Origin: Candidatus Woesearchaeota archaeon
GTDB lineage: Archaea; Nanobdellota; Nanobdellia; Woesearchaeales; JAGVYF01
Direction: 5' to 3'
NCBI GenBank assembly: GCA_041650315.1
Contig: JBAZLJ010000001.1
Location: forward strand, 5,947-69,946
Length of the DNA stretch: 64,000 nt
Shown one piece after another: positions 1-64,000 of the stretch; within the stretch, counting starts at the first letter, position 1, and each line of letters begins with the position of its first letter. Under the pieces are notes generated by a model. It was given only the letters and a program-made list of their open reading frames with translations. It was not told where the DNA came from and did not search any database. A program made the position numbers and the translations under genes.

Positions 1-3000
1 GCCAACCATTATTCAAGGTCAAGCCCGTTATAGTCTTACGGGTATATGTACCTATACCATCGCCTATAAATGCCTCTATCCTATCCGAATTTGTCCTAGT
101 AAGTGCCATACCACAATAATTTCCATTTACGCTATTTAGATTTGAAAGAATACCATAGATACCATTCATGCCCTTATCAGATTTCACCCACGCTGAATAT
201 GTAAAACTGGTGTCATTACCGAAATTCAATTTTGTACCCGGGGATACCTGGGCATACCCTATTTGTCCATTGAAATCCAATCCCCCATTATAGATTGAAT
301 TATTCGTCCAATTGGCATTGTAATTCCTTACCCCGTCATTACCACCAATTGCGTCTTTCACTGTATTTCCCGCACCTTCATCGAAGTGCCATAACGCAAC
401 TGGCGGATTAAGGACTTCGCCGTAGTTCATCATCTCAGATTCTTGTTTTATTTCCTGAGCTGATAATGTGCGGTTCCAAAATTTCATCTCGTCTAATTTA
501 CCTAAGAAAGTGTACGATGTTGTGCTGAAAGCACCAATCAATACACTCGCCCCATAACTGGTAGAATACCCCTGAGTTTCTGCAATAGATCCTACAAAGT
601 TACCATCAATATACCCATAAACCAACACATTATCGCCAGATACATTCCATGAGAAAGTATAATGATGCCATTCATTTAATTTAACTGCATCATTATTTGA
701 CAATAACGATGTTTTTTGTTGGCCAGTACTATTAGCGTAAGAAATAAACATATCGTATCCGTTAAACGAAATATAATAATTTCCGCTAACTAAACTAAAA
801 GGCATATTATGCCCACTGCCCATTGTGGAGTTTGGATTTGCCCAGAACGAGATTGTCTTATTAGGTACTGCGAAAGGAGTTGATGAACTCACTTGTATAT
901 ATGTGCCGCTTGTATTCAATAAGTCTAAACCGGATTTGATTTTTGCGGAATTATTTGCCAACAATCCTTTAGATGTTGTTGCATGATTTGAACCGGCTGA
1001 ATCGAGATAATTATTGTCGAACTTCCAATAAGCCACTAAAGAATTATCTCTCCATGCTTCCGTTCCATTTAGATACCAGGTGTAGACGGATCTATTCTGT
1101 GCGTCTGAATCTGGGTCTGAATAAGACCACATTGCGGACGGATAATTGTTGGTGTATAATGTATATGGAGTGATGTTGACGTTTGTTACTATTGGATATC
1201 TATTGGCAGTGAAGTTGCCTGAGAAGTTTCCTACATTTCTCAATGTGTCATTCGCATAGATTGTGTAATTCACTACGCCACCGAATGAGTTGTTGACTGG
1301 AACTTGGATTGACCAGATTCCATCTAATAGCGTCCCTGAAATTAATGACAGGAATCCTTGCCACAATATGTTTCCTGCAGAGGCTATCGTCTGCCAGACC
1401 ACAATCCAAACTTTGTCAACTGCAGTGTCTGTGGTGATGTTGATGTAGAACGTCGCATTATCTCCGGACAATACTGGGTTTGTATGCGTGATTAATGCGC
1501 CGGTTATACCTGTAATGTTGATTAATGTCACATTTGGCGGAGTCGCGTCAACTGTGAATGTAACCAAATCCATGTGCGTATCATTATCATGCGAACTATT
1601 TGCATATATCCTCAAAATATTCGTTCCGTTGCCCAATCCGGTTATTGTAAGATTATTAGCGCAGCCAGGGATTGTTGTATTCACACCGCCGTTTATGCTG
1701 TATTTGCAAGCGCCGATTCCTGAATAGTCCAATGCTGAGAAATTGACTGGAATACTTGTTCCGTATTTCACGTTATCCAATGGATAATAGATATTGACTG
1801 TGACTTCATCGAAGTACAAGTTAGGATTTCTATCCAAACTTATTTTCTGCGCATCTGATAATCTGCCGCCAGCGGTGTGTGTCATCTTAGGATTTGTGTA
1901 ATATGTGAATAATGCGTCGAAATCGGATATGCCGTCGCCGTTACTGTCTGTTGATTGAAGTGTAGCGTTATCAGGCAGGTTGAATATAACAAACGCCTGT
2001 TGGTACTTGTTGAATATCTGGTTGTTCCACTGGCCGTGGTTGTAGAGGACTATATCATAAATCGAATCGCTGCCGGTATCTACATCAAAGTTCGCAGCGT
2101 ATCCTACTTTTAAAGTCTGGTTGTACGGCGAGAAGAATTTGGCTTTGTCTATATCTGTTGAATTAGGCACGCTAACTTCTGTAGTTATTGATGTGCCGTT
2201 AAGGCATCCGCCCACGCCTGATTCTGGGCCCCATTCAGCAGTCGTATCATTATATAATTTCAAACATGCATAATCGAATTCGACCGGCTGGATGTAGCCG
2301 TAATAATCAGACCACCATTCGTTCATCTGCCAGTGTCTGTAATAATAGCTATTGATATTGTTGTTCGGAGTATAATTGTATTCCCAATAATAGATTGTGA
2401 ACAGATAACAGTTCCTACCAGTGTTGTTGTAGGCGCCGATACCTGCATCAGTGTTTGTGAAATTATATTCCATGAAATTAGGTATAAGTCTACCTGTGTC
2501 CCTGTTGACTCCGTTCGTGACACCGCCTGCGAATAATCCGCCCCTGTCGTATTTGGAGCCTACCATATCCGGGTCCATATCAGGAGTACCAAATGTTATG
2601 ACACTCATGCAGTCGAACACGTTACCGCCGTTCTCCATACAATAGGTCAACGCATCAGTCTGGTATGTAAGATAATCAGTATATGTTATTGTGTAATCTA
2701 TTGACTGCTTAGGACTATTGAAGTAGACATATTTTGTATCGTCCCTTCTCAAGCCAGTCCTGTTCCTTTCCAATGCGGGTTTGGTCCAGTTCAATGCGAC
2801 ATATCCGGAGTTATTGATTATGTACATGGTCTGCCATGTTGCGGGGAGATTGTCTATCCTCCTATATTGCATTGCGCTGTCCGGGTCTTTTGTCAACGTG
2901 TAATTCGTCCATGCTGTTCCGTTCCACCATCTTGCAGTGAGATTGCCGTAAATGGATAGTCCTGATTCTATCCAAACCCAATTCTCTTCCTGGTATGAAC

Positions 3001-6000
3001 CTTCTCTCATACCAGATTGATTGTAACAAGGTGTTGTGCCGATTCCGTTCGGGCAATATTCCCTGTACCTGTAATCCAAATCGCCTTCATCGAAATTTCC
3101 AACAAAGAAGTCTTGGACTGGCATTATCTCGTGAACATATACTGCGCTGTAGCCGGTGTAATTTCCTACAGCTTTGACTCTGTAGCTGTACTGTCTTCCG
3201 TAAATGACTGGAATTGTGTAACAGAATGTGCCTGTGCTTGTTTTTACTGTTACTGCAGTTTCGCTGAAATCTGAAGATAGTTCATTCCAATACTGGATTG
3301 ATACGTTCACTGGGTTGTGGCCATTTAAACTTGTTAGATTGCCGCAGACTCTTACGTTTTCTTTTGACCTATTTTCAGTGTAGTTCAAGATAACTGATGA
3401 CGGAACTACATATTCTGTTCCTAACAAGAAACTGCCTGTCGCTGTTGAGTTGCCTATTGAGCCGGACGAGAGTACTTCGTAATAATAAGTCGTGTTTGTA
3501 TTTAGATTGGTCAAAGGTATCAATGGGTGCGTAGTTATCATGTCCCAGGTCTTGTTCGTGGTGTATGTGACTGTCCAATTCATGAGATTAGGAGTATCTA
3601 CGTCCAAGAATGTGATTGAATAAGGTATCCTAGTGGCATTGATTGTGTAATTCATGTTATATGCCCCCGTAGTACAAGTCACATTCAATAAAGTAATATA
3701 ATCTGCTCCATGCACTGCTAAATCTCTCAATGATTCAACGTTGCCTGGAATGTTATAGAAACGTTCTGTGACGTTCTTGTATTCAAATGCTCTTGTGCTC
3801 TGGAAGAACCATGGGTTGGTAGCGTACTTGACCTGATTGTTAGCTATCTGGTCAACAGTCCATGTTATGTTTGTGGATGTTGCTGTCCTCCCATAACTAT
3901 CATTCACATTCGAGATTACCGGAAGATCTTGATATGGAGTCTCTTTATTGTCCATGGTATAATAAGGAGTGGCGATTGTGTAAGATACAACTGATTCGTT
4001 CGCTGCTGCTTGCGGATAGCCATAATACATCCAGAGCTTGACATCATAATCACCATCTAGACCTGATTTGTATGATTGATTGTTATCATCGAAATGATTG
4101 GATTGCACCAATATGTCCGCTCTTGATGCGAACATCCACGTTATCATTGATTCGTAGAAGTATGACGAAATATCATTGTTCTCATATACAAATGTCCAGG
4201 CCTTGCTAGTCTGGTTCATACAATAAGTGTCTGCGTAAGGTATGCTGTAGTTCTGCACTGTTTTAAATTCCAGATTAGTTCCGCCAAAGCATGCGCTCGG
4301 TATCTCGCTGTCCCAGTACCAGTTTCCTACATAGAGTCTTAATAATGATGATGTCTTTGCACCCGCTGGGATTGTGTAGTTGTACCATTGCGTGCCGAAC
4401 AATCCTGCCTGGCTAGGGATACATCTTGATGCCCAATCTGCATCGTGGCAGTAAGTCGTGTTATCATAGCTGCCCACATACATTGTTGAGTCAGGTATGG
4501 TTTGAGTGGTTGAACCGCCTGTGCCTGCGATGTTCCACTCTTTTATGTCGTATGGAAGCACATTTTGTGATTGGTAATCTGTGAATCTTATATCATTGCC
4601 ATTGGTGTAGTTCAACGTGTCGAAGTCTGGATAAGTTGACCATAGCGCAGTCCTTTGGAAATTTTCGTCTGTTAAAGATATGTTGAGTACTCCTGTTTCT
4701 GTATCTGCTGAGATTTGACTGGAGTCTATTGTTATGAGTCTCCTGTACAACCAATTGGTGAGTTGAGGATGCCAGCCAGAAGTCCTGAAATATGATTCTC
4801 CATATTCGCCTTCATAGCCAGTGACACCTTGCTGCCATCTTAATTTGTATTCTGTGTCTGGATCCAAACTTGTGAATGTACCATTATTATTCGTCACGAA
4901 CAGAACTGCTTGAAGATCAAATGCGACTGTCTGCTCGTTGAGGTTGTAGATGTATAGCGAGGTCCAGTTGCCTGCGATGGAGTTATCCCATCTGAGTAGA
5001 ACGGATGTCCTGTTGATATCCTCAAATCTGAGATTCTTTAGATTGGGTTCTTCTATTGTTATTGTGAAATTGCCTGTTCTGATTGTGTTGCCTGCCCAGT
5101 CAGTGAGGTCATAGAACCATGTGTAGACACCATTGATTAAGTTGACTAATGCGCCTATCACTCCGCTTGTAAGTCTACTGAGGTATGTCAATGTGATATT
5201 GTAGTATAGTCCTGTGCTGTTGTAGACATACAATGTAGCATTTCTCAAACCGAATGAATCTGTGAAATTTACTGACAGATTCTGTGATGGATTGCCCCAT
5301 CTACTCGCGTTTGCTGGCCCGTATAGATTGGCTGAGACATTCTGCAGGTCTATGAACAACGTTCTTCTCTCTGTGCTGTTCTCGTTGTTCGCCTGGTCTC
5401 TTGCGGAAGCGTAGTATGTGTACTGGCTGTGTTCTAATCCAGTAGTTGCGTTCTTGGATTGATTTGAGTAGAAGTACCACTGCGTGCTGTTGAATTTCTG
5501 GAGATTGGATATGTATAACTGTTGAATCTCATTGTATGATAAAGATCTATTCCACATACGGACTTCGTCGATTGATCCGTTGAAGAACCCACTTATTGAT
5601 GGAGTTACAGTACCTATCGTTAAATCCCTGCTTAAATCGATGTTTGGATTCGACCCGGCAGTAGCGTGTGGGGGTTCAGTCAAATTAATGCCATCAACAA
5701 AAATCTGAAGACTTGCTGCAATAGTGCCATATTTCACAATTGTGATGAAGTGCCATTTACCATCATGTACATCTATTATTGATTTGTTGTATACTCTTGC
5801 ATCCTGATAATTAGTAGGGAAACTCTGTGCAGTCCAGAAATATAACATCGCACCAGCACCACTACTATTTTGAGCACTTCTTAGGTACCAACCATTATCC
5901 GCTCCATCACTACGAGCTATAATATACGCGCCATTTTTGTTCGTTGTCTGATTGTATTGTTTTATCCATAATGTGACTGCAAATTGCCCCGAGCCTACAT

Positions 6001-9000
6001 TGAGATTGGCGTTGTTAGTTATGTTTATGTAATCATTCACTCCGTCGAATGAATATGCTCCACCATATCTTCCGTTTGGTGTCCATGTTGCGCCTGAGAC
6101 TACTGCATTATTGCCTTTATTGGATGTATCTTTGACAATTGTAGATGATTCGCCTAACTCTGTGACATTCTCGAAGTTATACATAAATAACAAACTGCTA
6201 TTGTAGATTGTTGTGTTCGTGTTGTTCCAGTTCCAAATAAACTGAGTCATGTTCTGCTCTGTTACGCTGATGTTTATATCAGCCCATCTTGTTGTTGTTA
6301 TTGTAGCGTTTGTCACTGATGAAGAAGTGAATGACAATAATGGTGGAATGTTGTCTAAGACTGTAAACGATATGTTGGAGCCTTCTGCTATAAGTCCAGT
6401 TGAATCTGAGCAATTAACATTCCATATGTAAGTAGAGCCGTCTGTCGGGAAAGTTAGGGAAGTGAAGTTTATTGCCGTGCCGGTCTTTGTCTCAATCTGA
6501 CGGAAGACTCCCGAAGTTGTCCAATTGACTGCACCTTCAGTGTAAGCAGTATAATCTGGACCGCCAGTTATAGAATAGATGTATGTCTTCACTCTGAACA
6601 AGCTACCAGTTAATCCCGCTGATGGAATTACCACATTCGATAAATCAAACCCTTCGGGTATTCTCTTAGAAGTCAAGTTTTCCCAATTATTTGATGAATA
6701 ATTCCAATACATGATTAATTCATCGCAACCATTACCAGGGTTAACTGCATCTGCGCACCATATAGAATAATTCCACACTGCGGAAGTTGTGCCTGAAGGA
6801 ATCGTGAAATTCTCAAATACTATTCCAGTAGTCATAGCCGCACTAGACTGGCCAGTTACCCAATTTTGATCTGTACCACCACTGCAGTCTCCAGAAGCAG
6901 GGTTTTCGCATGAAAAAGCAGTTGCTTGATCAATTACATATGAATAAGGCATATCGCCGTACAATGTGCATGTGCCCGCTGTTGTAGTTGTGGCTGAGAA
7001 GATGTATGTCGTCCTGTCGTTGGTGTAATTGACCTGCGACTGGATATTAAACAATACATCATAGCCGATTGTGACTTTTGATAATTCAGGTGTTACATTT
7101 CCGTCGCCTTCGAAGTATGCTTTGTACTGGAAATATGTGTTGTTGGCTAGTGGTCTTAGGTCTAGATAGGTTGTGTTTGTTGTTGATACTGAATATGATT
7201 CTCCTTCGCAGAGTGCATCATCGCATGAACGCGCGGTGATGTTGAGCTTGGTTAAGCCCCTTCTATAAATATTCCAAATCTCTGTAGCCGATAGAGAACG
7301 ATTCCAAATTGCGACTTCGTCGATGGTGCCGTTCCAGTATCTATTCAGTGAAGAATCACCGCCTATAACTACTTCATTAGCTCCGTTCTGTAATGTACCT
7401 TGCTTGGTGGGAGTGCCTTCTCGAAGCCCATTAACATATATCAAAGCATGAGTACCATTATAATTACCAACAACAAAATACCATTGGTTATCATTTAGAG
7501 AGGTAGTACTTGCTGAAGACTGCCAAGTGCCATTATTTGTCCAAAAACTAATAGTAGATGATGAAGTTACTGATGAACTGAATTCTAATGACCACTCATT
7601 GCCGGGTTTTCTTATGACTGGAGCATAATTCCGGTTAGTAGTTCCAAATCTAGGATAAACCCATGCACCCACAGTCAATGCTGTACTCTGATCTAAGCTG
7701 GCACTATTGCTTGCGTTCACGTAATCGTTTACACCATCAAATAAGTATGCCCCTCCGAATTTGCCGGAAATATTAGCCACACCATTCCTTGTTATACCAT
7801 TATTGCCAGTTCCTGAAGAGTCAAGGGCATTACCATTAAAATGCATAAGAAGAACGTTGCCTGTCATGTTTGCACCCAAACTAGCTATGTCAACTCCTTT
7901 AGAATTTGGCAGTTCTTGTCCCGAATAATTGTATGACGTAACTAACGTCAGATTCTTCCAGTGCGGCGTTGTGGATGCCTCGAATATACGGGATTCGTAA
8001 TAACCTTGATCAATGTATGTTGATTTCTGGCGATTGTAGATGGTCGCTATTTCTGTTGCTGGTAGAGAGCGATTCCAGACTGCGAATTCGTCAAGTTCTC
8101 CGCATTGCTGATTGCCCCCTGTGACATAATTACCTATACTGGAAAGCATTTGATTATTTATCCTTGAGGCTGAAGTGCCCACATAGCTTCCATCAACATA
8201 AAATAATGTGGAAGACCCTGAAGCAGTTGTAGCTATATGGTGCCATCCAGTCAAAGAGCTCGTAACATAACCGGATGAATAAAATGCGCCATTAAAGCAC
8301 CCCAAATAATCGCTGGAATTGATTAGTATATGGTGATATGTTCCGCCGTTTGTTGAAGCTATAGTTCTCCATCCCGCAGTTGTTGTCGGCAGGGGGAATA
8401 ATTTCCAGACTGAAATAGAGTACTGTGTTGAGGTGTTTATTCCTGAGAAGGTAATTACCGATCCAGGGACTGTAAAATTAAATCCGCCATTGAATTTACC
8501 GGTTTGATTTGTTGCATTGACTGCAACCCCATTATAACCTGAACCAGAACTATCTAGCGCATTGCCGTTGAAGTGCCATAATCCGACGTTGCCGGTCATG
8601 TTCACATATCCATCATTTGCTTTATTGTTTGGCAATTCCTGTAGGCTGTCGTTGTCTTCCAAAGAGACGTTAGTTGCTGTTAGATGTGTGTAGTTGTATC
8701 TGCCTAAATCCCATCCGGAGAAAGTCTGATTATCTGTCCATGTTTTCGAACCTTCACTGTCAAATACTAATGCTGCCCAGTGGAAGAAGCCGTCAACGAG
8801 CATGTGGTAGAGTGATAGAGTTGTGTCTATCACTGACGTTACTATGCCGGCGCCGGTGAGTGCCATTGTTGTGCCCAGCTGCCAGACACCTAATAGGTCG
8901 TGGTAGATTGTGATGTTCCTTACGGAATTATCTGTGATATTGACGAAGAATGTGTTTGTCTCGCCGATGTTGTATGAGTTGTTGCCGGTCAATGGCGAGA

Positions 9001-12000
9001 TTACTGCCAGAATTGGAGGGATGTCGATTGAGTTCACTCTTAGGTCTGTTCTGTTGCTGTTGCCAGCTGTGTCTTTCGCATTCGCGAAGTATGTGTAGTT
9101 GCCGGATGATGTTACTTGTTGATTGACAAGGAGCGACCATTTATCTGTGGCATATTTGTTTAGATTGGTCTGGTAGAGTTGCGAGACTTCTGCGGCGGAT
9201 AAACTGCGGTTGTAGATACGGACTTCGTCGATGGTGCCGTTGAAGTAAAGTCCCTCAGTAGGAGAAGTTCTTCTCCCGATATCTAAAGTGTGATTCCCAG
9301 CTATAGTCCCAGAATGTACTTTTGTAAAATTGCCCATATAAACTCCGTCAATCCAAACTTTTTCTTCGGCCATACTCAATGTCCAAATTATATTATACCA
9401 TTTTCCCGCGTTCCAATTCCCTTCTGAGTTACATATTGTAATTCCTTCGTCATACCCTGTACTAGAGCCGTTAGAAGTATAGGTATGGACGCACCCATTT
9501 GGATAAGCATCTAACTCATATTCGGTATAATGTTTCCCGACCAATGTCGCTCTCGGGTTAATTATTTGAGTAGGTTTAAACCAAACTGAGATTGATATGT
9601 AATTACTCATATCTAAAGAAGCAGTGTCTGTAATATTGATAAAATCATTTAACCCATCGAATGAATATGCACCATTATACTTACCGGAAACATTGTATCC
9701 TGCGCCGTATATTATTCCATCATTGCCATTACCGCTCAAATCTTTTATTATACTTGCTGATTCACCCAACGCCGCTACGTTATTGAAATTGTACATTGCC
9801 ACTAAACTGCTGTTGTATAACGTCGTATTCGTTCCGTTCCAGTTCCAGATCACTTCATTGAGATTCGCTTCTGTGATGCTGATGTTGATTGGGATGACTG
9901 TGAGGTTTGTGTGCGTTGCGTTCGCGAGTGTTGGATTTGTGAAATATATCTCAGGCACTGGATTGACTGTGACTTGCCTTACTTCCGTGCCGTTCGCGTT
10001 ACCGGCAGCGTCTTTCGCGTAAGCGGAGTAGTTGAATGTGGTGATACCGTATACGCTTGTTGTATCTTCGTTCGCTTGGAATGTCCATTTGTCGGTTGCG
10101 TATTTGTTGAGGTTGGTTTGATATAATTGCGAGACTTCTGCGGCGGATAAACTTCTATTCCAAATTCGAGGCTCATCGATAGATCCTTGGAAAAATTGTG
10201 TTCCTTCCCTTGAACCAATCCTTAGATTTACAGTGTTCTTTATTGTCCCTATAAGATTATTATATTCTAACGCAATTGGTTGTTCCAAACCATCAATATA
10301 TATCTTAAATGCTGTAGCATTAACTGTGTCATTCTTAGTTACAGTTACATGATGCCAATTATTATCGTTGATTGCTTTGCCCCCTGCAGAAACATTGACA
10401 TATGCCGAAATCGCGTTAGTGGGCCAAGAATTAATTATATGAACTTTAATTGAATAAGGGCATTGAGCGGCACTTCCGCAATAATATAAATCATATCCTA
10501 TAGCGTTATTCCCGGGGTCCATCTTTGCGATTATACCTGCGCCAGCACTTGATGTTGTCTCCACCCACGCGGCCAATGTATATGACTCATTCCTTTCAAA
10601 ACTAATAGAACTAGAATTACCTGCATCAATATAATCATTGACTCCATCAAATTGTCCCGCTAAACCATACTTGCTTGTTTCATTGAATATGACTCCGGTT
10701 ACAACTCCATCATTAAGAGAATTGGATAAGTCTTTTACCACTGTTCCACTCTCCCCTAGCGCTGCTATGCTATCAAAATTATACATCAGTACAAGACTAT
10801 CATTATATATCGTCGTGTTCGTTCCGTTCCAGTCCCAGATCACTTCCCTGAGATTGGCTTCTGTTATACTGATATTAACCGGAAGGATTGTGAGGTTTGT
10901 GTGCGTTGCGTTTGCTAGTGTTGGAGCGACAAATGATAATTGCGGAACTATTGCTTGTGATGTCAACATCCTCTCAGTGCTGTTGCTGTTGGAGTCTGCG
11001 TCCAAAACGCTTGCGGAGTAGATGTAATTGGATTGGTTGAATACTTCGGTGACGGACTGGTTGATGAAGTAAGTCCATTTGTCGGTTGCGTATTTATTGA
11101 GGTTTGATGAATACAATTGCGTAACTTCTGCGGAGGATAAAACTCTATCCCATATCATCACGCTATCCAATGTATCATTAAATGCTTCATTCTTATCAAA
11201 AAGACTTATCCCATCTTGTTCCTGACCTAATACTAGGGATCCATTTAATGATAGACGTAGGTTTGAGTTGAGTAAATATGTACCCATCAAAACTCCATCT
11301 TTGTAGATAGTAGATTGATTGTCGCTCATTCTCCATGTAACGACAAAATGATGCCATTGATTATCATTCACAGTAACTCCTGAGGAATAACCATTGCCAG
11401 CCCTATACACATACAAAAAACCATTGCTACCTATAAAAATTAACCAATCATTACTATTTTTATCTGTGGCGTATGAAACTATCGCTGCACTAATATCTGT
11501 AGTTTTTATCCATAATGATGTTGTGATACTAGTGATAAAATCTGATCCTGCCTTTAATGGATTCCTTATCAAATAACTTGTTGTATCTCCGGTGAAATTC
11601 ATACCTACACCATACTTTCCTTCAGGCACTCTATATGCGCCAGTTATATTCATATCATATCCTGAGTGACTTGTGTCTATTGCTAAAGAAGAAGTCTCCC
11701 CTATAGAGCTATAATTGTCGAAATCTAATTTTAAAATAAGGCTGTCATTATACAAAGTCGTATTCGTTCCGTTCCAGCTCCAAGTCAATTGTTCTAAGTT
11801 CGCTTCTGTTATGCTGATGTTGATTGGGATGACAGTGAGATTCGATACGGATGCGTTCGGGAATGATGACGGCGCGAAAGAGATTGCAGGGATGATTGTG
11901 TCAACTGTCAATGATCTTATTTCAGTACTGCCTTCAACATTGTATGTATTCTTAGCGCTGCCGTAATAAGTATATGAACCATCATCTAATCTAGTAGTTG

Positions 12001-15000
12001 CGTTCTTGGATTGGTTCACGTAGAAGTACCATTGAGATGAGTTGAATTTTTGGAGATTGGACATGTAAAGCATAGATATTTCATCAGCTGAAAGAGAACG
12101 ATTGTATATTTTAAAATCGTCCATTGTACCGTTTGCGGGACCGTCCCAATCTGCACCATAATCGGTGTTAAGACCTATTCTGAGAGGAGTTACTGTATGA
12201 TACCGATGGCCATAGTATGGTGAAGACATAGCTAGTTTGCCATCAACATACAAACTAACTACCTTATTGACGTCATCAACTGTGCCTGCAAGATGCACCC
12301 ATTTATTCGGCACTAATGCATTAACACTATAAATCTGAGTCATGCCCGCCGTATCATTATTAATCCTAAAATAGATGTTTTTATTGTTATCAATATACAT
12401 CAGTGAAATATAATCTGAGAACATTGTTTGAAGATTATGCGGGACTACCGGACTAGGATCACTATATGCATAGTACCAAAGCGAATAAGTCACGCTTGAC
12501 TCGCTGATGTTAGTTGATAATGAGTCAAGAACCTCAATAATACTGCCATTGGCATTGAAACCGCGACCCGAACCGAATTTACCCGTAGTCACTGCGGGGC
12601 AAGTTGTGCATGATACACCTATATTATTAGAGCCAGTATCGTTGATTACGGATCCGCTCTCGCTCAATCCCGCGAGATTATCAAAGTTAAGCATTGTCAC
12701 TAAATCATTACTATATATAGTATAATTTGTATTATTCCAGCTGTGAATATATCGAGACAATCCCGAAGTAGAAATACTTATGTTGATTGGAACGCTTGTG
12801 CTTCCAGTCACTTGTTCGTCCGAGTATGTTGATGGGATGAATTGCATTGATGCTGCTCCCGCTAATGTAGTGAATGATATGTTCGAGCCCCATATAATAC
12901 CGCCAGAACTGTCCGAGCAATTGATTCCCCAACTATAAGTAGATCCTGTGCCGAGGAATATTGATGTGAAATTGAACGGCACTGTGCCAACTACTGCTTT
13001 TGTTTCTACTTTCGACCATGAACCTGCCCAGTTACCATATAGTGTGCAGTAATCTGCGCCGGATTGATTTGCCGAGAAGGTATATGTAAAACGATCGTTT
13101 GTGAAGTTGCGCTGGTCTGTGATGTTCATCATGAGACCGCCAAACGAATATACAATTGTGCCGACCGAACCTGCTGATGCAGCAGTAGTACATGCTGTGC
13201 CAGAAGTACCTGCTGCACCTAAGGCAACTGATTGAGTAGAGCTAGTGTTATACAATGATGAATATGCGATATATATTCTGCCTCCCCCGCCACCGCCACC
13301 GCTACAAGCACGTGTTGAACTAGTACATGATCCTCCGTCACCGCCAGAAGTATCGATTGACGCAGAAGAAATATTTACAAATCTGGCTCTTAATATTACG
13401 TGACCTCCTGAACCGCCACCGCCACATCCTGTCCCTGTTACTCCTGAACCTAAAGCAGTATCTCCATAAGCATAAATTGCTCCATGTACATCTATAATCC
13501 CATGATTTGCGTTTATGAATACTCCGCCCCCTCCATTAGCACCAGTAGTACTACCTGCAGCGCCCGCACCACCGCCACCGCCAGATCCTATGAAAAATGG
13601 CAGTGTATTAGATGCACCATAACTAGCTCCCCCTAAACCTATTTGGCAAGTAGAATAAGATTCACCGCCTGCGCCGCCTATTCCGCCAAAACCGCCGCCG
13701 CCACCGCCTGCACCCCTAGTCAAGAAACTTGCATAAACCTGTTGAGCGCCGCCGCCTGCTCCACCATTTGCAACATAAGAAGCTGCTCCCGCAGATCTAT
13801 CAATTCCATCTGTCCCTTGATAAGCTTGACAATTGGATGTAGTACATGTAGCACCACCTAATGCGCCAGAACCATTCGCGTAGATTATCGCGCCAGATGC
13901 CATTGTGAAGTTGCCATATGAACCAAGAGATATGTTAATGTGACCCGCAGTGGCGTTGCTTGCGATGAATGTACATACGTGAAGTCTTGCTGTTGAAGTT
14001 AATTCAATTGAGTCGTATTGTTTTACCTCACCGCACATTTTGTACCAACCAGTTATCCTCAATGGATTAGCGAAGTTATTTGCGTAACCAAATAAATCGC
14101 CGAATTGGAACTCTAAGTGGTGCGCACCTCTGCTCCAGACTTGCGATGTCTCTGTGCTGTTGACTGCGCAGGAATAGTTTTCAACGAATATCTCGCTGGT
14201 TTCATTACGCCATGTGAAGTTAACGAATTCTTCACCGCATTTCAGTTCGAGGAAGTTCAAGTCAGGCGTTTCACTCAAGTAATTCAATATTGTTCCATTG
14301 ATTGCACGGATTGTCAGATTCGCAGTTCCGATAGTTCCGAAGTTCACTGTCCAATTGCCGTTGACTGCTGGATAAGATTGTACGTTGAAGATTGTTAATT
14401 CTATTTCGTAAGTTTCGTTGGATAAGTGCGGCACAATCCAACTGATTGATTCAGTCATCAAATCTGAATCGGAATCTAGATAGTTAATATCGCCAGTGAA
14501 CGGCTCTCTTACGCCGTCCACTAGATGATATAACTTAATTTGGTGGTTATACAAGGTTGAAATCTCATGCGGCAACATTACGGTTGCCAAGATGTCTGTG
14601 TAATGTGTCTCTGAAGAAATTGTAACTTGCTTCTTATTTTCAGAAATAATCTGTTCATGAGCAATAGGCGCTTCTGTCTGATATTCTATATAATAGTCTG
14701 ATACGTTGCTTTCTAGTTCTAATTCGATTTCTTTATCTTTCTGCTTGAACTTGTGTTGTGAAACAACGGCTGATGCAGAATCTGGTAACTGGACTTTTAC
14801 TTTTGCATCTTTTACTTTATTAGAATCAATCTTAATGTGTTTGGTCCAACTGACTGGTTTGCCTACTTCAACGAAGCCTTGTGCATCTGTTTCAGTTATT
14901 CCGTCTGTTACGTTTGATGCTTGTTCGGTTGGTACTTGGTCAGTCTCATCAATAATATCGCCATACACTTCATCGACAACGACATAATAACCAGATGATA

Positions 15001-15400
15001 ATTCATTACTATTTCCGGTTACCAGCAATGTGAAATCGCCGGATGCTGAATATGTTCTTGAAACGCCGTAATGCACTTCTGAAGAATAAAGGTCTACTGT
15101 GTCAATTACTATATTATTTTCCAACACTTCAACTATACCGAAATCGTCACGGGTCTGGAACACGACTGTGACGTTGCCGTTTACATTGTAGCTCAATGTA
15201 GAATCTGGTGTGTTGGAGAACAAGGCAGAACCACCAATGTATTCATCACTATCAATACCCATCCAAACGCCTTGCTGGATAACATTACCTGTGATGGATG
15301 GCGGACTAGCTACCAAAGCCCATAGCATGAACACTAATGAAAGTACCAGGATCTCGTTGAATATCCCATTCTTCTCATTCCTAACGTACTTTGGTCTCAT
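1..15400 (-). CDS. Giant secreted or membrane-anchored surface protein, partial (3' end beyond the left edge; at least 5,133 codons in the window). N-terminal signal/anchor, Gly-rich solenoid-like region, at least 8 LamG (Laminin_G_3/concanavalin-like) modules, Ig/FN3-like spacers, DUF2341-like segment
   Basis: Hand translation of the minus strand, in the frame whose codon-top coordinates are 1 mod 3, is stop-free from ATG 15400-15398 down to position 2. An alternative in-frame ATG lies at 15418 with a TGA just upstream. The ORF track would have listed any complete ORF here, so the frame must be open to the window edge. The N-terminus reads MRPKYVRNEKNGIFNEILVLSLVFMLWALVASPP. The LamG hallmark F(N/Q)G(T/S)IDE(V/P)R(I/M)(W/Y)NRSLSxxE(V/I) was read at about 480, 5560, 7300, 8085, 9215, 10165, 11150 and 12105. 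For example, 9181-9250 reverse-complemented gives LYFNGTIDEVRIYNRSLSAAEVS. A purine-rich GAAAGAGGA lies just upstream of 15400. Confidence 0.85.
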   Translation of the reverse strand, partial: MRPKYVRNEKNGIFNEILVLSLVFMLWALVASPPSITGNVIQQGVWMGIDSDEYIGGSALFSNTPDSTLSYNVNGNVTVVFQTRDDFGIVEVLENNIVIDTVDLYSSEVHYGVSRTYSASGDFTLLVTGNSNELSSGYYVVVDEVYGDIIDETDQVPTEQASNVTDGITETDAQGFVEVGKPVSWTKHIKIDSNKVKDAKVKVQLPDSASAVVSQHKFKQKDKEIELELESNVSDYYIEYQTEAPIAHEQIISENKKQVTISSETHYTDILATVMLPHEISTLYNHQIKLYHLVDGVREPFTGDINYLDSDSDLMTESISWIVPHLSNETYEIELTIFNVQSYPAVNGNWTVNFGTIGTANLTIRAINGTILNYLSETPDLNFLELKCGEEFVNFTWRNETSEIFVENYSCAVNSTETSQVWSRGAHHLEFQFGDLFGYANNFANPLRITGWYKMCGEVKQYDSIELTSTARLHVCTFIASNATAGHINISLGSYGNFTMASGAIIYANGSGALGGATCTTSNCQAYQGTDGIDRSAGAASYVANGGAGGGAQQVYASFLTRGAGGGGGGFGGIGGAGGESYSTCQIGLGGASYGASNTLPFFIGSGGGGGAGAAGSTTGANGGGGVFINANHGIIDVHGAIYAYGDTALGSGVTGTGCGGGGSGGHVILRARFVNISSASIDTSGGDGGSCTSSTRACSGGGGGGGRIYIAYSSLYNTSSTQSVALGAAGTSGTACTTAASAGSVGTIVYSFGGLMMNITDQRNFTNDRFTYTFSANQSGADYCTLYGNWAGSWSKVETKAVVGTVPFNFTSIFLGTGSTYSWGINCSDSSGGIIWGSNISFTTLAGAASMQFIPSTYSDEQVTGSTSVPINISISTSGLSRYIHSWNNTNYTIYSNDLVTMLNFDNLAGLSESGSVINDTGSNNIGVSCTTCPAVTTGKFGSGRGFNANGSIIEVLDSLSTNISESSVTYSLWYYAYSDPSPVVPHNLQTMFSDYISLMYIDNNKNIYFRINNDTAGMTQIYSVNALVPNKWVHLAGTVDDVNKVVSLYVDGKLAMSSPYYGHRYHTVTPLRIGLNTDYGADWDGPANGTMDDFKIYNRSLSADEISMLYMSNLQKFNSSQWYFYVNQSKNATTRLDDGSYTYYGSAKNTYNVEGSTEIRSLTVDTIIPAISFAPSSFPNASVSNLTVIPINISITEANLEQLTWSWNGTNTTLYNDSLILKLDFDNYSSIGETSSLAIDTSHSGYDMNITGAYRVPEGKYGVGMNFTGDTTSYLIRNPLKAGSDFITSITTSLWIKTTDISAAIVSYATDKNSNDWLIFIGSNGFLYVYRAGNGYSSGVTVNDNQWHHFVVTWRMSDNQSTIYKDGVLMGTYLLNSNLRLSLNGSLVLGQEQDGISLFDKNEAFNDTLDSVMIWDRVLSSAEVTQLYSSNLNKYATDKWTYFINQSVTEVFNQSNYIYSASVLDADSNSNSTERMLTSQAIVPQLSFVAPTLANATHTNLTILPVNISITEANLREVIWDWNGTNTTIYNDSLVLMYNFDSIAALGESGTVVKDLSNSLNDGVVTGVIFNETSKYGLAGQFDGVNDYIDAGNSSSISFERNESYTLAAWVETTSSAGAGIIAKMDPGNNAIGYDLYYCGSAAQCPYSIKVHIINSWPTNAISAYVNVSAGGKAINDNNWHHVTVTKNDTVNATAFKIYIDGLEQPIALEYNNLIGTIKNTVNLRIGSREGTQFFQGSIDEPRIWNRSLSAAEVSQLYQTNLNKYATDKWTFQANEDTTSVYGITTFNYSAYAKDAAGNANGTEVRQVTVNPVPEIYFTNPTLANATHTNLTVIPINISITEANLNEVIWNWNGTNTTLYNSSLVAMYNFNNVAALGESASIIKDLSGNGNDGIIYGAGYNVSGKYNGAYSFDGLNDFINITDTASLDMSNYISISVWFKPTQIINPRATLVGKHYTEYELDAYPNGCVHTYTSNGSSTGYDEGITICNSEGNWNAGKWYNIIWTLSMAEEKVWIDGVYMGNFTKVHSGTIAGNHTLDIGRRTSPTEGLYFNGTIDEVRIYNRSLSAAEVSQLYQTNLNKYATDKWSLLVNQQVTSSGNYTYFANAKDTAGNSNRTDLRVNSIDIPPILAVISPLTGNNSYNIGETNTFFVNITDNSVRNITIYHDLLGVWQLGTTMALTGAGIVTSVIDTTLSLYHMLVDGFFHWAALVFDSEGSKTWTDNQTFSGWDLGRYNYTHLTATNVSLEDNDSLQELPNNKANDGYVNMTGNVGLWHFNGNALDSSGSGYNGVAVNATNQTGKFNGGFNFTVPGSVITFSGINTSTQYSISVWKLFPLPTTTAGWRTIASTNGGTYHHILINSSDYLGCFNGAFYSSGYVTSSLTGWHHIATTASGSSTLFYVDGSYVGTSASRINNQMLSSIGNYVTGGNQQCGELDEFAVWNRSLPATEIATIYNRQKSTYIDQGYYESRIFEASTTPHWKNLTLVTSYNYSGQELPNSKGVDIASLGANMTGNVLLMHFNGNALDSSGTGNNGITRNGVANISGKFGGAYLFDGVNDYVNASNSASLDQSTALTVGAWVYPRFGTTNRNYAPVIRKPGNEWSLEFSSSVTSSSTISFWTNNGTWQSSASTTSLNDNQWYFVVGNYNGTHALIYVNGLREGTPTKQGTLQNGANEVVIGGDSSLNRYWNGTIDEVAIWNRSLSATEIWNIYRRGLTKLNITARSCDDALCEGESYSVSTTNTTYLDLRPLANNTYFQYKAYFEGDGNVTPELSKVTIGYDVLFNIQSQVNYTNDRTTYIFSATTTTAGTCTLYGDMPYSYVIDQATAFSCENPASGDCSGGTDQNWVTGQSSAAMTTGIVFENFTIPSGTTSAVWNYSIWCADAVNPGNGCDELIMYWNYSSNNWENLTSKRIPEGFDLSNVVIPSAGLTGSLFRVKTYIYSITGGPDYTAYTEGAVNWTTSGVFRQIETKTGTAINFTSLTFPTDGSTYIWNVNCSDSTGLIAEGSNISFTVLDNIPPLLSFTSSSVTNATITTTRWADINISVTEQNMTQFIWNWNNTNTTIYNSSLLFMYNFENVTELGESSTIVKDTSNKGNNAVVSGATWTPNGRYGGAYSFDGVNDYINITNNANLNVGSGQFAVTLWIKQYNQTTNKNGAYIIARSDGADNGWYLRSAQNSSGAGAMLYFWTAQSFPTNYQDARVYNKSIIDVHDGKWHFITIVKYGTIAASLQIFVDGINLTEPPHATAGSNPNIDLSRDLTIGTVTPSISGFFNGSIDEVRMWNRSLSYNEIQQLYISNLQKFNSTQWYFYSNQSKNATTGLEHSQYTYYASARDQANNENSTERRTLFIDLQNVSANLYGPANASRWGNPSQNLSVNFTDSFGLRNATLYVYNSTGLYYNITLTYLSRLTSGVIGALVNLINGVYTWFYDLTDWAGNTIRTGNFTITIEEPNLKNLRFEDINRTSVLLRWDNSIAGNWTSLYIYNLNEQTVAFDLQAVLFVTNNNGTFTSLDPDTEYKLRWQQGVTGYEGEYGESYFRTSGWHPQLTNWLYRRLITIDSSQISADTETGVLNISLTDENFQRTALWSTYPDFDTLNYTNGNDIRFTDYQSQNVLPYDIKEWNIAGTGGSTTQTIPDSTMYVGSYDNTTYCHDADWASRCIPSQAGLFGTQWYNYTIPAGAKTSSLLRLYVGNWYWDSEIPSACFGGTNLEFKTVQNYSIPYADTYCMNQTSKAWTFVYENNDISSYFYESMITWMFASRADILVQSNHFDDNNQSYKSGLDGDYDVKLWMYYGYPQAAANESVVSYTIATPYYTMDNKETPYQDLPVISNVNDSYGRTATSTNITWTVDQIANNQVKYATNPWFFQSTRAFEYKNVTERFYNIPGNVESLRDLAVHGADYITLLNVTCTTGAYNMNYTINATRIPYSITFLDVDTPNLMNWTVTYTTNKTWDMITTHPLIPLTNLNTNTTYYYEVLSSGSIGNSTATGSFLLGTEYVVPSSVILNYTENRSKENVRVCGNLTSLNGHNPVNVSIQYWNELSSDFSETAVTVKTSTGTFCYTIPVIYGRQYSYRVKAVGNYTGYSAVYVHEIMPVQDFFVGNFDEGDLDYRYREYCPNGIGTTPCYNQSGMREGSYQEENWVWIESGLSIYGNLTARWWNGTAWTNYTLTKDPDSAMQYRRIDNLPATWQTMYIINNSGYVALNWTKPALERNRTGLRRDDTKYVYFNSPKQSIDYTITYTDYLTYQTDALTYCMENGGNVFDCMSVITFGTPDMDPDMVGSKYDRGGLFAGGVTNGVNRDTGRLIPNFMEYNFTNTDAGIGAYNNTGRNCYLFTIYYWEYNYTPNNNINSYYYRHWQMNEWWSDYYGYIQPVEFDYACLKLYNDTTAEWGPESGVGGCLNGTSITTEVSVPNSTDIDKAKFFSPYNQTLKVGYAANFDVDTGSDSIYDIVLYNHGQWNNQIFNKYQQAFVIFNLPDNATLQSTDSNGDGISDFDALFTYYTNPKMTHTAGGRLSDAQKISLDRNPNLYFDEVTVNIYYPLDNVKYGTSIPVNFSALDYSGIGACKYSINGGVNTTIPGCANNLTITGLGNGTNILRIYANSSHDNDTHMDLVTFTVDATPPNVTLINITGITGALITHTNPVLSGDNATFYINITTDTAVDKVWIVVWQTIASAGNILWQGFLSLISGTLLDGIWSIQVPVNNSFGGVVNYTIYANDTLRNVGNFSGNFTANRYPIVTNVNITPYTLYTNNYPSAMWSYSDPDSDAQNRSVYTWYLNGTEAWRDNSLVAYWKFDNNYLDSAGSNHATTSKGLLANNSAKIKSGLDLLNTSGTYIQVSSSTPFAVPNKTISFWANPNSTMGSGHNMPFSLVSGNYYISFNGYDMFISYANSTGQQKTSLLSNNDAVKLNEWHHYTFSWNVSGDNVLVYGYIDGNFVGSIAETQGYSTSYGASVLIGAFSTTSYTFLGKLDEMKFWNRTLSAQEIKQESEMMNYGEVLNPPVALWHFDEGAGNTVKDAIGGNDGVRNYNANWTNNSIYNGGLDFNGQIGYAQVSPGTKLNFGNDTSFTYSAWVKSDKGMNGIYGILSNLNSVNGNYCGMALTRTNSDRIEAFIGDGIGTYTRKTITGLTLNNGW
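5400..12800 (-). repeat. Intragenic tandem modules of about 1.0-1.1 kb (LamG plus Ig-like unit) inside the giant gene
   Basis: Plus-strand shadow ORFs at 9624, 10638 and 11715 (and 12507) encode near-identical peptides, e.g. LYNVVFVPFQFQITSLRFASVMLMLIGMTVRFVCVAFASVG versus LYIVVFVPFQSQITSLRLASVILILTGRIVRFVCVAFASVG. Their starts are offset by 1,014 and 1,077 bp. On the coding strand the block PTLANATHTNLT(V/I)(I/L)PINISITEANL..(V/I)W.WNGTNTT(L/I)YN recurs. Confidence 0.75.
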
Positions 15401-15869
15401 TATCCTCTTTCCCTGCATTCAATTTCTTCTTAGCTCTGGAATAAACTGTCCAGACTGTTCTGTCGTTACGGCCGAGCATATCGCCTATCTCATGGAACGA
15501 GAATCCGCGTTTTTCACGGAGATAGAAAACAATAGCTTCCAAGACTGCGCAACGGCGGTCTAGAAGCACGCTGATTGGCACGAAAATTTCTGTAGAAATA
15601 GTTTGGGTTTTGGGTCTAGATTCGCGCTTTTTCTGGACACGGGAATAAACTGTCCATATTGTTCTCTCGTCCCTATTGGTTAAGACGGCAATATCGTGAT
15701 AATTATGGTTGAAATTCTGTTTAAGGTATTCAACAAGTATCTCAAATACGCTAAGTGATCTGTCTTGGAATATTGAAACTGGAATTTCTAGATTGAAATC
15801 AGATTTTTTAGTATCAGAACTAGCATTTTCTATAGATTCTACTGAATTATCTCCCCTTTTTTGACCCAT
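15381..15869 (-). CDS. Small DNA-binding protein with two tandem sigma-70-region-4 / HTH_10(Bat)-like helix-turn-helix repeats; putative regulator of the giant surface-protein gene
   Basis: Internal duplication: IPVSIFQDRSLSVFEILVEYLKQN..YHDIAVLTNRDERTIWTVYSRVQKK and VPISVLLDRRCAVLEAIVFYLREKRGFSFHEIGDMLGRNDRTVWTVYSRAKKKL. The stop at 15381 overlaps the giant ORF start at 15400 by 20 nt. A paralogue lies at 40496-40978. Confidence 0.7.
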   Translation of the reverse strand: MGQKRGDNSVESIENASSDTKKSDFNLEIPVSIFQDRSLSVFEILVEYLKQNFNHNYHDIAVLTNRDERTIWTVYSRVQKKRESRPKTQTISTEIFVPISVLLDRRCAVLEAIVFYLREKRGFSFHEIGDMLGRNDRTVWTVYSRAKKKLNAGKEDNETKVR

Positions 15870-15894
15870 TATATGTCTAAACCCAAAATAACAT

Positions 15895-16130
15895 TACATT
15901 GTAAGTACTTTTTTGTATATAAAGGTTTCTTTTTATATATTATATATGAAATAACACTACATTGTAAGTATTATAAATTTTTGGCCAGAAAGTGCTCATC
16001 CGGATAGTGCCTAACTATGATCTTTGAAATTTTTGTTTTTGCTACTGCTCATTACTTACAATGTAAGGTAAAGTATATATAGTTTTTGGTTTATTGTAAT
16101 AAATTGAAGTAAATAATACTTACAATGTAG
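15895..16130. promoter_or_regulatory. Divergent promoter region with four exact copies of TACATTGTAAGTA (two direct, two inverted); candidate operator array with TATA-like boxes
   Basis: TACATTGTAAGTA at 15895-15907 and 15958-15970; its reverse complement TACTTACAATGTA at 16053-16065 and 16118-16130. Each site contains the palindrome TACA-T-TGTA. Spacings are 63 and 65 bp. TATA-like tatataaagg at about 15915 and cttataaaaa at about 16156. Confidence 0.6.
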
Positions 16131-16185
16131 GTAAAATTTAAGATGTAACAAAAAGCTTATAAAAAACAGATGATTTACACCTAAT

Positions 16186-16641
16186 ATGATACAGAAACCA
16201 GTTAACAGCAAGGAAACAAAACAAATATTCTCTCTTGTTGAAAATCAGTGGGGTTTCAAGCCAGATTTTGGTTACCAATTCTTAAAATGTAATGATAAAC
16301 TGCATATTGTAAGCAGAGATATCAGAAATATAGATCTTGGCAAGTTAAGAATCAATTCAATCGGACTTTATGTTGCCGAATTGAAAAATAATCAAGTAAG
16401 ACTCACTGTTGAAGGGTCACAACTAATAGGCCCGTACGCTACAAAGAATGTAGTTGACTTGCCTAAAGATCAGTTGAAGTTATGGTTGAGAGGCGAAGAA
16501 GTGCCTTGCAATGAAGGAGATGGTTTTGTCATTGTTAAACATAACAATGACTATTTCGGTTGCGGTAAAATCAAAGAAGGTAGAATCATTAACTATTTGC
16601 CTAAGACCAGAAGGTTGAATGCGATCCCGGATTCTCAGTAG
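16186..16641 (+). CDS. PUA-like RNA-binding domain protein (resembles the RsmF/NOL1-NOP2-Sun C-terminal pre-PUA plus PUA module; NIP7-like)
   Basis: 151 aa. The C-terminal GDGFVIVKHNNDYFGCGKIKEGRIINYLPKTRR matches the G.(L/F)G.GK....(I/L)KN.(Y/L)PK..R pattern of PUA modules. Confidence 0.5.
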   Translation: MIQKPVNSKETKQIFSLVENQWGFKPDFGYQFLKCNDKLHIVSRDIRNIDLGKLRINSIGLYVAELKNNQVRLTVEGSQLIGPYATKNVVDLPKDQLKLWLRGEEVPCNEGDGFVIVKHNNDYFGCGKIKEGRIINYLPKTRRLNAIPDSQ

Positions 16642-16654
16642 ATTGTTTGCTTTA

Positions 16655-16957
16655 TTATTGTCCTATAAAATTAGTCATTATCTTATCTACTTCTTCAAAA
16701 GTAAATCTTTTTTCTTGAACTTTGGGACTCTTTTTCATTAATGAGTCTGAAAAGGCTTCTTTCATTAAATTCTTAATTGTTTTAATTGAGACTTCTTCCC
16801 CTAGATGTTTCCCAAGTTCATTATAAAACCATTTAACTGCATTCTTAACATCAGATTTCTTGAAAATTTCATCGCCTAATTTTAATTTCCAATTTATCTC
16901 TGAAGCTATATCATCTTTTTCATAATACATTGTCTTATTTTTTAGTGGTTTTATCAT
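16655..16957 (-). CDS. Hypothetical protein, translationally coupled to the KilA-N gene
   Basis: 100-aa ORF. Its ATG overlaps the upstream stop as ATGA (16954-16957). Confidence 0.45.
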   Translation of the reverse strand: MIKPLKNKTMYYEKDDIASEINWKLKLGDEIFKKSDVKNAVKWFYNELGKHLGEEVSIKTIKNLMKEAFSDSLMKKSPKVQEKRFTFEEVDKIMTNFIGQ

Positions 16958-17805
16958 TTAATCATCTCTTTGTCCATTAGATTTAATCTTTTTATTGATG
17001 GATTCTCAGTTAATAATCTCATCTGACTTATTGCAATCTTATTCAATTTAATCAGTCTTTGATCCTGAACTATTCCTTCTGAAATGAAAACTGCGTTAAG
17101 ATTCTCGAGATTCGATAGACAAATCAATTGAGAGATATCTGCATAATCGCGTATATTGCCGTTCTTATCAGAATTTGATATTCGCCATTCTTTAGCAGTC
17201 ATACCAAACAAAGCCATATTCAAAACATCAGCCTCAGTTGCATAAACTTGATTTACTTGGGATTTTGTGAGTTCTAATGGGATTAGATTCACTTTAATAG
17301 CATCTGTATGTATTCTATAATTAATCTTGGCAAGATTCCTCTTGATATCCCAATCTAATGATTTCCGTTCACTTTCTTCAGCCTTTAATCGTTGGAATTC
17401 CTTGATTAGATATAGCTTGAACTCAACTGAGACCCATGATGCGAATTCAAAAGCTATATCTTTATGGGCGTAAGTTCCACCATATCTTCCAGAATTTGAA
17501 ATTATGCCTATTGCATTTGTTTTTTCAATCCATTGCTTCGCCGTAAGTATAAAACTATGTAATCCTGCCTGTTTTCTAAACCCATCGAATTCGATGGGAT
17601 TAAAATTAGGATTGTTTAAATGTTCCCAAATACCTAAAAATTCAATAGTAGTTCTATTCCTAAGCCAGTTTAAGATTATATAATCGCTTCGTTCTGGATC
17701 TTTGTACTTAGCTATATCAGTCAAACAAATATAATCTTCTTTTGACTGTTGACTTACCTGTATGGTATTACCTAATACACTTATTTTCCTGTTCATTTTA
17801 ATCAT
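16954..17805 (-). CDS. KilA-N domain DNA-binding protein (bacterial/phage-type family)
   Basis: NWLRNRTTIEFLGIWEHLNNPNFNPIEFDGFRKQAG...TNAIGIISNSGRYGGTYAHKDIAFEFASWVSVEFKLYLIKEFQRLK is the signature block of widespread KilA-N domain proteins. Confidence 0.75.
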   Translation of the reverse strand: MIKMNRKISVLGNTIQVSQQSKEDYICLTDIAKYKDPERSDYIILNWLRNRTTIEFLGIWEHLNNPNFNPIEFDGFRKQAGLHSFILTAKQWIEKTNAIGIISNSGRYGGTYAHKDIAFEFASWVSVEFKLYLIKEFQRLKAEESERKSLDWDIKRNLAKINYRIHTDAIKVNLIPLELTKSQVNQVYATEADVLNMALFGMTAKEWRISNSDKNGNIRDYADISQLICLSNLENLNAVFISEGIVQDQRLIKLNKIAISQMRLLTENPSIKRLNLMDKEMIK

Positions 17806-17812
17806 GTCCTTC

Positions 17813-17917
17813 CTAAACCCGTCGAATTCGACGGGATTAAACTTCTAACTTAAGAAAGCCAAATTCAAGTTTATAAGTTTCACGAATGTCCAGTGCACTA
17901 GTAGAAATGTCCAGTGC
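17813..17917. promoter_or_regulatory. Upstream region of the KilA-N gene: 29-nt palindromic element plus two 12-nt direct repeats
   Basis: ctaaacccGtcgaattcgaCgggattaaa at 17813-17841 has an 18-bp perfect palindrome core (cccgtcgaattcgacggg). A near-identical copy lies inside the CDS at 17576-17604. AATGTCCAGTGC occurs at 17885-17896 and 17906-17917. Confidence 0.5.
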
Positions 17918-17952
17918 TTGTTGAAAATAGATTATATTATAGTTAATTAGAA

Positions 17953-18351
17953 TTAAGCTTCTTCAATAGTAACTTCCATGCGTTCTTCGGGATTTTTCAT
18001 TAACTCAATCATTTTCCTATCAAGATAAAGGCTAGGTTTGTCAGCTCTTGTACCCAGAGTACGATCTGATAAGAACTCGCCGATTCTAATAACAATTTCA
18101 TGCGAGCTTGAGAAACTTGGATTTGGTATAAAACAAATTTCTTCTTTGTGAGCTCTCACTTTCAAAATCATCTTAAGTTTCTTTGAGTTAAGAAATGGTT
18201 TGATTTTTTCTTGGTCAAATTCAGCCCGCACTCCTATAATACAGTCGCCATCAAGAGTCAGTTCTTTGTCTGTCGTGAACTCAAAGGTATTCCTATGTTT
18301 ACCCTGTATATTCTCATGACCGAATGCGTAGAATGTGTATTTCATGTTCAA
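17953..18351 (-). CDS. DUF371 family protein
   Basis: FYAFGHENIQGKHRNTFEFTTDKELTLDGDCIIGVRA matches the GH.NI...H.TT.E.T....LT..GDCI.GV signature of DUF371. Confidence 0.6.
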   Translation of the reverse strand: MNMKYTFYAFGHENIQGKHRNTFEFTTDKELTLDGDCIIGVRAEFDQEKIKPFLNSKKLKMILKVRAHKEEICFIPNPSFSSSHEIVIRIGEFLSDRTLGTRADKPSLYLDRKMIELMKNPEERMEVTIEEA

Positions 18352-18377
18352 AACATAATAAAAAAGTAAAAGAAGAC

Positions 18378-18638
18378 TTATCTCATCAGGTCTTCAATTG
18401 GTTTAGTCTTAGTCTCTTTTGATGCTTTCTTAGTTTCTTCAGCTATCTTCATCAAGTCAACACCTAGATCTTTCAAGGCTTTGACGTGTGCTTGCATCTG
18501 CTGCTCGACAATTGAAACAATAGCCATAAGGCCTTCCCTTTCCTTAGCCAACGCTGATAATGAACCTTTGTGTATGCCAATCTGTTCTTCTTTTGATGGA
18601 TTTGCCATATTGATCACCATTGAACTTTGTAAACTCAC
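18378..18638 (-). CDS. Hypothetical small protein (probable start at the MANPSKEE Met, about 18608)
   Basis: ORF only; helical, K/E-rich. Confidence 0.4.
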   Translation of the reverse strand: MSLQSSMVINMANPSKEEQIGIHKGSLSALAKEREGLMAIVSIVEQQMQAHVKALKDLGVDLMKIAEETKKASKETKTKPIEDLMR

Positions 18639-18735
18639 TTAATAGAACGCGTTATATAAATATAACTATAATAGAATAAAGTAATAAGATATAATGTTAG
18701 ATACTTTTATATTATAGAAAACTCACTTTACTCCC

Positions 18736-18978
18736 ATGGAAGTTAAAGACTATATCAATAACAATCGGATTAAGATTATCGTCAAAGCTAATTCTCCTGA
18801 AAATAAAATTGTCAAGTTCGATACTGAGAAGCAAGCGTTACGTGTTGAGATAGATGCGCCAGCTGATAAGAACAAAGCGAATGTTGAGATCATTAAGTAT
18901 TTCACACGATTGTTGAAGAAAAAGGTAAGGATACAATCAGGACTCACTTCTAAAGAGAAAGTTTTGGTTATTGAATAG
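18736..18978 (+). CDS. DUF167/YggU family protein
   Basis: 80 aa. IKIIVKANSPENKIV......LRVEIDAPADKNKANVEIIKYFTRLLKKKVRIQSGLTSKEK fits the YggU pattern (A.P..GKAN..L...L......V.I..G..S..K). Confidence 0.6.
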   Translation: MEVKDYINNNRIKIIVKANSPENKIVKFDTEKQALRVEIDAPADKNKANVEIIKYFTRLLKKKVRIQSGLTSKEKVLVIE

Positions 18979-19491
18979 AATATAATTGTAATATAACCTA
19001 CTAACCTTCATTTCATATAGATAATCAAGTTAACCTATACAGAGATGATCATAAACAATTAGATGATAACTGATATTACACTGACACCTTGATTTCTCAT
19101 AGAAAAATGAATATTTGAAAAAGTTAGATCTGTTCTTTTTTCTTCTTCTCTTATATTTTCTTTCTTTTTTACTTTTTTATTCTTTTTTCTTTCTTTTTTA
19201 TTATCTTTTTTATTATTTATTATTATATTTCTATATAGAAAATAATAATATAATAATATATAATAATAATAGTTTAATAATAATATAATATATATGAAAA
19301 CAAATAAAACGTTAGTTATACGGCTTATAACCTCATAATTTTTAAGTTTAAAGTTAAGGAAATCAGATAAAAAACAAGAGAAGGATTATTGGTTTGTGAG
19401 TTTTGCACAGGAAGAAGAGGGGAGGCATAGTAACATCATAACAACAATGTTTAAATACCTCTACTTCTCATGGAAATAGTATGGTGATAGA
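18979..19491. other. Predicted chromosomal replication origin (oriC): AT-rich unwinding element plus candidate mini-ORB-like boxes, immediately upstream of cdc6
   Basis: 513-bp non-coding gap. A pyrimidine (T/C) run at about 19130-19225 switches to an A/T quasi-palindrome at about 19225-19300. TTCTCAT(A/G)GAAA occurs at 19094-19105 and 19465-19476. Synteny is oriC-cdc6-DP1-DP2. Confidence 0.6.
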
Positions 19492-20718
19492 TTGGTTGAA
19501 AGGAAGCTAGACGGATTCTTCGAAGAGTTCTTGGATAAAGAGAGCGTCTTCATTAATAAAGATATTCTTGAATCAAAATACGCGCCTGACAATGTCCCGC
19601 ATAGGGATGATCAAATCAAACAGATAGCGAATATAATGGCACCTTGTCTCAAACTGCAAAAGCCTTCTAATTTGTTCATATATGGCAAGACTGGCACCGG
19701 TAAGACTTTGTCTGTTCTTTGCACTACCAATAAATTATCTGAATTGGCATTATCTAAAAGCATTCCTTTACGGGTTGTAACAATCAATTGCAAGATGAAA
19801 AGGATTGCTGATACTGAGTATAGGCTTATCGCGGAATTAGCGCGCGGTTTGGGTAGAGAGATTCCAGCAACTGGTCTTCCAACTGATGAAGTCTATAATC
19901 AGTTCTATCAAGAGCTTGACTCTAAAGAGCAGTTAATTATCTTAGTTCTTGATGAAATTGATCAACTTATTAAAAAAGCCGGCGATCAGATTCTTTATAG
20001 TCTTACTAGAATCAATTCGAATTTGAAAAGATCTAAAGTTAGTATAATCGGCATATCAAACGATTTGATGTTTGCGGACAATCTTGATCCTAGAGTTAAA
20101 AGTTCACTTTCTGAAGAAGAGTTAATGTTTCCTTCATATAACGCGTTACAACTGCAAGATATTTTGCGTGATCGTGCGGGGCAAGCTTTCAAGGAAGGAG
20201 TCATACAGCCAGGCGTTATTGAAAAATGCGCGGCGTATGCGGCGCATGAGCACGGCGATGCCAGACGCGCGCTTGAATTGCTGAGAGTTGCAGGAGATCT
20301 TGCTGATCGTAATAATAACCCGAAGGTTGAGCTTGGGCATATAGATGAAGCAGAATCTAAAATCGAGAAGGATAGGGTTCTGGATATAGTGACAACACAG
20401 CCTAAGCAGTGTCAAGCCACATTATTTTCAATAATATCAATGTATTCAAAGCGAGGGGGAGTCATCTTCACCGGTGAGGTCTATGAATTATACAAAAAAA
20501 TCTGCGCGAAGATTGGGTTGATACCTTTGACGCAGAGACGTTTGTCGGACATAATCGGTGAATTGGATATGCTGGGCATAATAACTGCCAAAATAATCTC
20601 GAAAGGAAGATTTGGACGGACCAGAGAAATATCTTTGGCAATTCCGGATGCGACAATCGGGAAAATAAACAGCATTCTTTTGACTTCGTTGGAACTCAAG
20701 GAAGGCATCGACTACTGA
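19492..20718 (+). CDS. cdc6: Orc1/Cdc6 replication initiator (AAA+ plus winged helix)
   Basis: Walker A GKTGTGKT, Walker B LVLDEID, N-terminal PHRDDQI motif. TTG start preceded by GGTGA. Confidence 0.95.
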   Translation: MVERKLDGFFEEFLDKESVFINKDILESKYAPDNVPHRDDQIKQIANIMAPCLKLQKPSNLFIYGKTGTGKTLSVLCTTNKLSELALSKSIPLRVVTINCKMKRIADTEYRLIAELARGLGREIPATGLPTDEVYNQFYQELDSKEQLIILVLDEIDQLIKKAGDQILYSLTRINSNLKRSKVSIIGISNDLMFADNLDPRVKSSLSEEELMFPSYNALQLQDILRDRAGQAFKEGVIQPGVIEKCAAYAAHEHGDARRALELLRVAGDLADRNNNPKVELGHIDEAESKIEKDRVLDIVTTQPKQCQATLFSIISMYSKRGGVIFTGEVYELYKKICAKIGLIPLTQRRLSDIIGELDMLGIITAKIISKGRFGRTREISLAIPDATIGKINSILLTSLELKEGIDY

Positions 20719-20759
20719 TTTAATTTATTGATTAGGTAGATGCAAGTTAGAGGGGGAAC

Positions 20760-22232
20760 TTGGAAAAGAAGGAGATAGTAAAATATCTTTTGAGTAAAGG
20801 TTATTTGGTTAATCCTGATAGTTTGGATAATTTTGATCTAGGCAGAGTTAGCGCTGAATATTCTTTGAAGCCTAATGAAATAGATGATTTCAAGCGGATG
20901 ATGTGCGCCACCCCTATTGTTAGGATAACTCCAGTCTGCGCATCGGTTGTGGCTGTACCGCCTATTGAGAAAAAGGATTCATCAGTCAAAATTGATTTTT
21001 CTTTTGCAGATGAAAGCAAGAAAAGGAGTTGCGATGATTTCGTTTCTTATTTTAGGGCGCGTTTCAAAACTTTACGTTCTATTCTTGAGCAGAGGCAGGA
21101 ACTGCAGAATGTTATTTCTTTGCAGCGGCTCAACAGCAAGAAAGAGAAAGAGCAGGTCGCGATAATCGGGATGGTATACGAAATACAGAAAACTAAATCA
21201 GGCAATATCATGCTCACGCTTGAGGATTTGACCGGCTCTATCAAATGCATAATTCCAAAAGAAAATAATGATATGCTGGAATTGGCTAAAGAATTAGTTC
21301 TTGATGAAATAATTGGCATTGTCGGTTTTTTTAATCAGAAATTTGTTTATGTGAATTCTTTAATTTGGCCGGATGTGCCATTGAGTAAGGAATTGAAGAA
21401 AAGTCCTGACGAAGCGTATGCTGTTTTCTTGAGTGATACTGAATTCGGAAGCAAATATTTTTTGAAGGATAAATTTGATGCGTTCTTGAAATGGATAAAC
21501 GGCGAGTTCGGGTCTGAAGAGCAGAAACAGATAGCTGCAAAAGTAAGGTATCTTTTTGTTGTCGGTGATCTTGTTGAAGGTGTGGGCATATATCCCGGGC
21601 AAGAGGCTGAATTGCTCGAGATAGATATATACAAGCAATATGAGATGTTCGCCGAAGCAATGAAGAAAATTCCTTCACGCATAAATATTGTACTTTCTCC
21701 AGGCAATCACGATGCAATGAGAATAGCTGAACCGCAGCCGCCATTGTACAAGGATTTGGCACCAGGCATTTGGCAATTGCCGAATGTAACTATGGTCAGC
21801 AATCCCGCGATTGTAAATATACATGGTTCTGAATCTTTCCCAGGTTTTGATATTCTGCTTTATCACGGGTATTCATTTGTTTATTACTCTGAGCATGTAG
21901 AGACGATACGTACCGCGGGGGGTCAGGACCGCGTTGATCTTATCATGAAATTATTGCTGAAGAAAAGGCATCTTGCGCCGACGCATACTTCAACACTTTA
22001 CCTTCCAATCGCTCTCAAAGATAATCTTGTAATCAGCAAAGTCCCAGATTTCTTTGTTTCAGGACATGTGCACCAGTTTTGCGCAGCTACTTACAAGAAT
22101 ATCACGTTATTGAATTGCTCTTGTTGGATAAGCCAGACACCTTTCCAAGAGAAGATGGGTATTGTGCCCAAACCGGCACGCGCTCTTGTCGCGAATCTTC
22201 AAACGCGTGAAATTAAGGTGATGAGGTTCTGA
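20760..22232 (+). CDS. DNA polymerase II (PolD) small subunit DP1
   Basis: 490 aa. Calcineurin-like phosphoesterase motifs (VVGDLVEG, GNHD, GHVH). TTG start preceded by GAGGGGGA. Directly precedes DP2. Confidence 0.9.
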   Translation: MEKKEIVKYLLSKGYLVNPDSLDNFDLGRVSAEYSLKPNEIDDFKRMMCATPIVRITPVCASVVAVPPIEKKDSSVKIDFSFADESKKRSCDDFVSYFRARFKTLRSILEQRQELQNVISLQRLNSKKEKEQVAIIGMVYEIQKTKSGNIMLTLEDLTGSIKCIIPKENNDMLELAKELVLDEIIGIVGFFNQKFVYVNSLIWPDVPLSKELKKSPDEAYAVFLSDTEFGSKYFLKDKFDAFLKWINGEFGSEEQKQIAAKVRYLFVVGDLVEGVGIYPGQEAELLEIDIYKQYEMFAEAMKKIPSRINIVLSPGNHDAMRIAEPQPPLYKDLAPGIWQLPNVTMVSNPAIVNIHGSESFPGFDILLYHGYSFVYYSEHVETIRTAGGQDRVDLIMKLLLKKRHLAPTHTSTLYLPIALKDNLVISKVPDFFVSGHVHQFCAATYKNITLLNCSCWISQTPFQEKMGIVPKPARALVANLQTREIKVMRF

Positions 22233-22234
22233 AC

Positions 22235-25200
22235 ATGGCGCAAGTACTAACTCCAACGATGCAAGATTATTTTTCCAGGATAGATGCAGAAGTCAAAAGA
22301 TGTTATGAGGTTGCCGAAATTGCAAGAAGCAAAGGACTTGATCCAGAATCTAAAGTTGATATCCCTCTCGCCTTGGACATGGCTGAACGTATTGAAGGTT
22401 TAATCAGCGCAATGGTTCCGCAAGTTTTGAAATCTGGCATTGCTCAGCGTATCAGAGAATTGGAAGTCAAGTTCGGCAATTCAGATTGGAGAGTTGCTCT
22501 CAATATCGCGCATGAGACTGCGAAACAGAAGTTCTGCAAATTCAAAGATGAAAAAGAAGCGATGGAAACCGGAATTCGTCTTGGTCTTGCTTATGTAACT
22601 CTCGGGATTATTTCTGCGCCGCTTGAGGGTTTCTTGGATATTAATCTCAAGGACACTAAAGACGGCAAAAAGTATATGGCAGTTAATTATGCCGGTCCGA
22701 TTAGGGCTTCTGGGGGAACTGCTGCGGCGGTGTCTGTAATTATTGCGGATTATGTCAGGATGAAAATGGGTTATGCAAAATATGATCCTGACGAGAATGA
22801 AGTCAAGCGTATCTGTACAGAGATTGATGATTATCATGAAAGGTGCAGTAATCTCCAGTATCGTCCTTCACGGGAAGAAGTTGATTTCTTAGTCAGGCAT
22901 ATGCCTGTTGAAATTGACGGCGATCCGACTGAAGAAGTTGAAGTTTCTAATTACAAAGATATGCCTAGAATAAAATCGAATCGTGTTCGCGGTGGTATGT
23001 GCCTTGTCCTTGCGGAAGGTGTTGCGCAAAAAGGTTCTAAACTGTGGGGCAAAGTATCAAAGTGGGGCGTTGAGATGGAGCTTGATTGGATGTGGCTCAA
23101 AGAATTCCTTGATTTGCAGAAGTTGATGAAAGCCAAGATGAGTGCTGCGCCTGCTGCTGCGCCCGCTCCTGCTACAGCAGGTTCTGTAGAAAAGAAAGAT
23201 GATCATCCAAAAGAAAAGCCTAAGATAATGCCGAATTTTACATTCATCAAAGATTTAGTCGCTGGACGTCCCATCCTGACTTTTCCTTTGGCTCATGGCG
23301 GATTCAGGTTGCGTTACGGACGTTCGCGTACATCAGGATTTGCAGCTTATTCGATACATCCAGCTACTATGATAGTGCTTGATAAGTTTATTGCGACGGG
23401 TACTCAGTTGAAAGTTGAGCGTCCTGGTAAAGCTACTGTTCTCAGTCCTTGCGATACGCTTGAAGGGCCTATTGTAAGATTGAATGATGGCTCAGTCTTG
23501 CGTCTTGATAGCGAAGAAGACGCTAAAAAAATACGGAAAGATGTGGATGAGATAATCTATCTTGGAGATTTGCTTGTCGCCTATGGCGATTTTGTAGAAA
23601 ATAATCACATTCTTGTGCCTGCTGGATATTGCGAAGAATGGTATTCGCAAGAATTGGAGAAAGCCATCGTCAATACTTTCGGTTCGCTTGATGCGCTTAA
23701 ACTGAGCGAACTGACTCGTATTAATCTTGATACTGTGAATTCATTACTAACAAAACCGCTTGCTACTAAGATTTCTATCGCTGATTCCATTACGTTGTCT
23801 AAGACATTGAATATTCCTCTGCATCCAGTCTTTACTTTACATTGGAATGCTATTACTCTAGAACAATTCAATCAGCTAGTAAATCATCTGGGGAATATCA
23901 ATATAGTCAAAGAAGAAGGCGAAATAAAAAAACTCGTTTTCCCGTACGATGCTTCTGTCAAACGTATATTGGAGTTGGTAGGTGTTCCGCATATCCTTGC
24001 GAATAAGGAGTTCATTGTTATTGGTCATGATTATGGAACTGTTCTGCTTTCAAATCTGAACTATACAGATTCTTTCGATGTGTCTGGTATGATTGGTTTG
24101 ATTAATGAAGGCGCGAAGGACACTCTTTCCGTTGTGAATAAAATTTCTAAAATTGTTGTGCGCGATAAGTCAGGTACATTTATTGGCGCAAGGATGGGGC
24201 GTCCTGAAAAAGCAAAAATGAGGAAAATGAATGGAAGTCCGCATACTTTATTTTCGTTGGGCGAAGAAGGCGGACGTCTAAAGACTTTCCAGAGCGCGCT
24301 TGAGAAAGGCAAGATAACTGCGGATTTCCCCAACTTTACTTGTCCTAAATGCAATAAACCAACTATATATCCATCTTGCGAAACTTGCGGGACTAAAGTG
24401 AAAGTTTCATATTATTGCAGAGGATGTGACAGACCGATTGATTCACCAGAATGCAAACAACACGGCAAGACTCAAGCGTATAAGAAACAGTCTATTGATA
24501 TCAAGCACTATTTTGACGACGCCATATCTAAATTGAAGATGCCCACTTTCCCCGATCAGATAAAAGGTGTGCGTTCGACTATCAACAAGGATAGGATACC
24601 TGAACATTTATCGAAAGGAATTTTGCGTGCTAAACATAATGTATATGTGAATAAAGATGGAACTACTAGATATGATATGATTCAGATGCCTGTAACACAT
24701 TTCAGGCTTAAAGAAGTGCGTACTTCTGTTGAGAAATTGAAGTCGATGGGTTATATCAATGATATACATGGTAATCCAATTATTTCTGATGAGCAAGTAA
24801 TTGAATTGAAGCCGCAGGATATAATATTGCCTTGCTGTCCGGAATCGATGGAAGAGCCTGCTGATGAAGTGTTGTTCAGGATAGCCAAATTCATTGATGA
24901 CTTACTGCAGATGCATTATGGCGTTGCGCCTTATTATAATCTGAAAACGAAAGAGGATTTGATTGGTCATTTCTTGATAAATCTCGCGCCGCACACTTCT
25001 GCTGGAAGTATTTCGCGTATACTCGGTTTTTCGAAGACGCAGGGTATGTTATGTCATCCACTTGCACATGCTGCTACGCGTCGGAATTGCGACGGAGACG
25101 AGGCAGGGGTTATGCTGTTGATGGACGGGCTTTTGAATTTCTCGCGTCAGTTTCTTCCTGATAAAAGAGGCGGGCGTACCATGGATGCATGTCTTGTTCT

Positions 25201-25837
25201 GACTTTGCGGATTGTACCGACTGAGGTAGATACTGAAGTGCATAACGTTGATATCGCATGGAGGTACCCTCTCGAGCTTTATGAGTTGGCTCTTCAGTAC
25301 AAGCATCCTTCTGAAGTCAAGATTAAACAAATAGGCCAAGTGCTGGGCCAAACTGAACAATACGAAGGACAAGGTTTTACACACGACACTTCGGATTTCA
25401 ATGCGGGTGTTCGTTGTTCTGCGTATAAGTTATTGCCGAGCATGCAGGAGAAACTGCAAGGGCAGATGGAGCTTGCCCGTAAGATCCGTGCTGTAGATGC
25501 TAGAGATGTAGCTACTATGGTTATTGAGAAGCATTTTATCCGTGACATAAAAGGGAATCTACGTAAATTCTCTGAGCAGACTTTCAGATGCGTCGGTTGC
25601 AATGAGATATACAGACGTCCACCTTTACTAGGTAAATGCCTTGTTTGTGGCGGCAAGATAATATTCACAATCAGTGAAGGTTCGATTGTCAAATATCTCG
25701 AGCCGAGTCTTGAGCTTGCGCGCAAATACGGCGTACACGCTTTCTTGAAGCAAAGTCTCGATCTTCTTGTACGGCGCGTTGAAGGAGTATTCGGCAAGGA
25801 TAAAGAGAAGCAGTCTGGATTAGGGAAATGGTTTTAG
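22235..25837 (+). CDS. DNA polymerase II (PolD) large subunit DP2
   Basis: 1,200 aa with Cys clusters (CPKCN..CETCG; CVGCN..CLVCGG) and conserved DP2 blocks. The length gives no sign of an intein. Confidence 0.95.
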   Translation: MAQVLTPTMQDYFSRIDAEVKRCYEVAEIARSKGLDPESKVDIPLALDMAERIEGLISAMVPQVLKSGIAQRIRELEVKFGNSDWRVALNIAHETAKQKFCKFKDEKEAMETGIRLGLAYVTLGIISAPLEGFLDINLKDTKDGKKYMAVNYAGPIRASGGTAAAVSVIIADYVRMKMGYAKYDPDENEVKRICTEIDDYHERCSNLQYRPSREEVDFLVRHMPVEIDGDPTEEVEVSNYKDMPRIKSNRVRGGMCLVLAEGVAQKGSKLWGKVSKWGVEMELDWMWLKEFLDLQKLMKAKMSAAPAAAPAPATAGSVEKKDDHPKEKPKIMPNFTFIKDLVAGRPILTFPLAHGGFRLRYGRSRTSGFAAYSIHPATMIVLDKFIATGTQLKVERPGKATVLSPCDTLEGPIVRLNDGSVLRLDSEEDAKKIRKDVDEIIYLGDLLVAYGDFVENNHILVPAGYCEEWYSQELEKAIVNTFGSLDALKLSELTRINLDTVNSLLTKPLATKISIADSITLSKTLNIPLHPVFTLHWNAITLEQFNQLVNHLGNINIVKEEGEIKKLVFPYDASVKRILELVGVPHILANKEFIVIGHDYGTVLLSNLNYTDSFDVSGMIGLINEGAKDTLSVVNKISKIVVRDKSGTFIGARMGRPEKAKMRKMNGSPHTLFSLGEEGGRLKTFQSALEKGKITADFPNFTCPKCNKPTIYPSCETCGTKVKVSYYCRGCDRPIDSPECKQHGKTQAYKKQSIDIKHYFDDAISKLKMPTFPDQIKGVRSTINKDRIPEHLSKGILRAKHNVYVNKDGTTRYDMIQMPVTHFRLKEVRTSVEKLKSMGYINDIHGNPIISDEQVIELKPQDIILPCCPESMEEPADEVLFRIAKFIDDLLQMHYGVAPYYNLKTKEDLIGHFLINLAPHTSAGSISRILGFSKTQGMLCHPLAHAATRRNCDGDEAGVMLLMDGLLNFSRQFLPDKRGGRTMDACLVLTLRIVPTEVDTEVHNVDIAWRYPLELYELALQYKHPSEVKIKQIGQVLGQTEQYEGQGFTHDTSDFNAGVRCSAYKLLPSMQEKLQGQMELARKIRAVDARDVATMVIEKHFIRDIKGNLRKFSEQTFRCVGCNEIYRRPPLLGKCLVCGGKIIFTISEGSIVKYLEPSLELARKYGVHAFLKQSLDLLVRRVEGVFGKDKEKQSGLGKWF

Positions 25838-25879
25838 CTATAGAATTTGATTTATAGTTACAAATAATTTAGAATGTAT

Positions 25880-26071
25880 CTATTCGAAGTATTCTACTCT
25901 GATTTTCTTTTCTTTAGAATCAGGTGATTTTGAATTTATGAACTTATAGTTTGAAACGCTATTCGCTTTAGCCCAAGCATTGGCTGAATCTTCAGATTTG
26001 AAAGTCTTAGGTCTAGATAATCTATTCCTGCCGTTATGCTTCAATATTGGTTTAAAGTGTGCGATGCTCAT
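25880..26071 (-). CDS. Hypothetical small basic protein
   Basis: 63-aa ORF in an otherwise empty gap. Confidence 0.3.
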   Translation of the reverse strand: MSIAHFKPILKHNGRNRLSRPKTFKSEDSANAWAKANSVSNYKFINSKSPDSKEKKIRVEYFE

Positions 26072-26169
26072 TTCACTCTTAAGATAAGCAAGGGGTTTAT
26101 AAACGTTTTGGTAAATGATATGTGATTCATCAAAAGATATTTAAAGTATATTTTAAACTCATAGCCGTT

Positions 26170-29100
26170 ATGTACGTACCAAACGAGCTTGAGAAAGAAG
26201 TGCTGAATTTCTGGCAGACTCATGATATATTCAACAAGCTTAGGAATAGGAACAAAGGCAAAAAAAAGTATAGCTTCATAGATGGACCTATAACTGCCAA
26301 TAATCCTATGGGTGTTCATCACGCTTGGGGACGTACTTACAAGGATGTATATCAAAGATTTAAGGCATTACAAGGTTTTGATCAGCGTTATCAGAACGGA
26401 TTTGATTGTCAAGGTCTCTGGGTTGAAGTTGAAGTTGAGAAGGATCTTGGGTTTGATAGCAAGAAGGATATTGAGAATTTCGGTCTTGATAAATTCTCAG
26501 AAGCTTGCAAAGAACGTATCGAAAAGTATTCTGGTATTCAGGCAAGTCAGTCAATCAGGCTTGGTCAATGGATGGATTGGGACAATTCCTATTATACTCA
26601 TACTGATAATAATATAGAGCATATTTGGCATTTCTTGAAGAAGTGCTTGGATAATAAATGGCTTTACAAAGGGCATAGAGTCATGCCTTGGTGCATAAGG
26701 TGCGGAACTTCTTTGTCTCAGCATGAGCTTGTGGACAGCTATAAGGACATGGAGCATACTTCTGTCTTTTTGCAGTTCAAGCTCAAGCATAAGAAAGATG
26801 ATGAGTATTTGCTTGTTTGGACAACTACGCCATGGACTTTGAGTTCGAACGTTGCCTGTGCGGTTAATCCTGACCTTTCTTATGTAGAAGTAAGCAAGCA
26901 AGGAAAGATATACTACTTATCTGAAAAAACGCTCCCTAAACTTGGTGGAGAATATATTGTTCTTGATCATCATTCAGGCAAAGATTTGTTGGGTTGGGAA
27001 TACGAATCACCTTACCCAGAGATACCTGCACAGAAAAAAGTCGTTCACAAAGTTGTTCCTTGGGGAGTTGTCGGTGAAGACGAAGGAACTGGTATCGTTC
27101 ATATCGCGCCAGGGTGCGGAGCTGAAGATAATCAACTTGGTAAGGAACTGAAACTTGACACAATCGCTCCAATCGATGAAGCTGGCAATTATTTGGAAGG
27201 TTTCGGCTGGCAGACTGGCAAGAATATCAAAGATATGCTTAATCCTATTCTTGATGACCTTAAGAAAAAAGGCATCTTATACAAACAAGATCAATACAAG
27301 CACAGATATCCAGTTTGCTGGAGATGTGGTGATGAACTTGCGTTTAGGCTTGTTGATGAATGGTTCATAGCAAGCGAAGAATTACGCCCTCGCTTGATAA
27401 AGGCGGCGAAGGAAGTTGAGTGGGTTCCAGATTATGGCGGAAAACTCATGGAAGATTGGCTCAATAATATGGGCGATTGGTGCATCTCGCGTAAAAGGTT
27501 CTGGGGATTGCCGTTGCCTATCTGGAGATGCAAGAACGGACATGAGCATTTCATAGAATCTAAAAAAGAGTTAGAGGAAAAAGCAGTTTCCGGACTTCCG
27601 TTACAAGAATTGCACAGACCATGGATTGATGCTGTCAAAATCAAATGTGATAAATGCAAAGAGTTAATGACAAGAATACCTGATGTAGGCGATTGCTGGC
27701 TTGATGCCGGAATTGTTCCGTTCTCTACACTTAATTATCTGAATGACCGCGAGTATTGGGAACAATGGTACCCTGCTGAACTTGTTATAGAAATGAGAGA
27801 GCAGATCAGGTTGTGGTTCTATTCATTATTGTTCATGAGCGTAACATTGCAAGATAAGGCGCCATATAAACGTGTTTTCGCATATGAAAAAGTACATGAT
27901 GAAACCGGACGTCCAATGCATAAAAGTTGGGGCAACGCTATCTGGTTTGATGAAGCTGTCGAGAAGATGGGCGCAGATGTCATGAGATGGATGTATATGT
28001 CACATAGACCACATCAGAATCTTAACTTTGGTTACAAAGGCGCAAACGATACCAAACAATTGCTTTCAACAGTTTTCAATATCCGTGAATATCTTAAAGA
28101 TTATATTGTGAATAATGATTTCAAAGGAATAAATCTGACTGAGCCTGAAGATAGATGGATTATGTCCAGATTGAATAATCTGAAAAAGAAAATTACTTTA
28201 AATCTTGAAGAACTTAAACCAAATGTTGCTACTAATCTGATTGAAGAGTTCTTCCTTGAAGATCTTTCACGTACTTATATTCAATTCATTCGCGATAGGA
28301 TAAACGAAAAGAAAAACAAGGAAGTCGTTTACATACTATACAATTGCTTGTTCGAAGTATTGAAACTCATGTCGCCAATCGCGCCGTTCATGACTGAGAA
28401 AATATACCAAGAGTCGTTTAGACTATATGAAAATAAAGAGTCCATACATTTATTCTTCTGGCCTGCATTCGATCAGGCAGCAATCGATGAGAAACTAGAG
28501 ACTGAGATGGACATTGTCAAGAATGCAATACAAGCAATACTTGGCGCTAGAGAGAAAGCACAACTCGGCATAAGATGGCCAATAAAAGAAGTTGTTGTCG
28601 AATGCGATGAGAATGCTGGAGTCGCTATCAAATCGCTCCAGAAAATGATCAAGAGCCAGACTAATATCAAGATATTGCAGATTAATTCAAATATTCCTGA
28701 AATGAAAATTGAGATACTTCCTAATCATAAAATGCTCGGTCCGAAATTCGGTAATATGACTCCTAAAATAATAGGGTATTTAGCGGAAAGCAATTGCGAT
28801 AAGATATTAGCTGAGATGAAAAAAATAGGCAAACATGATGTCAAGATTGGAAAAGATACTTTTGAATTGAGAGAGGAAGATGTTGTCATCAAGAAGGAAG
28901 TTCCTGAACCATATATAATTGGCGAGTTCAAGTATGGTCATGTGTATTTGAATACTGAACGTGATGCTGAGCTTGATGAAGAAGGTTATGTTCGTGAATT
29001 GACTAGGCGTATCCAGACCGGACGTAAGAATGCGGAGCTTGTTAAAGCGGATAGAATCAAACTTTATATTAAAACAGAAATGGCTGATGATCTTGAAAAA

Positions 29101-29238
29101 TGGAAAGAGCATATCCTTAACAAAGTTGGCGCTGAAGTTCTTGAGATAAGCAAAGAGGATTCTGCTGGTGCTTTCGATCACAGTTTTGAAGAGAAGATCA
29201 AAGACAGAGAGTTCTATGTCAGATTGAGCAAAGTTTAA
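26170..29238 (+). CDS. ileS: Isoleucine--tRNA ligase (type 2-like class Ia synthetase)
   Basis: GPITANNPMGVHHAWGRTYKD (HIGH-region variant), NGFDCQGLWVEVEVEKDLG, CP1 editing block WTTTPWTLSSNVACAVNP, KMSKS-position MHKSWGN. Start taken at the MYVPNELEKEVLNFWQ Met; the track ORF begins at 26122. Confidence 0.8.
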   Translation: MYVPNELEKEVLNFWQTHDIFNKLRNRNKGKKKYSFIDGPITANNPMGVHHAWGRTYKDVYQRFKALQGFDQRYQNGFDCQGLWVEVEVEKDLGFDSKKDIENFGLDKFSEACKERIEKYSGIQASQSIRLGQWMDWDNSYYTHTDNNIEHIWHFLKKCLDNKWLYKGHRVMPWCIRCGTSLSQHELVDSYKDMEHTSVFLQFKLKHKKDDEYLLVWTTTPWTLSSNVACAVNPDLSYVEVSKQGKIYYLSEKTLPKLGGEYIVLDHHSGKDLLGWEYESPYPEIPAQKKVVHKVVPWGVVGEDEGTGIVHIAPGCGAEDNQLGKELKLDTIAPIDEAGNYLEGFGWQTGKNIKDMLNPILDDLKKKGILYKQDQYKHRYPVCWRCGDELAFRLVDEWFIASEELRPRLIKAAKEVEWVPDYGGKLMEDWLNNMGDWCISRKRFWGLPLPIWRCKNGHEHFIESKKELEEKAVSGLPLQELHRPWIDAVKIKCDKCKELMTRIPDVGDCWLDAGIVPFSTLNYLNDREYWEQWYPAELVIEMREQIRLWFYSLLFMSVTLQDKAPYKRVFAYEKVHDETGRPMHKSWGNAIWFDEAVEKMGADVMRWMYMSHRPHQNLNFGYKGANDTKQLLSTVFNIREYLKDYIVNNDFKGINLTEPEDRWIMSRLNNLKKKITLNLEELKPNVATNLIEEFFLEDLSRTYIQFIRDRINEKKNKEVVYILYNCLFEVLKLMSPIAPFMTEKIYQESFRLYENKESIHLFFWPAFDQAAIDEKLETEMDIVKNAIQAILGAREKAQLGIRWPIKEVVVECDENAGVAIKSLQKMIKSQTNIKILQINSNIPEMKIEILPNHKMLGPKFGNMTPKIIGYLAESNCDKILAEMKKIGKHDVKIGKDTFELREEDVVIKKEVPEPYIIGEFKYGHVYLNTERDAELDEEGYVRELTRRIQTGRKNAELVKADRIKLYIKTEMADDLEKWKEHILNKVGAEVLEISKEDSAGAFDHSFEEKIKDREFYVRLSKV

Positions 29239-29250
29239 GGTTTTTCTTTA

Positions 29251-29362
29251 AGTCTGCAACAGACAAATTTTGTACTTCTTTTTGTGATGAGTGACATTCC
29301 CAGGGACTGGGCACCTTGTCACTGAGATGATTTGGCTATAAAATTTGTAATGGTTGCAAACT
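29251..29362 (+). repeat. Structured repeat element, copy 1 (candidate ncRNA / 3'-UTR element; MITE-like alternative)
   Basis: Nested stems GTCTGCAAC/GTTGCAAAC, CAAATTTT/AAAATTTG and AGTGACA/TGTCACT enclose the conserved TTCCCAGGGACTGGGCACCT. Starts 13 nt after the ileS stop. Confidence 0.6.
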
Positions 29363-29418
29363 TTTGCTCAAAAGATAATCTTTATATATTCTCTAATCTT
29401 TAGTTTTGGTTGATAGAT

Positions 29419-29826
29419 ATGGATATAGCAACGCAAATTGATGTGATATTGAAACTGATTCTTGCAGGTTTCTTAGGATTCGTAATAGCCTGGGACAGAA
29501 AGCAGTACGGCAAAGGCGCAGGAATGCGTACTTACGGATTAATCTCAATGGGTTCATGTTTGTTCACAATAACTTCAATTTATTTCATGGGGACTGCGGA
29601 TCCTAGCAGGATTGCAGCTAACATAGTAACCGGTATAGGTTTTATTGGCGCGGGAATCATCTGGCAGAAAAAAGATGCTATTGTTGGAGTAACTACTGCG
29701 GCAGGTCTTTGGGTTGCTGCGGCAATCGGGATAGCTGTGGCAATTGATATGTGGGTTACTGCAGTTGCTGCGAGTTTGATAGTTATGGGGATATTCGCAA
29801 CAAGAAGAATAGTTCCTTGGGCATAA
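29419..29826 (+). CDS. MgtC/SapB family membrane protein
   Basis: AGMRTYGLISMGSCLF...DPSRIAANIVTGIGFIGAGIIW......GVTTAAGLWVAAAIGIAVA. TATA-like ctttatatatt about 27 nt upstream of ATG 29419; the track ORF begins with TTG at 29410. Confidence 0.8.
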   Translation: MDIATQIDVILKLILAGFLGFVIAWDRKQYGKGAGMRTYGLISMGSCLFTITSIYFMGTADPSRIAANIVTGIGFIGAGIIWQKKDAIVGVTTAAGLWVAAAIGIAVAIDMWVTAVAASLIVMGIFATRRIVPWA

Positions 29827-29919
29827 TTAAAATCATATTATTATTTTAATATATAATATATATCAAAAGGAAAGGTTTAAGAATTAGAACTACCTAAAAA
29901 TAGTCACTGAGGTGTATAT

Positions 29920-30369
29920 ATGGCATTATTCAGCTGGGGAAAGAAGAAAGAGGAATTAGCTAGTTCTTTACCTGAATCTTTACCTCCTCCGCCACAAATA
30001 GATACTGCGGAACTTCCGCCTTTAATGAAGGAAAGAGTATCACAGAAGGTTAGATTTCCAAGTTTGCCAGATCAAAATCCTATCAGAACTCAAAGGTATG
30101 AGAAAAAAGCTTATGCGCAAGAGAAAGAATTTGTTGAGCAACGCGAATCTTTGCAAGTGCTTCAACCATTGTTCATCAAAGGCATATTGTACAAAGAAAT
30201 GATATTTGACCTTGATGAGACTAAAGCGCAATTGAAAAAAGCAGGTTTGTTCACTACTCGTGTAGATGAGTTGACGCAGCTGCGTGAAGAGTCTTTTGAA
30301 GAGCTGAAACAGCTTATTGAGACTATGCAGCGCAAGTTAATATTCATGGATAAGACATTATTCAAATAG
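29920..30369 (+). CDS. Hypothetical coiled-coil protein (paralogue 1 of a tandem triad)
   Basis: 149 aa. Pro-rich N-terminus, then LFIKGILYKEMIFDL...QRKLIFMDKTLF, which aligns with the next ORF. Confidence 0.5.
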   Translation: MALFSWGKKKEELASSLPESLPPPPQIDTAELPPLMKERVSQKVRFPSLPDQNPIRTQRYEKKAYAQEKEFVEQRESLQVLQPLFIKGILYKEMIFDLDETKAQLKKAGLFTTRVDELTQLREESFEELKQLIETMQRKLIFMDKTLFK

Positions 30370-30378
30370 GTGATATGA

Positions 30379-30609
30379 ATGGAAGAATCAATGCAAGTCT
30401 TTGTCAAAATCGATCAATACAAAGAAGTCCTAGAAATCATGAACATGATTAAGAATAAGATGGCTGAGACAAAAGAAGTCTTGAGCACAATAAATCGTTT
30501 GAAGAATGAAGAAGATTCCGAACTTGAGCTATGGAATTCAAGCGTAGAAGAAGCTCAGAAAAGGTTGGATCATATCGATAAGATATTGTTCGCGCCTGAG
30601 AAATTATAA
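30379..30609 (+). CDS. Hypothetical coiled-coil protein (paralogue 2)
   Basis: 76 aa. VFVKIDQYKEVLEIM...QKRLDHIDKILF. Confidence 0.5.
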   Translation: MEESMQVFVKIDQYKEVLEIMNMIKNKMAETKEVLSTINRLKNEEDSELELWNSSVEEAQKRLDHIDKILFAPEKL

Positions 30610-30624
30610 AAATCCTAATCTAAA

Positions 30625-31083
30625 ATGGCAACTAAGAAAAAAGCAGTGAAGGCTGTGAAAAGGACAGTCAAGAGAAAAGCGCTTGTGGAAGATAAGCCAG
30701 AACTTCTCTATATGGGAATAAACAATCCTATTGAGATCAGAAGAACTGTTTTGGAATGTGCAAGGGATATGGTGCATTTCTTGCAGATGTTTGAGAAATT
30801 CAGACTTATTCGCGAAGAGAAGAAAGAAGCGATTAGAATCTTGAAAAAAGAGATGAAGGATTTGAGCACTCTTATGAATAAGTTGAAATTGATTATGCCT
30901 AAAGCTTCGGTAAGAACAGAAGTGCATAAAGAAGAAGTTGTCAAGGAAGCGAAAGAAGCAAGAGAAGGTAAGCCAAAAGCATTTGAAATGCCTAAGCAAG
31001 AGATGCCTGATTTGACTGTTGACGATATTGACGCTTTGGAATCTGAGCTCAAAGAGATTGAAGAGAAGTTGAATTTCTTATAG
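30625..31083 (+). CDS. Hypothetical K/E-rich coiled-coil protein (weaker paralogue 3)
   Basis: 152 aa. Basic N-terminus followed by a helical core. Confidence 0.45.
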   Translation: MATKKKAVKAVKRTVKRKALVEDKPELLYMGINNPIEIRRTVLECARDMVHFLQMFEKFRLIREEKKEAIRILKKEMKDLSTLMNKLKLIMPKASVRTEVHKEEVVKEAKEAREGKPKAFEMPKQEMPDLTVDDIDALESELKEIEEKLNFL

Positions 31084-31092
31084 AGTTTCTAA

Positions 31093-31257
31093 AGTCTGCA
31101 ACAAACAAATTTTCTATTTTCTATTGTGGTTATAGCCATTCCCGGCATTAGAAGTCCTATGGACTTCTATGCACAGAAGTGCTTATAGCACTTCCGCTGG
31201 ACTGGGTACCTTGGCTATTCTATGATTTAGCGATAAAATTTGTGAAGGTTGCAGACT
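31093..31257 (+). repeat. Structured repeat element, copy 2, carrying a 51-nt twin-hairpin insertion
   Basis: Stems AAGTCTGCAAC/GTTGCAGACTT, CAAATTTT/AAAATTTG and ATAGCCA/TGGCTAT. The conserved core TTCCCGG...CTGGACTGGGTACCT is split by an insert at 31146-31196. Confidence 0.6.
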
Positions 31258-31337
31258 TAATTATATACTAATTTTCGTTAGCTTTTTATATTACATCCTA
31301 GTTATCGTGCTTAGCTCCGAACACATATCGTATATAT

Positions 31338-31499
31338 GCGGCGTTGCCGGAGTGGCCAAACGGGACAGTTGTTTGGTGTAATAGGCATTGAACAGTCCAT
31401 ACTCAAGTTTCGAGCGAAAAGGTCCACAAGATCTATGAATCGCTCAATGTGCCATCTGTTGGCTTAGTGCCTACGCAGGTTCGAACCCTGCATGCCGCA
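31338..31499 (+). tRNA. tRNA-Leu(CAA) candidate with two introns (positions 30/31 and 37/38)
   Basis: Acceptor GCGGCGT/ATGCCGC, discriminator A, 3-bp D stem CCG/CGG with loop GAGTGGCCAAA, long variable arm TGGCTTAGTGCCTAC, T arm GCAGG-TTCGAAC-CCTGC. 162 nt versus about 84 nt mature. Removing 31369-31400 and 31408-31453 gives the anticodon arm ACAGA-CTCAAGA-TCTGT. BHB helices could be traced for both introns (see findings). Confidence 0.7.
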
Positions 31500-31623
31500 T
31501 TTTTTCATTTCTTTCGTATTTTTCATTTTTCTTACTCATTTACGTTTTATACAATACATTTAAAAAAGAAAGTTCATTATTTATATACTAGAATAGACAA
31601 ATTCCGGTTATAATTGAATAACA

Positions 31624-32775
31624 ATGGCAACCAATAAAACCAATACCCCGAACAGCGAAATGACTGAAATCATGTATAGTTATAATGCTGAAACTAATCA
31701 GCTTGAACAAGAGAACAGAATACTTCGCGAAACAGTTACTCAACTTAAGAACGAGCTGGATAAATTCAGGGCAGTGCCTCTCATGGTCTGCGAGATCAAA
31801 GAGATACAAGGGGAGAATGCCATAATCAAGATACCTAACGGAAATCAATTCTTTGTGAATATAGCTAATAATTGCGAAAAGTTGAGCGCAGGAGACAATG
31901 TACTTGTAGAACAGCGCAATCTTACGGTTCTTAAAAAAATTGATAATAACAAAAGGTTCAATGTAGAGAAGTATGTAATCATGGAAAAACCTACCACACA
32001 ATGGTCCGAAGTAGGTGGTCTTGAACCTCAAATAAGGGATATCAAAGAAGTGATTGAACTCCCATTGCTTAAACCAGAATTATTCAAGAAAGTAGGCATA
32101 ACTCCACCGAAAGGAGTCTTATTGCATGGTCCGCCAGGCACTGGCAAGACTTTGTTGGCTAAAGCTGTTGCGGCAAGTACAAATTCAACATTCATTGAAA
32201 TCGTAGGTTCTGAATTAGTCCAGAAGTTTATTGGTGAAGGCGCAAAGCTTGTGAAAGAGATATTCCAGCTTGCGAGAGAAAAAGCGCCGACAATCATATT
32301 CATTGATGAAATAGATGCATTAGCTGCAACAAGAGTTGAACTCGGCACTTCCGGAGAACGTGAAGTGCAAAGGACATTCATGCAATTCTTGGCTGAATTT
32401 GATGGGTTCAAGAATCTGGGCAATGTCAAAGTAATCGGATGCACAAACAGAATGGATATTCTTGATCCGGCGATATTGCGTCCAGGCAGATTTGACAGGT
32501 TGATTGAAGTTCCTAATCCAAACGAGAAAGGAATATTCGAAATATTGAAAATACACACCAAAAATATGAAACTCAATAAGGGCATTGAATTGTCTGAGAT
32601 TGCTGCACTTATGAACGGATTTTCAGGCGCTGAAGTCAAAGCAGTTTGCACTGAGGCCGGTTATTTCACTATAAGGAGTAATCGTTTCATCATATCAAAG
32701 GAAGATTTCACAGAAGCTATCAAAAAAGTCAAAACCGCTGAAGAAGACGGCAATTTCTTAAAAGCATACGGCTAG
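31624..32775 (+). CDS. pan: Proteasome-activating nucleotidase PAN (AAA+ ATPase)
   Basis: N-terminal coiled coil, Walker A GPPGTGKT, Walker B IIFIDEIDA, C-terminal HbYX-like AYG. Confidence 0.9.
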   Translation: MATNKTNTPNSEMTEIMYSYNAETNQLEQENRILRETVTQLKNELDKFRAVPLMVCEIKEIQGENAIIKIPNGNQFFVNIANNCEKLSAGDNVLVEQRNLTVLKKIDNNKRFNVEKYVIMEKPTTQWSEVGGLEPQIRDIKEVIELPLLKPELFKKVGITPPKGVLLHGPPGTGKTLLAKAVAASTNSTFIEIVGSELVQKFIGEGAKLVKEIFQLAREKAPTIIFIDEIDALAATRVELGTSGEREVQRTFMQFLAEFDGFKNLGNVKVIGCTNRMDILDPAILRPGRFDRLIEVPNPNEKGIFEILKIHTKNMKLNKGIELSEIAALMNGFSGAEVKAVCTEAGYFTIRSNRFIISKEDFTEAIKKVKTAEEDGNFLKAYG

Positions 32776-32789
32776 TTCTATTCTTAAAA

Positions 32790-33353
32790 ATGAATGATAA
32801 ATTTTATACACGGGCTAAAGAACAAGGATTCAGAGCTAGGTCTGTATTCAAATTAAAGGATATAATCCAAAAGTATAATTTTGTCAAACGCGGCGATAGG
32901 GTTCTGGACTTAGGAGCGTCTCCGGGTTCATGGATGCAATATCTTTCGAAGTTTTGCAGTTATGTGCTTGGTGTGGATGTTTCTAACGTTCAACCAGTGC
33001 CTGGCGCGGTATTTCTTCAGAAAAGTGTATTGGATGAGGATATAATCGATATAATCAAAGAATACAAGCCTCAATTTGATGTTGTTGTCTCTGATATGGC
33101 TCCGAAAACTTGCGGAAAAATTGAGATAGATCAAGTAAGGAGTTATGAATTATGCCAGCGCGCATTCGTTATAGCTTCTGAAGTATTGAAACCGAACGGG
33201 AATTTTATGTGCAAAATATTTCAAAGCGCTGATTCAAACGATCTTTTACGTGAACTTCGCGAATATTTTAATCTCGTGAAGATAGTTAAGCCTTTGGCAT
33301 CCAAGAAAGAGAGCAAGGAAATATATTTCGTCTGTATTGGGCTCAAAGCTTAG
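32790..33353 (+). CDS. rlmE: 23S rRNA (uridine-2'-O)-methyltransferase RlmE/FtsJ
   Basis: RARSVFKLKDI....F...GDRVLDLGASPGSWMQ; DVVVSDMAP. Confidence 0.85.
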   Translation: MNDKFYTRAKEQGFRARSVFKLKDIIQKYNFVKRGDRVLDLGASPGSWMQYLSKFCSYVLGVDVSNVQPVPGAVFLQKSVLDEDIIDIIKEYKPQFDVVVSDMAPKTCGKIEIDQVRSYELCQRAFVIASEVLKPNGNFMCKIFQSADSNDLLRELREYFNLVKIVKPLASKKESKEIYFVCIGLKA

Positions 33354-33438
33354 ATGATATACGTTGCGATTTTATGCGTTGCGATTTAGCTATTGCAGTT
33401 CAGATATTCTTTTAAATTTATGATTCAGTGTTTTTGTC

Positions 33439-34122
33439 ATGGGTGATATAAGTTCTTTAGTTGTAATTTCAGGTCCGTCTAAGGCCGGAAAAACTACACT
33501 CGTTGAACTACTTTGCAAAGAGGAAAGTAGACTGCAAAGAGTTGTCACTGCAACTACTCGCGATCCTAGGCTGAAGGAAGATGGCGTTACGCATGAAAAG
33601 GATGGCAAAGATTATTATTTTGTTAATGCTAATTATTTCAACCGCAATGGGATAATCCTAGAGAAAGCTTGTGTCCATGGTAATTGGTATGGCACTCCGA
33701 AGAAATCGGTAGATCAGCTTCTACGTGATGGTAAAGTGCCTTTATGGATATTGGATGTGCAAGGCGCTGAGGCAATATCTACTAGATTTGGGCAGGCATA
33801 TCATTATGAGCAGCAAAAAGTCAAGCATCTCGCTAAAATAACTTATATTTTCCTATTGCCGACATATTCTGAAGTTGTTCAGCGTTTGGAACGAAATCAT
33901 GATAAAAATAAGGATAAAAGGTTGAAGAGCGCGGAGATGGAAATTGGGTATTTGCAAGGCGATGTCTATAATTATCTTCTTTATACTTCGAATCCTATTG
34001 AGCAGAACCTGCGCGAATTGAGAGCGATAATATTCGATGAGAAGTCTGAGGTTGCAAAAGCGTGCAGATTAACAGATCGCAAAAAAGAAGAGTCTCTGCT
34101 CGAGAATTGGTTGAAGACTTAG
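33439..34122 (+). CDS. gmk: Guanylate kinase-like protein
   Basis: P-loop ISGPSKAGKTT, TATTRDPR, GKDYYFV. Confidence 0.7.
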   Translation: MGDISSLVVISGPSKAGKTTLVELLCKEESRLQRVVTATTRDPRLKEDGVTHEKDGKDYYFVNANYFNRNGIILEKACVHGNWYGTPKKSVDQLLRDGKVPLWILDVQGAEAISTRFGQAYHYEQQKVKHLAKITYIFLLPTYSEVVQRLERNHDKNKDKRLKSAEMEIGYLQGDVYNYLLYTSNPIEQNLRELRAIIFDEKSEVAKACRLTDRKKEESLLENWLKT

Positions 34123-34138
34123 CTTGTTTCTGATTTAG

Positions 34139-35152
34139 TTAAAGTATCTTAAAATCTACGCAAATTCTGTATACTCTCGGTGCATGCTGTCCGCATCTTA
34201 CTGTTTCTAATATTTTATACTTTAATTTCATCTCTTTGCATGCTTTATCGATCTTTTCATAGGCTAAATCAAATTCAGTCTCTTTAAGGAAATCATAGAA
34301 GTGGATGATTGTGCCTTTTTTTGAAACGCTTAATGCTTCTTTCAGGAACTCGTCTGCGGTTTTCGGAAGCGGCATCAATATCCTATCGAATTTCTCGCTA
34401 AGTTTCGGAATTTCTTTCTTTACGTCACCATTGATGAGCATTACGTTTTTTACCTTATTCAGTTTTATATTTTCGAGACCTAATTTGTGCGCGTCTGGAT
34501 TTATTTCAATGCCAATAATTTTCGCAGCCTCTGTATTCTTTGCGAGCACTATTGGATATGGCGCACAGCCTGAGAACATGACTAGGATATTTTCGCCAGG
34601 TTTAACAAGTTCGGCGATTCTTTTTCTTTCTGTTGAGAGTCTGATTGAAAAATATGTTTTATCAACATTGACTTTTATCCTTGCGTTATTCTCTTTGTGT
34701 ATCGCGAACTTTGTTTTTTTTCCAGCGATATGCTCAGTCTCTTGCAGTCTGAATTCTCCCGAATGTATCCCTTTCTTTTTTACGACAGTTGTCACATTCT
34801 TGTTGAGTTTCATCAATTCTTCAGCGATTATCTGCTCTTTCGGTTCGAGCTCTTTCTCGATCTCTAGGATTGCAATGTTGCCTACAATATCATAGGCTGA
34901 TTTCAATAGTTTAAGTTCATCTTTTGTGAGATAATATTGAAGCGCATCTCTCAAGTTAGTTTCCCTTATCTCTTTTTCGCGCATTTCTTTTTCTATTATT
35001 TCTGCGCCTTTGATTTTTTTTGATTTCGCGATTGGGAAATAGAAAAATTCCTTGTCCTTATCTGGTAAATGGCTCGGATCGAGCAATTTCTGCGCAATGA
35101 GCAATCTCTTAAATTTCTCAGTCTCCTTTAGCGGTACTTTCAAAACTTTCAT
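34139..35152 (-). CDS. trm5: tRNA (guanine37-N1)-methyltransferase Trm5 (Met-10+ family)
   Basis: DIVGNIAILE, HKENNARIKVNVDKTYFSIRLSTERKRI, SAM motif VMFSGCAPYPIVLAK, IGIEINPDA. Confidence 0.8.
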   Translation of the reverse strand: MKVLKVPLKETEKFKRLLIAQKLLDPSHLPDKDKEFFYFPIAKSKKIKGAEIIEKEMREKEIRETNLRDALQYYLTKDELKLLKSAYDIVGNIAILEIEKELEPKEQIIAEELMKLNKNVTTVVKKKGIHSGEFRLQETEHIAGKKTKFAIHKENNARIKVNVDKTYFSIRLSTERKRIAELVKPGENILVMFSGCAPYPIVLAKNTEAAKIIGIEINPDAHKLGLENIKLNKVKNVMLINGDVKKEIPKLSEKFDRILMPLPKTADEFLKEALSVSKKGTIIHFYDFLKETEFDLAYEKIDKACKEMKLKYKILETVRCGQHAPRVYRICVDFKIL

Positions 35153-35216
35153 AGCATATAGAAATATGGACTTCGATTTAATAAGATTGCGGTAGACATT
35201 ATACTAAGTAGAATAA

Positions 35217-36236
35217 TCAGAAGAATTTGCCGAGGCCTTGCTGCGGGCTTGATTTTAGCTTATCGAGCTTGCTATTTACATTATCTTCATTGAAACCATG
35301 CCTTCCACATAATAATGCTTTGACTCTTTTAGCATCCGGCGCTTTCCAGTTGAGCTTATAGTCTTTTGTGACTGGCATGTTCTTGATAGTATCGAATACT
35401 TCCTGCCAGGTATATTCGAAATGTTCGCTCCATTTGGCTGCTTCGAAAAGTTTATTGAAATCTTTATGTTCTTTCACTAATTTGAGGGCTTTCATCGGGC
35501 CGATGCCTTTAATGCCGCCGTGATTGAAGTCTGTGCCAACCAACATCGCCAATGCAATCAGCTGGTCTTGATTGATGTCAAGTTCTTTAAGTGCTTCATT
35601 TAACTCGATCATTTCTGGTTTTGCGCTTGCATAAGCTGATTTTCCTGCAATCTTCTTTTTTTGGCTAATAGATAGATTTTTGATTAGTCTTGGTGTTCCG
35701 AATAACAATGCGTCTGCATCGTTTGTGCTCAATGCATAGGCGTCTTTATTTTTTACTACAAATGCTGCCTGCGCTTCGCCTTCTGACGGCGCTTGGATTA
35801 TCGGGATGCCTAACGCATCGATAAGCTCTTTTGCTTCTGCGATCATTTCTGGCGTGAGCCTTGATGTACGCGCTGCATATTTTTTCATGAGTTCTATGTC
35901 TTCGCGTTCTTTAGCGATTTCATATTCTTCTTTCGCTTTGATTTTGATATCCTTTCTTCTGAGAAGCTCTTGCTCTTTCAGTTTCGGCGGTTTGCCGTCA
36001 AAGCAGAATATGAGTTTTAGGCCTTGTTCCATATAATTCGTTGATCTTGAGAATAATCCAACAAGATGGCTTGTGACTTCGCCGTGAGCATCAGTCAATA
36101 ATGAGCCGTCCGCTTGCCTGATTGTCGCCATAAATTGGTACATGTATAACGATGCGTCTATCACTATTGTTTTATTTTTTAATTCAGCGATAGAAATCTC
36201 TTTTTTCGGCATTAAATCGAATATCTTAGTGCCCAT
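35217..36236 (-). CDS. fen: Flap endonuclease 1 (FEN1)
   Basis: XPG-N/I nuclease blocks (VIDASLYMYQF, GIPIIQAPSEGEAQAA, helix-hairpin-helix region). C-terminal PIP box QQGLGKFF. Confidence 0.9.
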   Translation of the reverse strand: MGTKIFDLMPKKEISIAELKNKTIVIDASLYMYQFMATIRQADGSLLTDAHGEVTSHLVGLFSRSTNYMEQGLKLIFCFDGKPPKLKEQELLRRKDIKIKAKEEYEIAKEREDIELMKKYAARTSRLTPEMIAEAKELIDALGIPIIQAPSEGEAQAAFVVKNKDAYALSTNDADALLFGTPRLIKNLSISQKKKIAGKSAYASAKPEMIELNEALKELDINQDQLIALAMLVGTDFNHGGIKGIGPMKALKLVKEHKDFNKLFEAAKWSEHFEYTWQEVFDTIKNMPVTKDYKLNWKAPDAKRVKALLCGRHGFNEDNVNSKLDKLKSSPQQGLGKFF

Positions 36237-36243
36237 CGTTGCC

Positions 36244-37572
36244 TCACTTCAAACTTATGAATTTGACTAAATTTGGTTGAGAATCAAGCATGTCTTTCGC
36301 TTTCTTATTTATATTTCCTGTTGCGATAAATAACGCAGGCAATCCTTTTTGTTGAGCGCTGATCATTGCAGCGTATAAGTCATTTTCAGTTGCTAATGGT
36401 TTTTTCTTCACTTTGCAGAAATAGGATATTTCTCCGATTGGTGAAGGCAATTTGACTACCATATCCAGTTCTTTATCTTTTGAGATTATAGTGAAATCTG
36501 AGATGATTATTCCTTTCGCTTCAAAATTTGACCTTACTTTATTCAAGAGTACGTCCGTTATGCTCGGTTTTGATATTTCTTTAGTTATTGGTTCTTCAAT
36601 CTGTTCTTTAACCGCTTCTTTTATAGTTTCTTTCATTTCAGTTTTGATAACTTTTTGTTCTGGTTTGATTTCCGCTTTAATTTGCTTTATTTCCGTTTTT
36701 ATCTCTACTTTTTGTTCTTGGCCTAATTCTTGCTGCATAATATTCTCAAGTTTTAGTTTTGCTTTTCTTTTGATTGCTTTTTTCTCTGGTTGAGAATGAA
36801 ATTCAGTTAAAGCCTTTTCCTGAACAACCACTAAGTTCGGTTGTTCAACTACTTTTGGCTCCTCTTTTAGTTTTGGCGTTTGTTTGACTGTTTCCCTGAT
36901 GAGCGTAATGTCTTCTTTGGATTTTTCTTGTAAAGGTTCTTTGATTTGCGCAGGCAGTTCTATCTTTTTTTGCCTTACACGTTTGACTTTTTGAAGTTCT
37001 TGATTTTTTTCGACGCTCTCTTCTTTTTTTAGTTCTGGCACCGGCACGGAAATAGTCTGTTGGGGCGCGATTACTTGTGCAACAGGAGTTTCTATCTGTG
37101 GTTTTGCCAGTTCCATTTTGTCCATGACTTTTTGCCTGATTATCTGCTCTGCGGCATCATTCGGCAATAAGTACCATTTCCAATAAAGTTCGATGCTTGC
37201 AGAAGTATTCACTTTAACTGGCACTGCAAAGTCTGGTGAATTCCTGAGCGCGACCCTTGTTACTGGATCGAGAAGATTGTCATCAAGCACTTGATTGACT
37301 TTTAGTTTTTCCACAGCCACTTGTTCTGGTTGTTCAAGATATTTCATATAATATTCTATCTTAGCTTCTTGACCTTGGACATAATAAACTGGAGAAGAAC
37401 CTATTTTGACGTTTGACACCAATGCTTTTTTGTTAGAAACTAGTTCTGCGAGATATGCTCCTGCAAAAAGAAGGCTGAGTTTAGCGTCTCTTGCGATATG
37501 AGTAGGCAGAACAGGACCTTTCATTTTAACTATCTTTAGAATGTCATCTGATGTTATCATCGCAAAAAACAT
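36244..37572 (-). CDS. Hypothetical protein: N-terminal winged-helix-like domain, long K/E/P-rich low-complexity linker, C-terminal compact nuclease-like domain
   Basis: 442 aa. GSSPVYYVQGQE near the N-terminus; a repeated EIK/KTE-type linker; C-terminal ELDMVVKL....YFCKVKKK...DLYAAMISAQQKGLPALFIATG. Confidence 0.5.
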   Translation of the reverse strand: MFFAMITSDDILKIVKMKGPVLPTHIARDAKLSLLFAGAYLAELVSNKKALVSNVKIGSSPVYYVQGQEAKIEYYMKYLEQPEQVAVEKLKVNQVLDDNLLDPVTRVALRNSPDFAVPVKVNTSASIELYWKWYLLPNDAAEQIIRQKVMDKMELAKPQIETPVAQVIAPQQTISVPVPELKKEESVEKNQELQKVKRVRQKKIELPAQIKEPLQEKSKEDITLIRETVKQTPKLKEEPKVVEQPNLVVVQEKALTEFHSQPEKKAIKRKAKLKLENIMQQELGQEQKVEIKTEIKQIKAEIKPEQKVIKTEMKETIKEAVKEQIEEPITKEISKPSITDVLLNKVRSNFEAKGIIISDFTIISKDKELDMVVKLPSPIGEISYFCKVKKKPLATENDLYAAMISAQQKGLPALFIATGNINKKAKDMLDSQPNLVKFISLK

Positions 37573-37655
37573 GGCAAACTAATTATTTAAGCATTTCTAT
37601 ACACTAATATTAAGTTAAAAATAGATATAAAAAGAATATATAGGGAATATTGCGT

Positions 37656-38186
37656 TTATGGCCTAATCCATCTTATTTCGTAATAAGTAACATCGCCTTC
37701 TGCGTCAACTATGCCTATCAAAAGACGTTTCTTTGTAGAATGCGCTACTCTGTTTTTAGCTGAGAATTCGTGCCAGGTCAATCCTGAACCTTCATGAACC
37801 GGATATACTATCCATTTAGCGTGATCATCGCCAGGTTTGACGCCTCTGTCGTATACTCTAAATTCTGCGCCGAATTTCAATGCAGTTTTGATTATGTATC
37901 CTCTTTCTCTTATATCTTTGAAAACGCAGTACTTTATCCAGAAATTCGGTTCAAGTTTCTGAGCTTTCTTCATGAATTTGTCGCTATCCATGGCTTTGTT
38001 CTTGCCATCTAGAATCTCGAGCTTGCCTTTTTCTAATAAGTAGAATGCTTCAATCAATGAAAGCTGAACTTTGCTGTTAAGTATGGTGCCGTATCTTCCT
38101 TGGTTATAGAACTCTCTAGCTAGATCTGAATTCTCTGTTACAACCCTTTCTCCCATGAAAGTGGATTTAACTATTGCATCTGCCAT
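37656..38186 (-). CDS. endA: tRNA-splicing endonuclease EndA (short, about 176 aa form)
   Basis: LSLIEAFYLLEKGKLEI, VFKDIRERGYIIKTALKFGAEFRVY, HAKWIVYPV, RVAHSTKKRLLIGIVD. Confidence 0.85.
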   Translation of the reverse strand: MADAIVKSTFMGERVVTENSDLAREFYNQGRYGTILNSKVQLSLIEAFYLLEKGKLEILDGKNKAMDSDKFMKKAQKLEPNFWIKYCVFKDIRERGYIIKTALKFGAEFRVYDRGVKPGDDHAKWIVYPVHEGSGLTWHEFSAKNRVAHSTKKRLLIGIVDAEGDVTYYEIRWIRP

Positions 38187-38278
38187 GGATTATTGAAAGC
38201 CAGAATCTATTTATAAATGTAACTACTGCAAGCTATATTTAGTTAAGTTTATAAAAGAAATTCAATATCAACAGACGT

Positions 38279-39178
38279 ATGGAAATCACATTCTTAGGCA
38301 CATCATGCATGGTGCCGACAAAGGAAAGGAACGTATCAGGCATTTTCCTTAGTTATAATACTGAAGGCATTCTTTTCGATTGCGGTGAAGGTACTCAACG
38401 TCAGATGAATATCTGCGGAATCAAAAGAACGCGCGTAACCAAGATTTTGGTCAGCCATTGGCATGGGGATCATGTGTCAGGAATAGTTGGGCTTCTTCAA
38501 ACGCTCGGTAATGAAGAGAATCTGCCGGAACTTGAAGTATATGGGCCAAAGGGAACTAGAGAATACATGAAGCATTTGATGAAATCATGTCAGTTTGATG
38601 TTCAAGTTAAATTGAAAATTGTCGAGCTCATGCCTAAGGGCGTTGAAACTTTTTTTGAAAATGAAGAATTTGAATTGCAGTGCGCTCAACTGGATCACAA
38701 TGCAACCTGTATTGGATTCTCTTTTGTTGAAAAAGATAGAAGGAAGATCAATGTCGCGTATCTGAAATCTATTAAAGTGCCGACTGGAGCTCATTTAAGG
38801 CAACTGCAAGCAGGAAAGTCAATAACATTCAAAGGAATAAAAGTACATCTTGAGAAAGCAACTACGCTTGTCAAAGGTAAGAAGATCACTTATGTCGCAG
38901 ACACTGCGCCGTGCGCTAATGCCGTGAAACTCGCAAAAGATGCGGATTTGCTCATATCTGAATCAGTATATACAAGCGAATTGGAAGAAAAAAGCGAGCA
39001 AAGGAAGCATATGACTTCAAAGGATGCTGCACAGATGGCAGATAAAGCCGGCGCGAAGAAATTGATATTGACACATTTTTCACAGAGATACAAAAATACT
39101 ATTGCTTTGCAAGAAGATGCGCAGAATTATTTTGATAATGTGGTCTGCGCAGAAGATTTCATGAAGATTAATCTTTAA
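38279..39178 (+). CDS. rnz: Ribonuclease Z (tRNA 3' endonuclease, metallo-beta-lactamase fold)
   Basis: FLGTS...P...RN; SHWHGDH; C-terminal LTHFSQRY. Confidence 0.85.
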   Translation: MEITFLGTSCMVPTKERNVSGIFLSYNTEGILFDCGEGTQRQMNICGIKRTRVTKILVSHWHGDHVSGIVGLLQTLGNEENLPELEVYGPKGTREYMKHLMKSCQFDVQVKLKIVELMPKGVETFFENEEFELQCAQLDHNATCIGFSFVEKDRRKINVAYLKSIKVPTGAHLRQLQAGKSITFKGIKVHLEKATTLVKGKKITYVADTAPCANAVKLAKDADLLISESVYTSELEEKSEQRKHMTSKDAAQMADKAGAKKLILTHFSQRYKNTIALQEDAQNYFDNVVCAEDFMKINL

Positions 39179-39207
39179 TTAGTGTAACTAATTGAATTCT
39201 CTTAGGT

Positions 39208-40506
39208 TTATCTTCTAAAAAAACTGAACAGACTTTTTTTGTTTTCGACGACTTCTTTTTTTGTAAGTTCATCCGGCCTCTCTTTTTGCCACTTAATCTT
39301 GGAATGGAGATTGTTATTCAATTCATGATCAAGTTCGTTCATATAACTGCTCAATTCGTTTGTTTTTTGCTCGATTTCTTTATGAATTTTGTGGACCGCT
39401 CTTTTTCTAGTGAAAGCAGTTGTTTGTTCAGGCAATGCGATTGACATAGATGAATTAGCTAATGGGTTTGTTGAAGGACGCGCGGATTGCAGATTGATAT
39501 CTTCATGGAGATTGCCTTGGATTTGGCTCTCTAATCTTTGCGCGAGCATTACTAAACGATCCATTTCAGATGGTTCTTCTTTTCTTGCTCTTTTCCAAGA
39601 TTTCGGAGCCGTCTCCTCTGGTTCTGTTTCAATCATCTCTTCCATCTCCGGCTCAGCAAGCACTTCATTATTGATCTTTATGCTTGACAATAGCTTGAAA
39701 GGCGCTGAAATAATCTCTGATAAAAATATAGCAACAGAGCTGCATAGGGTTGTTGCGAGGTTGGCAGCTCTGCTGCTAATAAATAAAAAGCCAGCCGATA
39801 CAAACCCAACAAGTTCGCGAAGACTGCTTTTTATTTGGTGGAAAACCCCTCTACTCAAGGTTGAGGTAGGAGTGTTAATGTGTATTGTCACTTTGTAAGT
39901 GAATATTTTATATCCAGTATATGCTAGGAATATTATAACATTTTCAATACCTGATTTTATCACAATGATTCCTGAATATAGCACTGATAACATTTCTTTG
40001 AATGCATGAACTTCAATCTCTTTCTTCAATTGAATTTTTGCTTCGACTTTGAGAGTCTTTTTGGCTGCTTTTTTCTCAAAAGATAATTTTGATACCCCCA
40101 ACTTAAGCGATACCAAAAAGAGATTCATCAAAGTCTTGACTAACTGAATGAGTTTGACATCATTTCCGCTGTATCTGAGATATGCGAACAATATCACTAT
40201 CTTTATCAGAAGCAAGAATGGCAGATATTGCGAGGAGGTGTTGACTGATTCAATCGCTGATTCAATATATGGGGCTGAGAAATAACTCATCCCTGCCAAT
40301 GTGGAATCCACCATTCTTTCTGCATCTGATGTATACGCCAAAATCGCTGATTTTACCTCTCGGGGATGCGTGTCTATGCCAAGCGCCGCGAATCCCGTGA
40401 TAGGATTGTAATATTTCAGGAGTATTATCCCTAGTGAGATGATGAATATGACAAACGCCACAAGCAAGGTCTTGTAATCTTCATTTTTTAGATTTTCATT
40501 TACCAT
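39208..40506 (-). CDS. Hypothetical multi-pass membrane protein with a charged C-terminal tail
   Basis: Hydrophobic segments (LLVAFVIFIISLGIILL, PFLLLIKIVILFAYL and others). Start taken at MVNENLK (40506); the track ORF starts at 40545. The start overlaps the stop of the upstream HTH gene. Confidence 0.55.
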   Translation of the reverse strand: MVNENLKNEDYKTLLVAFVIFIISLGIILLKYYNPITGFAALGIDTHPREVKSAILAYTSDAERMVDSTLAGMSYFSAPYIESAIESVNTSSQYLPFLLLIKIVILFAYLRYSGNDVKLIQLVKTLMNLFLVSLKLGVSKLSFEKKAAKKTLKVEAKIQLKKEIEVHAFKEMLSVLYSGIIVIKSGIENVIIFLAYTGYKIFTYKVTIHINTPTSTLSRGVFHQIKSSLRELVGFVSAGFLFISSRAANLATTLCSSVAIFLSEIISAPFKLLSSIKINNEVLAEPEMEEMIETEPEETAPKSWKRARKEEPSEMDRLVMLAQRLESQIQGNLHEDINLQSARPSTNPLANSSMSIALPEQTTAFTRKRAVHKIHKEIEQKTNELSSYMNELDHELNNNLHSKIKWQKERPDELTKKEVVENKKSLFSFFRR

Positions 40507-40978
40507 TTTCTGACCTCCTATAAACTGTTGAGATTGTGGTTTCACTTCTGTTCAATGTTGAAGCAATTTTATGATTCTGCCAGCTTTGATTTTTTAAGAA
40601 AAGCACTATTGATTCAAGCAGTGAACTTTTTTCTTTGAATATTGAAATTGGAAGTGGCATTATTGAATGTGGGATTTCAAATCTGATTTTCATCCTAGAT
40701 TTTGACTGTTCATAGGCAGACCATGTGCTTCTTGGATCTTTGTTTAGAGAATCAGAAATCTCTTTGTTGGACATATCCAAATTTTCTTTCATGAATTTCA
40801 CTAACGCTTGTTGTACACTTAAGGAGCGATCAGCAAAAATTTCCAATGGGACAAAATTCTTCTCTGCATGAATCAGAATAGAAATTATATCTTGTGAATT
40901 TACATTGAATTCAGACTTGAGATTATCAAGAAGGCGTAAAATTGATTTATTTTTCTCTGATTTAATCAAATCTGTCAT
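40496..40978 (-). CDS. Tandem-HTH small DNA-binding protein, paralogue of 15381-15869
   Basis: Two repeats: VPLEIFADRSLSVQQALVKFMKENLDMSNKEISDSLNKDPRSTWSAYEQSK and LPISIFKEKSSLLESIVLFLKNQSWQNHKIASTLNRSETTISTVYRRS. Confidence 0.65.
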   Translation of the reverse strand: MTDLIKSEKNKSILRLLDNLKSEFNVNSQDIISILIHAEKNFVPLEIFADRSLSVQQALVKFMKENLDMSNKEISDSLNKDPRSTWSAYEQSKSRMKIRFEIPHSIMPLPISIFKEKSSLLESIVLFLKNQSWQNHKIASTLNRSETTISTVYRRSENGK

Positions 40979-40984
40979 ACTAAT

Positions 40985-41133
40985 ATCTATTTTGGTAGAA
41001 CTTATTTATATATTTTTCTATTAAACTTAGTATTTTATTGATTTTAATTGGATTATTTATTATTTTAATCTATTTCTGTAGCTATTTAAAACTTATCTGT
41101 TGAATTTTATTGCATCTAAATCTATTTATGTAG
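40985..41133. promoter_or_regulatory. Three copies of the 14-mer ATCTATTTN(T/G)GTAG upstream of the second tandem-HTH gene
   Basis: ATCTATTTTGGTAG at 40985-40998, ATCTATTTCTGTAG at 41068-41081, ATCTATTTATGTAG at 41120-41133. Confidence 0.45.
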
Positions 41134-41199
41134 TAAATTTATCTATTAAAACTCATTAGGTAACGGATTAAATTAAAAATTAAAAGAAAAAGTAGCGAC

Positions 41200-41634
41200 T
41201 TAAGCCGGAGCTTTTTCGTCGACTTCTACTTTAGGTAATGGAATTGGTGTTGGTAAGTTCAAATCCCTGCTTAAGATGATTGCTTGGATATTGCATTTGC
41301 TAAGCGCGGTCTGAAGCACTTGCATAGTCATCTCTTTGCTCAATTTTTTGCTTTTGTCCCAATCTTTGACGATGTCTTTTACTTTAGCATCCTGCTCTAG
41401 CAATAGAACTTCTCCTTCTAGATCGAGATTCGCCAATTTTTCCTTAGCTTCATTTGAATATACAACGCCATACTCAAAAGCTACTTTAAGGCCTGATTGT
41501 TTAGCACTGCCTAATGAAAGGTCTTTATTCTCTACTCCTTTGATAGAGATGTTGTTATTAATGCTAATTTTACCTTGCAAAGGTTTTGCTCTTTCAACGT
41601 TAATCTTATTGAAGTTAAATCCTACAACTGTCAT
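41200..41634 (-). CDS. Hypothetical protein
   Basis: 144-aa ORF with no family recognised. Confidence 0.45.
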   Translation of the reverse strand: MTVVGFNFNKINVERAKPLQGKISINNNISIKGVENKDLSLGSAKQSGLKVAFEYGVVYSNEAKEKLANLDLEGEVLLLEQDAKVKDIVKDWDKSKKLSKEMTMQVLQTALSKCNIQAIILSRDLNLPTPIPLPKVEVDEKAPA

Positions 41635-41705
41635 GATATCACCGCACTAAAAAATCCAAAACTACTATTTAAAGATTTATGTGATAATGATACATATAAT
41701 GAGAG

Positions 41706-41915
41706 TAAGTCATGAGGGTATATCCAGAATGCTCATTTTCACAAGAACTGCATAGCAGTTCTGTGCACAGGAGCACAAATGCTCCTTGTGCATTCGCCAA
41801 TGTCACTTCACATCTACTTTTTAAATTATATTTGCAGAATAAATTCTGCCGATTATGACTAAGTAGAGTATGTTCAGTATAGACATTGGTTCCATTCTGG
41901 ATACACCTAAGTCAT
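41706..41915. mobile_element. MITE-like / structured element with 15-bp terminal inverted repeats flanked by an 8-bp direct repeat
   Basis: TAAGTCAT at 41706-41713 and 41908-41915. GGTATATCCAGAATG (41717-41731) versus the reverse complement of CATTCTGGATACACC (41893-41907), 14/15 match. Internal hairpins AGAACTGC-ATA-GCAGTTCT, TGCACA(G)GAGCA-CAAA-TGCTCCTTGTGCA and GCAGAAT-AA-ATTCTGC. Confidence 0.45.
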
Positions 41916-41953
41916 AATATAGATTTATATATTATTGAAACTATTAACTTTTG

Positions 41954-42418
41954 ATGATACAATTATATCTGATACTTGCGCTTGCTTCTTTCCTAGGATT
42001 TATTTTCGGTATAATCTTAGCGAAGATTGCGCCCGAAGAATTGGATGATAATGCACCATGGTCTATTCGGATCCAGGATTTTTTATTTTTGGTCATGGTG
42101 GTATTGCTCGGTTATTATAATCTAGAAAATTATGCGGCGATTGTGCTTTTAGTTATGTTGCCATTATATTGGCTCAAAGACCAGAATTCTAAACTATTGG
42201 AGTATGCAATGCTTGGCGTGTTGTTTGGAATCGCATACTTTACTCAAGCATTCAATATTTTCGTCACTTTATTATTTGTATATACTATCGCTTCAGGAAA
42301 TCTTATGGCGCAGAGGCTGCATAAAATTTCTTTCAAAAGAATGTTTAAAGAAGTATCAATAAGGCTTATCTTTTTTTTAATCGGCGCTCTTCTACCATTT
42401 TACCTCACGTATTTTTAG
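41954..42418 (+). CDS. Hypothetical integral membrane protein
   Basis: Four to five hydrophobic helices; ATG one codon after the track's TTG. Confidence 0.5.
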   Translation: MIQLYLILALASFLGFIFGIILAKIAPEELDDNAPWSIRIQDFLFLVMVVLLGYYNLENYAAIVLLVMLPLYWLKDQNSKLLEYAMLGVLFGIAYFTQAFNIFVTLLFVYTIASGNLMAQRLHKISFKRMFKEVSIRLIFFLIGALLPFYLTYF

Positions 42419-42916
42419 ATAGAATCCGATATGGTTCGCAATTATTTTAATTATTAAAGTCAATGCTATGATAAGGCCTACTTGAGCCAATGAGTAATCC
42501 ATAATCCAGCTAGTGAAAAGCATAGCACCAATCACTGCATCCAGTTGATCTGCAAGATACATAGGAGTTCCAGCTGGAATGTTCATTCTTCTTTTGAAGA
42601 AAGATTTAACTAAATCTCCGAAAATTGCGCCTGATGATAACAGAAAACCAAATAATAAATTATATTCGCTGTAAATTATCATGCTGTCTATATTGATAAC
42701 TTGTTGAAAATAGAAAGTAATTGTGCCTACTAGAAGGCTAGCGATGATTCCGCGGATGGTTTTGTGCGGGCCGAGGATTTCTTTACCCCGTAATCTGCGC
42801 CCTTTATCCAATGGTTTGTCTAATGATAGCAATTTATTTTTGAAGAATACCGGCGCCATGTCTGCAAAGTACACTGGCAGCAGAAAATAAAGCAATTTCA
42901 AAATTGAGATTAGCAT
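42392..42916 (-). CDS. carS: CDP-archaeol synthase CarS (DUF46 family)
   Basis: LPVYFADMAPVF, PLDKG..LRGKEILGPHKTIRG, GAIFGDLVKSFFKRRMNIPAG, LADQLDAV. Confidence 0.75.
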   Translation of the reverse strand: MLISILKLLYFLLPVYFADMAPVFFKNKLLSLDKPLDKGRRLRGKEILGPHKTIRGIIASLLVGTITFYFQQVINIDSMIIYSEYNLLFGFLLSSGAIFGDLVKSFFKRRMNIPAGTPMYLADQLDAVIGAMLFTSWIMDYSLAQVGLIIALTLIIKIIANHIGFYLKIREVKW

Positions 42917-43029
42917 AGTCTAAGACAATGTGTCCATCTTTAATAAATTTTGCCAAAAATCGGCGGTATGAAGTTATGTACTTATTTACGAAACGTTTAT
43001 AAAGCTAATTTAGATTTCATAACGCAAAT

Positions 43030-43101
43030 GTCCCAGTAGCTTAGCGGTGGAGCGTGTGGCTGTTAACCACAAGGTCGTCAGTTCGAATCTGGCCTGGGAC
43101 G
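43030..43101 (+). tRNA. tRNA-Asn(GTT), uninterrupted
   Basis: Acceptor GTCCCAG/CTGGGAC, anticodon arm TGTGG-CTGTTAA-CCACA, T arm GTCAG-TTCGAAT-CTGGC. Confidence 0.85.
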
Positions 43102-43119
43102 CTCGTTTTACTACGATAT

Positions 43120-43234
43120 GGACCCGTAGCTTAGCCTGGTGGAGCACACGACTGATAATCGTGCGGTCCGGAGTTCAAACATGCTCGCTGAGAGCTCGCA
43201 GCTTTCAACAGCTTTGAAAGTCTCCGCGGGTCCA
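43120..43234 (+). tRNA. tRNA-Ile(GAT) with a 41-nt intron in the T-loop (59/60; intron 43180-43220)
   Basis: Acceptor GGACCCG/CGGGTCC, discriminator A, anticodon arm CACGA-CTGATAA-TCGTG, T stem CGGAG...CTCCG separated by TTCAAA + 41 nt + T. BHB traced by hand (see findings). Confidence 0.8.
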
Positions 43235-43291
43235 TTCCTTTTCTTAATTTGTTCATAACTTTTATATATTGCAGAATCGAATATCTTAATC

Positions 43292-45217
43292 ATGGCAGTT
43301 TACGATACTGGGTATTTCCATACCTTGGACAGGGAATATGAATTATTCAATAATTTCAGCGGCGGGAAGAAGAGTGACAAGCAGCTTGCTGAGCCTTTAC
43401 TAAGAGTGGATCAGATAGGAACGAGCGTTGCTGAAGGCAGAGAAGGTGGAGGCAGATTCAGGCAGACAGTCCTTGCTGCTATGAGCAAAGGTGTACGCGA
43501 AATTGAACTTTCTATGAGTCCAAGCAATGTGCAGTCTGGCCCATCAAGTTATTCTGAGCAAGAGAAGGAAGAGTTGCGTGAAATGGCTAGGCTCAATAGA
43601 GTGAGATTCACAAGCACGCATGTTTCGCCAACTTCTGTAGGTAATCTTTCCGGTCTTGGTCAACGTGGTTTTTCTGAGGAAGAAAGGCAGAGGCAGTTGA
43701 ACGAGATAAAGCAAGCGATACATTTCGCAGCAGAAACTGCATTAGGCGGAGCTGTTGTAGTTCATACTGGCGAGTTTCCAAGAGATTTCTCTAAATATGA
43801 AAGTCAAGGATTTATGGAGTTCGCAGGCGATGGCGGTAAAAAAGAAAGAATACATCACTTTGTAGATAAAAGGACTGGCGAGATAATTCATACTGTAAAA
43901 GAAGACGCTGTCAATTATGAATTTGAATATCTCGGCAAGGATGGCAAATCTGTAAAAGATCCTAAGCAAGCACAAGTTGATAATTTTGATCACCCTATAC
44001 TTTTCCGCGATGATAAAGGCAATTATAAGGCCTATGAACGGAATTGGGACGACTATAAATCCGCGGCCAAGGAATTGGAGAAAGAAGGTAAGAAAGTATT
44101 GGCTGAAGAATTGTTCTTCAAAGATACAATGAGGACTGCAAAGGAGAAGGCAGAGAGCCAAGCTAAAGATTTCGGAGCGAGATATGAAGAAGAGAAAATA
44201 CATCAATCGAAGATTCTTAGAGATTATGATAATCTTTTGAAGATCCGTGATTTGAGTCCTGATAAAATGAAAGCCGAGGCTGAAGATAGAATACAAGAGG
44301 TTGTTGGGGAATCTAACATCACCAATGAACAAGCAGTCAAAAGGCTTGAATCCTTAAAAGAGAATGTGCAAAAGAAGATGGATTCATTGTATGAAGCGAT
44401 GGTATCAACGAATAGAAAAGTAAAGGAATTAGAACGCGTTCAAGAAATGACTGTACCAATTAGTAGGTATGCGACTGTGAAGAGCGCAGAATCATTGGCA
44501 TTATTAGGTATAGAAGCGATGAAAGAAACAGAATGGGCTAAAAAGAAGTTTGAAGGCAAAGAGAGAGTGCAAGAAATCTTTATCGCGCCTGAAAATATAT
44601 TCCCTGAGATGGGTTATGGAAGCCATCCTGAAGAGTTAGCGCAGATGGTTATTGATTCTAGAAAAGAGATGACTAGGATACTTAAATCTCAAGGAGTTGA
44701 TGGTAAAGAAGCCGAGAAACAAGCTGAATCGCATATCAAGGCAACTTTGGATACCGAACACGTAGGGATGTGGAAAAGGTTCTTTCAGAGAAAGCCCGGT
44801 GATAGTATTGAGGAATATGATAAAAAATTCAATTCTTGGTATGTTGATCAGATTGAGAAATTAGCTGAGAAAAAAGTATTGGGTCATATTCATCTTGCAG
44901 ACGGGTTTGGTATGGGGCATGCAAATCTTCCGCCAGGGTCAGGTATATTGCCTATCAAAGATGCTGTGCAGAAACTTAAAGAGAAAGGGTTCGGCGGCAC
45001 ATTTGAATCTGAAGGGTATGGCGATCCTTTAAAACAGGAAACTGGCGCTTGGACTTATTTCGGCAGTCCTATTTATGCGATGGGCGGCAAAAATCAGCAA
45101 TACTTCAATAAGATACATGAAAAATATTCAATGGTGCCAACTCCTTATAGAGAAGTGACTCCACCATATTATCCATCCGAGGATTGGAAAGTTTGGAGCG
45201 AAATACCTCTTGATTAA
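43292..45217 (+). CDS. Xylose-isomerase-like TIM-barrel (AP endonuclease family 2-like) protein split by a long K/E-rich insertion
   Basis: N-terminal part REIELSMSP...AIHFAAETALGGAVVVHTGEF. C-terminal part LGHIHLADGFGMGHANLPPGSGILPIKDAVQKLKEKGFGG. About 300 aa of charged helical sequence lies between them. Confidence 0.5.
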   Translation: MAVYDTGYFHTLDREYELFNNFSGGKKSDKQLAEPLLRVDQIGTSVAEGREGGGRFRQTVLAAMSKGVREIELSMSPSNVQSGPSSYSEQEKEELREMARLNRVRFTSTHVSPTSVGNLSGLGQRGFSEEERQRQLNEIKQAIHFAAETALGGAVVVHTGEFPRDFSKYESQGFMEFAGDGGKKERIHHFVDKRTGEIIHTVKEDAVNYEFEYLGKDGKSVKDPKQAQVDNFDHPILFRDDKGNYKAYERNWDDYKSAAKELEKEGKKVLAEELFFKDTMRTAKEKAESQAKDFGARYEEEKIHQSKILRDYDNLLKIRDLSPDKMKAEAEDRIQEVVGESNITNEQAVKRLESLKENVQKKMDSLYEAMVSTNRKVKELERVQEMTVPISRYATVKSAESLALLGIEAMKETEWAKKKFEGKERVQEIFIAPENIFPEMGYGSHPEELAQMVIDSRKEMTRILKSQGVDGKEAEKQAESHIKATLDTEHVGMWKRFFQRKPGDSIEEYDKKFNSWYVDQIEKLAEKKVLGHIHLADGFGMGHANLPPGSGILPIKDAVQKLKEKGFGGTFESEGYGDPLKQETGAWTYFGSPIYAMGGKNQQYFNKIHEKYSMVPTPYREVTPPYYPSEDWKVWSEIPLD

Positions 45218-45315
45218 ACATTTGATTAAGCATTAGTCAGATATAGGTTTGACCACAATAAACAATATAAACGGCGATTCTTTCTTTTTGATGGGGGTAT
45301 CATGGGTAATTAATC

Positions 45316-45912
45316 ATGGACAATAACGAGATACAGGAATATATAGGAAAAGGCTATCTTCATGCACGTGTGATTATCGAGATAATCGGCACGCCAAAAG
45401 AGCATGTAGAAAAGACTTTACACGATTATGTTGACGCCATCTGTAAAAGCGATTCTATTAAAGTCATCGAGAAAGAATTCGCATCAGCTGAGAAACAAGA
45501 GCAGGAGATGTGGAGCACTTTTGTAGAACTTGAATTCATGATAAAAGGGGTTTCTAAGTTAATTGGTTTCTGCTTTGATTATATGCCTGCATCAATCGAG
45601 ATACTAGGACCAGAACATATTGTCTTTAGCCATAGACTCACTACCGAAATAGTCAATGATTTACAGGCAAAATTGCATAAGATGGATGCAATATTGAAGA
45701 ATATCGATATGGAAAATAAATTCCTTAAGAAGAATATGCATTATACTGTATTGAATCTTATAGCTGTCGCATTGCATGGCAGGAAGCTTTCTGATGAAGA
45801 ATTATCTAAAATAACAGGTATTCCACCAGAAGGTTTAAATCCTTTCTTAGATATATTAATAAATGAGAAAAAGATAAAAAAGGAAGATGCTAAGTATAGC
45901 TTAGCATTGTAA
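45316..45912 (+). CDS. Hypothetical protein with a C-terminal winged-helix-like segment
   Basis: 198 aa. LSDEELSKITGIPPEGLNPFLDILINEKKIKKE. Confidence 0.45.
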   Translation: MDNNEIQEYIGKGYLHARVIIEIIGTPKEHVEKTLHDYVDAICKSDSIKVIEKEFASAEKQEQEMWSTFVELEFMIKGVSKLIGFCFDYMPASIEILGPEHIVFSHRLTTEIVNDLQAKLHKMDAILKNIDMENKFLKKNMHYTVLNLIAVALHGRKLSDEELSKITGIPPEGLNPFLDILINEKKIKKEDAKYSLAL

Positions 45913-45947
45913 TCATTTAATCATCATTTAGTAATATTTGATCAAAA

Positions 45948-46628
45948 ATGGAACAGACTCTTAAGAAAAAAGTTGAAGCAATCATGTTTACAGTAGGCAG
46001 AAGAGTGTCTATTGATGAAATTAAGAAGCTATCTGGAGTTGAAGATGGCGAACTATTGAAAAGCGTGCTCAACGAAATAAAAGAAGTTTATGAAAAAAGC
46101 GATTCTTCTCTTAGATTAATTGAAGACTATGATTATTGGAAGATGAGCGTGAAAGAAGAATACGGCGACGTCGTCAATAGCATCGTTACTGAAACTGAGC
46201 TTTCTAAGAGCCTAATGGAGACATTAGCAGTCATTGCTTGGCAGCATCCGACATTGCAGGCAGATGTGGCAAGAATTAGAACCAATAAAGCTTACGAAGA
46301 CTTAGGGCAGCTTGAGGAAATGGGTTTCATCACTCGTAGCAAGCATGGAAGGACTCGTAAAATCAATTTGACCGATAAATTTTTCCAGTATTTTGATTTG
46401 CCAGAACATAAGCAGCAGAAGCAAGTTTTGAAGCAATTGCTGCCAGATGAGCTTAAGGATAAGGTACAGAATACTGAAGATCAAATCACGGCTGGCGAGA
46501 ATGCGATAGAACAAGAAAAAATCAAAAAAGAGTTTGAAAAGCAGAAACAAGAAACACTTAAGACAATGACTGATTCTGAGAAAGAGATACATCAAGCGGT
46601 TGAGGCTGTAAAAGAGCCTGAAAAATAG
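45948..46628 (+). CDS. scpB: Segregation and condensation protein B (ScpB)
   Basis: KVEAIMFTVGRRVSIDEIKKL; LSKSLMETLAVIAWQHPTLQADVARIR; EEMGFI. Confidence 0.75.
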   Translation: MEQTLKKKVEAIMFTVGRRVSIDEIKKLSGVEDGELLKSVLNEIKEVYEKSDSSLRLIEDYDYWKMSVKEEYGDVVNSIVTETELSKSLMETLAVIAWQHPTLQADVARIRTNKAYEDLGQLEEMGFITRSKHGRTRKINLTDKFFQYFDLPEHKQQKQVLKQLLPDELKDKVQNTEDQITAGENAIEQEKIKKEFEKQKQETLKTMTDSEKEIHQAVEAVKEPEK

Positions 46629-46769
46629 CTTTTCTAGAACCTATTTTTGCGGGTTGTCAGTATTCAAAAACGAGGGTTATAAGCCCTAAAAGGCTCGAAT
46701 TTGGCACCCAAAGGTTTATAAATCTCAACTCTTTCTAAATGCAAGTCGAGGGGTAATTTTCTGACTGAA

Positions 46770-49325
46770 ATGAGCGAAGAAATTAGCCATAAAAAGCAAG
46801 AAGAAAACAAGGGAAATATTGCTGAAAATAAGCACGAATTCTCAGGTCATGTAGTTCCAAGGCTAATCGAGCAAGAGATGAAAAAATCATATCTTGATTA
46901 TGCTATGTCAGTTATTGTAAGCAGAGCGCTCCCTGATGTTAGGGATGGTCTGAAACCAGTTCACAGGAGAGTTCTTTTTGCAATGCATGAAATGGGCATG
47001 ACTCATAACAAACCCTATAAAAAATCTGCAAGGATTGTTGGAGAGTGCCTCGGTAAGTATCATCCGCACGGAGATACTGCAGTCTATGACACAATGGTCA
47101 GACTTGCTCAGTCATGGTCGTTAAGATATCCTCTTGTTGACGGACAAGGCAATTTCGGTTCTGTCGACGGCGATAGTCCTGCAGCTATGAGGTATACTGA
47201 AGCAAGACTCAAACTTATCGCTGAAGAGATGCTCAATGATCTCAAGAAAGAGACTGTCGATTTCCAACCTAACTTTGATGGTTCATTGGAAGAGCCAACA
47301 GTATTGCCTGCAAAACTTCCTAATCTTTTAATTAACGGCACTTCGGGTATCGCTGTCGGAATGGCGACGAATATGGCGCCGCATAATCTTGTCGAAGTAG
47401 TTGACGGCATTGTGCACGTAATTGATAATCCTGAATCTACAATCTACGATTTGATGGGGCATATCAAAGGGCCCGATTTCCCGACTGGTGGTCAAGTAAT
47501 CGGAGTTAATGGTATCAAACAAGCATATCTGACTGGAAAAGGCAAAGTGCTAATCCGCGCAAGATCGCATATAGAAGAGAAAAAAGGTAAAACACATATC
47601 ATTGTCACAGAACTTCCTTATCAAGTCAATAAAAGCAATCTTCTCGAAGAGATGGCGAATATGGTCCGTGATAAAATCGTCACTGGAATTTCCGATCTAA
47701 AGGATGAATCTGATAGAGACGGAATGCGCATGGTCATCACTCTTAAGAAAGATGCAAGTCCTGATGTTGTTCTTAATCAATTGTACAAACATAGTAGGCT
47801 GCAAGTGACTTTCGGCATTAACGCTCTTGCTCTTGTTGGACAGGAACCTAGAACATTGAATCTTCTTGAGTTGGTTTATCACTTTATTGACCATAGAGCT
47901 GAAGTTGTCAAAAGAAGGACGATGTTCGATCTGAAAAAAGCAGAAGAACGCAAGCATATTTTGGAAGGTCTTGTAATCGCTTTAGATAATATTGATGCAG
48001 TAATCGAATTGATCAAGGCTGCTAAATCAACTGATGATGCCAAATTCGGTCTGTCTGCTAAATATAATCTTTCTGAGATACAGGCAACAGCTATTTTAGA
48101 TATGAAATTGCAGAAGCTTACCAATATGGAGCAAGGTAAAATTAAACAAGAATTGAAGGATCTGCTTGTGCTTATTGAAGAATTGAAATCAATCCTTGCC
48201 TCAAAGCAAAAGATATTGATGATTATCAAGAACGAACTTCTTGAGATTAAACAGAAGTTCGGAGATGCGAGAAAGACTGAACTTCTTGGCGGGGATGAAT
48301 TCGAAGATATTGAAACTGAAGATATGATAAAAGATGAAGATGTTGTTGTTACAGTCACGCATAACGGATATATCAAAAGACAATCTATGGATACTTATAA
48401 AACGCAGCATCGCGGCGGGAAGGGCATAATCAGCGTAGGAACAAATGAAGAAGATTTTGTCGAGCATCTTTTCATTGCTTCAACGCATTCGTATATGCTG
48501 TTCTTCACAGATCAAGGTCAGATGCATTGGCTGAAAGTCTATAAAGTGCCGGATGGTTCTAGAGTCGCTAAAGGCAAAGCTCTTGTCAATCTTATACAGC
48601 TTGATGAGAAAGAAAGAATCACTGCGATGATACCTATCAAAGATTTCATCGGCGAATCAAATTTAGTGATGGTCACCGAGCAGGGCGTTATTAAAAAATG
48701 CAAACTTGACCTTTTCAGCAATCCTAGGCAAGGCGGCGTTCGCGCTATCACTTTGGATGAAGGAGACGAACTCGTCAATGTTCTTCTTAGCTCTGGCGCT
48801 GACCATATTATGTTAGCTACAAGGAATGGGATGGCTGTCAAGTTCCATGAGAAAGATTCCAGAAGCATTGGTCGTACTGGCCGTGGCGTAAGGGGAATTA
48901 GATTAAGACCTAGCGATTATGTGATTGGCGCAATAATATGCAATGAAGGTGACTCAATATTAACAGTTTGCGAGAAAGGTTATGGTAAGAGGACATTGGT
49001 CTCTGAATACAGAGTCACAAGAAGGGGCGGTGTCGGTGTAACCAACATCAAATGCACTGACAAGAATGGTAAAGTAATCGCGGTTAAGGCGGTTAAGGAT
49101 GATAATGAAATTATGCTCATCTCTCAAAAGGGGATCATGATAAGGATAGACGCTAAGAATATCGCGGATATCGGCAGGAGCACTCAAGGTGTAAGGTTGA
49201 TGAAATTGCACGAAGGCGATAAAGTTATGGCAATAGCCAAGATTGTTTCTGGCGCTTTGGATAGCGAAAATATAGAAAATAATATGAATACAGAAGTCTC
49301 TGATAATGTAGGAAAACCTCAATGA
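46770..49325 (+). CDS. gyrA: DNA gyrase subunit A
   Basis: [22 protein letters not shown], catalytic [11 protein letters not shown]-terminal beta-pinwheel repeats ([10 protein letters not shown] etc.). Confidence 0.95.
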
Positions 49326-49347
49326 GTGGTTTCCGAAAAGAGGCACA

Positions 49348-50475
49348 ATGAGAGTAATTTCGATCTGCTACCCCGGCATTGAAGATATATGCGCGACTGA
49401 AATAAGAGAACTTTGTTCTGTTGATTCTGAGATGCATGAAAGCGCAGTGATATTTGATGCGCCTGAGAAAAGGATAATCAATTATTGCTATTTTGCGCAG
49501 ACGCCTAGCAAGGTACTTGGTTTTCTAGGTTATTATCAGTTTGATTCACTGAAGAATTTGCTTGATTTTGTTCATAAGATAGATTTGCATGGTTGGGTTA
49601 CTAAAGAAACTTCGTTTAAAGTCGTTTGCACCAGGTTAGGTGAGCATGATTTCAATAGCGAAAAAGTAGTTCAAGGCGTTGGCGGGATTTTCTTTGAGAA
49701 TTCTGGATTGAAAGTTAATCTGAAGAATCCTGATTTAATTATTTATGTTTATATTTTCAATAATACTTGTTATATGGGAATAGATTTGACTGGGTTGGAT
49801 CACGGCAAACGTGATTACAAAACGTTCTCTCCGCCTGAGACAATAAATGCGCCAATTGGATATGCATTGCTTAGAGTCGCGAATTATGACAAACGTGATT
49901 ATCTCATGAATTTCAATTGCGAGTCTGGGGCAATTGCGATAGAAGCTGCGCTTATGGCTACAAAAAAGTCAATTAATTTCTATAAAAAAGATTTGTTCCG
50001 TTTTGATCGATTAAAGCCGTTTGAGAAAGTATACTATGAAGGGTATCTCGATGAGCTTGACAAAAATGTCAAGGATGAGAAACTCAAGATATTCTGCGTT
50101 GATCATCTTATGGCACATATCAAATATACTGAGAAGAATGCCAAGATAGCTGGCGTGAATAAATCATTGAATTTCTGCAGAATGGATACTGAATGGCTGG
50201 ATACTAAATTCGAGAAGGCAAGCGTTGAGAAAGTTATTGCGCTTCTTCCAAGTGTATCAAACAGCAAAAGCGAATCTGATATTCGTGCATTGTATAAAGA
50301 AATATTCTATCAATTTGAGTATATTGTGAAAAAGGACGCTTTGCTAGTCTTTATTGTGCGCAATAATGAGATTTTGAAGGAGATGGCTAAGGAGTATAAG
50401 TTCAAAGTAATTCATGAAAGGCGCGTTTTCCAAGGGCAGAATCCGTATTGGATAAATTCGTTTGAAAAAGAGTAA
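49348..50475 (+). CDS. THUMP-domain RNA methyltransferase-like protein (Trm14/UPF0020 family) with degenerate catalytic motifs
   Basis: THUMP-like N-terminal half. NFNCESGAIAIEAAL stands in place of DP.CGSGT..IEAA, and LLPSVS where (D/N)PPY is expected. Confidence 0.6.
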   Translation: MRVISICYPGIEDICATEIRELCSVDSEMHESAVIFDAPEKRIINYCYFAQTPSKVLGFLGYYQFDSLKNLLDFVHKIDLHGWVTKETSFKVVCTRLGEHDFNSEKVVQGVGGIFFENSGLKVNLKNPDLIIYVYIFNNTCYMGIDLTGLDHGKRDYKTFSPPETINAPIGYALLRVANYDKRDYLMNFNCESGAIAIEAALMATKKSINFYKKDLFRFDRLKPFEKVYYEGYLDELDKNVKDEKLKIFCVDHLMAHIKYTEKNAKIAGVNKSLNFCRMDTEWLDTKFEKASVEKVIALLPSVSNSKSESDIRALYKEIFYQFEYIVKKDALLVFIVRNNEILKEMAKEYKFKVIHERRVFQGQNPYWINSFEKE

Positions 50476-50483
50476 TTCTAACT

Positions 50484-50593
50484 ATCTGCAACAGGTAAAT
50501 TTTCTAAATTCTCTAGCTAAGACTGACATTCCCGAGGACTGGGTACCTTGTCAGTTCTCATCTTTTGCGATAAAATTTACAATGGTTGCAGAT
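50484..50593 (+). repeat. Structured repeat element, copy 3
   Basis: Stems CTATCTGCAAC/GTTGCAGATAG, TAAATTTT/AAAATTTA and ACTGACA/TGTCAGT around TTCCCGAGGACTGGGTACCT. Starts 8 nt after the stop of the upstream gene. Confidence 0.6.
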
Positions 50594-50643
50594 AGTACTT
50601 TTTGTATAGTAACCTTTATAAATAGCCACAAAAGCCTATTTCT

Positions 50644-51011
50644 AGAGTAGAGGGCTACTTAACTAACGGTGAATCAATGACAAGAAAGGCGTTAAACCGC
50701 CCGACTGTAAGGATTTACTGAGGAAAGTCCGTCCACCCCCAGCTAACGGCTGGGAAGCAACCACTCACGATAGTGAGGCGGAGCGATCTACGGCACTGGC
50801 TCAGAAACGACACGGCCATTGAATTTGGGATGAGACAATGAAGCTTCGGGCAACTGAAGGGAGTTAACTTGTCGACGTCTTCAATGGAAACGGTTAAACG
50901 GCGAAACCTGGTTGGTGCAAGTCTATAAGACGCATAGTTGAATGTTAAGACAGTCTGTCTGTCCGCAAGGTACCAGAGACTGACAAAAGACGGCTTACGG
51001 GCCTCTACTCT
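50644..51011 (+). ncRNA. rnpB: RNase P RNA (archaeal type)
   Basis: P1 pairing AGAGTAGAGGG... with ...GCCTCTACTCT; CR-I GAGGAAAGTCCG at about 50720; CR-V-like GACAAAAGACGGCTTAC near the 3' end. Confidence 0.85.
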
Positions 51012-51069
51012 ATTTTTTCTTTTAGTTAAACATAACCTTTAAAAATAAACTCTACTTTTGATAGATAAA

Positions 51070-51243
51070 ATGGCAGATAACAAAATAAATATTCCTTCTT
51101 CACAAGGCGGTTTGGTTAGGTTCTCAGAGGATCTAAAATCGAAAATCGCTATGAAACCAGAGCATGTCATATTATTAGTTATCGTGCTTATTGTTCTTGA
51201 GATAATTCTTCATACTTATGGCACATCATTTTTGGGGCTGTGA
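51070..51243 (+). CDS. secG: Preprotein translocase subunit Sec61beta (SecG)
   Basis: MADNKINIPSSQGGLVRFSEDL...KPEHVILLVIVLIVLEIILH: tail-anchored, GL.R(F/Y) motif. Confidence 0.75.
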   Translation: MADNKINIPSSQGGLVRFSEDLKSKIAMKPEHVILLVIVLIVLEIILHTYGTSFLGL

Positions 51244-51245
51244 TT

Positions 51246-51587
51246 ATGTTTCCTGGCTTAGACCCTAGACAGATGCAGAAAATGATGAAACAGCTAGGAG
51301 TTAAACAGGATACTCTTGAAGCGACAGAAGTCATAATCAAGACGGATTCTAAAGAATTGATTTTTCGCAATCCTGAAGTTACCAAAGTCAATATGATGGG
51401 TCAAGATACTTATCAGATTGTGGGAAGGCCTATTGAACGTAGCATAAGTAAGATGCCTGAGATAAGCGAAGAAGATGTAAAGACTGTAGCTGAACAGGCA
51501 AATGTCAGCGATGAAGAGGCAAAAGAGGCTTTAGTGCGTAATAAAGGCGATATTGCTGCTTCTATTCTCGAATTGACTGCAGAATAG
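51246..51587 (+). CDS. nac: Nascent polypeptide-associated complex protein (NAC plus UBA)
   Basis: MFPGLDPRQMQKMMKQLG, a NAC beta-barrel segment, and C-terminal UBA VSDEEAKEALVRNKGDIAASILEL. Confidence 0.85.
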   Translation: MFPGLDPRQMQKMMKQLGVKQDTLEATEVIIKTDSKELIFRNPEVTKVNMMGQDTYQIVGRPIERSISKMPEISEEDVKTVAEQANVSDEEAKEALVRNKGDIAASILELTAE

Positions 51588-51626
51588 TAATATTTAAAAA
51601 GATAGTTTCCCTTAGTTATAGGAATA

Positions 51627-52121
51627 ATGGCCATTACTAATACTTATCAGCAATATCTAAAAGAATCTTCTAGGACATTCAAAGTCGCAGATCATATGTT
51701 GTCAGTCACTTATCCGTTGGTAAAAGATACTAAATTGTTGTTGGTTGTACTTGAAAATCTGCATTTTTCGCTCACAAATGCAGTGTCTGCTTTAGTCTAT
51801 CATGAAAGGTATTACAAGAGATTGCCGCCGTTTCAGGAAGCTTTCGATTCGCAGTTCAATATGTTCATGATGAAATGCGCGCCTAATTATAGGATAGAAA
51901 ATTCTCAGATACAGTTGGTGCAGGATATACAGAGTTTGATATGCGAACATAAGAAAAGTCCGGTTGAATTCATTAAACAGGACAAGTTCGTGATATGCTC
52001 TGATGATTACAAGATCAATGCGTTAACAATGGAAGAAATCAAAAGTTATTTATTAAAGACTAAAATATTCATAGATAATATCCAGAATATCATAACTAAA
52101 AATGAGAGAAGTACTCCGTAA
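51627..52121 (+). CDS. Hypothetical helical protein
   Basis: 164-aa ORF with no family recognised. Confidence 0.45.
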   Translation: MAITNTYQQYLKESSRTFKVADHMLSVTYPLVKDTKLLLVVLENLHFSLTNAVSALVYHERYYKRLPPFQEAFDSQFNMFMMKCAPNYRIENSQIQLVQDIQSLICEHKKSPVEFIKQDKFVICSDDYKINALTMEEIKSYLLKTKIFIDNIQNIITKNERSTP

Positions 52122-52602
52122 CTCCCTTGAGGAGATAAAGCGTGTAGATCATTTGATTTACGTAAGTCTGAAGTATACAAGGACTGTTGACGTCATAAAA
52201 AGCGTTATGCAAAGAATGCTTGATTCTATGGATTTCTTGATACAAGCGAATCTTATGGCATGCAAATCGTGTGATGATGCAGATTTTCCTAAGATGCCAA
52301 CTGAAAAAGTAAGACTTTTGAAAACATTGCATCCGCAAAATGAACAGCTTCACAAATATCTTGACTTTTATACCAAGATCCGTAAGATATTGCGCGCGAA
52401 ATATACCGCGTCACAGGAATTCAGAAGGCACGTAACAATGTCAGTAGTTTTTGATAATCCCGATGAAAATTTGGATGTAAATATCGACGTGATAAATGAA
52501 TACTATTTATTGTTGAAAGAGTTCTTTGATTATACATATGAAGTGATAGATAATGCAGAAAAAAACGAAAAAGCAACCGCAGACAAGAAAAAGAAGAAAT
52601 AG
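52102..52602 (+). CDS. Hypothetical helical protein
   Basis: 166-aa ORF that overlaps its neighbour by 20 nt. Confidence 0.45.
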   Translation: MREVLRNSLEEIKRVDHLIYVSLKYTRTVDVIKSVMQRMLDSMDFLIQANLMACKSCDDADFPKMPTEKVRLLKTLHPQNEQLHKYLDFYTKIRKILRAKYTASQEFRRHVTMSVVFDNPDENLDVNIDVINEYYLLLKEFFDYTYEVIDNAEKNEKATADKKKKK

Positions 52603-53056
52603 CAAAGTCATAAAGACAGATTTTAAAATCACATTAGATGAGCATCATCATGACGATTCTAATAAAATGACTTATTGGATGGCACTTCTTGTGTTGGTAG
52701 TCTGCAATTTCGTTATATCAATTGTTCTAATTCCTTTCTTAATCATTCTTGAAAAAACTCCTTTATATATGATAGTAATGGTGCTGGGTATAATGTTCGG
52801 CGCATTGTTCAAGCTCTTACTAAGCAGCATAAAAGGTTTAGAACAAGAGCATCAGACTCTTGCGCAGTTTTTTGTTCCAGCTTTGGCAGTAGTAAATATA
52901 GCAGTAATCGCTACGCTTAGCAACAAGATGATATACTTGCTTAATCTCGGCACTGAAAATTCTCCAGGCATTATTGGCCTAGTCTATGCGCTTGCATTCA
53001 TTATTCCTTTTATCTATATGGATGTGTTGCTCAAATTAAAGAAATTCATGAAATAA
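52553..53056 (+). CDS. Hypothetical membrane protein (the true start may be an internal Met)
   Basis: Four hydrophobic helices follow a basic N-terminus. Confidence 0.45.
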   Translation: MQKKTKKQPQTRKRRNSKVIKTDFKITLDEHHHDDSNKMTYWMALLVLVVCNFVISIVLIPFLIILEKTPLYMIVMVLGIMFGALFKLLLSSIKGLEQEHQTLAQFFVPALAVVNIAVIATLSNKMIYLLNLGTENSPGIIGLVYALAFIIPFIYMDVLLKLKKFMK

Positions 53057-53062
53057 TAAGAG

Positions 53063-53149
53063 GGCGACGAGGGGGAATCGAACCCCCGCCATAGGATTTC
53101 TGCGAATTTTCTCCACAGTCCCATATTCTACCATTAAACTATCATCGCC
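53063..53149 (-). tRNA. tRNA-His(GTG) with encoded G-1 and a 15-nt intron at 37/38
   Basis: The reverse complement reads G-GCGATGA-TA-GTTT-AATGGTA-GAAT-A-TGGGA-CTGTGG[15 nt]A-TCCTA-TGGC-GGGGG-TTCGATT-CCCCC-TCGTCGC-C. G-1 pairs with C73. Intron GCAG pairs with CTGT of the loop (BHB). Confidence 0.8.
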
Positions 53150-53338
53150 AGCCTTTTAGGAAAAGCCTGGGGAAAACAACCCCAGTACCATTTTGCTAAA
53201 TGGTACGAATGAATTCGCGAATGAATATTGCGAATGTCTGATATACGAAATAAATAGATGGTTTATAAAGGTTGCTCTAGATTTTTTGACGTTTTTTTGC
53301 ACTAACATTTATAAACGAATACTTGAGAATATAGATTC

Positions 53339-53737
53339 ATGAGAAAAATTTTGCTTGATACAAACTTTTTGTTGATTCCGCAGATGTTCAGGGTAGATAT
53401 ATTCGAAGAGATCAGACGGATATGCGATTTCAATTATGAGTTATGCGTGCTGAAGCAGACCATAGATGAATTGAACAAGATAATCAAGGAAGATAAGCCT
53501 AAACATCAGCTTGCGGCTAGAATCGGATTGGGCCTTATAAAAGCAAAAGATTTAAAAATAGTATCTCAAAAAGAGGGATATACTGATGATGTGATAGTCA
53601 GGTTAGCCAAAGAGGATTATATCATCGCAACACAGGATAAAGAGCTTAAAAATAGGCTAAATCTGATAAACGCAGAGTATATCACATTGCGTCAAATGAA
53701 GTATTTAATATTCATGAATAAGAAAAAGGTAATCTAA
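53339..53737 (+). CDS. PIN-domain ribonuclease, Fcf1/Utp24-like
   Basis: ILLDTNFLL, DDVIVRLAKEDYIIATQDKELKNRL. Conserved position upstream of rpo7-spt4. Confidence 0.75.
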   Translation: MRKILLDTNFLLIPQMFRVDIFEEIRRICDFNYELCVLKQTIDELNKIIKEDKPKHQLAARIGLGLIKAKDLKIVSQKEGYTDDVIVRLAKEDYIIATQDKELKNRLNLINAEYITLRQMKYLIFMNKKKVI

Positions 53738-53738
53738 A

Positions 53739-54308
53739 ATGTTTTACTTAAGCCAAATAATTGACCATATAAGAGTCGCGCCAAGCGATTTCGGACTTGA
53801 AAAGACAGAAGCAATTATCAAAAGCATAAAGAAAAGCTATGAAGGCTATATTTCTAAAGATCTCGGCATTGTAATTGATGTCGGCGATGTACAGGATGTA
53901 AAGGAAGGAGTAATCATACCTGGAGATGGCGCTTCATACTATGAAACCACTTTCAATCTTATAGTTTACAAACCAGAACTACAGGAAGTTGTAGTCGGTA
54001 ATATCAAGGATATCGCAGAATTCGGCGCATTCTTGAATCTAGGCCCTATTGAAGGCATGATACATATTTCACAAACAATGGATGATTTCGTATCATTCGC
54101 AAAAGATAAAACCCTTGCAGGAAAAGACAGCAAAAGAAGCCTTAAAGTAGGCGATGTATGCAGAGCAAGGATGATCGCATTATCATTCAAGGACATAAGC
54201 AATCCTAAGCTTGGTCTTACAATGAGACAAAAAGGTTTGGGCAGGCTTGATTGGTCTGAAGAAGAAAAAGAAAAAGAGGCAGCCCCAGAAAAGGCGACTA
54301 AAAAATGA
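53739..54308 (+). CDS. rpo7: DNA-directed RNA polymerase subunit Rpo7 (E')
   Basis: SHS2 N-terminal domain plus S1 domain (VVVGNIKDIAEFGAFLNLGPIEGMIHISQ). Confidence 0.9.
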   Translation: MFYLSQIIDHIRVAPSDFGLEKTEAIIKSIKKSYEGYISKDLGIVIDVGDVQDVKEGVIIPGDGASYYETTFNLIVYKPELQEVVVGNIKDIAEFGAFLNLGPIEGMIHISQTMDDFVSFAKDKTLAGKDSKRSLKVGDVCRARMIALSFKDISNPKLGLTMRQKGLGRLDWSEEEKEKEAAPEKATKK

Positions 54309-54493
54309 GCAAGAAGAAAATATGCAAAACCTGCAAATTGTTCGTCGATGGAGATAAATGCCCTATTTGCAATAACAGCAATTTCGCATCTGCTTTCAAT
54401 GGAAGGATGTATATTTTAGATCCTAACAGATCCGAGATAGCAAAAAAGATAGGCATAAAAGCGAAAGGCGAATACGCAATCAAAATCAAATAG
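54305..54493 (+). CDS. spt4: Transcription elongation factor Spt4 (RpoE'')
   Basis: Zn ribbon CKTC...CPIC. The start overlaps the rpo7 stop. Confidence 0.85.
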   Translation: MSKKKICKTCKLFVDGDKCPICNNSNFASAFNGRMYILDPNRSEIAKKIGIKAKGEYAIKIK

Positions 54494-54517
54494 ATAAAAA
54501 CAAATCAAGTGATCAAA

Positions 54518-54814
54518 ATGGAAATGAAAATAACACATGAAGAATATGCACCATTATTATCTTTGAAAAGAATTACTGCACATATCACTTTTACTGGCAA
54601 GACTCCTTCATATGAAGAAGTTACAAAAAGCCTTGCTGAAAAAAAGGGTACAAAACCTGAACTTGTGCAGATTAAACATCTATACAATGATTATAGGTCA
54701 CAAAGCGCTGAAGTCATAGCAAATGTATATGATTCTGAAAAAGCTTTAACTGAGCTTAAAGACAGAAAAAAACCTAAGAAAGGCGCTAAGAAAGAAGAGA
54801 AGAAAGAAGAATAA
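54518..54814 (+). CDS. rps24e: 30S ribosomal protein eS24
   Basis: [31 protein letters not shown]; K-rich tail. Confidence 0.85.
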
Positions 54815-54825
54815 GGGAGATAAAA

Positions 54826-55035
54826 ATGGCAGCACCAGCTAAAGAAACTAAAAAAGCAGCAGCAATCAAACTCAAACCTACCAGTAAAAGGTATGTCCTA
54901 TATGAGATCTCAGGCAATTCCTTGAAAAGAAAGAATAAATTCTGTCCAAAATGCGGCACAGGAGTATTCCTTGCACAGCACAAAGATAGGGCAACTTGCG
55001 GTAATTGTCACTTTACTGAGTTCCATAAGAAATAA
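54826..55035 (+). CDS. rps27ae: 30S ribosomal protein eS31 (S27ae)
   Basis: Zn ribbon CPKCG...CGNCH. Confidence 0.85.
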
Positions 55036-55194
55036 GCTTTTTTTTAATATTTTTATTACTGAATAGATATAGCTATAAATGCCCTTTATTTATATACTAT
55101 TTATAAATCCTTTTTATACTAAAAACAGAAGTATTTAAATACTGAACCACACTTTCCATATATATTTTACAATCACTATAATACATATAATTCA

Positions 55195-55767
55195 ATGGGG
55201 GAATCTAATATGCCAAACACAAAAGAAATCAAAGTTGTAAACATAGTCGTATCCACTTCTCTGGAACACGATGTGCCTTTGGAAAAGATGGCTTCTACTC
55301 TATCAAATACTGAATATAATCCAGAACAATTTCCAGGATTGGTATTGAGAATCAAAGAGCCTAAAACAACTGCTTTAGTGTTCAGTTCTGGTAAAGTGGT
55401 TTGCACTGGCGCTAAAACAATGGATGAAGTAAGCAAATCCATAGCTAAAATTATAAAAACACTTGAGAAAATCAATATCAAGATAGAAATAACCCCTATA
55501 ATCAATGTACAGAATATTGTAGCATCCGGTAATATCGGCATGGATTTGAATTTGAACGTTCTAGCTATGAAATTACCTAATACAGAATATGAACCAGAAC
55601 AATTCCCTGGTCTTGTTTACAAGCTGGGCGGAAAATCTGGCGCAGATAGAGCTACATTCCTATTATTCAGCAACGGCAAAATCGTATGCACAGGAACTAA
55701 ATCGGAACAAGAAGTCGATCAGGCTGTAGATAAGCTGATTGTCAACTTAAAGAAAGTCAAGAAATAA
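55195..55767 (+). CDS. tbp: TATA-box binding protein
   Basis: Two TBP repeats: NTEYNPEQFPGLVLRIKEPKTTALVFSSGKVVCTGAK and NTEYEPEQFPGLVYKL...LLFSNGKIVCTGTK. Confidence 0.95.
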   Translation: MGESNMPNTKEIKVVNIVVSTSLEHDVPLEKMASTLSNTEYNPEQFPGLVLRIKEPKTTALVFSSGKVVCTGAKTMDEVSKSIAKIIKTLEKINIKIEITPIINVQNIVASGNIGMDLNLNVLAMKLPNTEYEPEQFPGLVYKLGGKSGADRATFLLFSNGKIVCTGTKSEQEVDQAVDKLIVNLKKVKK

Positions 55768-55914
55768 ACTCGTTAAAGTAAACTGAATAATTTTTGATAT
55801 ACATTTTCCGATTGTAGGGATTCCAAGCGAGTAATCTATAAATACTCGTTTTATCTTTTCTTTTTGTTATATTCGTAAAATATAGGGGATATAGGGTAAG
55901 CGAGGGGGTAGATA

Positions 55915-57936
55915 GTGGAATCAGGAGACCAAATAAAGAGGTTCCAGGAGTTTTTTGAACTTCATCATCACGCAGAGATATTAGAAAATGTGCGTAAAGA
56001 TCGTAATTTCTTTGTAGTTGATTTCAGAGATCTTTCCAAGTTCGATCCAGAATTAGCAGGAGATTTGCTTGAGAATCCTACTGAAACTATTAGGGCGGCT
56101 GAGCTTTCTATTGATAATTTTGAATTGCCTAAGCAAGTAAATCATTTTAGAATCAGAATAAAGAATCTGCCTTTATCGCAGAAAGTTATGATTCGTAATA
56201 TAAGAAGTGAGCATATAGGCTTTTTCTTATCTGTAGAAGGAATTGTTAGGCAGAAGTCTGATGTAAGGCCGCAGGTCACAAATGCAAAATTTGAGTGTCC
56301 TAGCTGCGGAAATGTCATCAATGTACTTCAGCTAGATGAAAAATTTAAGGAGCCTAACAGATGCGGATGCGGACGTAACGGCAAATTCAGGTTAATCAAT
56401 AAAGAATTAATAGACGTGCAAAGAATCAATCTTGAAGAATCGCCAGACGAGTTAGAGGGCGGTGATCAGCCTAAAAGAATATACCTTTTCTCAAAAGAAG
56501 ATCAAGTTTCTCCGCTGAGTGATAAAAAGACGAATCCGGGTAGCAAGATCAGATGCAATGGTTTTGTGAAAGAAGTTCCTATAAGTTTGCCTAAGGGGGG
56601 TCAATCTACGAGATATGACCTGATGATATTCGCGAATTATATTGAACCGATAGTTGAAGATTTCTATGAAATTAATATCAGTCCTGAAGAAGAAGTGAAG
56701 ATATTGGAATTGAGCAAGGATCCAAAGCTCATGACTAAGTTAGTTGAAAGCGTAGCTCCTTCTATCTATGGATATGATAAAGTAAAAGAAGCTCTACTAT
56801 TACAGGCAGTTGGCGGTCTTACTAAAACTAGGTCTGATGGGATGAGAACTAGGGGGGATATTCACGTTCTTCTTATTGGGGATCCTGGTGCAGGTAAATC
56901 ACAGCTTTTGAAAAGGATGGCACAAGTATCGCCTAAAGCGAGATATGTCTCTGGAAAGGGAGTATCTGGCGCAGGTCTTACTGCGACTGTTGTGAAGGAT
57001 GAATTCCTTCGCGGTTGGAGCCTGGAAGCAGGCGCATTACCTTTGAGCAATAACGGATTCTGTATGATTGATGAAATGGATAAGATGTCGAAAGAAGACA
57101 GAAGCGCTATGCACGAAGCTTTAGAACAGCAGACTATCTCGATTTCGAAAGCAAACATCCAAGCTACTTTGAAATGCGCGACAACTGTACTGGCTGCTGC
57201 GAATCCAAAGTTCGGCAGATTTGATCAGTACGAGGTAGTGGCGAAGCAGATAGATCTTCCTCCTGCATTGATGACTAGGTTTGATCTGATATTCCCTATT
57301 AAGGATTTACCTGATGTAGAAAAGGATAAGAAAACGGCAAGTCACATGCTCAATTTGCATCAGTCCCCTATGGGTTTTGAAACTTCGTTAAGCACTGATT
57401 TCCTTAAGAAATATATCTGTTATGCCAGGCAGAAGATACATCCTCAATTAACTGACGGCGCAACTGATGAGATAAAGGATTATTATATCACTATGAGAAA
57501 TTCGAGCAGCACGGAAGGCGGCGTTTCTGTTGTACCTATCTCTCCAAGGCAGTTAGAGGCACTTATCAGGTTGTCTGAAGCTAGCGCTAAATTGCGTATG
57601 GGTGATAAGGTCACTAAGAAAGATGCTAAAAATGCTATTGATATTCTTGATTATTGTTTGAGAAATATTGGTCTTGATCCGGATACTGGCAAGATTGATA
57701 TTGACAGGATTTCATCTGGAATAACTGCTTCGCAAAGAGGCAAGATCCACATCATTAAAGAAATAATAGATACTATCGAGAAAGCGAAAGGCGATAAAGT
57801 TATTGCGGTAGAGGAGATTATCAAAGCTGCGCAGGAAAAGAATGTCGAGGACACAGCGGTTTATGAGATATTAGATAAGTTGAGAATATCGGGCGATATC
57901 TTCGAGCCGAAAAGAGGATTTATCAGCAAATTGTGA
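55915..57936 (+). CDS. mcm: MCM replicative helicase
   Basis: Zn finger CPSCGN..CGCG, Walker A GDPGAGKSQLLK, Walker B CMIDEMDKM, arginine finger SRFDLIF-type (TRFDLIF). GTG start preceded by GAGGGGGTAG. Confidence 0.95.
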   Translation: MESGDQIKRFQEFFELHHHAEILENVRKDRNFFVVDFRDLSKFDPELAGDLLENPTETIRAAELSIDNFELPKQVNHFRIRIKNLPLSQKVMIRNIRSEHIGFFLSVEGIVRQKSDVRPQVTNAKFECPSCGNVINVLQLDEKFKEPNRCGCGRNGKFRLINKELIDVQRINLEESPDELEGGDQPKRIYLFSKEDQVSPLSDKKTNPGSKIRCNGFVKEVPISLPKGGQSTRYDLMIFANYIEPIVEDFYEINISPEEEVKILELSKDPKLMTKLVESVAPSIYGYDKVKEALLLQAVGGLTKTRSDGMRTRGDIHVLLIGDPGAGKSQLLKRMAQVSPKARYVSGKGVSGAGLTATVVKDEFLRGWSLEAGALPLSNNGFCMIDEMDKMSKEDRSAMHEALEQQTISISKANIQATLKCATTVLAAANPKFGRFDQYEVVAKQIDLPPALMTRFDLIFPIKDLPDVEKDKKTASHMLNLHQSPMGFETSLSTDFLKKYICYARQKIHPQLTDGATDEIKDYYITMRNSSSTEGGVSVVPISPRQLEALIRLSEASAKLRMGDKVTKKDAKNAIDILDYCLRNIGLDPDTGKIDIDRISSGITASQRGKIHIIKEIIDTIEKAKGDKVIAVEEIIKAAQEKNVEDTAVYEILDKLRISGDIFEPKRGFISKL

Positions 57937-57974
57937 TTGTCAAAAATTAGTTCGTATATACTGAGGTGGTTGAA

Positions 57975-58784
57975 ATGGCGATAGATGATACGATTGAATC
58001 TTTTGTTCCGCAATGGGAAACTGCGGGCAAAAAATATGGCGGTTTGCTTATTAACTTTGAAGGTCCTGAAGGCTGCGGAAAATCGACGCAGATAGAAAGG
58101 GTGTACAATACTTTCAAACAGCATTTTTCATATTTGGAAAAAGAGTATGGGTGCTCAACCATGCTTACTAAAGAGCCTGGTGCGCGACAGTCTGATTTTT
58201 TGACAGCAGGGCGCAAATTAGTATTTTTCGGTAATCAAGATCCTAAGATAATGGCAGAAGTGGAAAATCTGTCATCTGCGGCCAGATTATTCTATATGCT
58301 TCTTGATAGGAAAGTCCATTGCGATAATTATATCGTTCCTGAATTAAAGAAGGGCGGAATAGTTTTCACTGATAGATATATTGATTCAAGCATGGCTTAT
58401 CAAGGATATGCCGGTGGACTTCCAAGAGAATGGATAGACCAACAGAATAGAATAGCGACAGGCGGTTTGCTTCCAGATATCACTGTGTTAATAGATGTGG
58501 ATTATGATACTGGTTTGAAAAGACAGACAGGCAGGAAAAAAGATATTTTCGAAAGTTTGCCTCGTTCGTTCCATGAAAATATGAGAAATGGATATCTTGA
58601 TATGGCAAGACGAGAACCTAATAGATTTATGGTAATTGATGGTTCAAAAGGAATAGATGAAGTAACTCGTGATATATTGTTTAATTTGTATACAAATTCA
58701 AGAATGAGGGATTATGCTTTAAAGCATATCTCCCAAGAATCTGTGCAAGGGCTAATGGAATCCAGCGAGAAACTGAAACATTAG
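57975..58784 (+). CDS. tmk: Thymidylate kinase (elongated form)
   Basis: P-loop FEGPEGCGKSTQ; DRYIDSSMAYQG. ATG 57975 is preceded by GAGGTG; the track ORF starts at GTG 57966. Confidence 0.8.
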   Translation: MAIDDTIESFVPQWETAGKKYGGLLINFEGPEGCGKSTQIERVYNTFKQHFSYLEKEYGCSTMLTKEPGARQSDFLTAGRKLVFFGNQDPKIMAEVENLSSAARLFYMLLDRKVHCDNYIVPELKKGGIVFTDRYIDSSMAYQGYAGGLPREWIDQQNRIATGGLLPDITVLIDVDYDTGLKRQTGRKKDIFESLPRSFHENMRNGYLDMARREPNRFMVIDGSKGIDEVTRDILFNLYTNSRMRDYALKHISQESVQGLMESSEKLKH

Positions 58785-59064
58785 ATTCTCGTTAAAAATC
58801 TTTATTCTTCTTCTTTTTTCTCTTCTTTTTTTGAGAAAAATTTAGAGAGCGCTCGGCAGTTTTTTTGTGCGTCGTAACTTATGTTTGCTATGAGTCCCCA
58901 CCTCTTTTTAAAAAATGATAAAATTATTTTCCAACAACTTCACTGCAATAAAAAATTTGCAATTAACAGAATTTATTGTTTTGCTGATTTATATATTCTA
59001 CGGAAATGAAAAATATCTTTCAGAAAGGGATACCATAACTGAGTGACACTGAAAAAAGTTCACG

Positions 59065-59577
59065 CTAGAATGGTTCTTTGCTTTTGTAATCCATCAGTGA
59101 AACTAATTTGTGGGCCTTGATTTCGCCAGTCTCAGCGCTTATCTTGATATTTAATGAATTCATTGTAAGCGAGATTATAGTGATATTCCATATCAATCCA
59201 TGATCTTTAAGGTTCTGCAATATGATAATTTTTTTGGAAGGTATTTCATTTGGATATTCTTTAGTGATGAAAGCATCTATTTTTTTCAGGATTTCAGCTG
59301 CTCCTAGTTTGACTTTGCTCATATCAATAGCAAACATCTTAGAGCCAGGTTCTTTGAATACCTCATCCACTCTTTTATCTACAACTTTAGTGTCTACAAT
59401 GCTGAATGTGATCATCCTATCTGCCTTTTCATCATAGTATCCAATCTGCCAATCATTAGAAAGTTCTTTTTGGATAGTGATGAATGCGTAGGATAATATC
59501 GCATGCGGATTCTCTTTTTTCCATCTTAGGTAACTCGAATCCTCTTGCAGTATGTTCCATGCTTCTTTGAATGACAT
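59065..59577 (-). CDS. Hypothetical protein
   Basis: 170-aa ORF with no family recognised. Confidence 0.45.
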   Translation of the reverse strand: MSFKEAWNILQEDSSYLRWKKENPHAILSYAFITIQKELSNDWQIGYYDEKADRMITFSIVDTKVVDKRVDEVFKEPGSKMFAIDMSKVKLGAAEILKKIDAFITKEYPNEIPSKKIIILQNLKDHGLIWNITIISLTMNSLNIKISAETGEIKAHKLVSLMDYKSKEPF

Positions 59578-59630
59578 AAGTAGAGGAAAATCCTAAGATT
59601 TATATATATTTGCTTAAAAAATCAGATGCT

Positions 59631-60584
59631 ATGGACATATCGCAATCTAAGAGAATGGACCTTGAAAAACAAGGTTATAGGATAGTGGGCAATCATAGCG
59701 CGATAAAAGTATGCCTATGGACTAAAAAAGCGATAAGATGCGAAGATGTTTGCTACAAGAACACTTTCTATGGTATCAAAAGCTGGCGTTGTGTACAGAT
59801 GACTCCTGCATTGCCTTATTGCACGCATAGGTGCGTATTCTGTTGGAGGGATATAGAATTTACATCTCCTAAATGGGATGGTCCAATTGATAATCCTAAA
59901 GATATAGTTGATGGATGCATAGCTGCGCATATCAAGCATATACAAGGTTTTGGCGGTAATGAGAAGGCTGATAAGGAGCGTTTAGTTGAGGCTAATGCAC
60001 CTTTGCATTTTGCGATCTCGCTTAGCGGTGAGCCAACCATGTATCCTAGACTGCCTGAGCTTATAGATGAGATAAAATCCCGTGGAATGACTACTTTTCT
60101 TGTGACAAATGGGACTAATCCTGATACTTTGCAGATGCTTTCAGGGCATGAGCCAACGCAACTTTACTTGACGCTTCCTGCGCCTGATGAAGAAAATTAT
60201 CTTAAGACATGCGTTCCAATCGAGAAGAATGCTTGGGACAAGATTATGAAATCCTTGTTGGTTTTCAATGGCTTGAAAAATACTAGACGCACTATCCGCC
60301 TTACTTTGGCTAAAGGATACAATATGGTGCATCCTGAGAAATATGCAAAACTTTTTAAGAAAATTGATGCTGATTTCTTTGAATTGAAAGCTTATATGTG
60401 GGTAGGTTATTCAAGGACAAGACTGAAAATTGAGAGCATGCCTTTCCATGAAGATATTATTGAATTCGCTAATCTGATAATAAAGCATTATCCAGAGCTT
60501 AAGATAATCGATCAGAAAAAAGAGAGCCGTGTTGTGCTTCTGGCTAAAAATGATAGTAAAGATAGAATAATGAAGTTTGACTGA
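59631..60584 (+). CDS. taw1: 4-demethylwyosine synthase Taw1/TYW1 (radical SAM)
   Basis: GNHSAIKVCLWTKKA; radical-SAM Cys cluster CTHRCVFCWR. TATA-like tttatatatatt lies about 30 nt upstream of ATG 59631; the track ORF starts at TTG 59610. Confidence 0.85.
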   Translation: MDISQSKRMDLEKQGYRIVGNHSAIKVCLWTKKAIRCEDVCYKNTFYGIKSWRCVQMTPALPYCTHRCVFCWRDIEFTSPKWDGPIDNPKDIVDGCIAAHIKHIQGFGGNEKADKERLVEANAPLHFAISLSGEPTMYPRLPELIDEIKSRGMTTFLVTNGTNPDTLQMLSGHEPTQLYLTLPAPDEENYLKTCVPIEKNAWDKIMKSLLVFNGLKNTRRTIRLTLAKGYNMVHPEKYAKLFKKIDADFFELKAYMWVGYSRTRLKIESMPFHEDIIEFANLIIKHYPELKIIDQKKESRVVLLAKNDSKDRIMKFD

Positions 60585-60591
60585 TACTTAT

Positions 60592-61185
60592 TTACACTTT
60601 TATGATTGCGCCTTCTGGACCAGGATTTATTAGACGTGTTTTCTTAATTGTCTGTTTTTTACCTTCGCATTCATGGATATGTCCCGAAATCACTAATGCT
60701 GGTTTAAATTTTTTGATGAAATCTTTTATTGATTTATTTCCCACGTGCTTTCTGTTGACAATGTCAAGTTTTGTTCCATATGGTGGTGCGTGAGTGACGA
60801 GTATAATCTTTTTGTGTTTGGAAATGAGTTTCTTGTTCTTTTCTACGTATGCTTCAAATTCTTTATCTTTATAATTGAATCCGCCTCCGCCGTACATCAG
60901 AAATAGATATTTTCCGTATTTGTATGTTTTCTTATGCAGAAATTTGATTCTTGAGAAAAATCCTATATTCTTTTTGAGATTTGCAGGACTTTCGTGATTG
61001 CCGTGTATCATCAATACCGGCACTTTGCATTTGCCTAGCGTTTTCATAAGATATTTAAGATCATTCTCGAACCAGGAAATATCACCAGCGCATACAACAA
61101 TGTCTGCTTTCTCTGATTTCTTGATTATTTTATTTAGAACGGGTCTAGAACTATGCAGATCGGTGAATGCGAGTATCTTTATCAT
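60592..61185 (-). CDS. Calcineurin-like metallophosphoesterase
   Basis: ILAFTDLHS, VCAGDIS, IHGNHE, VTHAPP, SGHIHE. Start taken at the MIKILAF Met. Confidence 0.75.
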   Translation of the reverse strand: MIKILAFTDLHSSRPVLNKIIKKSEKADIVVCAGDISWFENDLKYLMKTLGKCKVPVLMIHGNHESPANLKKNIGFFSRIKFLHKKTYKYGKYLFLMYGGGGFNYKDKEFEAYVEKNKKLISKHKKIILVTHAPPYGTKLDIVNRKHVGNKSIKDFIKKFKPALVISGHIHECEGKKQTIKKTRLINPGPEGAIIKV

Positions 61186-61207
61186 TTTTTGATTGATATA
61201 ATTGAAT

Positions 61208-61711
61208 TTAATTGCAGAGATTAAGGCTGGCTTTGGCATAGCTTATCTGCGTAGGCAATAGCTGTTCAAAATGTTCTTGTGAAGTACATGCAGAGCCTAT
61301 ATCCATTTCGCCTATTGGCGTGAATTCATTTCCTGCCGTGTTAGTTTGCTTTAGTATGTCAAATTGATAATCTATGCCCCAGTTTGTCAAAGTATTTTCT
61401 AGTATATAACTTATCTGCGATTTGACATACTCACAGGAGTTTTTACCAGAACATTCTAAATTAGGACCATCTACGCAATCTGTGATAAGTTCTGATATAG
61501 TCAGCTTTTTGCATAATGTAGTTGTTTTCAATAATGTATTTATTGTGTTTGCGCCTATTTGCGTTCGTATTACGCTTGGTGCGATTGAAGTATTCTCTCC
61601 AGTTATTGCGAACAAGAAAAAGAACATTACACCAACCAATATTATCACTATCACTATAGCTATACCTAATAATTCCATCTGTCCCTTTTTAGACTTTTTT
61701 ATTTTTTCCAT
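61208..61711 (-). CDS. Type IV pilin-like protein (class III signal peptide)
   Basis: N-terminus MEKIKKSKKG|QMELLGIAIVIVIILVGVMFFFLF. Confidence 0.65.
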   Translation of the reverse strand: MEKIKKSKKGQMELLGIAIVIVIILVGVMFFFLFAITGENTSIAPSVIRTQIGANTINTLLKTTTLCKKLTISELITDCVDGPNLECSGKNSCEYVKSQISYILENTLTNWGIDYQFDILKQTNTAGNEFTPIGEMDIGSACTSQEHFEQLLPTQISYAKASLNLCN

Positions 61712-61729
61712 TTTCTTTTAATCATATAT

Positions 61730-62209
61730 TTAGCTATATACATTCACTTCTAAAATGCCGTAGTCATAGGAATTAGTGATTGGGTCATATAATGAGATAG
61801 GGATTCTTGAGGTATCATTGTTAGTATATTCAGGCATAGTCTTATGGTATATCTGCTTTTCATCATTATATGGATATATCCATTTCACTTTGATTGTGCT
61901 GAATCCCATCTGTTGAAAATAATAATCTTCATTTTGGGTCTGGGCGAATAATAGTTTAGCTGAATCTATTTTTAATGCATCAAAGCAATGCGCTTCTGCT
62001 ACATTATTCTTACGGCACTGCAATTCTGGCAGCATTGATACTTTTGATGTTATCTCCAATGCGTTCCTTATTTTTAGTTCTCCTTGCTTTTCTTCAATTG
62101 ATGCACTCTGGAATGCGAAATAGAATATCATCGCTATTACTATCAATACAAAGAAGATTACTAATACTCCAATGTTCTCCACCATCTTGATTTGAGCTTT
62201 TTTTTTCAT
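61730..62209 (-). CDS. Type IV pilin-like protein (class III signal peptide)
   Basis: N-terminus MKKKA|QIKMVENIGVLVIFFVLIVIAMIFYF. Confidence 0.65.
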   Translation of the reverse strand: MKKKAQIKMVENIGVLVIFFVLIVIAMIFYFAFQSASIEEKQGELKIRNALEITSKVSMLPELQCRKNNVAEAHCFDALKIDSAKLLFAQTQNEDYYFQQMGFSTIKVKWIYPYNDEKQIYHKTMPEYTNNDTSRIPISLYDPITNSYDYGILEVNVYS

Positions 62210-62221
62210 TTTGTGTATTGA

Positions 62222-63205
62222 TCAGTATATTGTCGGGCATGAATAAAGCGGCAATTGCCTGTTTGTTCCAATTATGCTTGTCATAAGGCTTTTTATTTCA
62301 TTGAATGCAGTCTTGAAATTTCCGCTTGCTACTATTCTATAGAGATCTTCAGCGTCAGTGTTATAGTGGGAATTGCATTGAACCAATTGCGGGTCATTCT
62401 TTAATGAAAGAGTTCTTTCTGCAATGATATATGAAACACTTTTGTATCTCTTGAATGCTTTATTCATCATGCATTCATAATATACTGCATTATCTGCAAT
62501 GATTGCTGCTTGCAATGAAGCGTCATCGAAATAGTTGCTTTGCCCTTCTAATATGAATGAATTTCCATTCTTTGAATAATATGATATTGTTCCATCAGAG
62601 TTTATGCGTACGGCTGTGCTTGTCGCGCAAATGTCTTGTAAACTTACAGGATCTTTGTCTAAAAACACGTATCTTGTAGGACAATTGTTGAATGTTCTGG
62701 ATGTGTCTGTTAAGAATAATTTGTTCATGTCTTCCGGTATGATCGATTCTATCCTTGATTTTAAGGGTGAATTTTCGTCATGGACAAAGACATATTGTAT
62801 CTTACGGCTTGTGAGATATACGAAATTAGTGACTAAATAAGGCATATTCCAATCGAGTGTCCATATCCTTAGCGGATTTAGCGGTAGCTGCGATGGAGCG
62901 AACACAATCTTTTGTTGATAGCTATTGGTCGATCCGCCTATGGTGAATCCATTGCAGTCAAAATATGCTTCTTTATCATTAGGCAAATCTTCTATCAATG
63001 TGCTGAATCTGCTGCTAAGTTCAGTTCCTGCAAGTATGGAATTAAGATTGGTCACGATTGTAACATCAGTCTGTTTTTCAGATACTATTCCGAATCTGTA
63101 AATGATCATTGCGAAGAATAATAGAATGACTGCGCCAGCCATCAATACGAATACCCAATTAATGGATTCCTCAGCTTGCGCTTTCTTGTTCTGAATCAGT
63201 TTCAT
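62222..63205 (-). CDS. Large type IV pilin-like protein (class III signal peptide)
   Basis: N-terminus MKLIQNKKA|QAEESINWVFVLMAGAVILLFFAMII. Confidence 0.6.
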   Translation of the reverse strand: MKLIQNKKAQAEESINWVFVLMAGAVILLFFAMIIYRFGIVSEKQTDVTIVTNLNSILAGTELSSRFSTLIEDLPNDKEAYFDCNGFTIGGSTNSYQQKIVFAPSQLPLNPLRIWTLDWNMPYLVTNFVYLTSRKIQYVFVHDENSPLKSRIESIIPEDMNKLFLTDTSRTFNNCPTRYVFLDKDPVSLQDICATSTAVRINSDGTISYYSKNGNSFILEGQSNYFDDASLQAAIIADNAVYYECMMNKAFKRYKSVSYIIAERTLSLKNDPQLVQCNSHYNTDAEDLYRIVASGNFKTAFNEIKSLMTSIIGTNRQLPLYSCPTIY

Positions 63206-63214
63206 ATGTCAATT

Positions 63215-63721
63215 TCATTCAGTAGGTTCTATCAAAGCAGTTTTGCCCTTTCCAGTTATCTTTAAATTTAAGCTACCTGATGCTATATTGATACATAATG
63301 GATTCTGGCTTTCTGTTAATTCAATTTTTGGTATGTTCAGATCATTCCCTTTGAGCGGTAATAAGAATACATTAGCTACTTTGCTATTAACTGAATCGCA
63401 GATAGTTTGCCGGATGTTATCTACAATAGAAATACTTTCAGATAGGCTATCCGGATCACAGGCTTTGGTATAATCAAAGAAGCATATCTTTTCGAAATTA
63501 ATTGGTGTTGCGAAAGTCTTTATTCTGCTTGTGCCAGGCAATGCTGATATTTCAGTCACACTATTCTCTAAATTTTTTTGGAATTTGACGAATATTGCTT
63601 TTTCCCCGAAATTCACGATTTCAGATATAGAATTATATCCGTACATAAGTATCATCGCGCCGAATACTAAGGCTAGAATATACACGAATACTTCAGTGAT
63701 TGTGAATGCTTTTTTGTTCAT
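63215..63721 (-). CDS. Type IV pilin-like protein with a bacterial-style N-terminus
   Basis: N-terminus MNKKA|FTITEVFVYILALVFGAMILM, with Glu at the predicted +5. Confidence 0.65.
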   Translation of the reverse strand: MNKKAFTITEVFVYILALVFGAMILMYGYNSISEIVNFGEKAIFVKFQKNLENSVTEISALPGTSRIKTFATPINFEKICFFDYTKACDPDSLSESISIVDNIRQTICDSVNSKVANVFLLPLKGNDLNIPKIELTESQNPLCINIASGSLNLKITGKGKTALIEPTE

Positions 63722-64000
63722 TTTTTAGTTCTCTTTGATTTTTCTCTTGCAATTTTTTTAAGATCTTCTAAAGGACGTTCAGGTTTAATGGATTTCCTAA
63801 GAGAAGTCAATCTTGTCATTTGATCAAATACATCTTTTGAAGACATGCCTGGTGTTTTTGGCTTGAATCGTGTGGCTTTTTCCATTTTTGAGAATACATC
63901 TAGTTCATCTTGTTTTTTGAATAATGATGTTATTTTGTCAAATACTCTGCCTCTTGTAGCATGTTCTAATGCTTTGAATACATCTTCCCCTGCTTTTATT
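63718..64000 (-). CDS. Hypothetical protein, C-terminal fragment (start beyond the right edge), coupled to the pilin-like operon
   Basis: Open frame read by hand: ...FKALEHATRGRVFDKITSLFKKQDELDVFSKMEKATRFKPKTPGMSSKDVFDQMTRLTSLRKSIKPERPLEDLKKIAREKSKRTKK*. The stop overlaps the next ATG as ATGA. It is absent from the ORF track because it is edge-truncated. Confidence 0.5.
   Translation of the reverse strand, partial: IKAGEDVFKALEHATRGRVFDKITSLFKKQDELDVFSKMEKATRFKPKTPGMSSKDVFDQMTRLTSLRKSIKPERPLEDLKKIAREKSKRTKK

What the first reader, a model, noticed from the sequence alone, without database searches (positions are those of the whole stretch)
1..15400. A 15.4-kb gene the ORF track cannot show: a giant surface protein of at least 5,133 aa running off the window
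The track lists only ORFs under 120 aa across 1-15380, so the region looks non-coding. The minus-strand frame from ATG 15400 translates without a stop down to position 2. It reads as a coherent protein: a signal/anchor (MRPKYVRNEKNGIFNEILVLSLVFMLWALVA), a Gly-rich solenoid-like segment, at least 8 LamG modules, Ig/FN3-like spacers, and a DUF2341-like stretch (WLYRRLITIDSSQIS...NDIRFTDYQSQNVLPYDIKEWN, about 4560-4790). It is packed with N-x-S/T sequons (NVTVV, NISLG, NFTM, NGTNTT and many more), as expected for a heavily N-glycosylated archaeal cell-surface protein. In small-genome episymbiotic archaea, proteins of this type are prime candidates for host attachment. One gene takes a quarter of this window.
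Basis: partly seen in the sequence, partly recalled or inferred. Interest (0 to 1): 0.8.

Follow-up and report, generated by a model that had tools for sequence, protein, structure and literature searches.

The report
Giant lectin-rich archaeal surface protein gene
The first quarter of this window is one real, uninterrupted gene for a giant (at least 7,126 amino acids) sugar-coated cell-surface protein of a tiny-genome Woesearchaeota-type (DPANN) archaeon, most likely a sticky fibre for attaching to other cells; proteins of this kind are already known in these archaea.

Summary
The minus-strand frame from ATG 15400 (or ATG 15418) to position 2 holds 5,133 codons and no stop. The other five frames hold 235-382 stops.

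- **Full extent:** on its source contig (1,007,146 bp) the gene is called at 7,126 aa and still runs off the contig end.
- **Real and constrained:** dN/dS is 0.065 against an 86%-identical metagenomic fragment. A second assembly is 100% identical over 12.2 kb.
- **Architecture:** one N-terminal hydrophobic signal or anchor, then a Gly-rich stretch and 8 complete plus 1 cut LamG/pentraxin-like lectin domains separated by Ig/FN3-like spacers.
- **Conserved core:** a roughly 1,100-aa cassette follows (FN3, split DUF2341-like domain, FN3s, Trp-rich domain, Ca-motif). About 35 other large unannotated proteins share it; three were checked for context, and two showed archaeal markers.
- **Sequons:** they are 11 times denser than in the neighbouring genes (z = 13 against shuffles).
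- **Organism:** the DNA polymerase D sequence places it with Woesearchaeota/Nanoarchaeota.

Host attachment itself remains an inference, and the C-terminus was never seen. The gene is a new member of a known kind, the giant lectin-rich DPANN surface proteins. It is not demonstrably a SPEARE protein. The unannotated cassette is the newest element.

The parts
2..15400 (-). Visible part (5,133 codons) of the giant gene. An alternative start at ATG 15418 would add 6 codons. The gene continues beyond window position 1 for at least 1,987 more codons.
   Evidence: No stop in this frame; 235-382 stops in the other frames. The gene call on ENA contig k141_3083672 is 7,126 aa and ends exactly at the contig end. 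dN/dS is 0.065 against L007.
15302..15400 (-). N-terminal signal peptide or membrane anchor (MRPKYVRNEKNGIFNEILVLSLVFMLWALVA|SPP).
   Evidence: It is the only segment with Kyte-Doolittle mean above 1.6 in the 5,133 aa (residues 11-37). No signal-peptide predictor was available, so cleavage is inferred.
13961..15301 (-). N-terminal region (residues 34-480) with no recognisable domain.
   Evidence: No Pfam or NCBIfam hit, no PDB sequence hit, and no match among the 151 fetched relatives.
13121..13903 (-). Gly-rich stretch (residues about 500-760), possibly a beta-solenoid.
   Evidence: 30% Gly per 100-residue block at residues 501-700, 17% at 701-800. There is a weak NCBIfam match to the AgmC N-terminal domain (E 1.3e-9, 37.5 bits against a cut-off of 275). 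No Pfam Gly_rich_2 hit.
9011..12853 (-). Four tandem copies of a roughly 310-aa super-repeat (Ig-like spacer plus LamG). A fifth copy lies at residues about 3005-3350.
   Evidence: Self-BLAST of 200-aa windows gives 30-54% identity between units that start near residues 850, 1172, 1479, 1787 and 3005.
12065..12580 (-). LamG 1 (residues 941-1112).
   Evidence: Pfam Laminin_G_3 E 1.2e-23; local HMM.
11111..11617 (-). LamG 2, pentraxin-like (residues 1262-1430).
   Evidence: Pfam Laminin_G_3 and Pentaxin, the latter at 65 bits. PDB neuronal pentraxin E 1e-12. Local HMM.
10121..10678 (-). LamG 3 (residues 1575-1760).
   Evidence: Pfam Laminin_G_3 plus Sialidase N-terminal lectin at 26.1 bits; local HMM.
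9173..9691 (-). LamG 4 (residues 1904-2076).
   Evidence: Pfam Laminin_G_3 E 1.5e-39; local HMM.
8036..8479 (-). LamG 5 (residues 2308-2455).
   Evidence: Second Laminin_G_3 stretch in piece 5; local HMM E 2e-16.
7265..7771 (-). LamG 6 (residues 2544-2712).
   Evidence: Pfam Laminin_G_3 E 5.6e-41; local HMM.
5513..6088 (-). LamG 7 (residues 3105-3296).
   Evidence: Pfam Laminin_G_3 E 2.3e-16 and Toxin_R_bind_N at 33 bits; local HMM.
437..943 (-). LamG 8 (residues 4820-4988).
   Evidence: Pfam Laminin_G_3 E 4.1e-20; local HMM.
2..307 (-). LamG 9, cut by the window edge (residues 5032-5133+).
   Evidence: Second Laminin_G_3 stretch in piece 10; local HMM.
1766..5083 (-). Conserved roughly 1,100-aa cassette (residues 3440-4545) shared with about 35 other large proteins. 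It is the family-defining core.
   Evidence: The exhaustive profile search found P0002-P0043 matching profile positions about 13-1158. Identity is 37-49% over about 1,100-1,300 aa.
4817..5038 (-). FN3 domain that opens the cassette (residues 3455-3528).
   Evidence: Pfam fn3 E 3.6e-5, 24.3 bits against a cut-off of 25.
4001..4774 (-). Split DUF2341-like beta-sandwich (residues 3543-3800). A roughly 120-aa beta domain (residues 3626-3745, window 4166-4525) is inserted after the DIRF...EWN motif.
   Evidence: hhalign against canonical DUF2341 modules gives 91% probability, E 9.8e-7. The AF2 model has pLDDT 89.5 and pTM 0.81. The top BFVD hit is a DUF2341 protein, E 4.6e-4. The top PDB hits are legume lectins, E 6.5e-4, with low TM-scores. 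The Pfam DUF2341 HMM does not hit.
3116..3973 (-). Three FN3/Ig-like domains (residues 3810-4095).
   Evidence: Conserved across the family. Weak Pur_ac_phosph_N (an FN3-like domain) hit at E 0.034. The FN3 assignment is an inference from sequence motifs.
1961..3118 (-). Trp/Tyr-rich all-beta domain of unknown fold (residues 4095-4480).
   Evidence: No Pfam or NCBIfam hit. The AF2 model has pLDDT 70 and pTM 0.60. No PDB fold match at E<=1e-3.
1811..1963 (-). Ca-binding-type TSP3-like motif (FNLPDNATLQSTDSNGDGISDFDALFTYYTNPK).
   Evidence: Profile positions 1083-1125 hit thousands of proteins that carry many tandem copies of this motif. TSP3_bac is recorded for family members.
15381..15869 (-). 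Upstream 162-aa ORF with two tandem HTH-like repeats. It overlaps the giant gene's start by 20 nt (38 nt if the start is ATG 15418) and may be a co-transcribed regulator.
   Evidence: The Pfam HTH_23 and Sigma70_r4_2 hits are only faint. It is not conserved upstream of relatives.

Best explanation
This is the 5' three-quarters (or less) of a single functional gene of a Woesearchaeota-type DPANN archaeon. It encodes a giant modular cell-surface glycoprotein of at least 7,126 aa.

Proposed mechanism (steps 1-5 are inferred; only the sequence features listed after them were observed):
1. The N-terminal hydrophobic signal takes the protein through the Sec system.
2. The ectodomain is heavily N-glycosylated at its 211+ sequons.
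3. The protein stays attached to the cell. Attachment could be through the uncleaved N-terminal anchor or through a C-terminal transmembrane helix, as in 13 of 34 family members. The giant's own C-terminus was not seen.
4. Ig/FN3-like spacers and a Gly-rich segment extend it as a long fibre.
5. The fibre displays at least 9 LamG/pentraxin-type lectin domains and a conserved cassette (split DUF2341-like lectin-fold domain, FN3s, Trp-rich domain, Ca2+ motif). These bind glycans or glycoproteins on a partner cell's envelope and hold the small archaeon on its host or in a consortium.

Shown here: the open frame, the domain content, the purifying selection, the sequon excess, the family and the taxonomy.
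For: Gene reality:
- 5,133 codons with no stop, against 235-382 stops in the other frames.
- An independent Logan assembly is 100% identical over window 5381-17606.
- dN/dS is 0.065 over 307 codons against a JGI fragment.

Size: the public gene call is 7,126 aa and ends exactly at the end of the 1,007,146-bp contig.

Export and surface location:
- There is a single N-terminal hydrophobic segment.
- The composition is Lys-poor and Thr/Asn/Ser-rich, unlike the neighbouring genes.
- Sequon density is 11 times that of the neighbours, with z = 13 against shuffles.

Lectin content:
- Pfam Laminin_G_3 scores 316 and 227 bits, with 9 copies.
- Pfam Pentaxin scores 85.6 bits, and PDB neuronal pentraxin matches at E 1e-12.
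- The DUF2341-like domain is supported by hhalign (91%) and by fold matches to a DUF2341 protein and to legume lectins.

Family:
- About 35 cluster representatives of 1.4-5.6 kaa share the cassette.
- Most have N-terminal signals, 13 of 34 have C-terminal transmembrane anchors, and all have high sequon density.
- Of three relatives whose genomic context was examined, two show archaeal markers: P0003 and P0004. P0004 also lies beside archaeal pilin genes and a cohesin protein. P0008's context is not diagnostic.

Taxonomy: the PolD large subunit is 56-60% identical to Candidatus Woesearchaeota/Nanoarchaeota proteins. Archaeal RNase P RNA, Cdc6, MCM and PolD genes lie in the window.

Literature: LamG-rich and giant surface proteins are proposed host-interaction factors in DPANN (PMC10266531, PMC5498576). 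DUF2341 proteins are proposed pilus-associated adhesins in archaea (PMC4858521) and occur in proteins over 4,000 aa in Patescibacteria (PMC11809585).
Against: - No binding, localisation, expression or glycosylation data exist.
- The last 1,987 or more residues, including any anchor or enzymatic domain, were not seen.
- About a third of the visible protein has no assignable function. This covers residues 34-480, the Gly-rich stretch, the Trp-rich domain and segments near residues 2720-3000.
- LamG (Laminin_G_3) domains also occur in secreted glycoside hydrolases and other non-adhesive proteins, so lectin content does not prove cell-cell adhesion.
- No host is known for this organism, and an episymbiotic lifestyle is only inferred from its lineage and genome size.
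- No pilin or secretion genes lie in the 48 kb visible on one side of the gene.
Confidence: 0.6

Rival explanations
1. It is a structural envelope or coat protein. On this view it is a giant glycoprotein forming part of the cell's own S-layer-like coat or glycocalyx, for protection, spacing or phage decoy, with no specific role in host attachment.
For: - It has an N-terminal signal, high sequon density, repetitive Ig/LamG modules and no enzymatic domain.
- One PDB sequence hit for a LamG copy is an 'S-layer domain-containing protein' (4qvs, E 7e-6).
- Flanking domains vary widely between family members. That pattern fits fast-evolving surface coats.
Against: - A single gene of more than 7,000 aa is an unlikely lattice-forming S-layer subunit.
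- Arrays of lectin domains are typical of binding proteins.
- The conserved cassette is under strong purifying selection (dN/dS 0.065), which suggests a specific function rather than bulk coating.
Confidence: 0.15
2. It is a polymer-capturing or polymer-degrading scaffold, analogous to a cellulosome. On this view the LamG and CBM-like domains bind environmental polysaccharide, and the Trp-rich domain or the unseen C-terminus is catalytic, so the protein serves nutrient acquisition rather than cell-cell adhesion.
For: - Laminin_G_3 belongs to the ConA-like lectin/glucanase clan. There are weak hits to the sialidase N-terminal lectin and trans-sialidase C-terminal domains.
- The best weak fold matches of the Trp-rich domain are CBM21, CBM48 and CBM56 sandwiches and GH64 (E 0.03-0.2).
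- Family member P0001 ends in dockerin-like repeats, and a cohesin protein lies near P0004.
- A PDB hit to an extracellular arabinanase has E 2e-7.
Against: - No glycoside hydrolase, lyase, esterase or peptidase family is detected in the 5,133 aa by Pfam or NCBIfam.
- No fold match to the Trp-rich domain is significant.
- The giant itself shows no dockerin or cohesin in its visible part.
Confidence: 0.12
3. It is a SPEARE-type giant protein, as in Nanohaloarchaeota. On this view an adhesive ectodomain is coupled to a C-terminal VirB4/TraG-like ATPase (or protease) that acts in effector delivery or host invasion.
For: - Its size class (at least 7,126 aa), N-terminal signal, Ig-like and lectin modules and DPANN origin resemble the SPEARE-type proteins SVXNc_0300 and BNXNv_0298 (PMC10266531).
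- At least 1,987 C-terminal residues were not seen and could hold such a domain.
Against: - No P-loop ATPase, WD40/PQQ beta-propeller or serine protease domain is found in the first 5,133 aa.
- None of the complete family members whose sequences were read shows a recognised ATPase domain in the precomputed or scanned Pfam hits.
- No SPEARE sequence was available for direct comparison.
Confidence: 0.08
4. It is an artefact. On this view an assembly chimera or collapsed repeat creates an artificially long frame, or the gene is decaying.
For: The gene is internally repetitive, and the contig breaks inside it. Both are typical of assembly trouble in repeats.
Against: - A stop-free run of 5,133 codons has a chance probability of about 5e-146.
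- Two assemblies agree base for base over 12.2 kb.
- The repeats are only 30-54% identical at the protein level, too divergent to collapse.
- dN/dS is 0.065.
- Homologues of 2-5.6 kaa have the same domain order.
Confidence: 0.03

Closest known systems
Giant 'SPEARE' surface proteins of Nanohaloarchaeota (Ca. Nanohaloarchaeum antarcticus; SVXNc_0300, 9,409 aa; BNXNv_0298, 8,880 aa; PMC10266531)
   Same: Both come from DPANN archaea with genomes of about 1 Mb. In both, one gene takes about 2-3% of the genome. Both have an N-terminal Sec-type signal, a giant ectodomain of Ig-like and lectin-type modules, and a presumed role in host interaction.
   Different: The visible 5,133 aa contain no WD40/PQQ propeller, protease or VirB4/TraG-like ATPase domain. 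The composition is non-halophilic (8.7% Asp+Glu, calculated). The protein is dominated by LamG and carries the FN3/DUF2341-like/Trp-rich cassette, which the paper read here does not describe for SPEARE proteins. Direct sequence comparison was not possible.
LamG (concanavalin A-like) surface proteins expanded in DPANN genomes (Mia14 'ARMAN', PMC5498576; nanohaloarchaeal SVXNc_0801-0831, PMC10266531)
   Same: They share multiple Laminin_G_3-type jelly-roll domains on secreted or membrane-bound proteins that are proposed to recognise host glycoproteins.
   Different: The nanohaloarchaeal proteins carry up to five LamG domains in far smaller proteins. Here there are at least 9 LamG domains in a protein of more than 7,000 aa, combined with a conserved non-LamG cassette.
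DUF2341 (MJ1470-type) large proteins linked to archaeal type IV pili (arCOG03508, PMC4858521) and DUF2341-bearing proteins over 4,000 aa in Patescibacteria (PMC11809585)
   Same: Both have a DUF2341-like beta-sandwich next to LamG/FN3 modules in very large exported proteins of prokaryotes, including ultrasmall symbionts, and both are proposed adhesins. Family member P0004 lies next to archaeal Pilin_N genes.
   Different: The DUF2341-like domain here is split by a roughly 120-aa insertion and is missed by the Pfam model. No pilin or type IV pilus genes are visible near the giant gene in this window.
Metazoan pentraxins (neuronal pentraxin 1/2, PTX3, CRP, SAP)
   Same: LamG copy 2 matches the pentraxin domain by sequence (Pfam 65-86 bits; PDB E 1e-12). 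Both have the same lectin jelly-roll fold.
   Different: The match reflects clan-level similarity (LamG and pentraxin overlap on the same residues). There is no evidence of pentameric assembly or of the pentraxin Ca2+ sites.

Membership tests
Laminin_G_3 / concanavalin A-like lectin-glucanase superfamily (Pfam PF13385) | A match to the family HMM above the curated gathering score (27.6 bits). | tested here: met
   316.1 bits (5 stretches) and 226.6 bits (4 stretches) in the two halves. Individual copies score 60-140 bits. There are 9 copies.
Laminin_G_3 / concanavalin A-like lectin-glucanase superfamily (Pfam PF13385) | Carbohydrate or protein ligand binding by the jelly-roll domain. | not testable with these tools
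   This needs glycan arrays or pull-downs with recombinant domains.
Pentaxin (Pfam PF00354) | A match above the gathering score (25 bits). | tested here: met
   85.6 bits for the whole half and 65.4 bits for copy 2. PDB neuronal pentraxin matches at E 1e-12. The match overlaps the LamG hits, so it is probably clan-level similarity.
Pentaxin (Pfam PF00354) | Cyclic pentameric assembly and a conserved Ca2+-dependent ligand site. | not tested
   No residue-level comparison was made.
DUF2341 (Pfam PF10102) | A match to the Pfam HMM above the gathering score (23.4 bits). | tested here: not met
   No hit at E<=1 in residues 3251-3900. Canonical copies in relatives P0002 and P0035 score 58-68 bits.
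DUF2341 (Pfam PF10102) | Remote homology or a shared fold with canonical DUF2341 modules. | tested here: inconclusive
   hhalign gives 91% probability and E 9.8e-7 for the N-terminal half; the C-terminal half (MYYG motif) reaches only 12%. The top BFVD fold hit is a DUF2341 protein at E 4.6e-4, but with TM-score about 0.2. The domain is interrupted by a roughly 120-aa insertion.
Fibronectin type III (Pfam PF00041) | A match above the gathering score (25 bits). | tested here: inconclusive
   24.3 bits, E 3.6e-5, at residues 3455-3528, which is just under the cut-off. The other spacers give only weak Big_13, Big_7 and Pur_ac_phosph_N hits.
SPEARE-type giant proteins of Nanohaloarchaeota | Giant size (over 5,000 aa) with an N-terminal signal in a DPANN genome. 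| tested here: met
   At least 7,126 aa, an N-terminal hydrophobic segment and Woesearchaeota-type PolD.
SPEARE-type giant proteins of Nanohaloarchaeota | A VirB4/TraG-like ATPase domain (originally read as a restriction endonuclease), with a protease or beta-propeller domain. | tested here: not met
   None is present in residues 1-5133. The unseen C-terminal 1,987 or more residues could not be tested.
Archaeal N-glycosylated surface proteins | An excess of N-x-S/T sequons on an exported protein. | tested here: met
   211 sequons, 4.1 per 100 aa against 0.36 in the neighbouring genes; shuffle z = 13.
Archaeal N-glycosylated surface proteins | Glycans demonstrated on the protein, and AglB oligosaccharyltransferase in the genome. 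| not tested
   No AglB/STT3 was seen among the window ORFs scanned. The rest of the genome was not available.
Gly_rich_2 (PF21722) / AgmC N-terminal glycine-rich domain (NF047640) | A match above the curated cut-off. | tested here: not met
   No Pfam hit. NCBIfam AgmC_N scores 37.5 bits against a cut-off of 275. Relatives P0001, P0012, P0016 and P0019 have clearer Gly-rich modules.
Type IV pilus-associated DUF2341 adhesins of archaea (arCOG03508) | Location in a locus that encodes pilins or type IV pilus machinery. | tested here: not met
   No pilin or type IV pilus genes were seen among the ORFs examined in window 15.4-64 kb. The downstream side was not seen. Relative P0004 does have a Pilin_N neighbour.
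New cassette family (P0001-P0043) | A collinear FN3, split DUF2341-like, FN3 x3, Trp-rich domain and TSP3-like motif over about 1,100 aa. | tested here: met
   The giant's residues 3440-4545 align end to end with about 25 full cassettes at 37-49% identity.

The most novel reading that the evidence does not exclude
The roughly 1,100-aa cassette may be a previously undescribed functional core of a family of giant surface proteins; the members whose context was informative are archaeal. Its order is FN3, DUF2341-like sandwich split by an inserted beta domain, three FN3s, a Trp-rich domain with no solved structural relative, and a Ca2+ motif. Variable lectin, propeller and solenoid arrays are built around it. 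On this reading it is the actual host-recognition or membrane-engaging device, or a new enzyme, and the LamG arrays are accessory.
Probability: 0.25. Interest if true: 0.7.

Novelty: new member of a known kind. Interest (0 to 1): 0.45.

Why it matters
DPANN archaea are thought to live attached to other cells, yet the molecules that make the contact are almost unknown outside Nanohaloarchaeota and Nanoarchaeum. Woesearchaeota largely lack cultured host-symbiont systems.

This gene spends at least 2.1% of a contig of about 1 Mb on one exported, lectin-studded and strongly constrained protein. That makes it a concrete candidate for the attachment apparatus.

The conserved cassette gives a sequence handle for finding the same device in other uncultured archaea, about 35 representatives so far. 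It also defines domains to express for binding and structural work.

The case also shows that ORF tracks which drop edge-open frames can hide the largest gene in a genome.

Tried and rejected
- **Word-index searches.** They were insensitive for this composition. The central 1,461 aa found only P0001, and the A2 profile found only 5 JGI 'hypothetical proteins'. The exhaustive profile search was what revealed the family.
- **Finding the C-terminus.**
  - The genome-contig scan found only unrelated bacterial LamG proteins, so the genome is not among the GTDB representatives.
  - The metagenome-contig scan found only a distant protein sharing Ig-like modules, L011.
  - The Logan contig L002 is identical to the window but shorter.
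  - The 10-kb flank limit stops L001 at window position 5381.
  - The stop codon and any C-terminal anchor therefore remain unseen.
- **Sequence searches of other regions.** The PDB sequence search of residues 1-800 gave nothing. NCBIfam gave nothing for most pieces.
- **Fold search of the Trp-rich domain.** No match reached E<=1e-3, and the model is only of medium confidence (pLDDT 70).
- **Sample accessions.** A paper search for ERZ27247363, SRR8542065 and SRR15425353 returned nothing, so the habitat is unknown.
- **Artefact or pseudogene.** Considered and rejected on the evidence.
- **SPEARE membership.** Considered and not adopted, because no ATPase or protease domain is present in the visible part.


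Full report
**Observation.**
The minus-strand frame that starts at ATG 15400 runs to window position 2 as 5,133 codons with no stop. The other five frames of the same 15.4 kb carry 235-382 stops, and none stays open for more than 139 codons. From base composition, the probability of 5,133 stop-free codons is about 5e-146. An in-frame stop lies 7 codons upstream. A second ATG at 15418 would add six residues and is the start used by the public gene call. ATG 15400 has the better GAGG-type ribosome-binding site. The ORF is missing from ORF lists only because frames that run off an end are not listed.

**Full extent and reality of the gene.**
- The neighbouring 162-aa ORF was located on ENA assembly ERZ27247363, contig k141_3083672 (1,007,146 bp). 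There the giant gene is called at 7,126 aa.
- Arithmetic on the coordinates shows that this call ends exactly at the last base of the contig. The gene is therefore still truncated and holds at least 1,987 codons beyond the window.
- A Logan assembly of run SRR8542065 is 100% identical over window 5381-17606.
- A 935-bp JGI contig (L007) carries an orthologous fragment that is 86% identical in DNA and 92% identical in protein. Its dS is 0.77, dN is 0.050 and dN/dS is 0.065. This shows strong purifying selection in this frame.
- The gene is somewhat richer in G+C (41.4%) than the rest of the window (37.4%).

**Organism.**
The window carries archaeal RNase P RNA and genes for Cdc6, PolD DP1 and DP2, IleRS, GyrA, MCM, FEN1 and Trm5. 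The DP2 protein's closest named relatives, at 56-60% identity, are all from Candidatus Woesearchaeota, Nanoarchaeota or Nanoarchaeia. Together with a contig of about 1.0 Mb, this supports a small-genome DPANN archaeon. The genome is not among the GTDB species representatives searched, and no paper mentions the sample accessions.

**Anatomy.** Residues are numbered from ATG 15400.
- **Residues 1-33:** a basic N-terminus followed by the only hydrophobic segment in the visible protein. It is a Sec-type signal or an anchor.
- **Residues 34-480:** no recognisable domain.
- **Residues 500-760:** a Gly-rich stretch, 30% Gly per 100-residue block at 501-700. It has only a weak AgmC-N-like match.
- **Residues 850-2130, and again 3005-3350:** a roughly 310-aa super-repeat of an Ig-like spacer plus a LamG domain.
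- **LamG copies:** nine Laminin_G_3 domains in total, eight complete and one cut by the window edge. Some also match the Pentaxin, sialidase N-terminal lectin, trans-sialidase C-terminal and clostridial neurotoxin receptor-binding models. All of these are lectin jelly-rolls. The best solved relatives by sequence are neuronal pentraxins (E 1e-12).
- **Enzymes:** no enzymatic, ATPase or protease family is detected anywhere.
- **Composition and sequons:** the protein is Thr/Asn/Ser/Gly-rich and Lys-poor (2.5% Lys, against 10% in the 47 other ORFs). It has 211 N-x-S/T sequons, or 4.1 per 100 aa, against 0.36 in those ORFs. Shuffles of its own composition give 98.8 +/- 8.5, so z = 13.

**The conserved cassette.**
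- Residues 3440-4545 are the only part with close full-length relatives.
- A word-index search found one relative, P0001. It is 2,274 aa long and 38% identical over 1,168 aa, with an N-terminal Gly_rich_2 domain and a dockerin-like C-terminus.
- A profile of the two sequences was searched exhaustively against 1.84 billion representative proteins. It found about 35 proteins of 1.4-5.6 kaa that carry the whole cassette or its second half. They are 37-49% identical to the giant over 1,100-1,300 aa.
- The remaining thousands of hits match only the TSP3-like Ca2+ motif or the FN3 units.
- The cassette order is:
  1. FN3 (Pfam 24.3 bits).
  2. A DUF2341-like domain.
  3. Three FN3-like domains.
  4. 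A Trp/Tyr-rich domain of about 385 aa.
  5. The motif FNLPDNATLQ..DSDGDG..D..LF.YYTNP.

**The DUF2341-like domain.**
- The Pfam DUF2341 model does not hit it.
- Canonical DUF2341 modules occur elsewhere in relatives (P0002 and P0035, 58-68 bits).
- A profile-profile comparison of those modules with the cassette region gives 91% probability (E 9.8e-7) for the W..YRRLITI...DIRF...L.Y.I..W half.
- The ...W.YYG half follows only after a roughly 120-aa inserted beta domain.
- An AlphaFold2 model of residues 3530-3815, built on 22 sequences, is confident (pLDDT 89.5, pTM 0.81).
- Its only BFVD match at E<=1e-3 is a DUF2341 protein of Cafeteria roenbergensis virus. Its five PDB matches at E<=1e-3 are all legume lectins or lectin-like proteins.
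- The TM-scores are low (about 0.2), so this is supportive rather than conclusive.

**The Trp-rich domain.**
Its model is of medium confidence (pLDDT 70, pTM 0.60). It has no PDB match at E<=1e-3, only small CBM-like sandwiches at E 0.03-0.2.

**Family properties.**
- Of 34 members inspected, most begin with a hydrophobic signal.
- Thirteen end in a hydrophobic helix, often followed by a basic tail.
- All have 1.9-6.8 sequons per 100 aa.
- Flanking modules vary freely: LamG, FG-GAP, beta-propellers, right-handed beta-helix, Gly-rich and canonical DUF2341 modules.
- Of the three relatives whose genomic context was examined, two show archaeal markers:
  - P0003 sits next to eRF1, OapB/OapC and ribosomal proteins L1 and L10.
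  - P0004 lies directly downstream of a cluster of small ORFs that includes an archaeal Pilin_N protein, and 8 kb from a cohesin protein.
  - P0008's neighbours include deoxyhypusine synthase and ribonucleotide reductase, which are not diagnostic.
- No source gives any member a name other than 'hypothetical protein'.

**Interpretation.**
- The best-supported reading is an exported, heavily N-glycosylated, cell-attached fibre. It displays many lectin-fold domains and serves to bind glycans or glycoproteins on another cell.
- This agrees with how the literature treats LamG-rich and giant surface proteins in DPANN (PMC10266531, PMC5498576).
- It also agrees with how DUF2341-bearing giant proteins are viewed in archaeal type IV pilus loci and in Patescibacteria (PMC4858521, PMC11809585).
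- Shown here: the frame, the domains, the constraint, the sequon excess, the family and the lineage.
- Inferred: export, glycosylation, anchoring, fibre geometry and above all ligand and host binding.
- The rivals are a purely structural coat protein, a polymer-binding or polymer-degrading scaffold (hinted at by CBM-like fold matches and by the dockerin and cohesin in relatives), and a SPEARE-type secretion device whose ATPase would lie in the unseen C-terminus. None is excluded, but none has positive evidence in the visible sequence.
- An assembly artefact or pseudogene is effectively excluded.

**Comparison and novelty.**
- Giant surface proteins (8,553-9,409 aa SPEARE proteins) and LamG expansions are established features of DPANN genomes. 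The finding is therefore a new member of a known kind, not a new kind.
- It is not shown to be a SPEARE protein, because it has no ATPase, protease or propeller in the first 5,133 aa.
- The newest element is the roughly 1,100-aa cassette family. It is uncovered by Pfam apart from a borderline FN3, and its Trp-rich domain has no solved structural relative.
- The main gap is the missing C-terminus. Two collection scans and the contig look-ups could not reach it.

Noticed in passing
window 15381-15869 (-): A 162-aa ORF holds two tandem HTH-like repeats (..RDERTIWTVYSRVQKK.. and ..RNDRTVWTVYSRAKKK..), with only faint HTH_23 and Sigma70_r4_2 hits. Its 3' end overlaps the giant gene's start by 20-38 nt, so it may be a co-transcribed regulator. 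It is not conserved upstream of relatives P0001, P0003 or P0004.
   Followed up: partly
window 53063-53148 (-): Rfam finds a tRNA of 86 nt (56 bits) that ARAGORN does not report. It may be an intron-containing archaeal tRNA.
   Followed up: no
window 50699-51002 (+): Archaeal RNase P RNA (RF00373, 97.4 bits, full length). This fixes the window as archaeal.
   Followed up: yes
window 46770-49325 (+): A full-length DNA gyrase subunit A (DNA_topoisoIV plus six GyrA C-terminal blades) is present in this DPANN-type archaeon.
   Followed up: no
window 16954-17805 (-): A KilA-N domain protein, typical of viruses and mobile elements, lies 1.1 kb from the giant gene's start.
   Followed up: no
window 1-15400 versus 15401-64000: The giant gene has 41.4% G+C against 37.4% for the rest of the window. 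Its amino-acid composition is very different (Lys 2.5% against 10%).
   Followed up: partly
L009/L010 7266-9431 and 28080-28736; P0001 C-terminus: Cassette-family member P0004 sits directly downstream of a run of small ORFs that includes an archaeal Pilin_N protein and a TrmB regulator. It also lies near a cohesin-domain protein. Member P0001 ends in dockerin-like repeats. Some members may therefore be pilus-associated or held by cohesin-dockerin pairs.
   Followed up: partly
window 36244-37572 (-) and 39208-40545 (-): Two ORFs of about 440 aa have no Pfam hit at E<=1e-4.
   Followed up: no
giant residues 3626-3745 (window 4166-4525); also in P0012, P0014 and P0016: The roughly 120-aa beta domain inserted in the DUF2341-like module carries the motifs HDxDW...YNYTIPxGAK...YFYESMxTW. 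Domains with similar motifs (..DGDWNT...YVNYTKP...YEEAMYWN) recur as separate modules elsewhere in several family members. This may be an undescribed domain type.
   Followed up: no
window 43292-45217 (+): A 641-aa ORF matches a known family only in its C-terminal 100 residues (AP_endonuc_2, a xylose isomerase-like TIM barrel). The first 480 residues are unassigned.
   Followed up: no

Follow-up and report, generated by a model that had tools for sequence, protein, structure and literature searches.

A tandem sigma-region-4-type HTH protein encoded ahead of a giant archaeal surface protein: a candidate autoregulator from a large DPANN family

Within the 64-kb stretch of archaeal DNA that was analysed (the window), a 162-aa protein with two HTH domains of the sigma-region-4 type is encoded directly ahead of a giant surface-protein gene. 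We consider this protein, with a probability of roughly 0.65, to be an autoregulator that acts as a single-chain pseudo-dimer and probably represses an operon comprising its own gene and the giant gene. Duplication of the HTH module, its fold, the overlap of the two genes, the site array in front of them and the family-wide conservation of both gene pair and motif were observed. Comparison of relatives points to a large, undescribed family of DPANN-archaeal regulators whose predicted target is a conserved 17-bp palindrome located in the promoter of each regulator's gene.

Internal duplication and fold of the HTH protein

Self-alignment of the 162-aa ORF at 15869..15381 (-) indicated two homologous modules of about 55 aa. 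Gapless alignment of residues ~28-84 with residues ~96-152 gave 22 identities in 53 positions (42%, E 2e-18), bearing out the two-copy architecture proposed in a preliminary description of this DNA, and both modules were present in 62 of 62 relatives in the family alignment.

15381..15869, minus strand: tandem sigma-4-type HTH gene, 162 aa (ORF with ATG start; Pfam; AF2; homologues)
15618..15788, minus strand: repeat 1, residues 28-84, consisting of a strand, a short helix and three helices, with recognition helix RTIWTVYSRVQKK (self-alignment, modelled secondary structure, family alignment)
15414..15584, minus strand: repeat 2, residues 96-152, with the layout of repeat 1 and recognition helix RTVWTVYSRAKKK (Pfam, self-alignment, AF2 model, Foldseek)

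An HTH fold, for which a check by structure prediction had been proposed, was predicted for both modules by AF2 (pLDDT 89.9, pTM 0.79) and Foldseek. The repeats superposed on sigma region 4 with rmsd values of 0.5-0.9 Å at 26-30% identity, the Foldseek matches listed for repeat 2 including region 4 of SigE bound to -35 DNA (2h27, 0.5 Å) and of SigR (5fgm, 0.9 Å over 50 columns); for sigma region 4 in 3vep the rmsd was 0.7 Å. The model contained just two beta-strands, residues 28-30 and 96-98, at equivalent positions of both repeats, and these probably pair with each other, which would lock the protein as a pseudo-dimer.

The Pfam profile Sigma70_r4_2 (PF08281) matched residues 112-150 in the second copy at 29.6 bits (cut-off 25.7) and 61 of the 62 relatives (best E 3.7e-13), and HTH_23 matched the second copy at 30.1 (cut-off 24.6); repeat 1 was recognised solely from its homology to repeat 2 and from the structure model, not by Pfam. 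Among Pfam profiles, Sigma70_r2 matched neither the window ORF nor any of the 62 relatives, and NCBIfam sigma models aligned by their region-4 part alone, with scores of 12-39 bits where the cut-offs are 43-323. Identification as a sigma-70 family sigma factor, ECF factors included, was therefore rejected, since region 2 is absent and both repeats are of the region-4 type. HTH_10 (PF04967) did not match the ORF at E values up to 1 and was not one of the 25 most frequent family matches among the 62 relatives; thus, of the initial label "sigma-70-region-4 / HTH_10-like", the first part agrees with Pfam, AF2 and Foldseek and the second is withdrawn. The ORF was likewise unmatched by LuxR/GerE (PF00196, cut-off 23.5 bits; 16.2 bits for a paralogue in the window) and by the Tfx family model TIGR00721, and HTH_18 and HTH_AraC had no profile match in the ORF and were not found among the Pfam matches of its relatives.

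Overlap with the giant surface-protein gene

1..15400, minus strand: 5' part of the giant surface-protein gene, an open frame of >5133 aa that runs past the window edge
15381..15400, minus strand: overlap of 20 nt between HTH stop and giant-gene start (sequence; overlap also in relatives)

The giant frame was free of stops from its ATG at 15400-15398 to window position 1, and the orthologue in L081 is annotated at 13,168 aa. The protein begins with a short cytoplasmic N-terminus, followed by one TM segment, a PPSITG motif and an ectodomain that carries LamG, pentaxin and fn3 domains (Laminin_G_3, E 5e-95 and 2e-61, 8 stretches). The HTH gene ends with TAG at 15383-15381, 20 nt inside the giant ORF, as first described, and the corresponding overlap in orthologues L081 and L082 was 17 nt. 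An alternative in-frame ATG of the giant ORF occurs at 15418; the start at 15400 is backed by orthologous giant proteins whose first residue is the Met aligned with it (MRPKYVRNEKNG / MRRRNKIADN / MKRKTRYDKNG). No oligo-T terminator separates the HTH gene from the giant gene in the window, and a Shine-Dalgarno sequence ahead of the giant-gene ATG was not conserved among the orthologues compared. From this arrangement we infer that the two genes are co-transcribed and that their translation is coupled.

Candidate operators upstream of the HTH gene

Four exact copies of the 13-mer TACTTACAATGTA were found, all within 15895-16129 and none elsewhere in the 64 kb; with up to 2 mismatches allowed there were 8 matches against 2.1 expected, a number reached in 0 of 100 shuffles. 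The 13-mer sites pointed out previously thus proved real, and the 13-mer makes up the conserved half of a longer palindromic sequence of 17 bp, TACTTACA-N-TGTAAGTA. All four sites were located in the 316-nt region upstream of the HTH gene, each with a TATA-like box on its gene-distal side.

15891..15907, minus strand: candidate operator site 1, TACTTACAATGTAATGT, unchanged in 4 orthologous loci
15954..15970, minus strand: candidate operator site 2, TACTTACAATGTAGTGT, abutting TATA-like TTTATAA (15971-15977)
16004..16016, minus strand: invariant block AGTTAGGCACTAT between sites 2 and 3 (orthologue comparison)
16053..16069, minus strand: candidate operator site 3, ACCTTACATTGTAAGTA as read towards the HTH gene (sequence)
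16117..16133, minus strand: candidate operator site 4, TACCTACATTGTAAGTA, abutting TTAAATTTTA (16132-16141)

Site 1 was 8 nt downstream of the TATA box TTTATATA (15916-15923) and 22-38 nt upstream of the ATG, and site 3 was 4 nt downstream of TATATATA (16074-16081), in a block of TATA box and site conserved in 4 orthologues. The four sites and their TATA boxes formed invariant blocks in 4 orthologous intergenic regions that were otherwise 65% identical. Conserved, repeated putative sites, the mark of an autoregulated HTH gene, were thus evident in its own promoter from sequence comparison. As judged from position, the sites are promoter-proximal candidate operators beside predicted TATA boxes; the divergent PUA gene may instead be the one served by sites 3 and 4.

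According to the reading that we prefer, the two sigma-region-4-type HTH domains on one chain would constitute a built-in pseudo-dimer capable of sequence-specific DNA binding, each domain reading one half of the 17-bp (pseudo)palindrome. Since the sites adjoin TATA-like boxes gene-proximally, bound protein would sit between TATA box and start, covering the DNA from the one to the other. Occupancy there would, by the usual archaeal rule, block recruitment of RNA polymerase, so that repression of the unit from which it is transcribed is the most likely effect of the HTH protein, as far as TATA boxes and starts predicted from sequence allow; in characterised archaeal systems, a site between TATA box and start results in repression (PMC4706686). 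This unit would consist of the HTH gene and the gene for the giant LamG-rich surface protein, and the regulator would be made off the same mRNA, by coupled translation, just before the giant protein.

Archaeal transcription initiation uses TBP and TFB, and a tandem sigma-4 protein beside TATA boxes might instead act as an activator or promoter-specificity factor that aids TBP, TFB or RNA polymerase on weak promoters, which would place the giant gene under positive autoregulation, as a switch. In favour of this, whole promoter-like units recur in which a site is closely linked to a TATA-like box, and the TATA-like runs that sites 2 and 4 abut are weak; bacteria use the sigma region-4 fold to recruit polymerase to promoters, and a gene of ~40 kb, if expressed in all-or-none fashion, would be well served by positive feedback. 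To our knowledge, however, archaea are without the bacterial beta-flap that region 4 contacts. In addition, the best-defined units place the site downstream of the TATA box and before the predicted start, which is a repressing position (PMC4706686), and we regard activation as rather unlikely.

Conservation of the motif and its relation to the recognition helices

Across 60 loci, TACTTACA was more than 100-fold enriched upstream of HTH genes relative to flanking DNA: the 100 nt that precede the HTH start contained 8.1 copies per kb, the flanks ~0.07. At least one copy was present upstream in 36 of the 60 loci and at least two in 29, while exact TACTTACA was missing upstream in the other 24 (24/60). 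The arrays consisted of 2-4 tandem units spaced 45-73 nt apart just downstream of TATA boxes, and the palindromic sites were preceded, 3-4 nt upstream, by an A-rich stretch and a TATAAATA-like sequence. In two loci, a RIO kinase gene was likewise preceded by motif clusters, so that the predicted regulon extends beyond surface genes.

The sequence of the sites varied together with that of the recognition helices. Perfect palindromes were found in 10 of 17 loci with two WTVYxR helices, whereas the palindrome TACTTACA(A/T)TGTAAGTA was found in 0 loci with a diverged helix 1, which mostly had asymmetric sites of the form TACTTA-N5-TATGTA. Exceptions were L017, L020 and L031, with symmetric half-sites despite a diverged helix 1, and 3 loci with WTVYxR-type helices in which no site was seen; the association is imperfect and is confounded by the shared ancestry of the loci. 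This pattern is consistent with the suggestion, made at the outset, that a tandem HTH protein mimics a dimer on a palindrome, and it suggests that the HTH protein binds the 17-bp sites.

The repeats might also be something other than operators of the HTH protein, namely a generic promoter element, origin-recognition boxes, an invertible-promoter switch or an RNA structure, with an unrelated role for the protein. Inverted pairs do occur among the window sites, including an 18-nt perfect inverted repeat (15957-15974 and 16113-16130), and a Cdc6/Orc1 gene with a probable origin is ~3 kb away. Against this, no other promoter in the 64-kb window contained the motif, which was about 100-fold depleted in the flanking DNA of the 60 loci and accompanied the HTH gene across genomes whatever the neighbouring genes; most relatives had direct tandem arrays rather than inverted pairs; no recombinase was found nearby, and the central block had the same orientation in 4 of 4 orthologues; and there was neither an Rfam match nor any compensatory base change. 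A non-operator role is accordingly very improbable.

A second cassette, the gene family and its partners

40496..40978, minus strand: diverged tandem-HTH paralogue, 160 aa, 32% identity (tblastn E 7e-16)
39208..40506, minus strand: gene for a 432-aa membrane protein that overlaps the paralogue stop; N-terminal TM segment, then NPITGFA
40985..41133, minus strand: array of three CTACNNAAATAGAT upstream of the paralogue (40985-40998, 41068-41081, 41120-41133)

The paralogue had weak HTH and Sigma70_r4_2 profile matches. Its recognition helices are unlike those of the window HTH protein, and it has its own site array, CTACNNAAATAGAT, each copy of which follows a TATA-like run (3 matches versus 0.02 expected, none elsewhere in the window).

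A word search returned 156 homologues and a profile search 2222 clusters at 50% identity. Family members were present on 310 genomic stretches, and the 80 of these that were listed were nearly all from DPANN assemblies; named relatives and fetched loci were almost all from Woesearchaeota, Pacearchaeota or Nanoarchaeota assemblies. The window itself encodes the archaeal replication genes Cdc6/Orc1, PolD DP1 and DP2, and MCM. A downstream gene on the same strand, for a membrane or secreted protein, overlapped the HTH stop in ~59 of 63 unfused loci; in ~38 loci this partner was 750 to over 3300 aa long or was cut by a contig end, lengths of 1000 to over 3300 aa being frequent. An N-terminal TM or signal segment was present in 55 of 57 downstream partners, so that the tabulation of paralogues and their downstream genes, proposed earlier as a check, upheld the link to secreted or membrane proteins. 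No curated family or paper describing the tandem-HTH family was found. Thus, the preliminary view that the module fits no described system stands, although it is not unique, given the size of the family and the second copy in the window.

In at least 15 of the 80 listed loci, and in many database clusters, the giant protein itself ended in the tandem HTH, as a C-terminal fusion. The fused giants were 1300-5900 aa (longest, 5919 aa), arranged as N-terminal coiled coil, TM segment, ectodomain, short hydrophobic segment, R/K cluster, linker and tandem HTH, and TACATAAATAATAAGTA arrays were found upstream of their genes in 9 of 9 loci. Such proteins raise the possibility that the HTH protein is controlled by the giant protein, through anti-sigma-like sequestration or, in fused forms, a tether with possible proteolytic release, and that surface state feeds back on transcription. 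TM giants that end in a tandem HTH and bear their own candidate operator arrays are in keeping with such control, as are the common cytoplasmic domain of ~90 aa ahead of the TM segment in about half of the unfused partners and a gene order, regulator then single-pass membrane protein, that recalls sigma/anti-sigma pairs. The window giant protein, however, has just ~15 cytoplasmic residues before its TM segment and therefore little with which to bind a regulator, and its C-terminus falls outside the window. Furthermore, the fusions have a C-terminal hydrophobic segment of just 13-16 residues, for which reason their topology is only predicted, and the ~90-aa N-terminal domain matched no anti-sigma or other known family. 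Control by the giant protein thus appears doubtful, while being compatible with autoregulation by the HTH protein as an extra layer.

Tandem sigma-4 HTH and giant surface proteins might, more speculatively, form an unrecognised archaeal signalling system in which the factor is membrane-held, covalently if fused or via the cytoplasmic coiled-coil domain if split, and is released or silenced by ectodomain engagement, for example host contact; we put this forward as a tentative idea with the odds against it. If true, tiny DPANN episymbionts would set their surface-protein repertoire by contact, and several paralogous cassettes with a common operator would cross-regulate.

Comparison with known systems

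The fold of each repeat is common to region 4 of ECF sigma factors (E. coli SigE, 2h27; S. coelicolor SigR, 5fgm), and the recognition helix RTIWTVYSRAKKK resembles the sigma-4.2 helix. In contrast with these factors, the tandem-HTH protein has two region-4 domains and no region 2, its host is a TBP/TFB-dependent archaeon, and its sites are downstream of a TATA box rather than at -35.

With MarA/Rob/SoxS (AraC/XylS) and with paired or Tc3-type domains it shares two HTH units per chain, predicted here to read adjacent half-sites over ~17-20 bp without need of dimerisation, as well as asymmetric sites where the two units differ. There is no sequence or Pfam relationship to AraC/XylS, the HTH being of the sigma-4 class, and the resemblance is functional only; Tc3 was a weak Foldseek match (probability 0.72, TM 0.22-0.33).

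SigI-RsgI of Clostridium thermocellum and SigE-RseA are similar in that a small sigma-4-fold factor is encoded directly upstream of a co-oriented single-pass membrane protein with a large external domain, and in having autoregulated promoters, which are predicted here. They differ in that the window partner is a giant adhesin-like protein with almost no cytoplasmic domain, and neither an anti-sigma domain nor an RNA-polymerase-binding region 2 was detected.

The fused relatives, as opposed to the unfused window giant protein, recall ToxR, CadC and the SREBP/Notch type in combining DNA-binding and extracellular domains in one TM polypeptide, with putative cognate sites in their own promoters. 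Their DNA-binding domain, however, is C-terminal and of the sigma-4 class, the ectodomain extends over thousands of residues, and topology and cleavage are putative.

Finally, Tfx of Methanothermobacter is a precedent for an archaeal gene-specific regulator with a sigma-4/LuxR-like HTH, and the window paralogue matched TIGR00721 faintly, at 17.7 bits, far below the cut-off of 60.25 bits; unlike the tandem-HTH protein, Tfx has a single HTH, another C-terminal domain and no link to a surface gene.

The tandem HTH protein

The window is archaeal chromosomal DNA, encoding Cdc6/Orc1, PolD DP1 and DP2, MCM, IleRS and GyrA, and contains the HTH gene on the minus strand, with an ATG at 15869, 162 codons and a TAG stop at 15383-15381. 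Self-alignment of the HTH protein indicated gapless identity of 42% between its two halves over 53 residues (E 2e-18), and the second HTH copy exceeded the Pfam cut-offs for both Sigma70_r4_2 (29.6 bits, cut-off 25.7) and HTH_23 (30.1 bits, cut-off 24.6). A PDB sequence search gave only marginal matches (SigR region 4 at E 0.12), and a fold search was therefore needed. In an AF2 model obtained with 62 relatives as input (pLDDT 89.9, pTM 0.79), each repeat consisted of a short strand, a short helix and three helices and was superposed on region 4 of SigR at 0.9 Å over 50 columns with 30% identity (5fgm), of SigE on -35 DNA at 0.5 Å (2h27) and of SigD at 0.7 Å (3vep). The two sigma-70-region-4-like modules of the preliminary description were thus confirmed by the duplication, the Sigma70_r4_2 match and the superpositions; its HTH_10 label was dropped, since the Pfam scan of the ORF gave no HTH_10 match.

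No solved chain in the searched structure library matched the whole tandem (TM at most 0.33), indicating that the tandem arrangement is without a solved counterpart in that library. The sole two strands of the model, residues 28-30 and 96-98, occupied equivalent places in both repeats, and these presumably pair, locking both HTH units as a pseudo-dimer.

The giant surface gene and its overlap with the HTH gene

The giant frame began with an ATG at 15400 and ran without a stop for more than 5133 codons, up to window position 1; the HTH and giant genes overlapped by 20 nt, exactly as first described. The predicted giant protein had a short, basic N-terminus followed by one hydrophobic segment and PPSITG, and at least eight Laminin_G_3 domains in addition to pentaxin and fn3 matches. 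Synteny with the window was noted in the orthologous locus L081, where DUF371, PUA, HTH and giant genes occurred in order and the giant orthologue was called as one product of 13,168 aa in a 47.2-kb contig (L081 2532-12548), which would be an exceptionally large predicted protein.

In L081 and the second orthologous locus, L082, the giant proteins began at a Met aligned with position 15400, with overlaps of 17 nt. The sequence GAGGA was present 2 nt ahead of the giant ATG in the window; conservation of a Shine-Dalgarno sequence at this place was not found among the orthologues, and it was for this reason set aside as support for coupling. That the stop/start overlap is conserved and that no oligo-T run separates the two genes speaks for a single transcript on which translation of the pair would be coupled.

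Family size, distribution and gene partners

A word-based search yielded 156 relatives of 125-211 aa, those with names being nearly all from Woesearchaeota or Nanoarchaeota assemblies, and 1.84 billion cluster representatives searched with a profile gave 2222 clusters (1089 with E of 1e-30 or below), among them four-HTH-unit proteins and giant proteins of up to 5919 aa. Sigma70_r4_2 was matched by 61 of 62 aligned family members. The relatives had no family membership in NCBIfam, and matches in PHROGs were partial and confined to the region-4 part of sigma factors. A phage or mobile-element origin of the family was dropped, as a scan of IMG/VR gave no viral relatives. No description of the family, the motif reported below or the gene pair turned up in full-text searches of the literature.

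A scan of one genome per species revealed 310 coding stretches, and 80 loci (L001-L080) were fetched. In about 59 of 63 unfused loci, i.e., those with a separate HTH gene ahead of a partner gene, a same-strand ORF started before the HTH stop, most commonly with an overlap of 4 nt and frequently of 8-20 nt, the longer overlaps being probably over-extended start calls. This partner ORF was 750 to more than 3300 aa long, or cut by the contig end, in about 38 loci. The partner proteins had no overall homology, and their cytoplasmic N-terminal coiled coil, where present, matched no known family or domain. An N-terminal hydrophobic segment was nevertheless present in 55 of 57, which bears out the association of HTH paralogues with genes for secreted or membrane proteins. 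The divergent PUA gene was dropped as a conserved partner of the family because upstream neighbors varied; it was syntenic in the closest clade.

A motif of the form [ILVM][TSVI]G, typically ITG or LTG and more fully (I/L)TG(F/Y/K), lay 3-8 residues past the hydrophobic segment in 35 of the 55 HTH-adjacent surface or secreted proteins as opposed to 15% of control segments. Examples in the window were:

15280-15300, PPSITG of the giant protein
40380-40400, NPITGFA of a second membrane protein

An ITG-type motif was also noted about 10 residues past an AxA-type cleavage site in secreted proteins of about 300 aa encoded downstream of fused genes. The motif may act in sorting or assembly, as a signal not previously described.

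A tandem pair of same-strand HTH cassettes was noted in L019, L045, L046, L052, L055 and L078, the second about 5-6 kb downstream of the first HTH. The order was HTH, a coiled-coil TM protein of about 200 aa, a protein of about 300 aa, further genes, second HTH and giant gene, and operator clusters preceded the second HTH.

Predicted operators and promoter layout

The 13-mer TACTTACAATGTA occurred upstream of the HTH gene in four exact copies, two on the minus strand (15895-15907, 15958-15970) and two on the plus strand (16053-16065, 16117-16129), with no further copy in the 64 kb. Across loci, the density of the 8-mer TACTTACA peaked at 8.1 per kb within 100 nt upstream of the HTH start, falling to 6.4, 4.1 and then 2.4 per kb over the three following 100-nt bins, against a background of about 0.07 per kb beyond 2 kb upstream and 0.03 or less within genes. 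At least one copy within 400 nt upstream was present in 36 of 60 loci and at least two in 29. The full site was a 17-bp palindrome, TACTTACA(A/T)TGTAAGTA. Where the palindromes were perfect, a box resembling TATAAATA or TTTATATA, together with an A-rich run, lay 3-4 nt upstream of each site on the gene-ward strand, and this unit of box and site occurred 2-4 times at a spacing of 45-73 nt. The site thus fills the gap between the TATA box and the expected transcription start. The four predicted operators of the window could be read in the same way, in the direction of the HTH gene:

TATA-like boxes and predicted operators upstream of the HTH gene
15916-15923, towards the HTH gene, TATA box TTTATATA, then 8 nt and site 1 (15891-15907)
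15971-15977, towards the HTH gene, TTTATAA, abutting site 2 (15954-15970)
16074-16081, towards the HTH gene, TATATATA, then 4 nt and site 3 (16053-16069)
16132-16141, towards the HTH gene, TTAAATTTTA, abutting site 4 (16117-16133)

Mean column identity among four orthologous intergenic regions was 65%, the invariant elements being the four sites, the TATA boxes and one further 13-mer, AGTTAGGCACTAT. This block (window 16004-16016, in the middle of the HTH upstream region) was unchanged among the four orthologues, had no second copy in the window and none in the other 80 loci, and may be a site for another factor.

That the sites are unrelated to the HTH protein is unlikely. A generic promoter motif was dropped because no other promoter in the window or the flanks carried it, and origin-recognition boxes because the motif accompanied the HTH gene rather than cdc6. 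An invertible promoter, to which the inverted window sites might point, is improbable given that no recombinase was found, that orientation was the same in four orthologues and that most relatives carried direct arrays. The consensus RNA fold of the four orthologous intergenic regions paired only the inverted sites, with zero compensatory changes, and an Rfam scan of 15300-16700 returned nothing; an RNA element was dropped on these grounds.

Clusters of TACTTACA also preceded a RIO-type kinase gene, with 7 copies in L001, and a gene for a 1313-aa surface protein that had no HTH gene immediately ahead of it and one directly after its stop. From these clusters, the regulon probably reaches past the HTH gene's own operon.

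Additional TACTTACA clusters in fetched loci
L001, 4494-4755
L003, 4733-4742
L059, 4817-4987

Agreement between sites and recognition helices

Among 17 loci in which both helices were of the RTIWTVYxRAKKK type, palindromes were perfect in 10 and near-perfect in 4, including the window. The 17-bp palindrome was found in none of about 35 loci in which helix 1 had diverged (W[AST]TYNN, WHTYN[VS]), most of which had asymmetric sites with TACTTA on one side and TACATA, TACATT or TACGTA on the other. This agreement, to which L017, L020 and L031 were exceptions, is correlative and in part reflects shared ancestry.

The window contained a second paralogue (40978..40496, 32% identity) with different helices. 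Upstream of it were three CTACNNAAATAGAT sites (40985-41133; 0.02 expected, none elsewhere in the window), each following a TATA-like run and the last ending 6 nt ahead of the ATG. Its stop was overlapped by the gene for a 432-aa membrane protein with a TM segment at its start, followed by NPITGFA. This second, diverged cassette of HTH gene, membrane-protein gene and CTACNNAAATAGAT sites spanned 39208-41133.

Fused forms and proposed mechanism

Fusion of the tandem HTH to the C-terminus of a giant protein (up to 3518 aa) was seen in at least 15 of the 80 loci. In their predicted layout, a cytoplasmic coiled-coil domain of about 90 aa, also present in about half of unfused partners, came first, and a TM segment followed by (I/L)TG led into the giant ectodomain. 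Beyond the ectodomain, a short hydrophobic stretch (13-16 residues) and a cluster of R/K residues were joined by a linker of some 60 aa to two HTH units (four in L050 and L053). Directly upstream of the giant gene, 2-3 copies of TACATAAATAATAAGTA were present in 9 of 9 fusions with a complete 5' end; the last copy abutted the ATG and a TATA box lay 24-31 nt upstream, a spacing that is the pattern of a predicted leaderless transcript. The operators thus go with whichever transcription unit encodes the HTH, independent of the place of the HTH within that unit.

The best-supported reading of these sequence comparisons is that the HTH protein is a single-chain pseudo-dimeric DNA-binding protein, which would autoregulate the HTH-giant operon via operators between TATA box and transcription start. 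Repression is more likely than a role as activator or specificity factor. A surface-coupled signaling layer atop the HTH/giant pair is supported for the family by the fusions but is weak at the window locus, where the cytoplasmic N-terminus of the giant protein is only about 15 residues long and the C-terminus lies outside the window. The reading of a regulator, operator array and giant adhesin as one module was essentially right, and its scope grows from a single locus to what appears to be a large family of DPANN autoregulators, not described before, that have a defined operator and are linked with surface-protein genes.

DPANN archaea are thought to depend on host-cell contact, for which giant surface proteins are prime candidates, and have very few recognizable signaling systems. 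To our knowledge, almost nothing is known of the control of their giant surface genes (up to about 40 kb). The analysis gives three testable outputs, namely a regulator family of more than 2000 clusters, a precise 17-bp predicted operator with its variants and a conserved promoter-operator layout. With these defined, the regulon becomes predictable from any Woesearchaeota or Pacearchaeota genome and is open to simple binding assays that do not require culture of the organisms. The fused variants suggest membrane-tethered archaeal transcription factors, which, if true, would be a new route from surface to genome.

Neighboring features

A KilA-N gene (phrog_2657, E 1e-59) and a 100-aa ORF lay between the PUA and DUF371 genes (window 16655-17805, minus strand). 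The pair looks like an inserted phage-like module, since the PUA and DUF371 genes directly abut in syntenic L081. Adjoining Cdc6/Orc1 (19492-20718) was 1.1 kb of AT-rich, non-coding sequence with polypyrimidine repeats (18352-19491, about 32% GC), and the cumulative GC skew minimum of the window was near 18 kb. This segment is probably a replication origin; no ORB repeats were clearly recognizable in it.

Comparison with known systems

Each HTH domain belongs to the fold and Pfam family of sigma region 4. The HTH protein itself is not a sigma factor, as it lacks region 2 and comes from an archaeon. Its proposed function is like that of single-chain regulators with two HTH units, such as MarA, and in gene order the HTH-giant pair resembles sigma/anti-sigma pairs, although the protein is a sequence member of neither group. 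Similarly, the fused relatives are like ToxR-type tethered regulators without being sequence members of that group.

Follow-up and report, generated by a model that had tools for sequence, protein, structure and literature searches.

Nested hairpin elements between the genes of a Woesearchaeota-like DPANN archaeon are probably insertional palindromic repeats

Introduction

MITEs favour AT-rich intergenic DNA, give rise to stem-loop transcripts, and can insert into one another, and the small BOX, RUP, and SPRITE repeats of pneumococci also insert into each other (PMC10969869). The archaeal MITEs in a 2024 review are from Sulfolobus, Halobacterium, Haloquadratum, and Desulfurococcus, and none are from DPANN archaea (PMC10969869). 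More broadly, the literature on small mobile palindromic repeats in archaea is sparse, and we found no reports there of such repeats in DPANN genomes. DPANN genomes are about 1 Mb in size and are thought to be poor in mobile elements.

REPINs are doublets of REP sequences that form hairpins and are mobilised by RAYT (Y1) transposases. To our knowledge, REPIN/RAYT systems have been described from bacteria only. Compensatory changes are common in the hairpins of REPINs, which form in single-stranded DNA or in mRNA (PMC3116915).

The attC sites of integrons are imperfect palindromes of 57–141 nt that work as folded single strands. They are said, from the work of Bouvier in 2009 and Nivina in 2016, to have an unpaired central spacer of about 5–6 nt and extrahelical bases in the L box.

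Here, we describe a hairpin element from a stretch of DNA of 64,000 nucleotides (the window). The window is part of the contig k141_3083672 (1,007,146 nt) from the ENA metagenome assembly ERZ27247363, and the host's genome is about 1 Mb with about 39% GC. Judging by its sequence, the host is a Woesearchaeota-like DPANN archaeon; the nearest named relatives of its proteins are from Woesearchaeota and Nanoarchaeota MAGs, and the archaeal housekeeping genes in the region of the window are ileS, gyrA, PAN, NAC, MCM, TBP, Cdc6, and PolD. We will argue that the element is probably an insertional palindromic repeat, non-coding and specific to its lineage, of the MITE/REPIN/ERIC/Correia kind, with a hairpin that is selected in single-stranded DNA or in RNA.

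Three copies with a nested fold

The length of the element is about 110 nt, and rises to about 165 nt in copies with an optional module of two hairpins. The window has three copies, all on the + strand (Table 1) and at the places where an earlier note on this DNA had put them. As that note had also proposed, each copy folds into three nested stems. The outer stem (stem 1) has 9–12 bp, stem 2 has 9 bp, and stem 3 has 7 bp. Above them is an apical mini-stem (CCC/GGG with a 7-nt loop), which lies inside a conserved 20-nt loop. Relative to shuffled sequences, the folding z-scores were -4.6 for copy 1, -7.9 for copy 2, and -5.9 for copy 3. The outer stem, (A)AGTCTGCAAC / GTTGCAGACT(T), amounts to a terminal inverted repeat. 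Stems 1 and 2 are separated by 2 and 4 unpaired nt, and stem 2 has no bulge. Both strands of the element fold equally well. With parameters for single-stranded DNA, we again obtained the nested outer stem, stem 3, and the apical hairpin (for copies 1 and 3, and for the member L019 and the strain variant L024 that are described below).

Two details of the copies need to be corrected relative to the earlier note. In copy 1, the outer stem (GTCTGCAAC...GTTGCAAAC) has a single C·A mismatch. In copy 2, an extra module of about 53 nt interrupts the apical loop (its boundaries are ambiguous by about 7 nt), and the loop motif is best read as TTCCGCTGGACTGGGTACCT. Overall, the copies differ from each other by 22–36% in ungapped comparisons, with 0–2 unpaired stem positions per copy. 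A repeat finder placed them in two families (D7 and D8). The apical motif, TTCCCNNGGACTGGGNACCT, has 3 occurrences at up to 3 mismatches, versus 0.04 expected. The GC content of the element is 0.39–0.45, and it is non-coding, with no ORF that is common to the copies.

A covariance model search, which the earlier note had suggested, was run with a model of 106 positions that was built from five versions of the element (R1). With the filters off, R1 did not find any further copy in the window, and there was no new copy in the 10 kb that we added by walking along the source contig. Copy number is low: 3 in 74 kb of the host's genome.

The earlier note could not match the element to an RNA family, and neither could we. 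In the window, only the RNase P RNA and two tRNAs reached the gathering thresholds of Rfam 15. For the three copies at E up to 10, the best match had E = 0.07, and all of the matches were chance similarities to eukaryotic snoRNAs that scored far below the gathering score. We also considered three kinds of structured RNA motifs from the sequences themselves. Copy 1 has GTGATGA...CTGA around stem 3, which resembles the C (RUGAUGA) and D (CUGA) boxes of an archaeal C/D box RNA with a K-turn, but copies 2 and 3 have GTGGTTA...TTCT and GCTAAGA...TTCT instead. An archaeal H/ACA guide RNA does not fit, as there is no ACA box after the outer stem. Nor does the bulge-helix-bulge splicing motif: the junction of stems 1 and 2, with 2 + 4 unpaired nt, is not two 3-nt bulges that are 4 bp apart.

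Table 1. Coordinates of the hairpin elements and other features of the window
Feature	Start	End	Strand	Details	Score
Stop-free frame	2	15418	-	at least 5,139 codons; runs off the start of the window
AT-rich block	~19130	~19300		T-run/AT repeats
cdc6/orc1	19636	20718
ileS	26170	29238	+	upstream of copy 1
Copy 1	29248	29365	+	stem 1 with AAG/CTT extension, stem 2, stem 3 AGTGACA/TGTCACT	116.7 bits, E 2e-22
Copy 1, apical loop	29297	29316	+	TTCCCAGGGACTGGGCACCT
152-aa ORF	30625	31083	+	function not assigned; upstream of copy 2
Copy 2	31090	31260	+	three stems as in copy 1; stem 3 ATAGCCA/TGGCTAT	102 bits
Copy 2, two-hairpin module	31139	31198	+	apical region; GAAGTCC-TAT-GGACTTC, GAAGTGC-TTATA-GCACTTC
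Copy 2, loop motif	31192	31211	+	best reading
tRNA-like gene	31338	31498	+	~160 nt
THUMP/UPF0020 methyltransferase gene	49348	50475	+	upstream of copy 3
Copy 3	50480	50597	+	stem 1 with CTA/TAG extension, stem 2 T:A, stem 3 ACTGACA/TGTCAGT	124 bits
Copy 3, loop	50529	50548	+	TTCCCGAGGACTGGGTACCT
RNase P RNA, TATA box	50621	50632		CCTTTATAAATA
RNase P RNA (archaeal)	50699	51002	+	downstream of copy 3

Covariation and selection on the fold

We aligned six distinct versions of the element to the model: the three window copies and three further versions from public assemblies. In this alignment, 96% of stem cells pair, and 14 of the 26 pairs have changed on both sides. None of 500 shuffles matched the observed covariation, and slid controls pair at 27–43%. 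RNAalifold, run on an independent MAFFT alignment that was not fitted to the model, gave the same four helices, with 10 two-sided pairs. The compensatory differences that the earlier note had listed for the window copies (C:G versus T:A in stem 2, the variants of stem 3, and the extensions AAG/CTT versus CTA/TAG) are correct pair by pair. The centre of the element is nearly invariant among copies; the termini have changed in L019.

Because the stems change in pairs, the structure must be under selection somewhere in the life cycle of the element. The earlier note had inferred selection on structure from the preserved pairing, and this part of its argument holds. However, the stems of REPINs also show two-sided changes (PMC3116915), so these changes do not discriminate between an RNA and a mobile hairpin of DNA.

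The mismatches give a hint about the strand. In stems 1–3, there are no G·U pairs on the + strand, and 3 of the 5 mismatches are C·A. These three would read as G·U on the minus strand; the hint amounts to three mismatches versus one (P ~ 0.1–0.3). There is also one T·G in the stem extension of a strain variant. These counts are too few to assign a strand, yet they are not usual for an RNA on the + strand that is under selection.

Further members from a metagenome

A scan of 241 million metagenome records for the loop gave 16 loci. Two of them are real members of the family (L016 and L019), and the other 14 are chance matches without flanking stems. Both members are from the JGI metagenome 3300014208, which also contains a strain that is 99% identical to the window. 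Across 185,579 reference genomes (this genome is not among them), we found no members and three GC-rich chance matches in bacteria. Scans of viral contigs with the loop, a signature of the whole element, the two-hairpin module, and a variant loop gave either nothing or GC-rich chance matches.

L016 has the same stems 1 and 2 as the window copies, and its stem 3 has one C·A mismatch. The two-hairpin module of copy 2 recurs in L016 with its order or orientation reversed, and is placed after the 5' strand of stem 3 and ahead of the loop. L019 retains the loop (TTCCCGGGGACTGGGTACCT) and stem 3 (ATAGACA/TGTCTAT), while its outer stem (UGCCAUC/GAUGGCA) and second stem (GUUCGCCA-G/C-UGGCUCAC) have new sequences with unchanged geometry.

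These two members are not located just after genes. L019 separates the TATA box of the gene for Nre from its start codon (ATG), and is divergent from a DHH gene. L016 lies between a divergent gene for a P-type ATPase and an unnamed downstream ORF, which has its own TATA box after the element. The earlier note's rule that the element is always 3' of a gene describes the three copies in the window, but not these two.

The Nre protein next to L019 is absent from the 1.007-Mb source contig (the longest contig with this Nre is 9.9 kb), and a protein search did not find the P-type ATPase next to L016 on the source contig either. Therefore, the family is present in more than one genome (at least two) of that community. 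No additional copies turned up when we searched with the proteins that neighbour L016 and L019.

All five loci have the element in promoter-proximal, AT-rich spacer DNA, and in 5 of 5 cases the orientation is that of the downstream gene (the chance of this is about 1 in 32, or ~0.03). The co-orientation may reflect a function or selection on transcripts, or else strand-specific insertion. Four of the copies have AT-rich, TATA-like boxes 17–24 nt downstream.

Genes and signals around the window copies

Each window copy follows the stop codon or terminator of a gene and precedes the promoter of the next gene, and the flanking genes are housekeeping genes. The earlier note had the copies beginning 8–13 nt after a stop codon on the same strand. 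They are on that strand and are close to the stop codon; the distances that we measured from the end of the stop codon are 10, 7, and 6 nt to the stem extension (for copies 1, 2, and 3), or 15, 12, and 10 nt to the core (TCTGCAAC).

The stop codon of ileS is followed by GGTTTTTCTTT, which includes a run of five Ts, and then by copy 1. Because archaeal polymerases terminate at such runs, transcription of ileS probably does not reach the element. On the other side of a copy, the TATA box of the RNase P RNA starts 24 nt past the end of copy 3.

We did not find a transposase, an integrase, or a reverse transcriptase among the Pfam-annotated genes in the roughly 74 kb that we read, in which several ORFs had no hit to Pfam.

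An extremely AT-rich block of T runs and AT repeats lies just upstream of cdc6/orc1 and the genes for PolD (Table 1). The minimum of the cumulative GC skew coincides with this block, near 19.2 kb and adjoining cdc6, and on sequence grounds the block is a likely candidate for the replication origin. All three copies are to the right of this putative origin and on the + strand, which would be the template for the lagging strand. This arrangement is compatible with single-strand transposition.

Orthologous sites in relatives are empty

We compared the window sites to the corresponding loci of two relatives, L025 (NCBI GCA_974431725.1) and L037, and the L019 site to those of L033 and L038. Protein identities to these relatives are 57–70% (for example, 57–59% for THUMP in L025 and L037, and 70% for Nre in L033). 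In both L025 and L037, the order gyrA-THUMP-RNase P-Sec61beta-NAC is kept, and so is the order of ileS, MgtC, and three small ORFs.

The spacer between ileS and MgtC is 63 nt in L025 and 32 nt in L037, without an element. In L025, a conserved promoter for MgtC (TAATCTTTATATAT) comes directly after the terminator of ileS. After the last small ORF, L025 has a spacer of 62 nt and L037 has one of 170 nt, in which R1 has no match. In L037, the stop codon of THUMP is followed by 3 nt and then by the promoter of the RNase P RNA (CCTTTATAAATA), while the corresponding spacer in the window is about 139 nt, including copy 3. As for the L019 site, it corresponds to a 62-nt spacer in L033 with no match to R1. 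R1 also had no match in L038, where the gene order differs. At the loci from L025 and L037, R1 had no real match at all; the sole hit, which was below the threshold, had 13 bits and E = 3.1 and lies inside ileS.

Overall, 4 of the 4 orthologous sites that we examined are empty, with spacers of about 30–170 nt and no element-like sequence, which implies that the copies are lineage-specific insertions. Within the species, we saw no empty site among the strain assemblies that we compared.

In L025, the relative with 59% identity, the THUMP-RNase P spacer, which holds copy 3 in the window, is filled by a gene with a Fic domain and a 42-aa ORF (L025 11127–11808, - strand). These are possibly a toxin-antitoxin pair.

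Variation between strains and at assembly breaks

Copies 1 and 2 are identical across four assemblies. Copy 3 is alike in the window and in Logan SRR8542065, and differs in the strain from ERZ27249449 and JGI 3300014208 (L023 and L024, 99% identical). The flanks of copy 3 have 1 difference in about 220 nt between the strains. Within the element, a patch of about 45 nt has been rewritten: CTAGCTAAG-ACTGACA-TTCCCGAGGACTGGGTACCT in the window (50513–50548) corresponds to TATGCAATT-ACTGACA-CCCGTTGGAATCGGGTCC in L024 (2931–2964) and L023. The rewritten patch still forms a mini-stem with a 7-nt loop. The strain variant also has two uncompensated changes in its stems (T-A to C·A and C-G to T·G), which suggests that resident copies drift.

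A diversity-generating retroelement does not fit as the cause of the rewritten patch, as the substitutions are not adenine-specific and there is no reverse transcriptase among the annotated genes in reach. We also searched the sequences analysed here for a donor for gene conversion, and found none at up to 4 mismatches.

The Logan contig SRR8542065_37834 ends exactly at the 3' end of copy 2 (L028 11837, or about 31255 in the window). Such an end suggests that the assembly graph branches here, and hence that SRR8542065 contains another copy that shares the 3' half of copy 2.

A probable insertional palindromic repeat

We rank an insertional repeat first because the element is short, non-coding, and AT-rich, has inverted termini, is dispersed, and is absent from orthologous sites. 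Also, it has size variants from nested modules, assembly breaks at the element, and a hairpin that is kept by paired changes. The five contexts are varied: three copies follow stop codons, one is between a promoter and its ATG, and one is between divergent genes. The loops of two members (copy 2 and L016) contain the nested module in opposite orientations. And the end of the Logan contig at copy 2 is what would be expected of a repeat.

If so, copying or recognition might act on the hairpin itself. This hairpin may arise in single-stranded DNA, on the template of the lagging strand or in a transposition intermediate, and the conserved loop could be the recognition site for a putative mobilising enzyme or for a host factor. 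Selection on the copies that propagate would then keep the pairing, and resident copies would drift. If neighbouring genes are affected, for instance through a 3' hairpin on transcripts that read through or a hairpin in the 5' leader of Nre (at L019), this would be a by-product.

The element resembles MITEs in being smaller than about 300 bp, in having dispersed copies, and in its presence or absence at orthologous sites. Like MITEs, ERIC, Correia, and RUP, it is small, AT-rich, and non-coding, with a terminal inverted repeat; it lies in AT-rich spacers near promoters or terminators; its predicted transcripts are stable stem-loops; and internal insertions give size variants. In contrast to MITEs, there is no target-site duplication that we recognised, and no insertion sequence with matching ends in about 74 kb. 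Also, the terminal repeat is short (9–12 bp), and in L019 it has been swapped for another complementary pair. With REPINs, the element shares a length of about 100 nt, non-coding and extragenic copies that are dispersed, and a long hairpin that is kept by compensatory changes (here, in 14/26 pairs). REPINs have no classical target-site duplication, and we recognised none here. But the ends of REPINs (the REP 16-mers) are conserved and the spacer varies, while here the apical loop is conserved and the ends are changeable. REPINs also have tens to hundreds of copies, instead of the handful that we saw. The REP tags GTAG/CGTC (PMC3733652) are absent from the termini of the element.

Some observations do not favour an insertional repeat. 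By eye, we saw no direct repeats that flank the five insertions, although five copies are too few to fix the ends of the element, and the flanks beyond stem 1 (AAG/CTT or CTA/TAG) are complementary instead of being direct repeats. The copy number is low, and a conserved centre with variable termini inverts the pattern of classical MITEs and REPINs. Co-orientation with the downstream gene at all five loci also counts against it. And if the copies are old, then their divergence of 22–36% with so few unpaired positions requires selection in place. The earlier note had described what a MITE should look like: many copies in random orientations, with target-site duplications and without covariation. 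That picture does not match the element, whose copies are few, co-oriented, and strongly covarying. Overall, the element is not proven to be a member of any named family: we found no target-site duplication, matching insertion sequence, transposase, or REP tags, and the centre is more conserved than the ends.

Alternative explanations

The earlier note favoured a family of ncRNAs or 3'-UTR elements. What remains of this is a structured, multi-copy element with two-sided changes, but the tie to 3' ends is not supported, given the empty orthologous sites, the contexts of L016 and L019, and the T5 run. More specifically, the element might be a cis-acting structured RNA in the 3' UTR of the upstream gene, acting as a stabiliser, a processing site, or a terminator. 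The stable folds and covarying stems would suit such an RNA. The three window copies start 6–13 nt past a stop codon and on the strand of that gene, T runs follow copies 1 and 3, and the orientation is common to all five loci and to the neighbouring transcription units. On the other hand, the same genes lack the element at their 3' ends in syntenic relatives, L019 is in a 5' leader, and L016 is between divergent genes. Transcription of ileS probably stops before copy 1, and the + strand has no G·U pairs. As for a terminator, archaeal termination does not need hairpins. We consider a 3'-UTR element to be unlikely. It is quite unlikely, too, that the copies are genes for small ncRNAs, on either strand, which spread by duplication and have a 20-nt loop that serves in protein binding or in pairing to a target. 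The loop (TTCCCRRGGACTGGGYACCT) is almost invariant even though the stems differ completely between copies, all three C·A mismatches would become G·U on the minus strand, and the TATA-like boxes downstream of four copies, if they are bidirectional, could drive transcription of that strand. However, neither strand has a conserved promoter at a fixed distance, the window lacks a complementary target for the loop, and there is no relative in Rfam. It would be odd for an essential recognition loop to be rewritten in a 99%-identical strain, and the hint about the strand comes from three mismatches versus one.

We think it very unlikely that the element is an attC-like recombination site that folds as single-stranded DNA, either as an orphan or as a two-site CALIN (a cluster with no integrase gene) of an archaeal integron. 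Integrons are known in Nanoarchaeota, including Woesearchaeales, and copies 1 and 2, which are 1.8 kb apart, are within the <4-kb rule for clusters of archaeal attC sites (PMC9668308). The element is an imperfect palindrome whose outer stem ends with ...AAC and restarts with GTT..., which is reminiscent of the R'' and R' boxes of attC. Also, two of its stems are separated by an internal loop, its variable top tolerates insertions, and in the window it is just 3' of ORFs with a shared orientation. But CTGCAAC and GTTGCAG in the element depart from the R'' and R' consensus (RYYYAAC and GTTRRRY) at 2 of the 4 degenerate positions on either side, with the AAC and GTT triplets in place. The ten attC sites that we used for reference, nine of them from archaea plus aadA7, have TAACAA...GTTA and a spacer of 5–6 nt from R to L, while the element has GCAACAG...GGTTGCAG and 2 + 4 unpaired nt. 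Neither GTTGCA nor TGCAAC is present in the supplementary sequences of PMC9668308. Stem 2 lacks extrahelical bases, a conserved centre is the opposite of attC, and there is no integrase in reach. Finally, integrons have arrays of promoterless cassettes, but the element is flanked by ileS, MgtC, THUMP, and the RNase P RNA, in an order that is kept in the element-free L025 and L037. The would-be cassette between copies 1 and 2 (MgtC and three small ORFs) is syntenic there, together with ileS.

There is an outside chance that the element is not merely selfish DNA, but represents a new class of loop-presenting structured elements of DPANN archaea. The covarying scaffold would display the 20-nt loop, with its C3/G3 mini-stem and 7-nt loop, to a factor that is encoded by the host or by the element. 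The display would take place in RNA, or in DNA that is single-stranded on the lagging-strand template. The modular insertions near the apex and the hypervariable patch would point to an active, targeted process; site-specific exchange, conversion, and nicking at the loop are examples. More broadly, four atypical features (a conserved loop, termini that covary, strict co-orientation, and a patch that differs between strains) leave a small chance for something more interesting than an insertional repeat.

If the element is an insertional repeat, its conserved loop and covarying terminal stems would point to mobilisation by an enzyme that recognises hairpins (HUH/Y1-type, or another enzyme that is specific for single strands). 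Our results are also a caution for the discovery of ncRNAs: in compact genomes, insertional hairpin DNA can yield both strong covariation and a fixed position after stop codons.

Other features of the region

Downstream of copy 2, there is a tRNA-like gene (Table 1) with an acceptor stem of GCGGCGU/AUGCCGC and a T arm of GCAGGUUCGAACCCUGC, followed by a run of six Ts. Given its length, about 75 nt of the gene must be intron. It was missed by ARAGORN, and by Rfam even at E up to 1. Contigs from the sister strain break inside this gene.

At the left end of the window, the long stop-free frame on the - strand has internal repeats of about 950–990 nt. Its product is probably a giant surface protein; such proteins are common in DPANN archaea. 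Just past the right end of the window, there is an ORF of 2,008 aa and another of more than 1,270 aa (L034).
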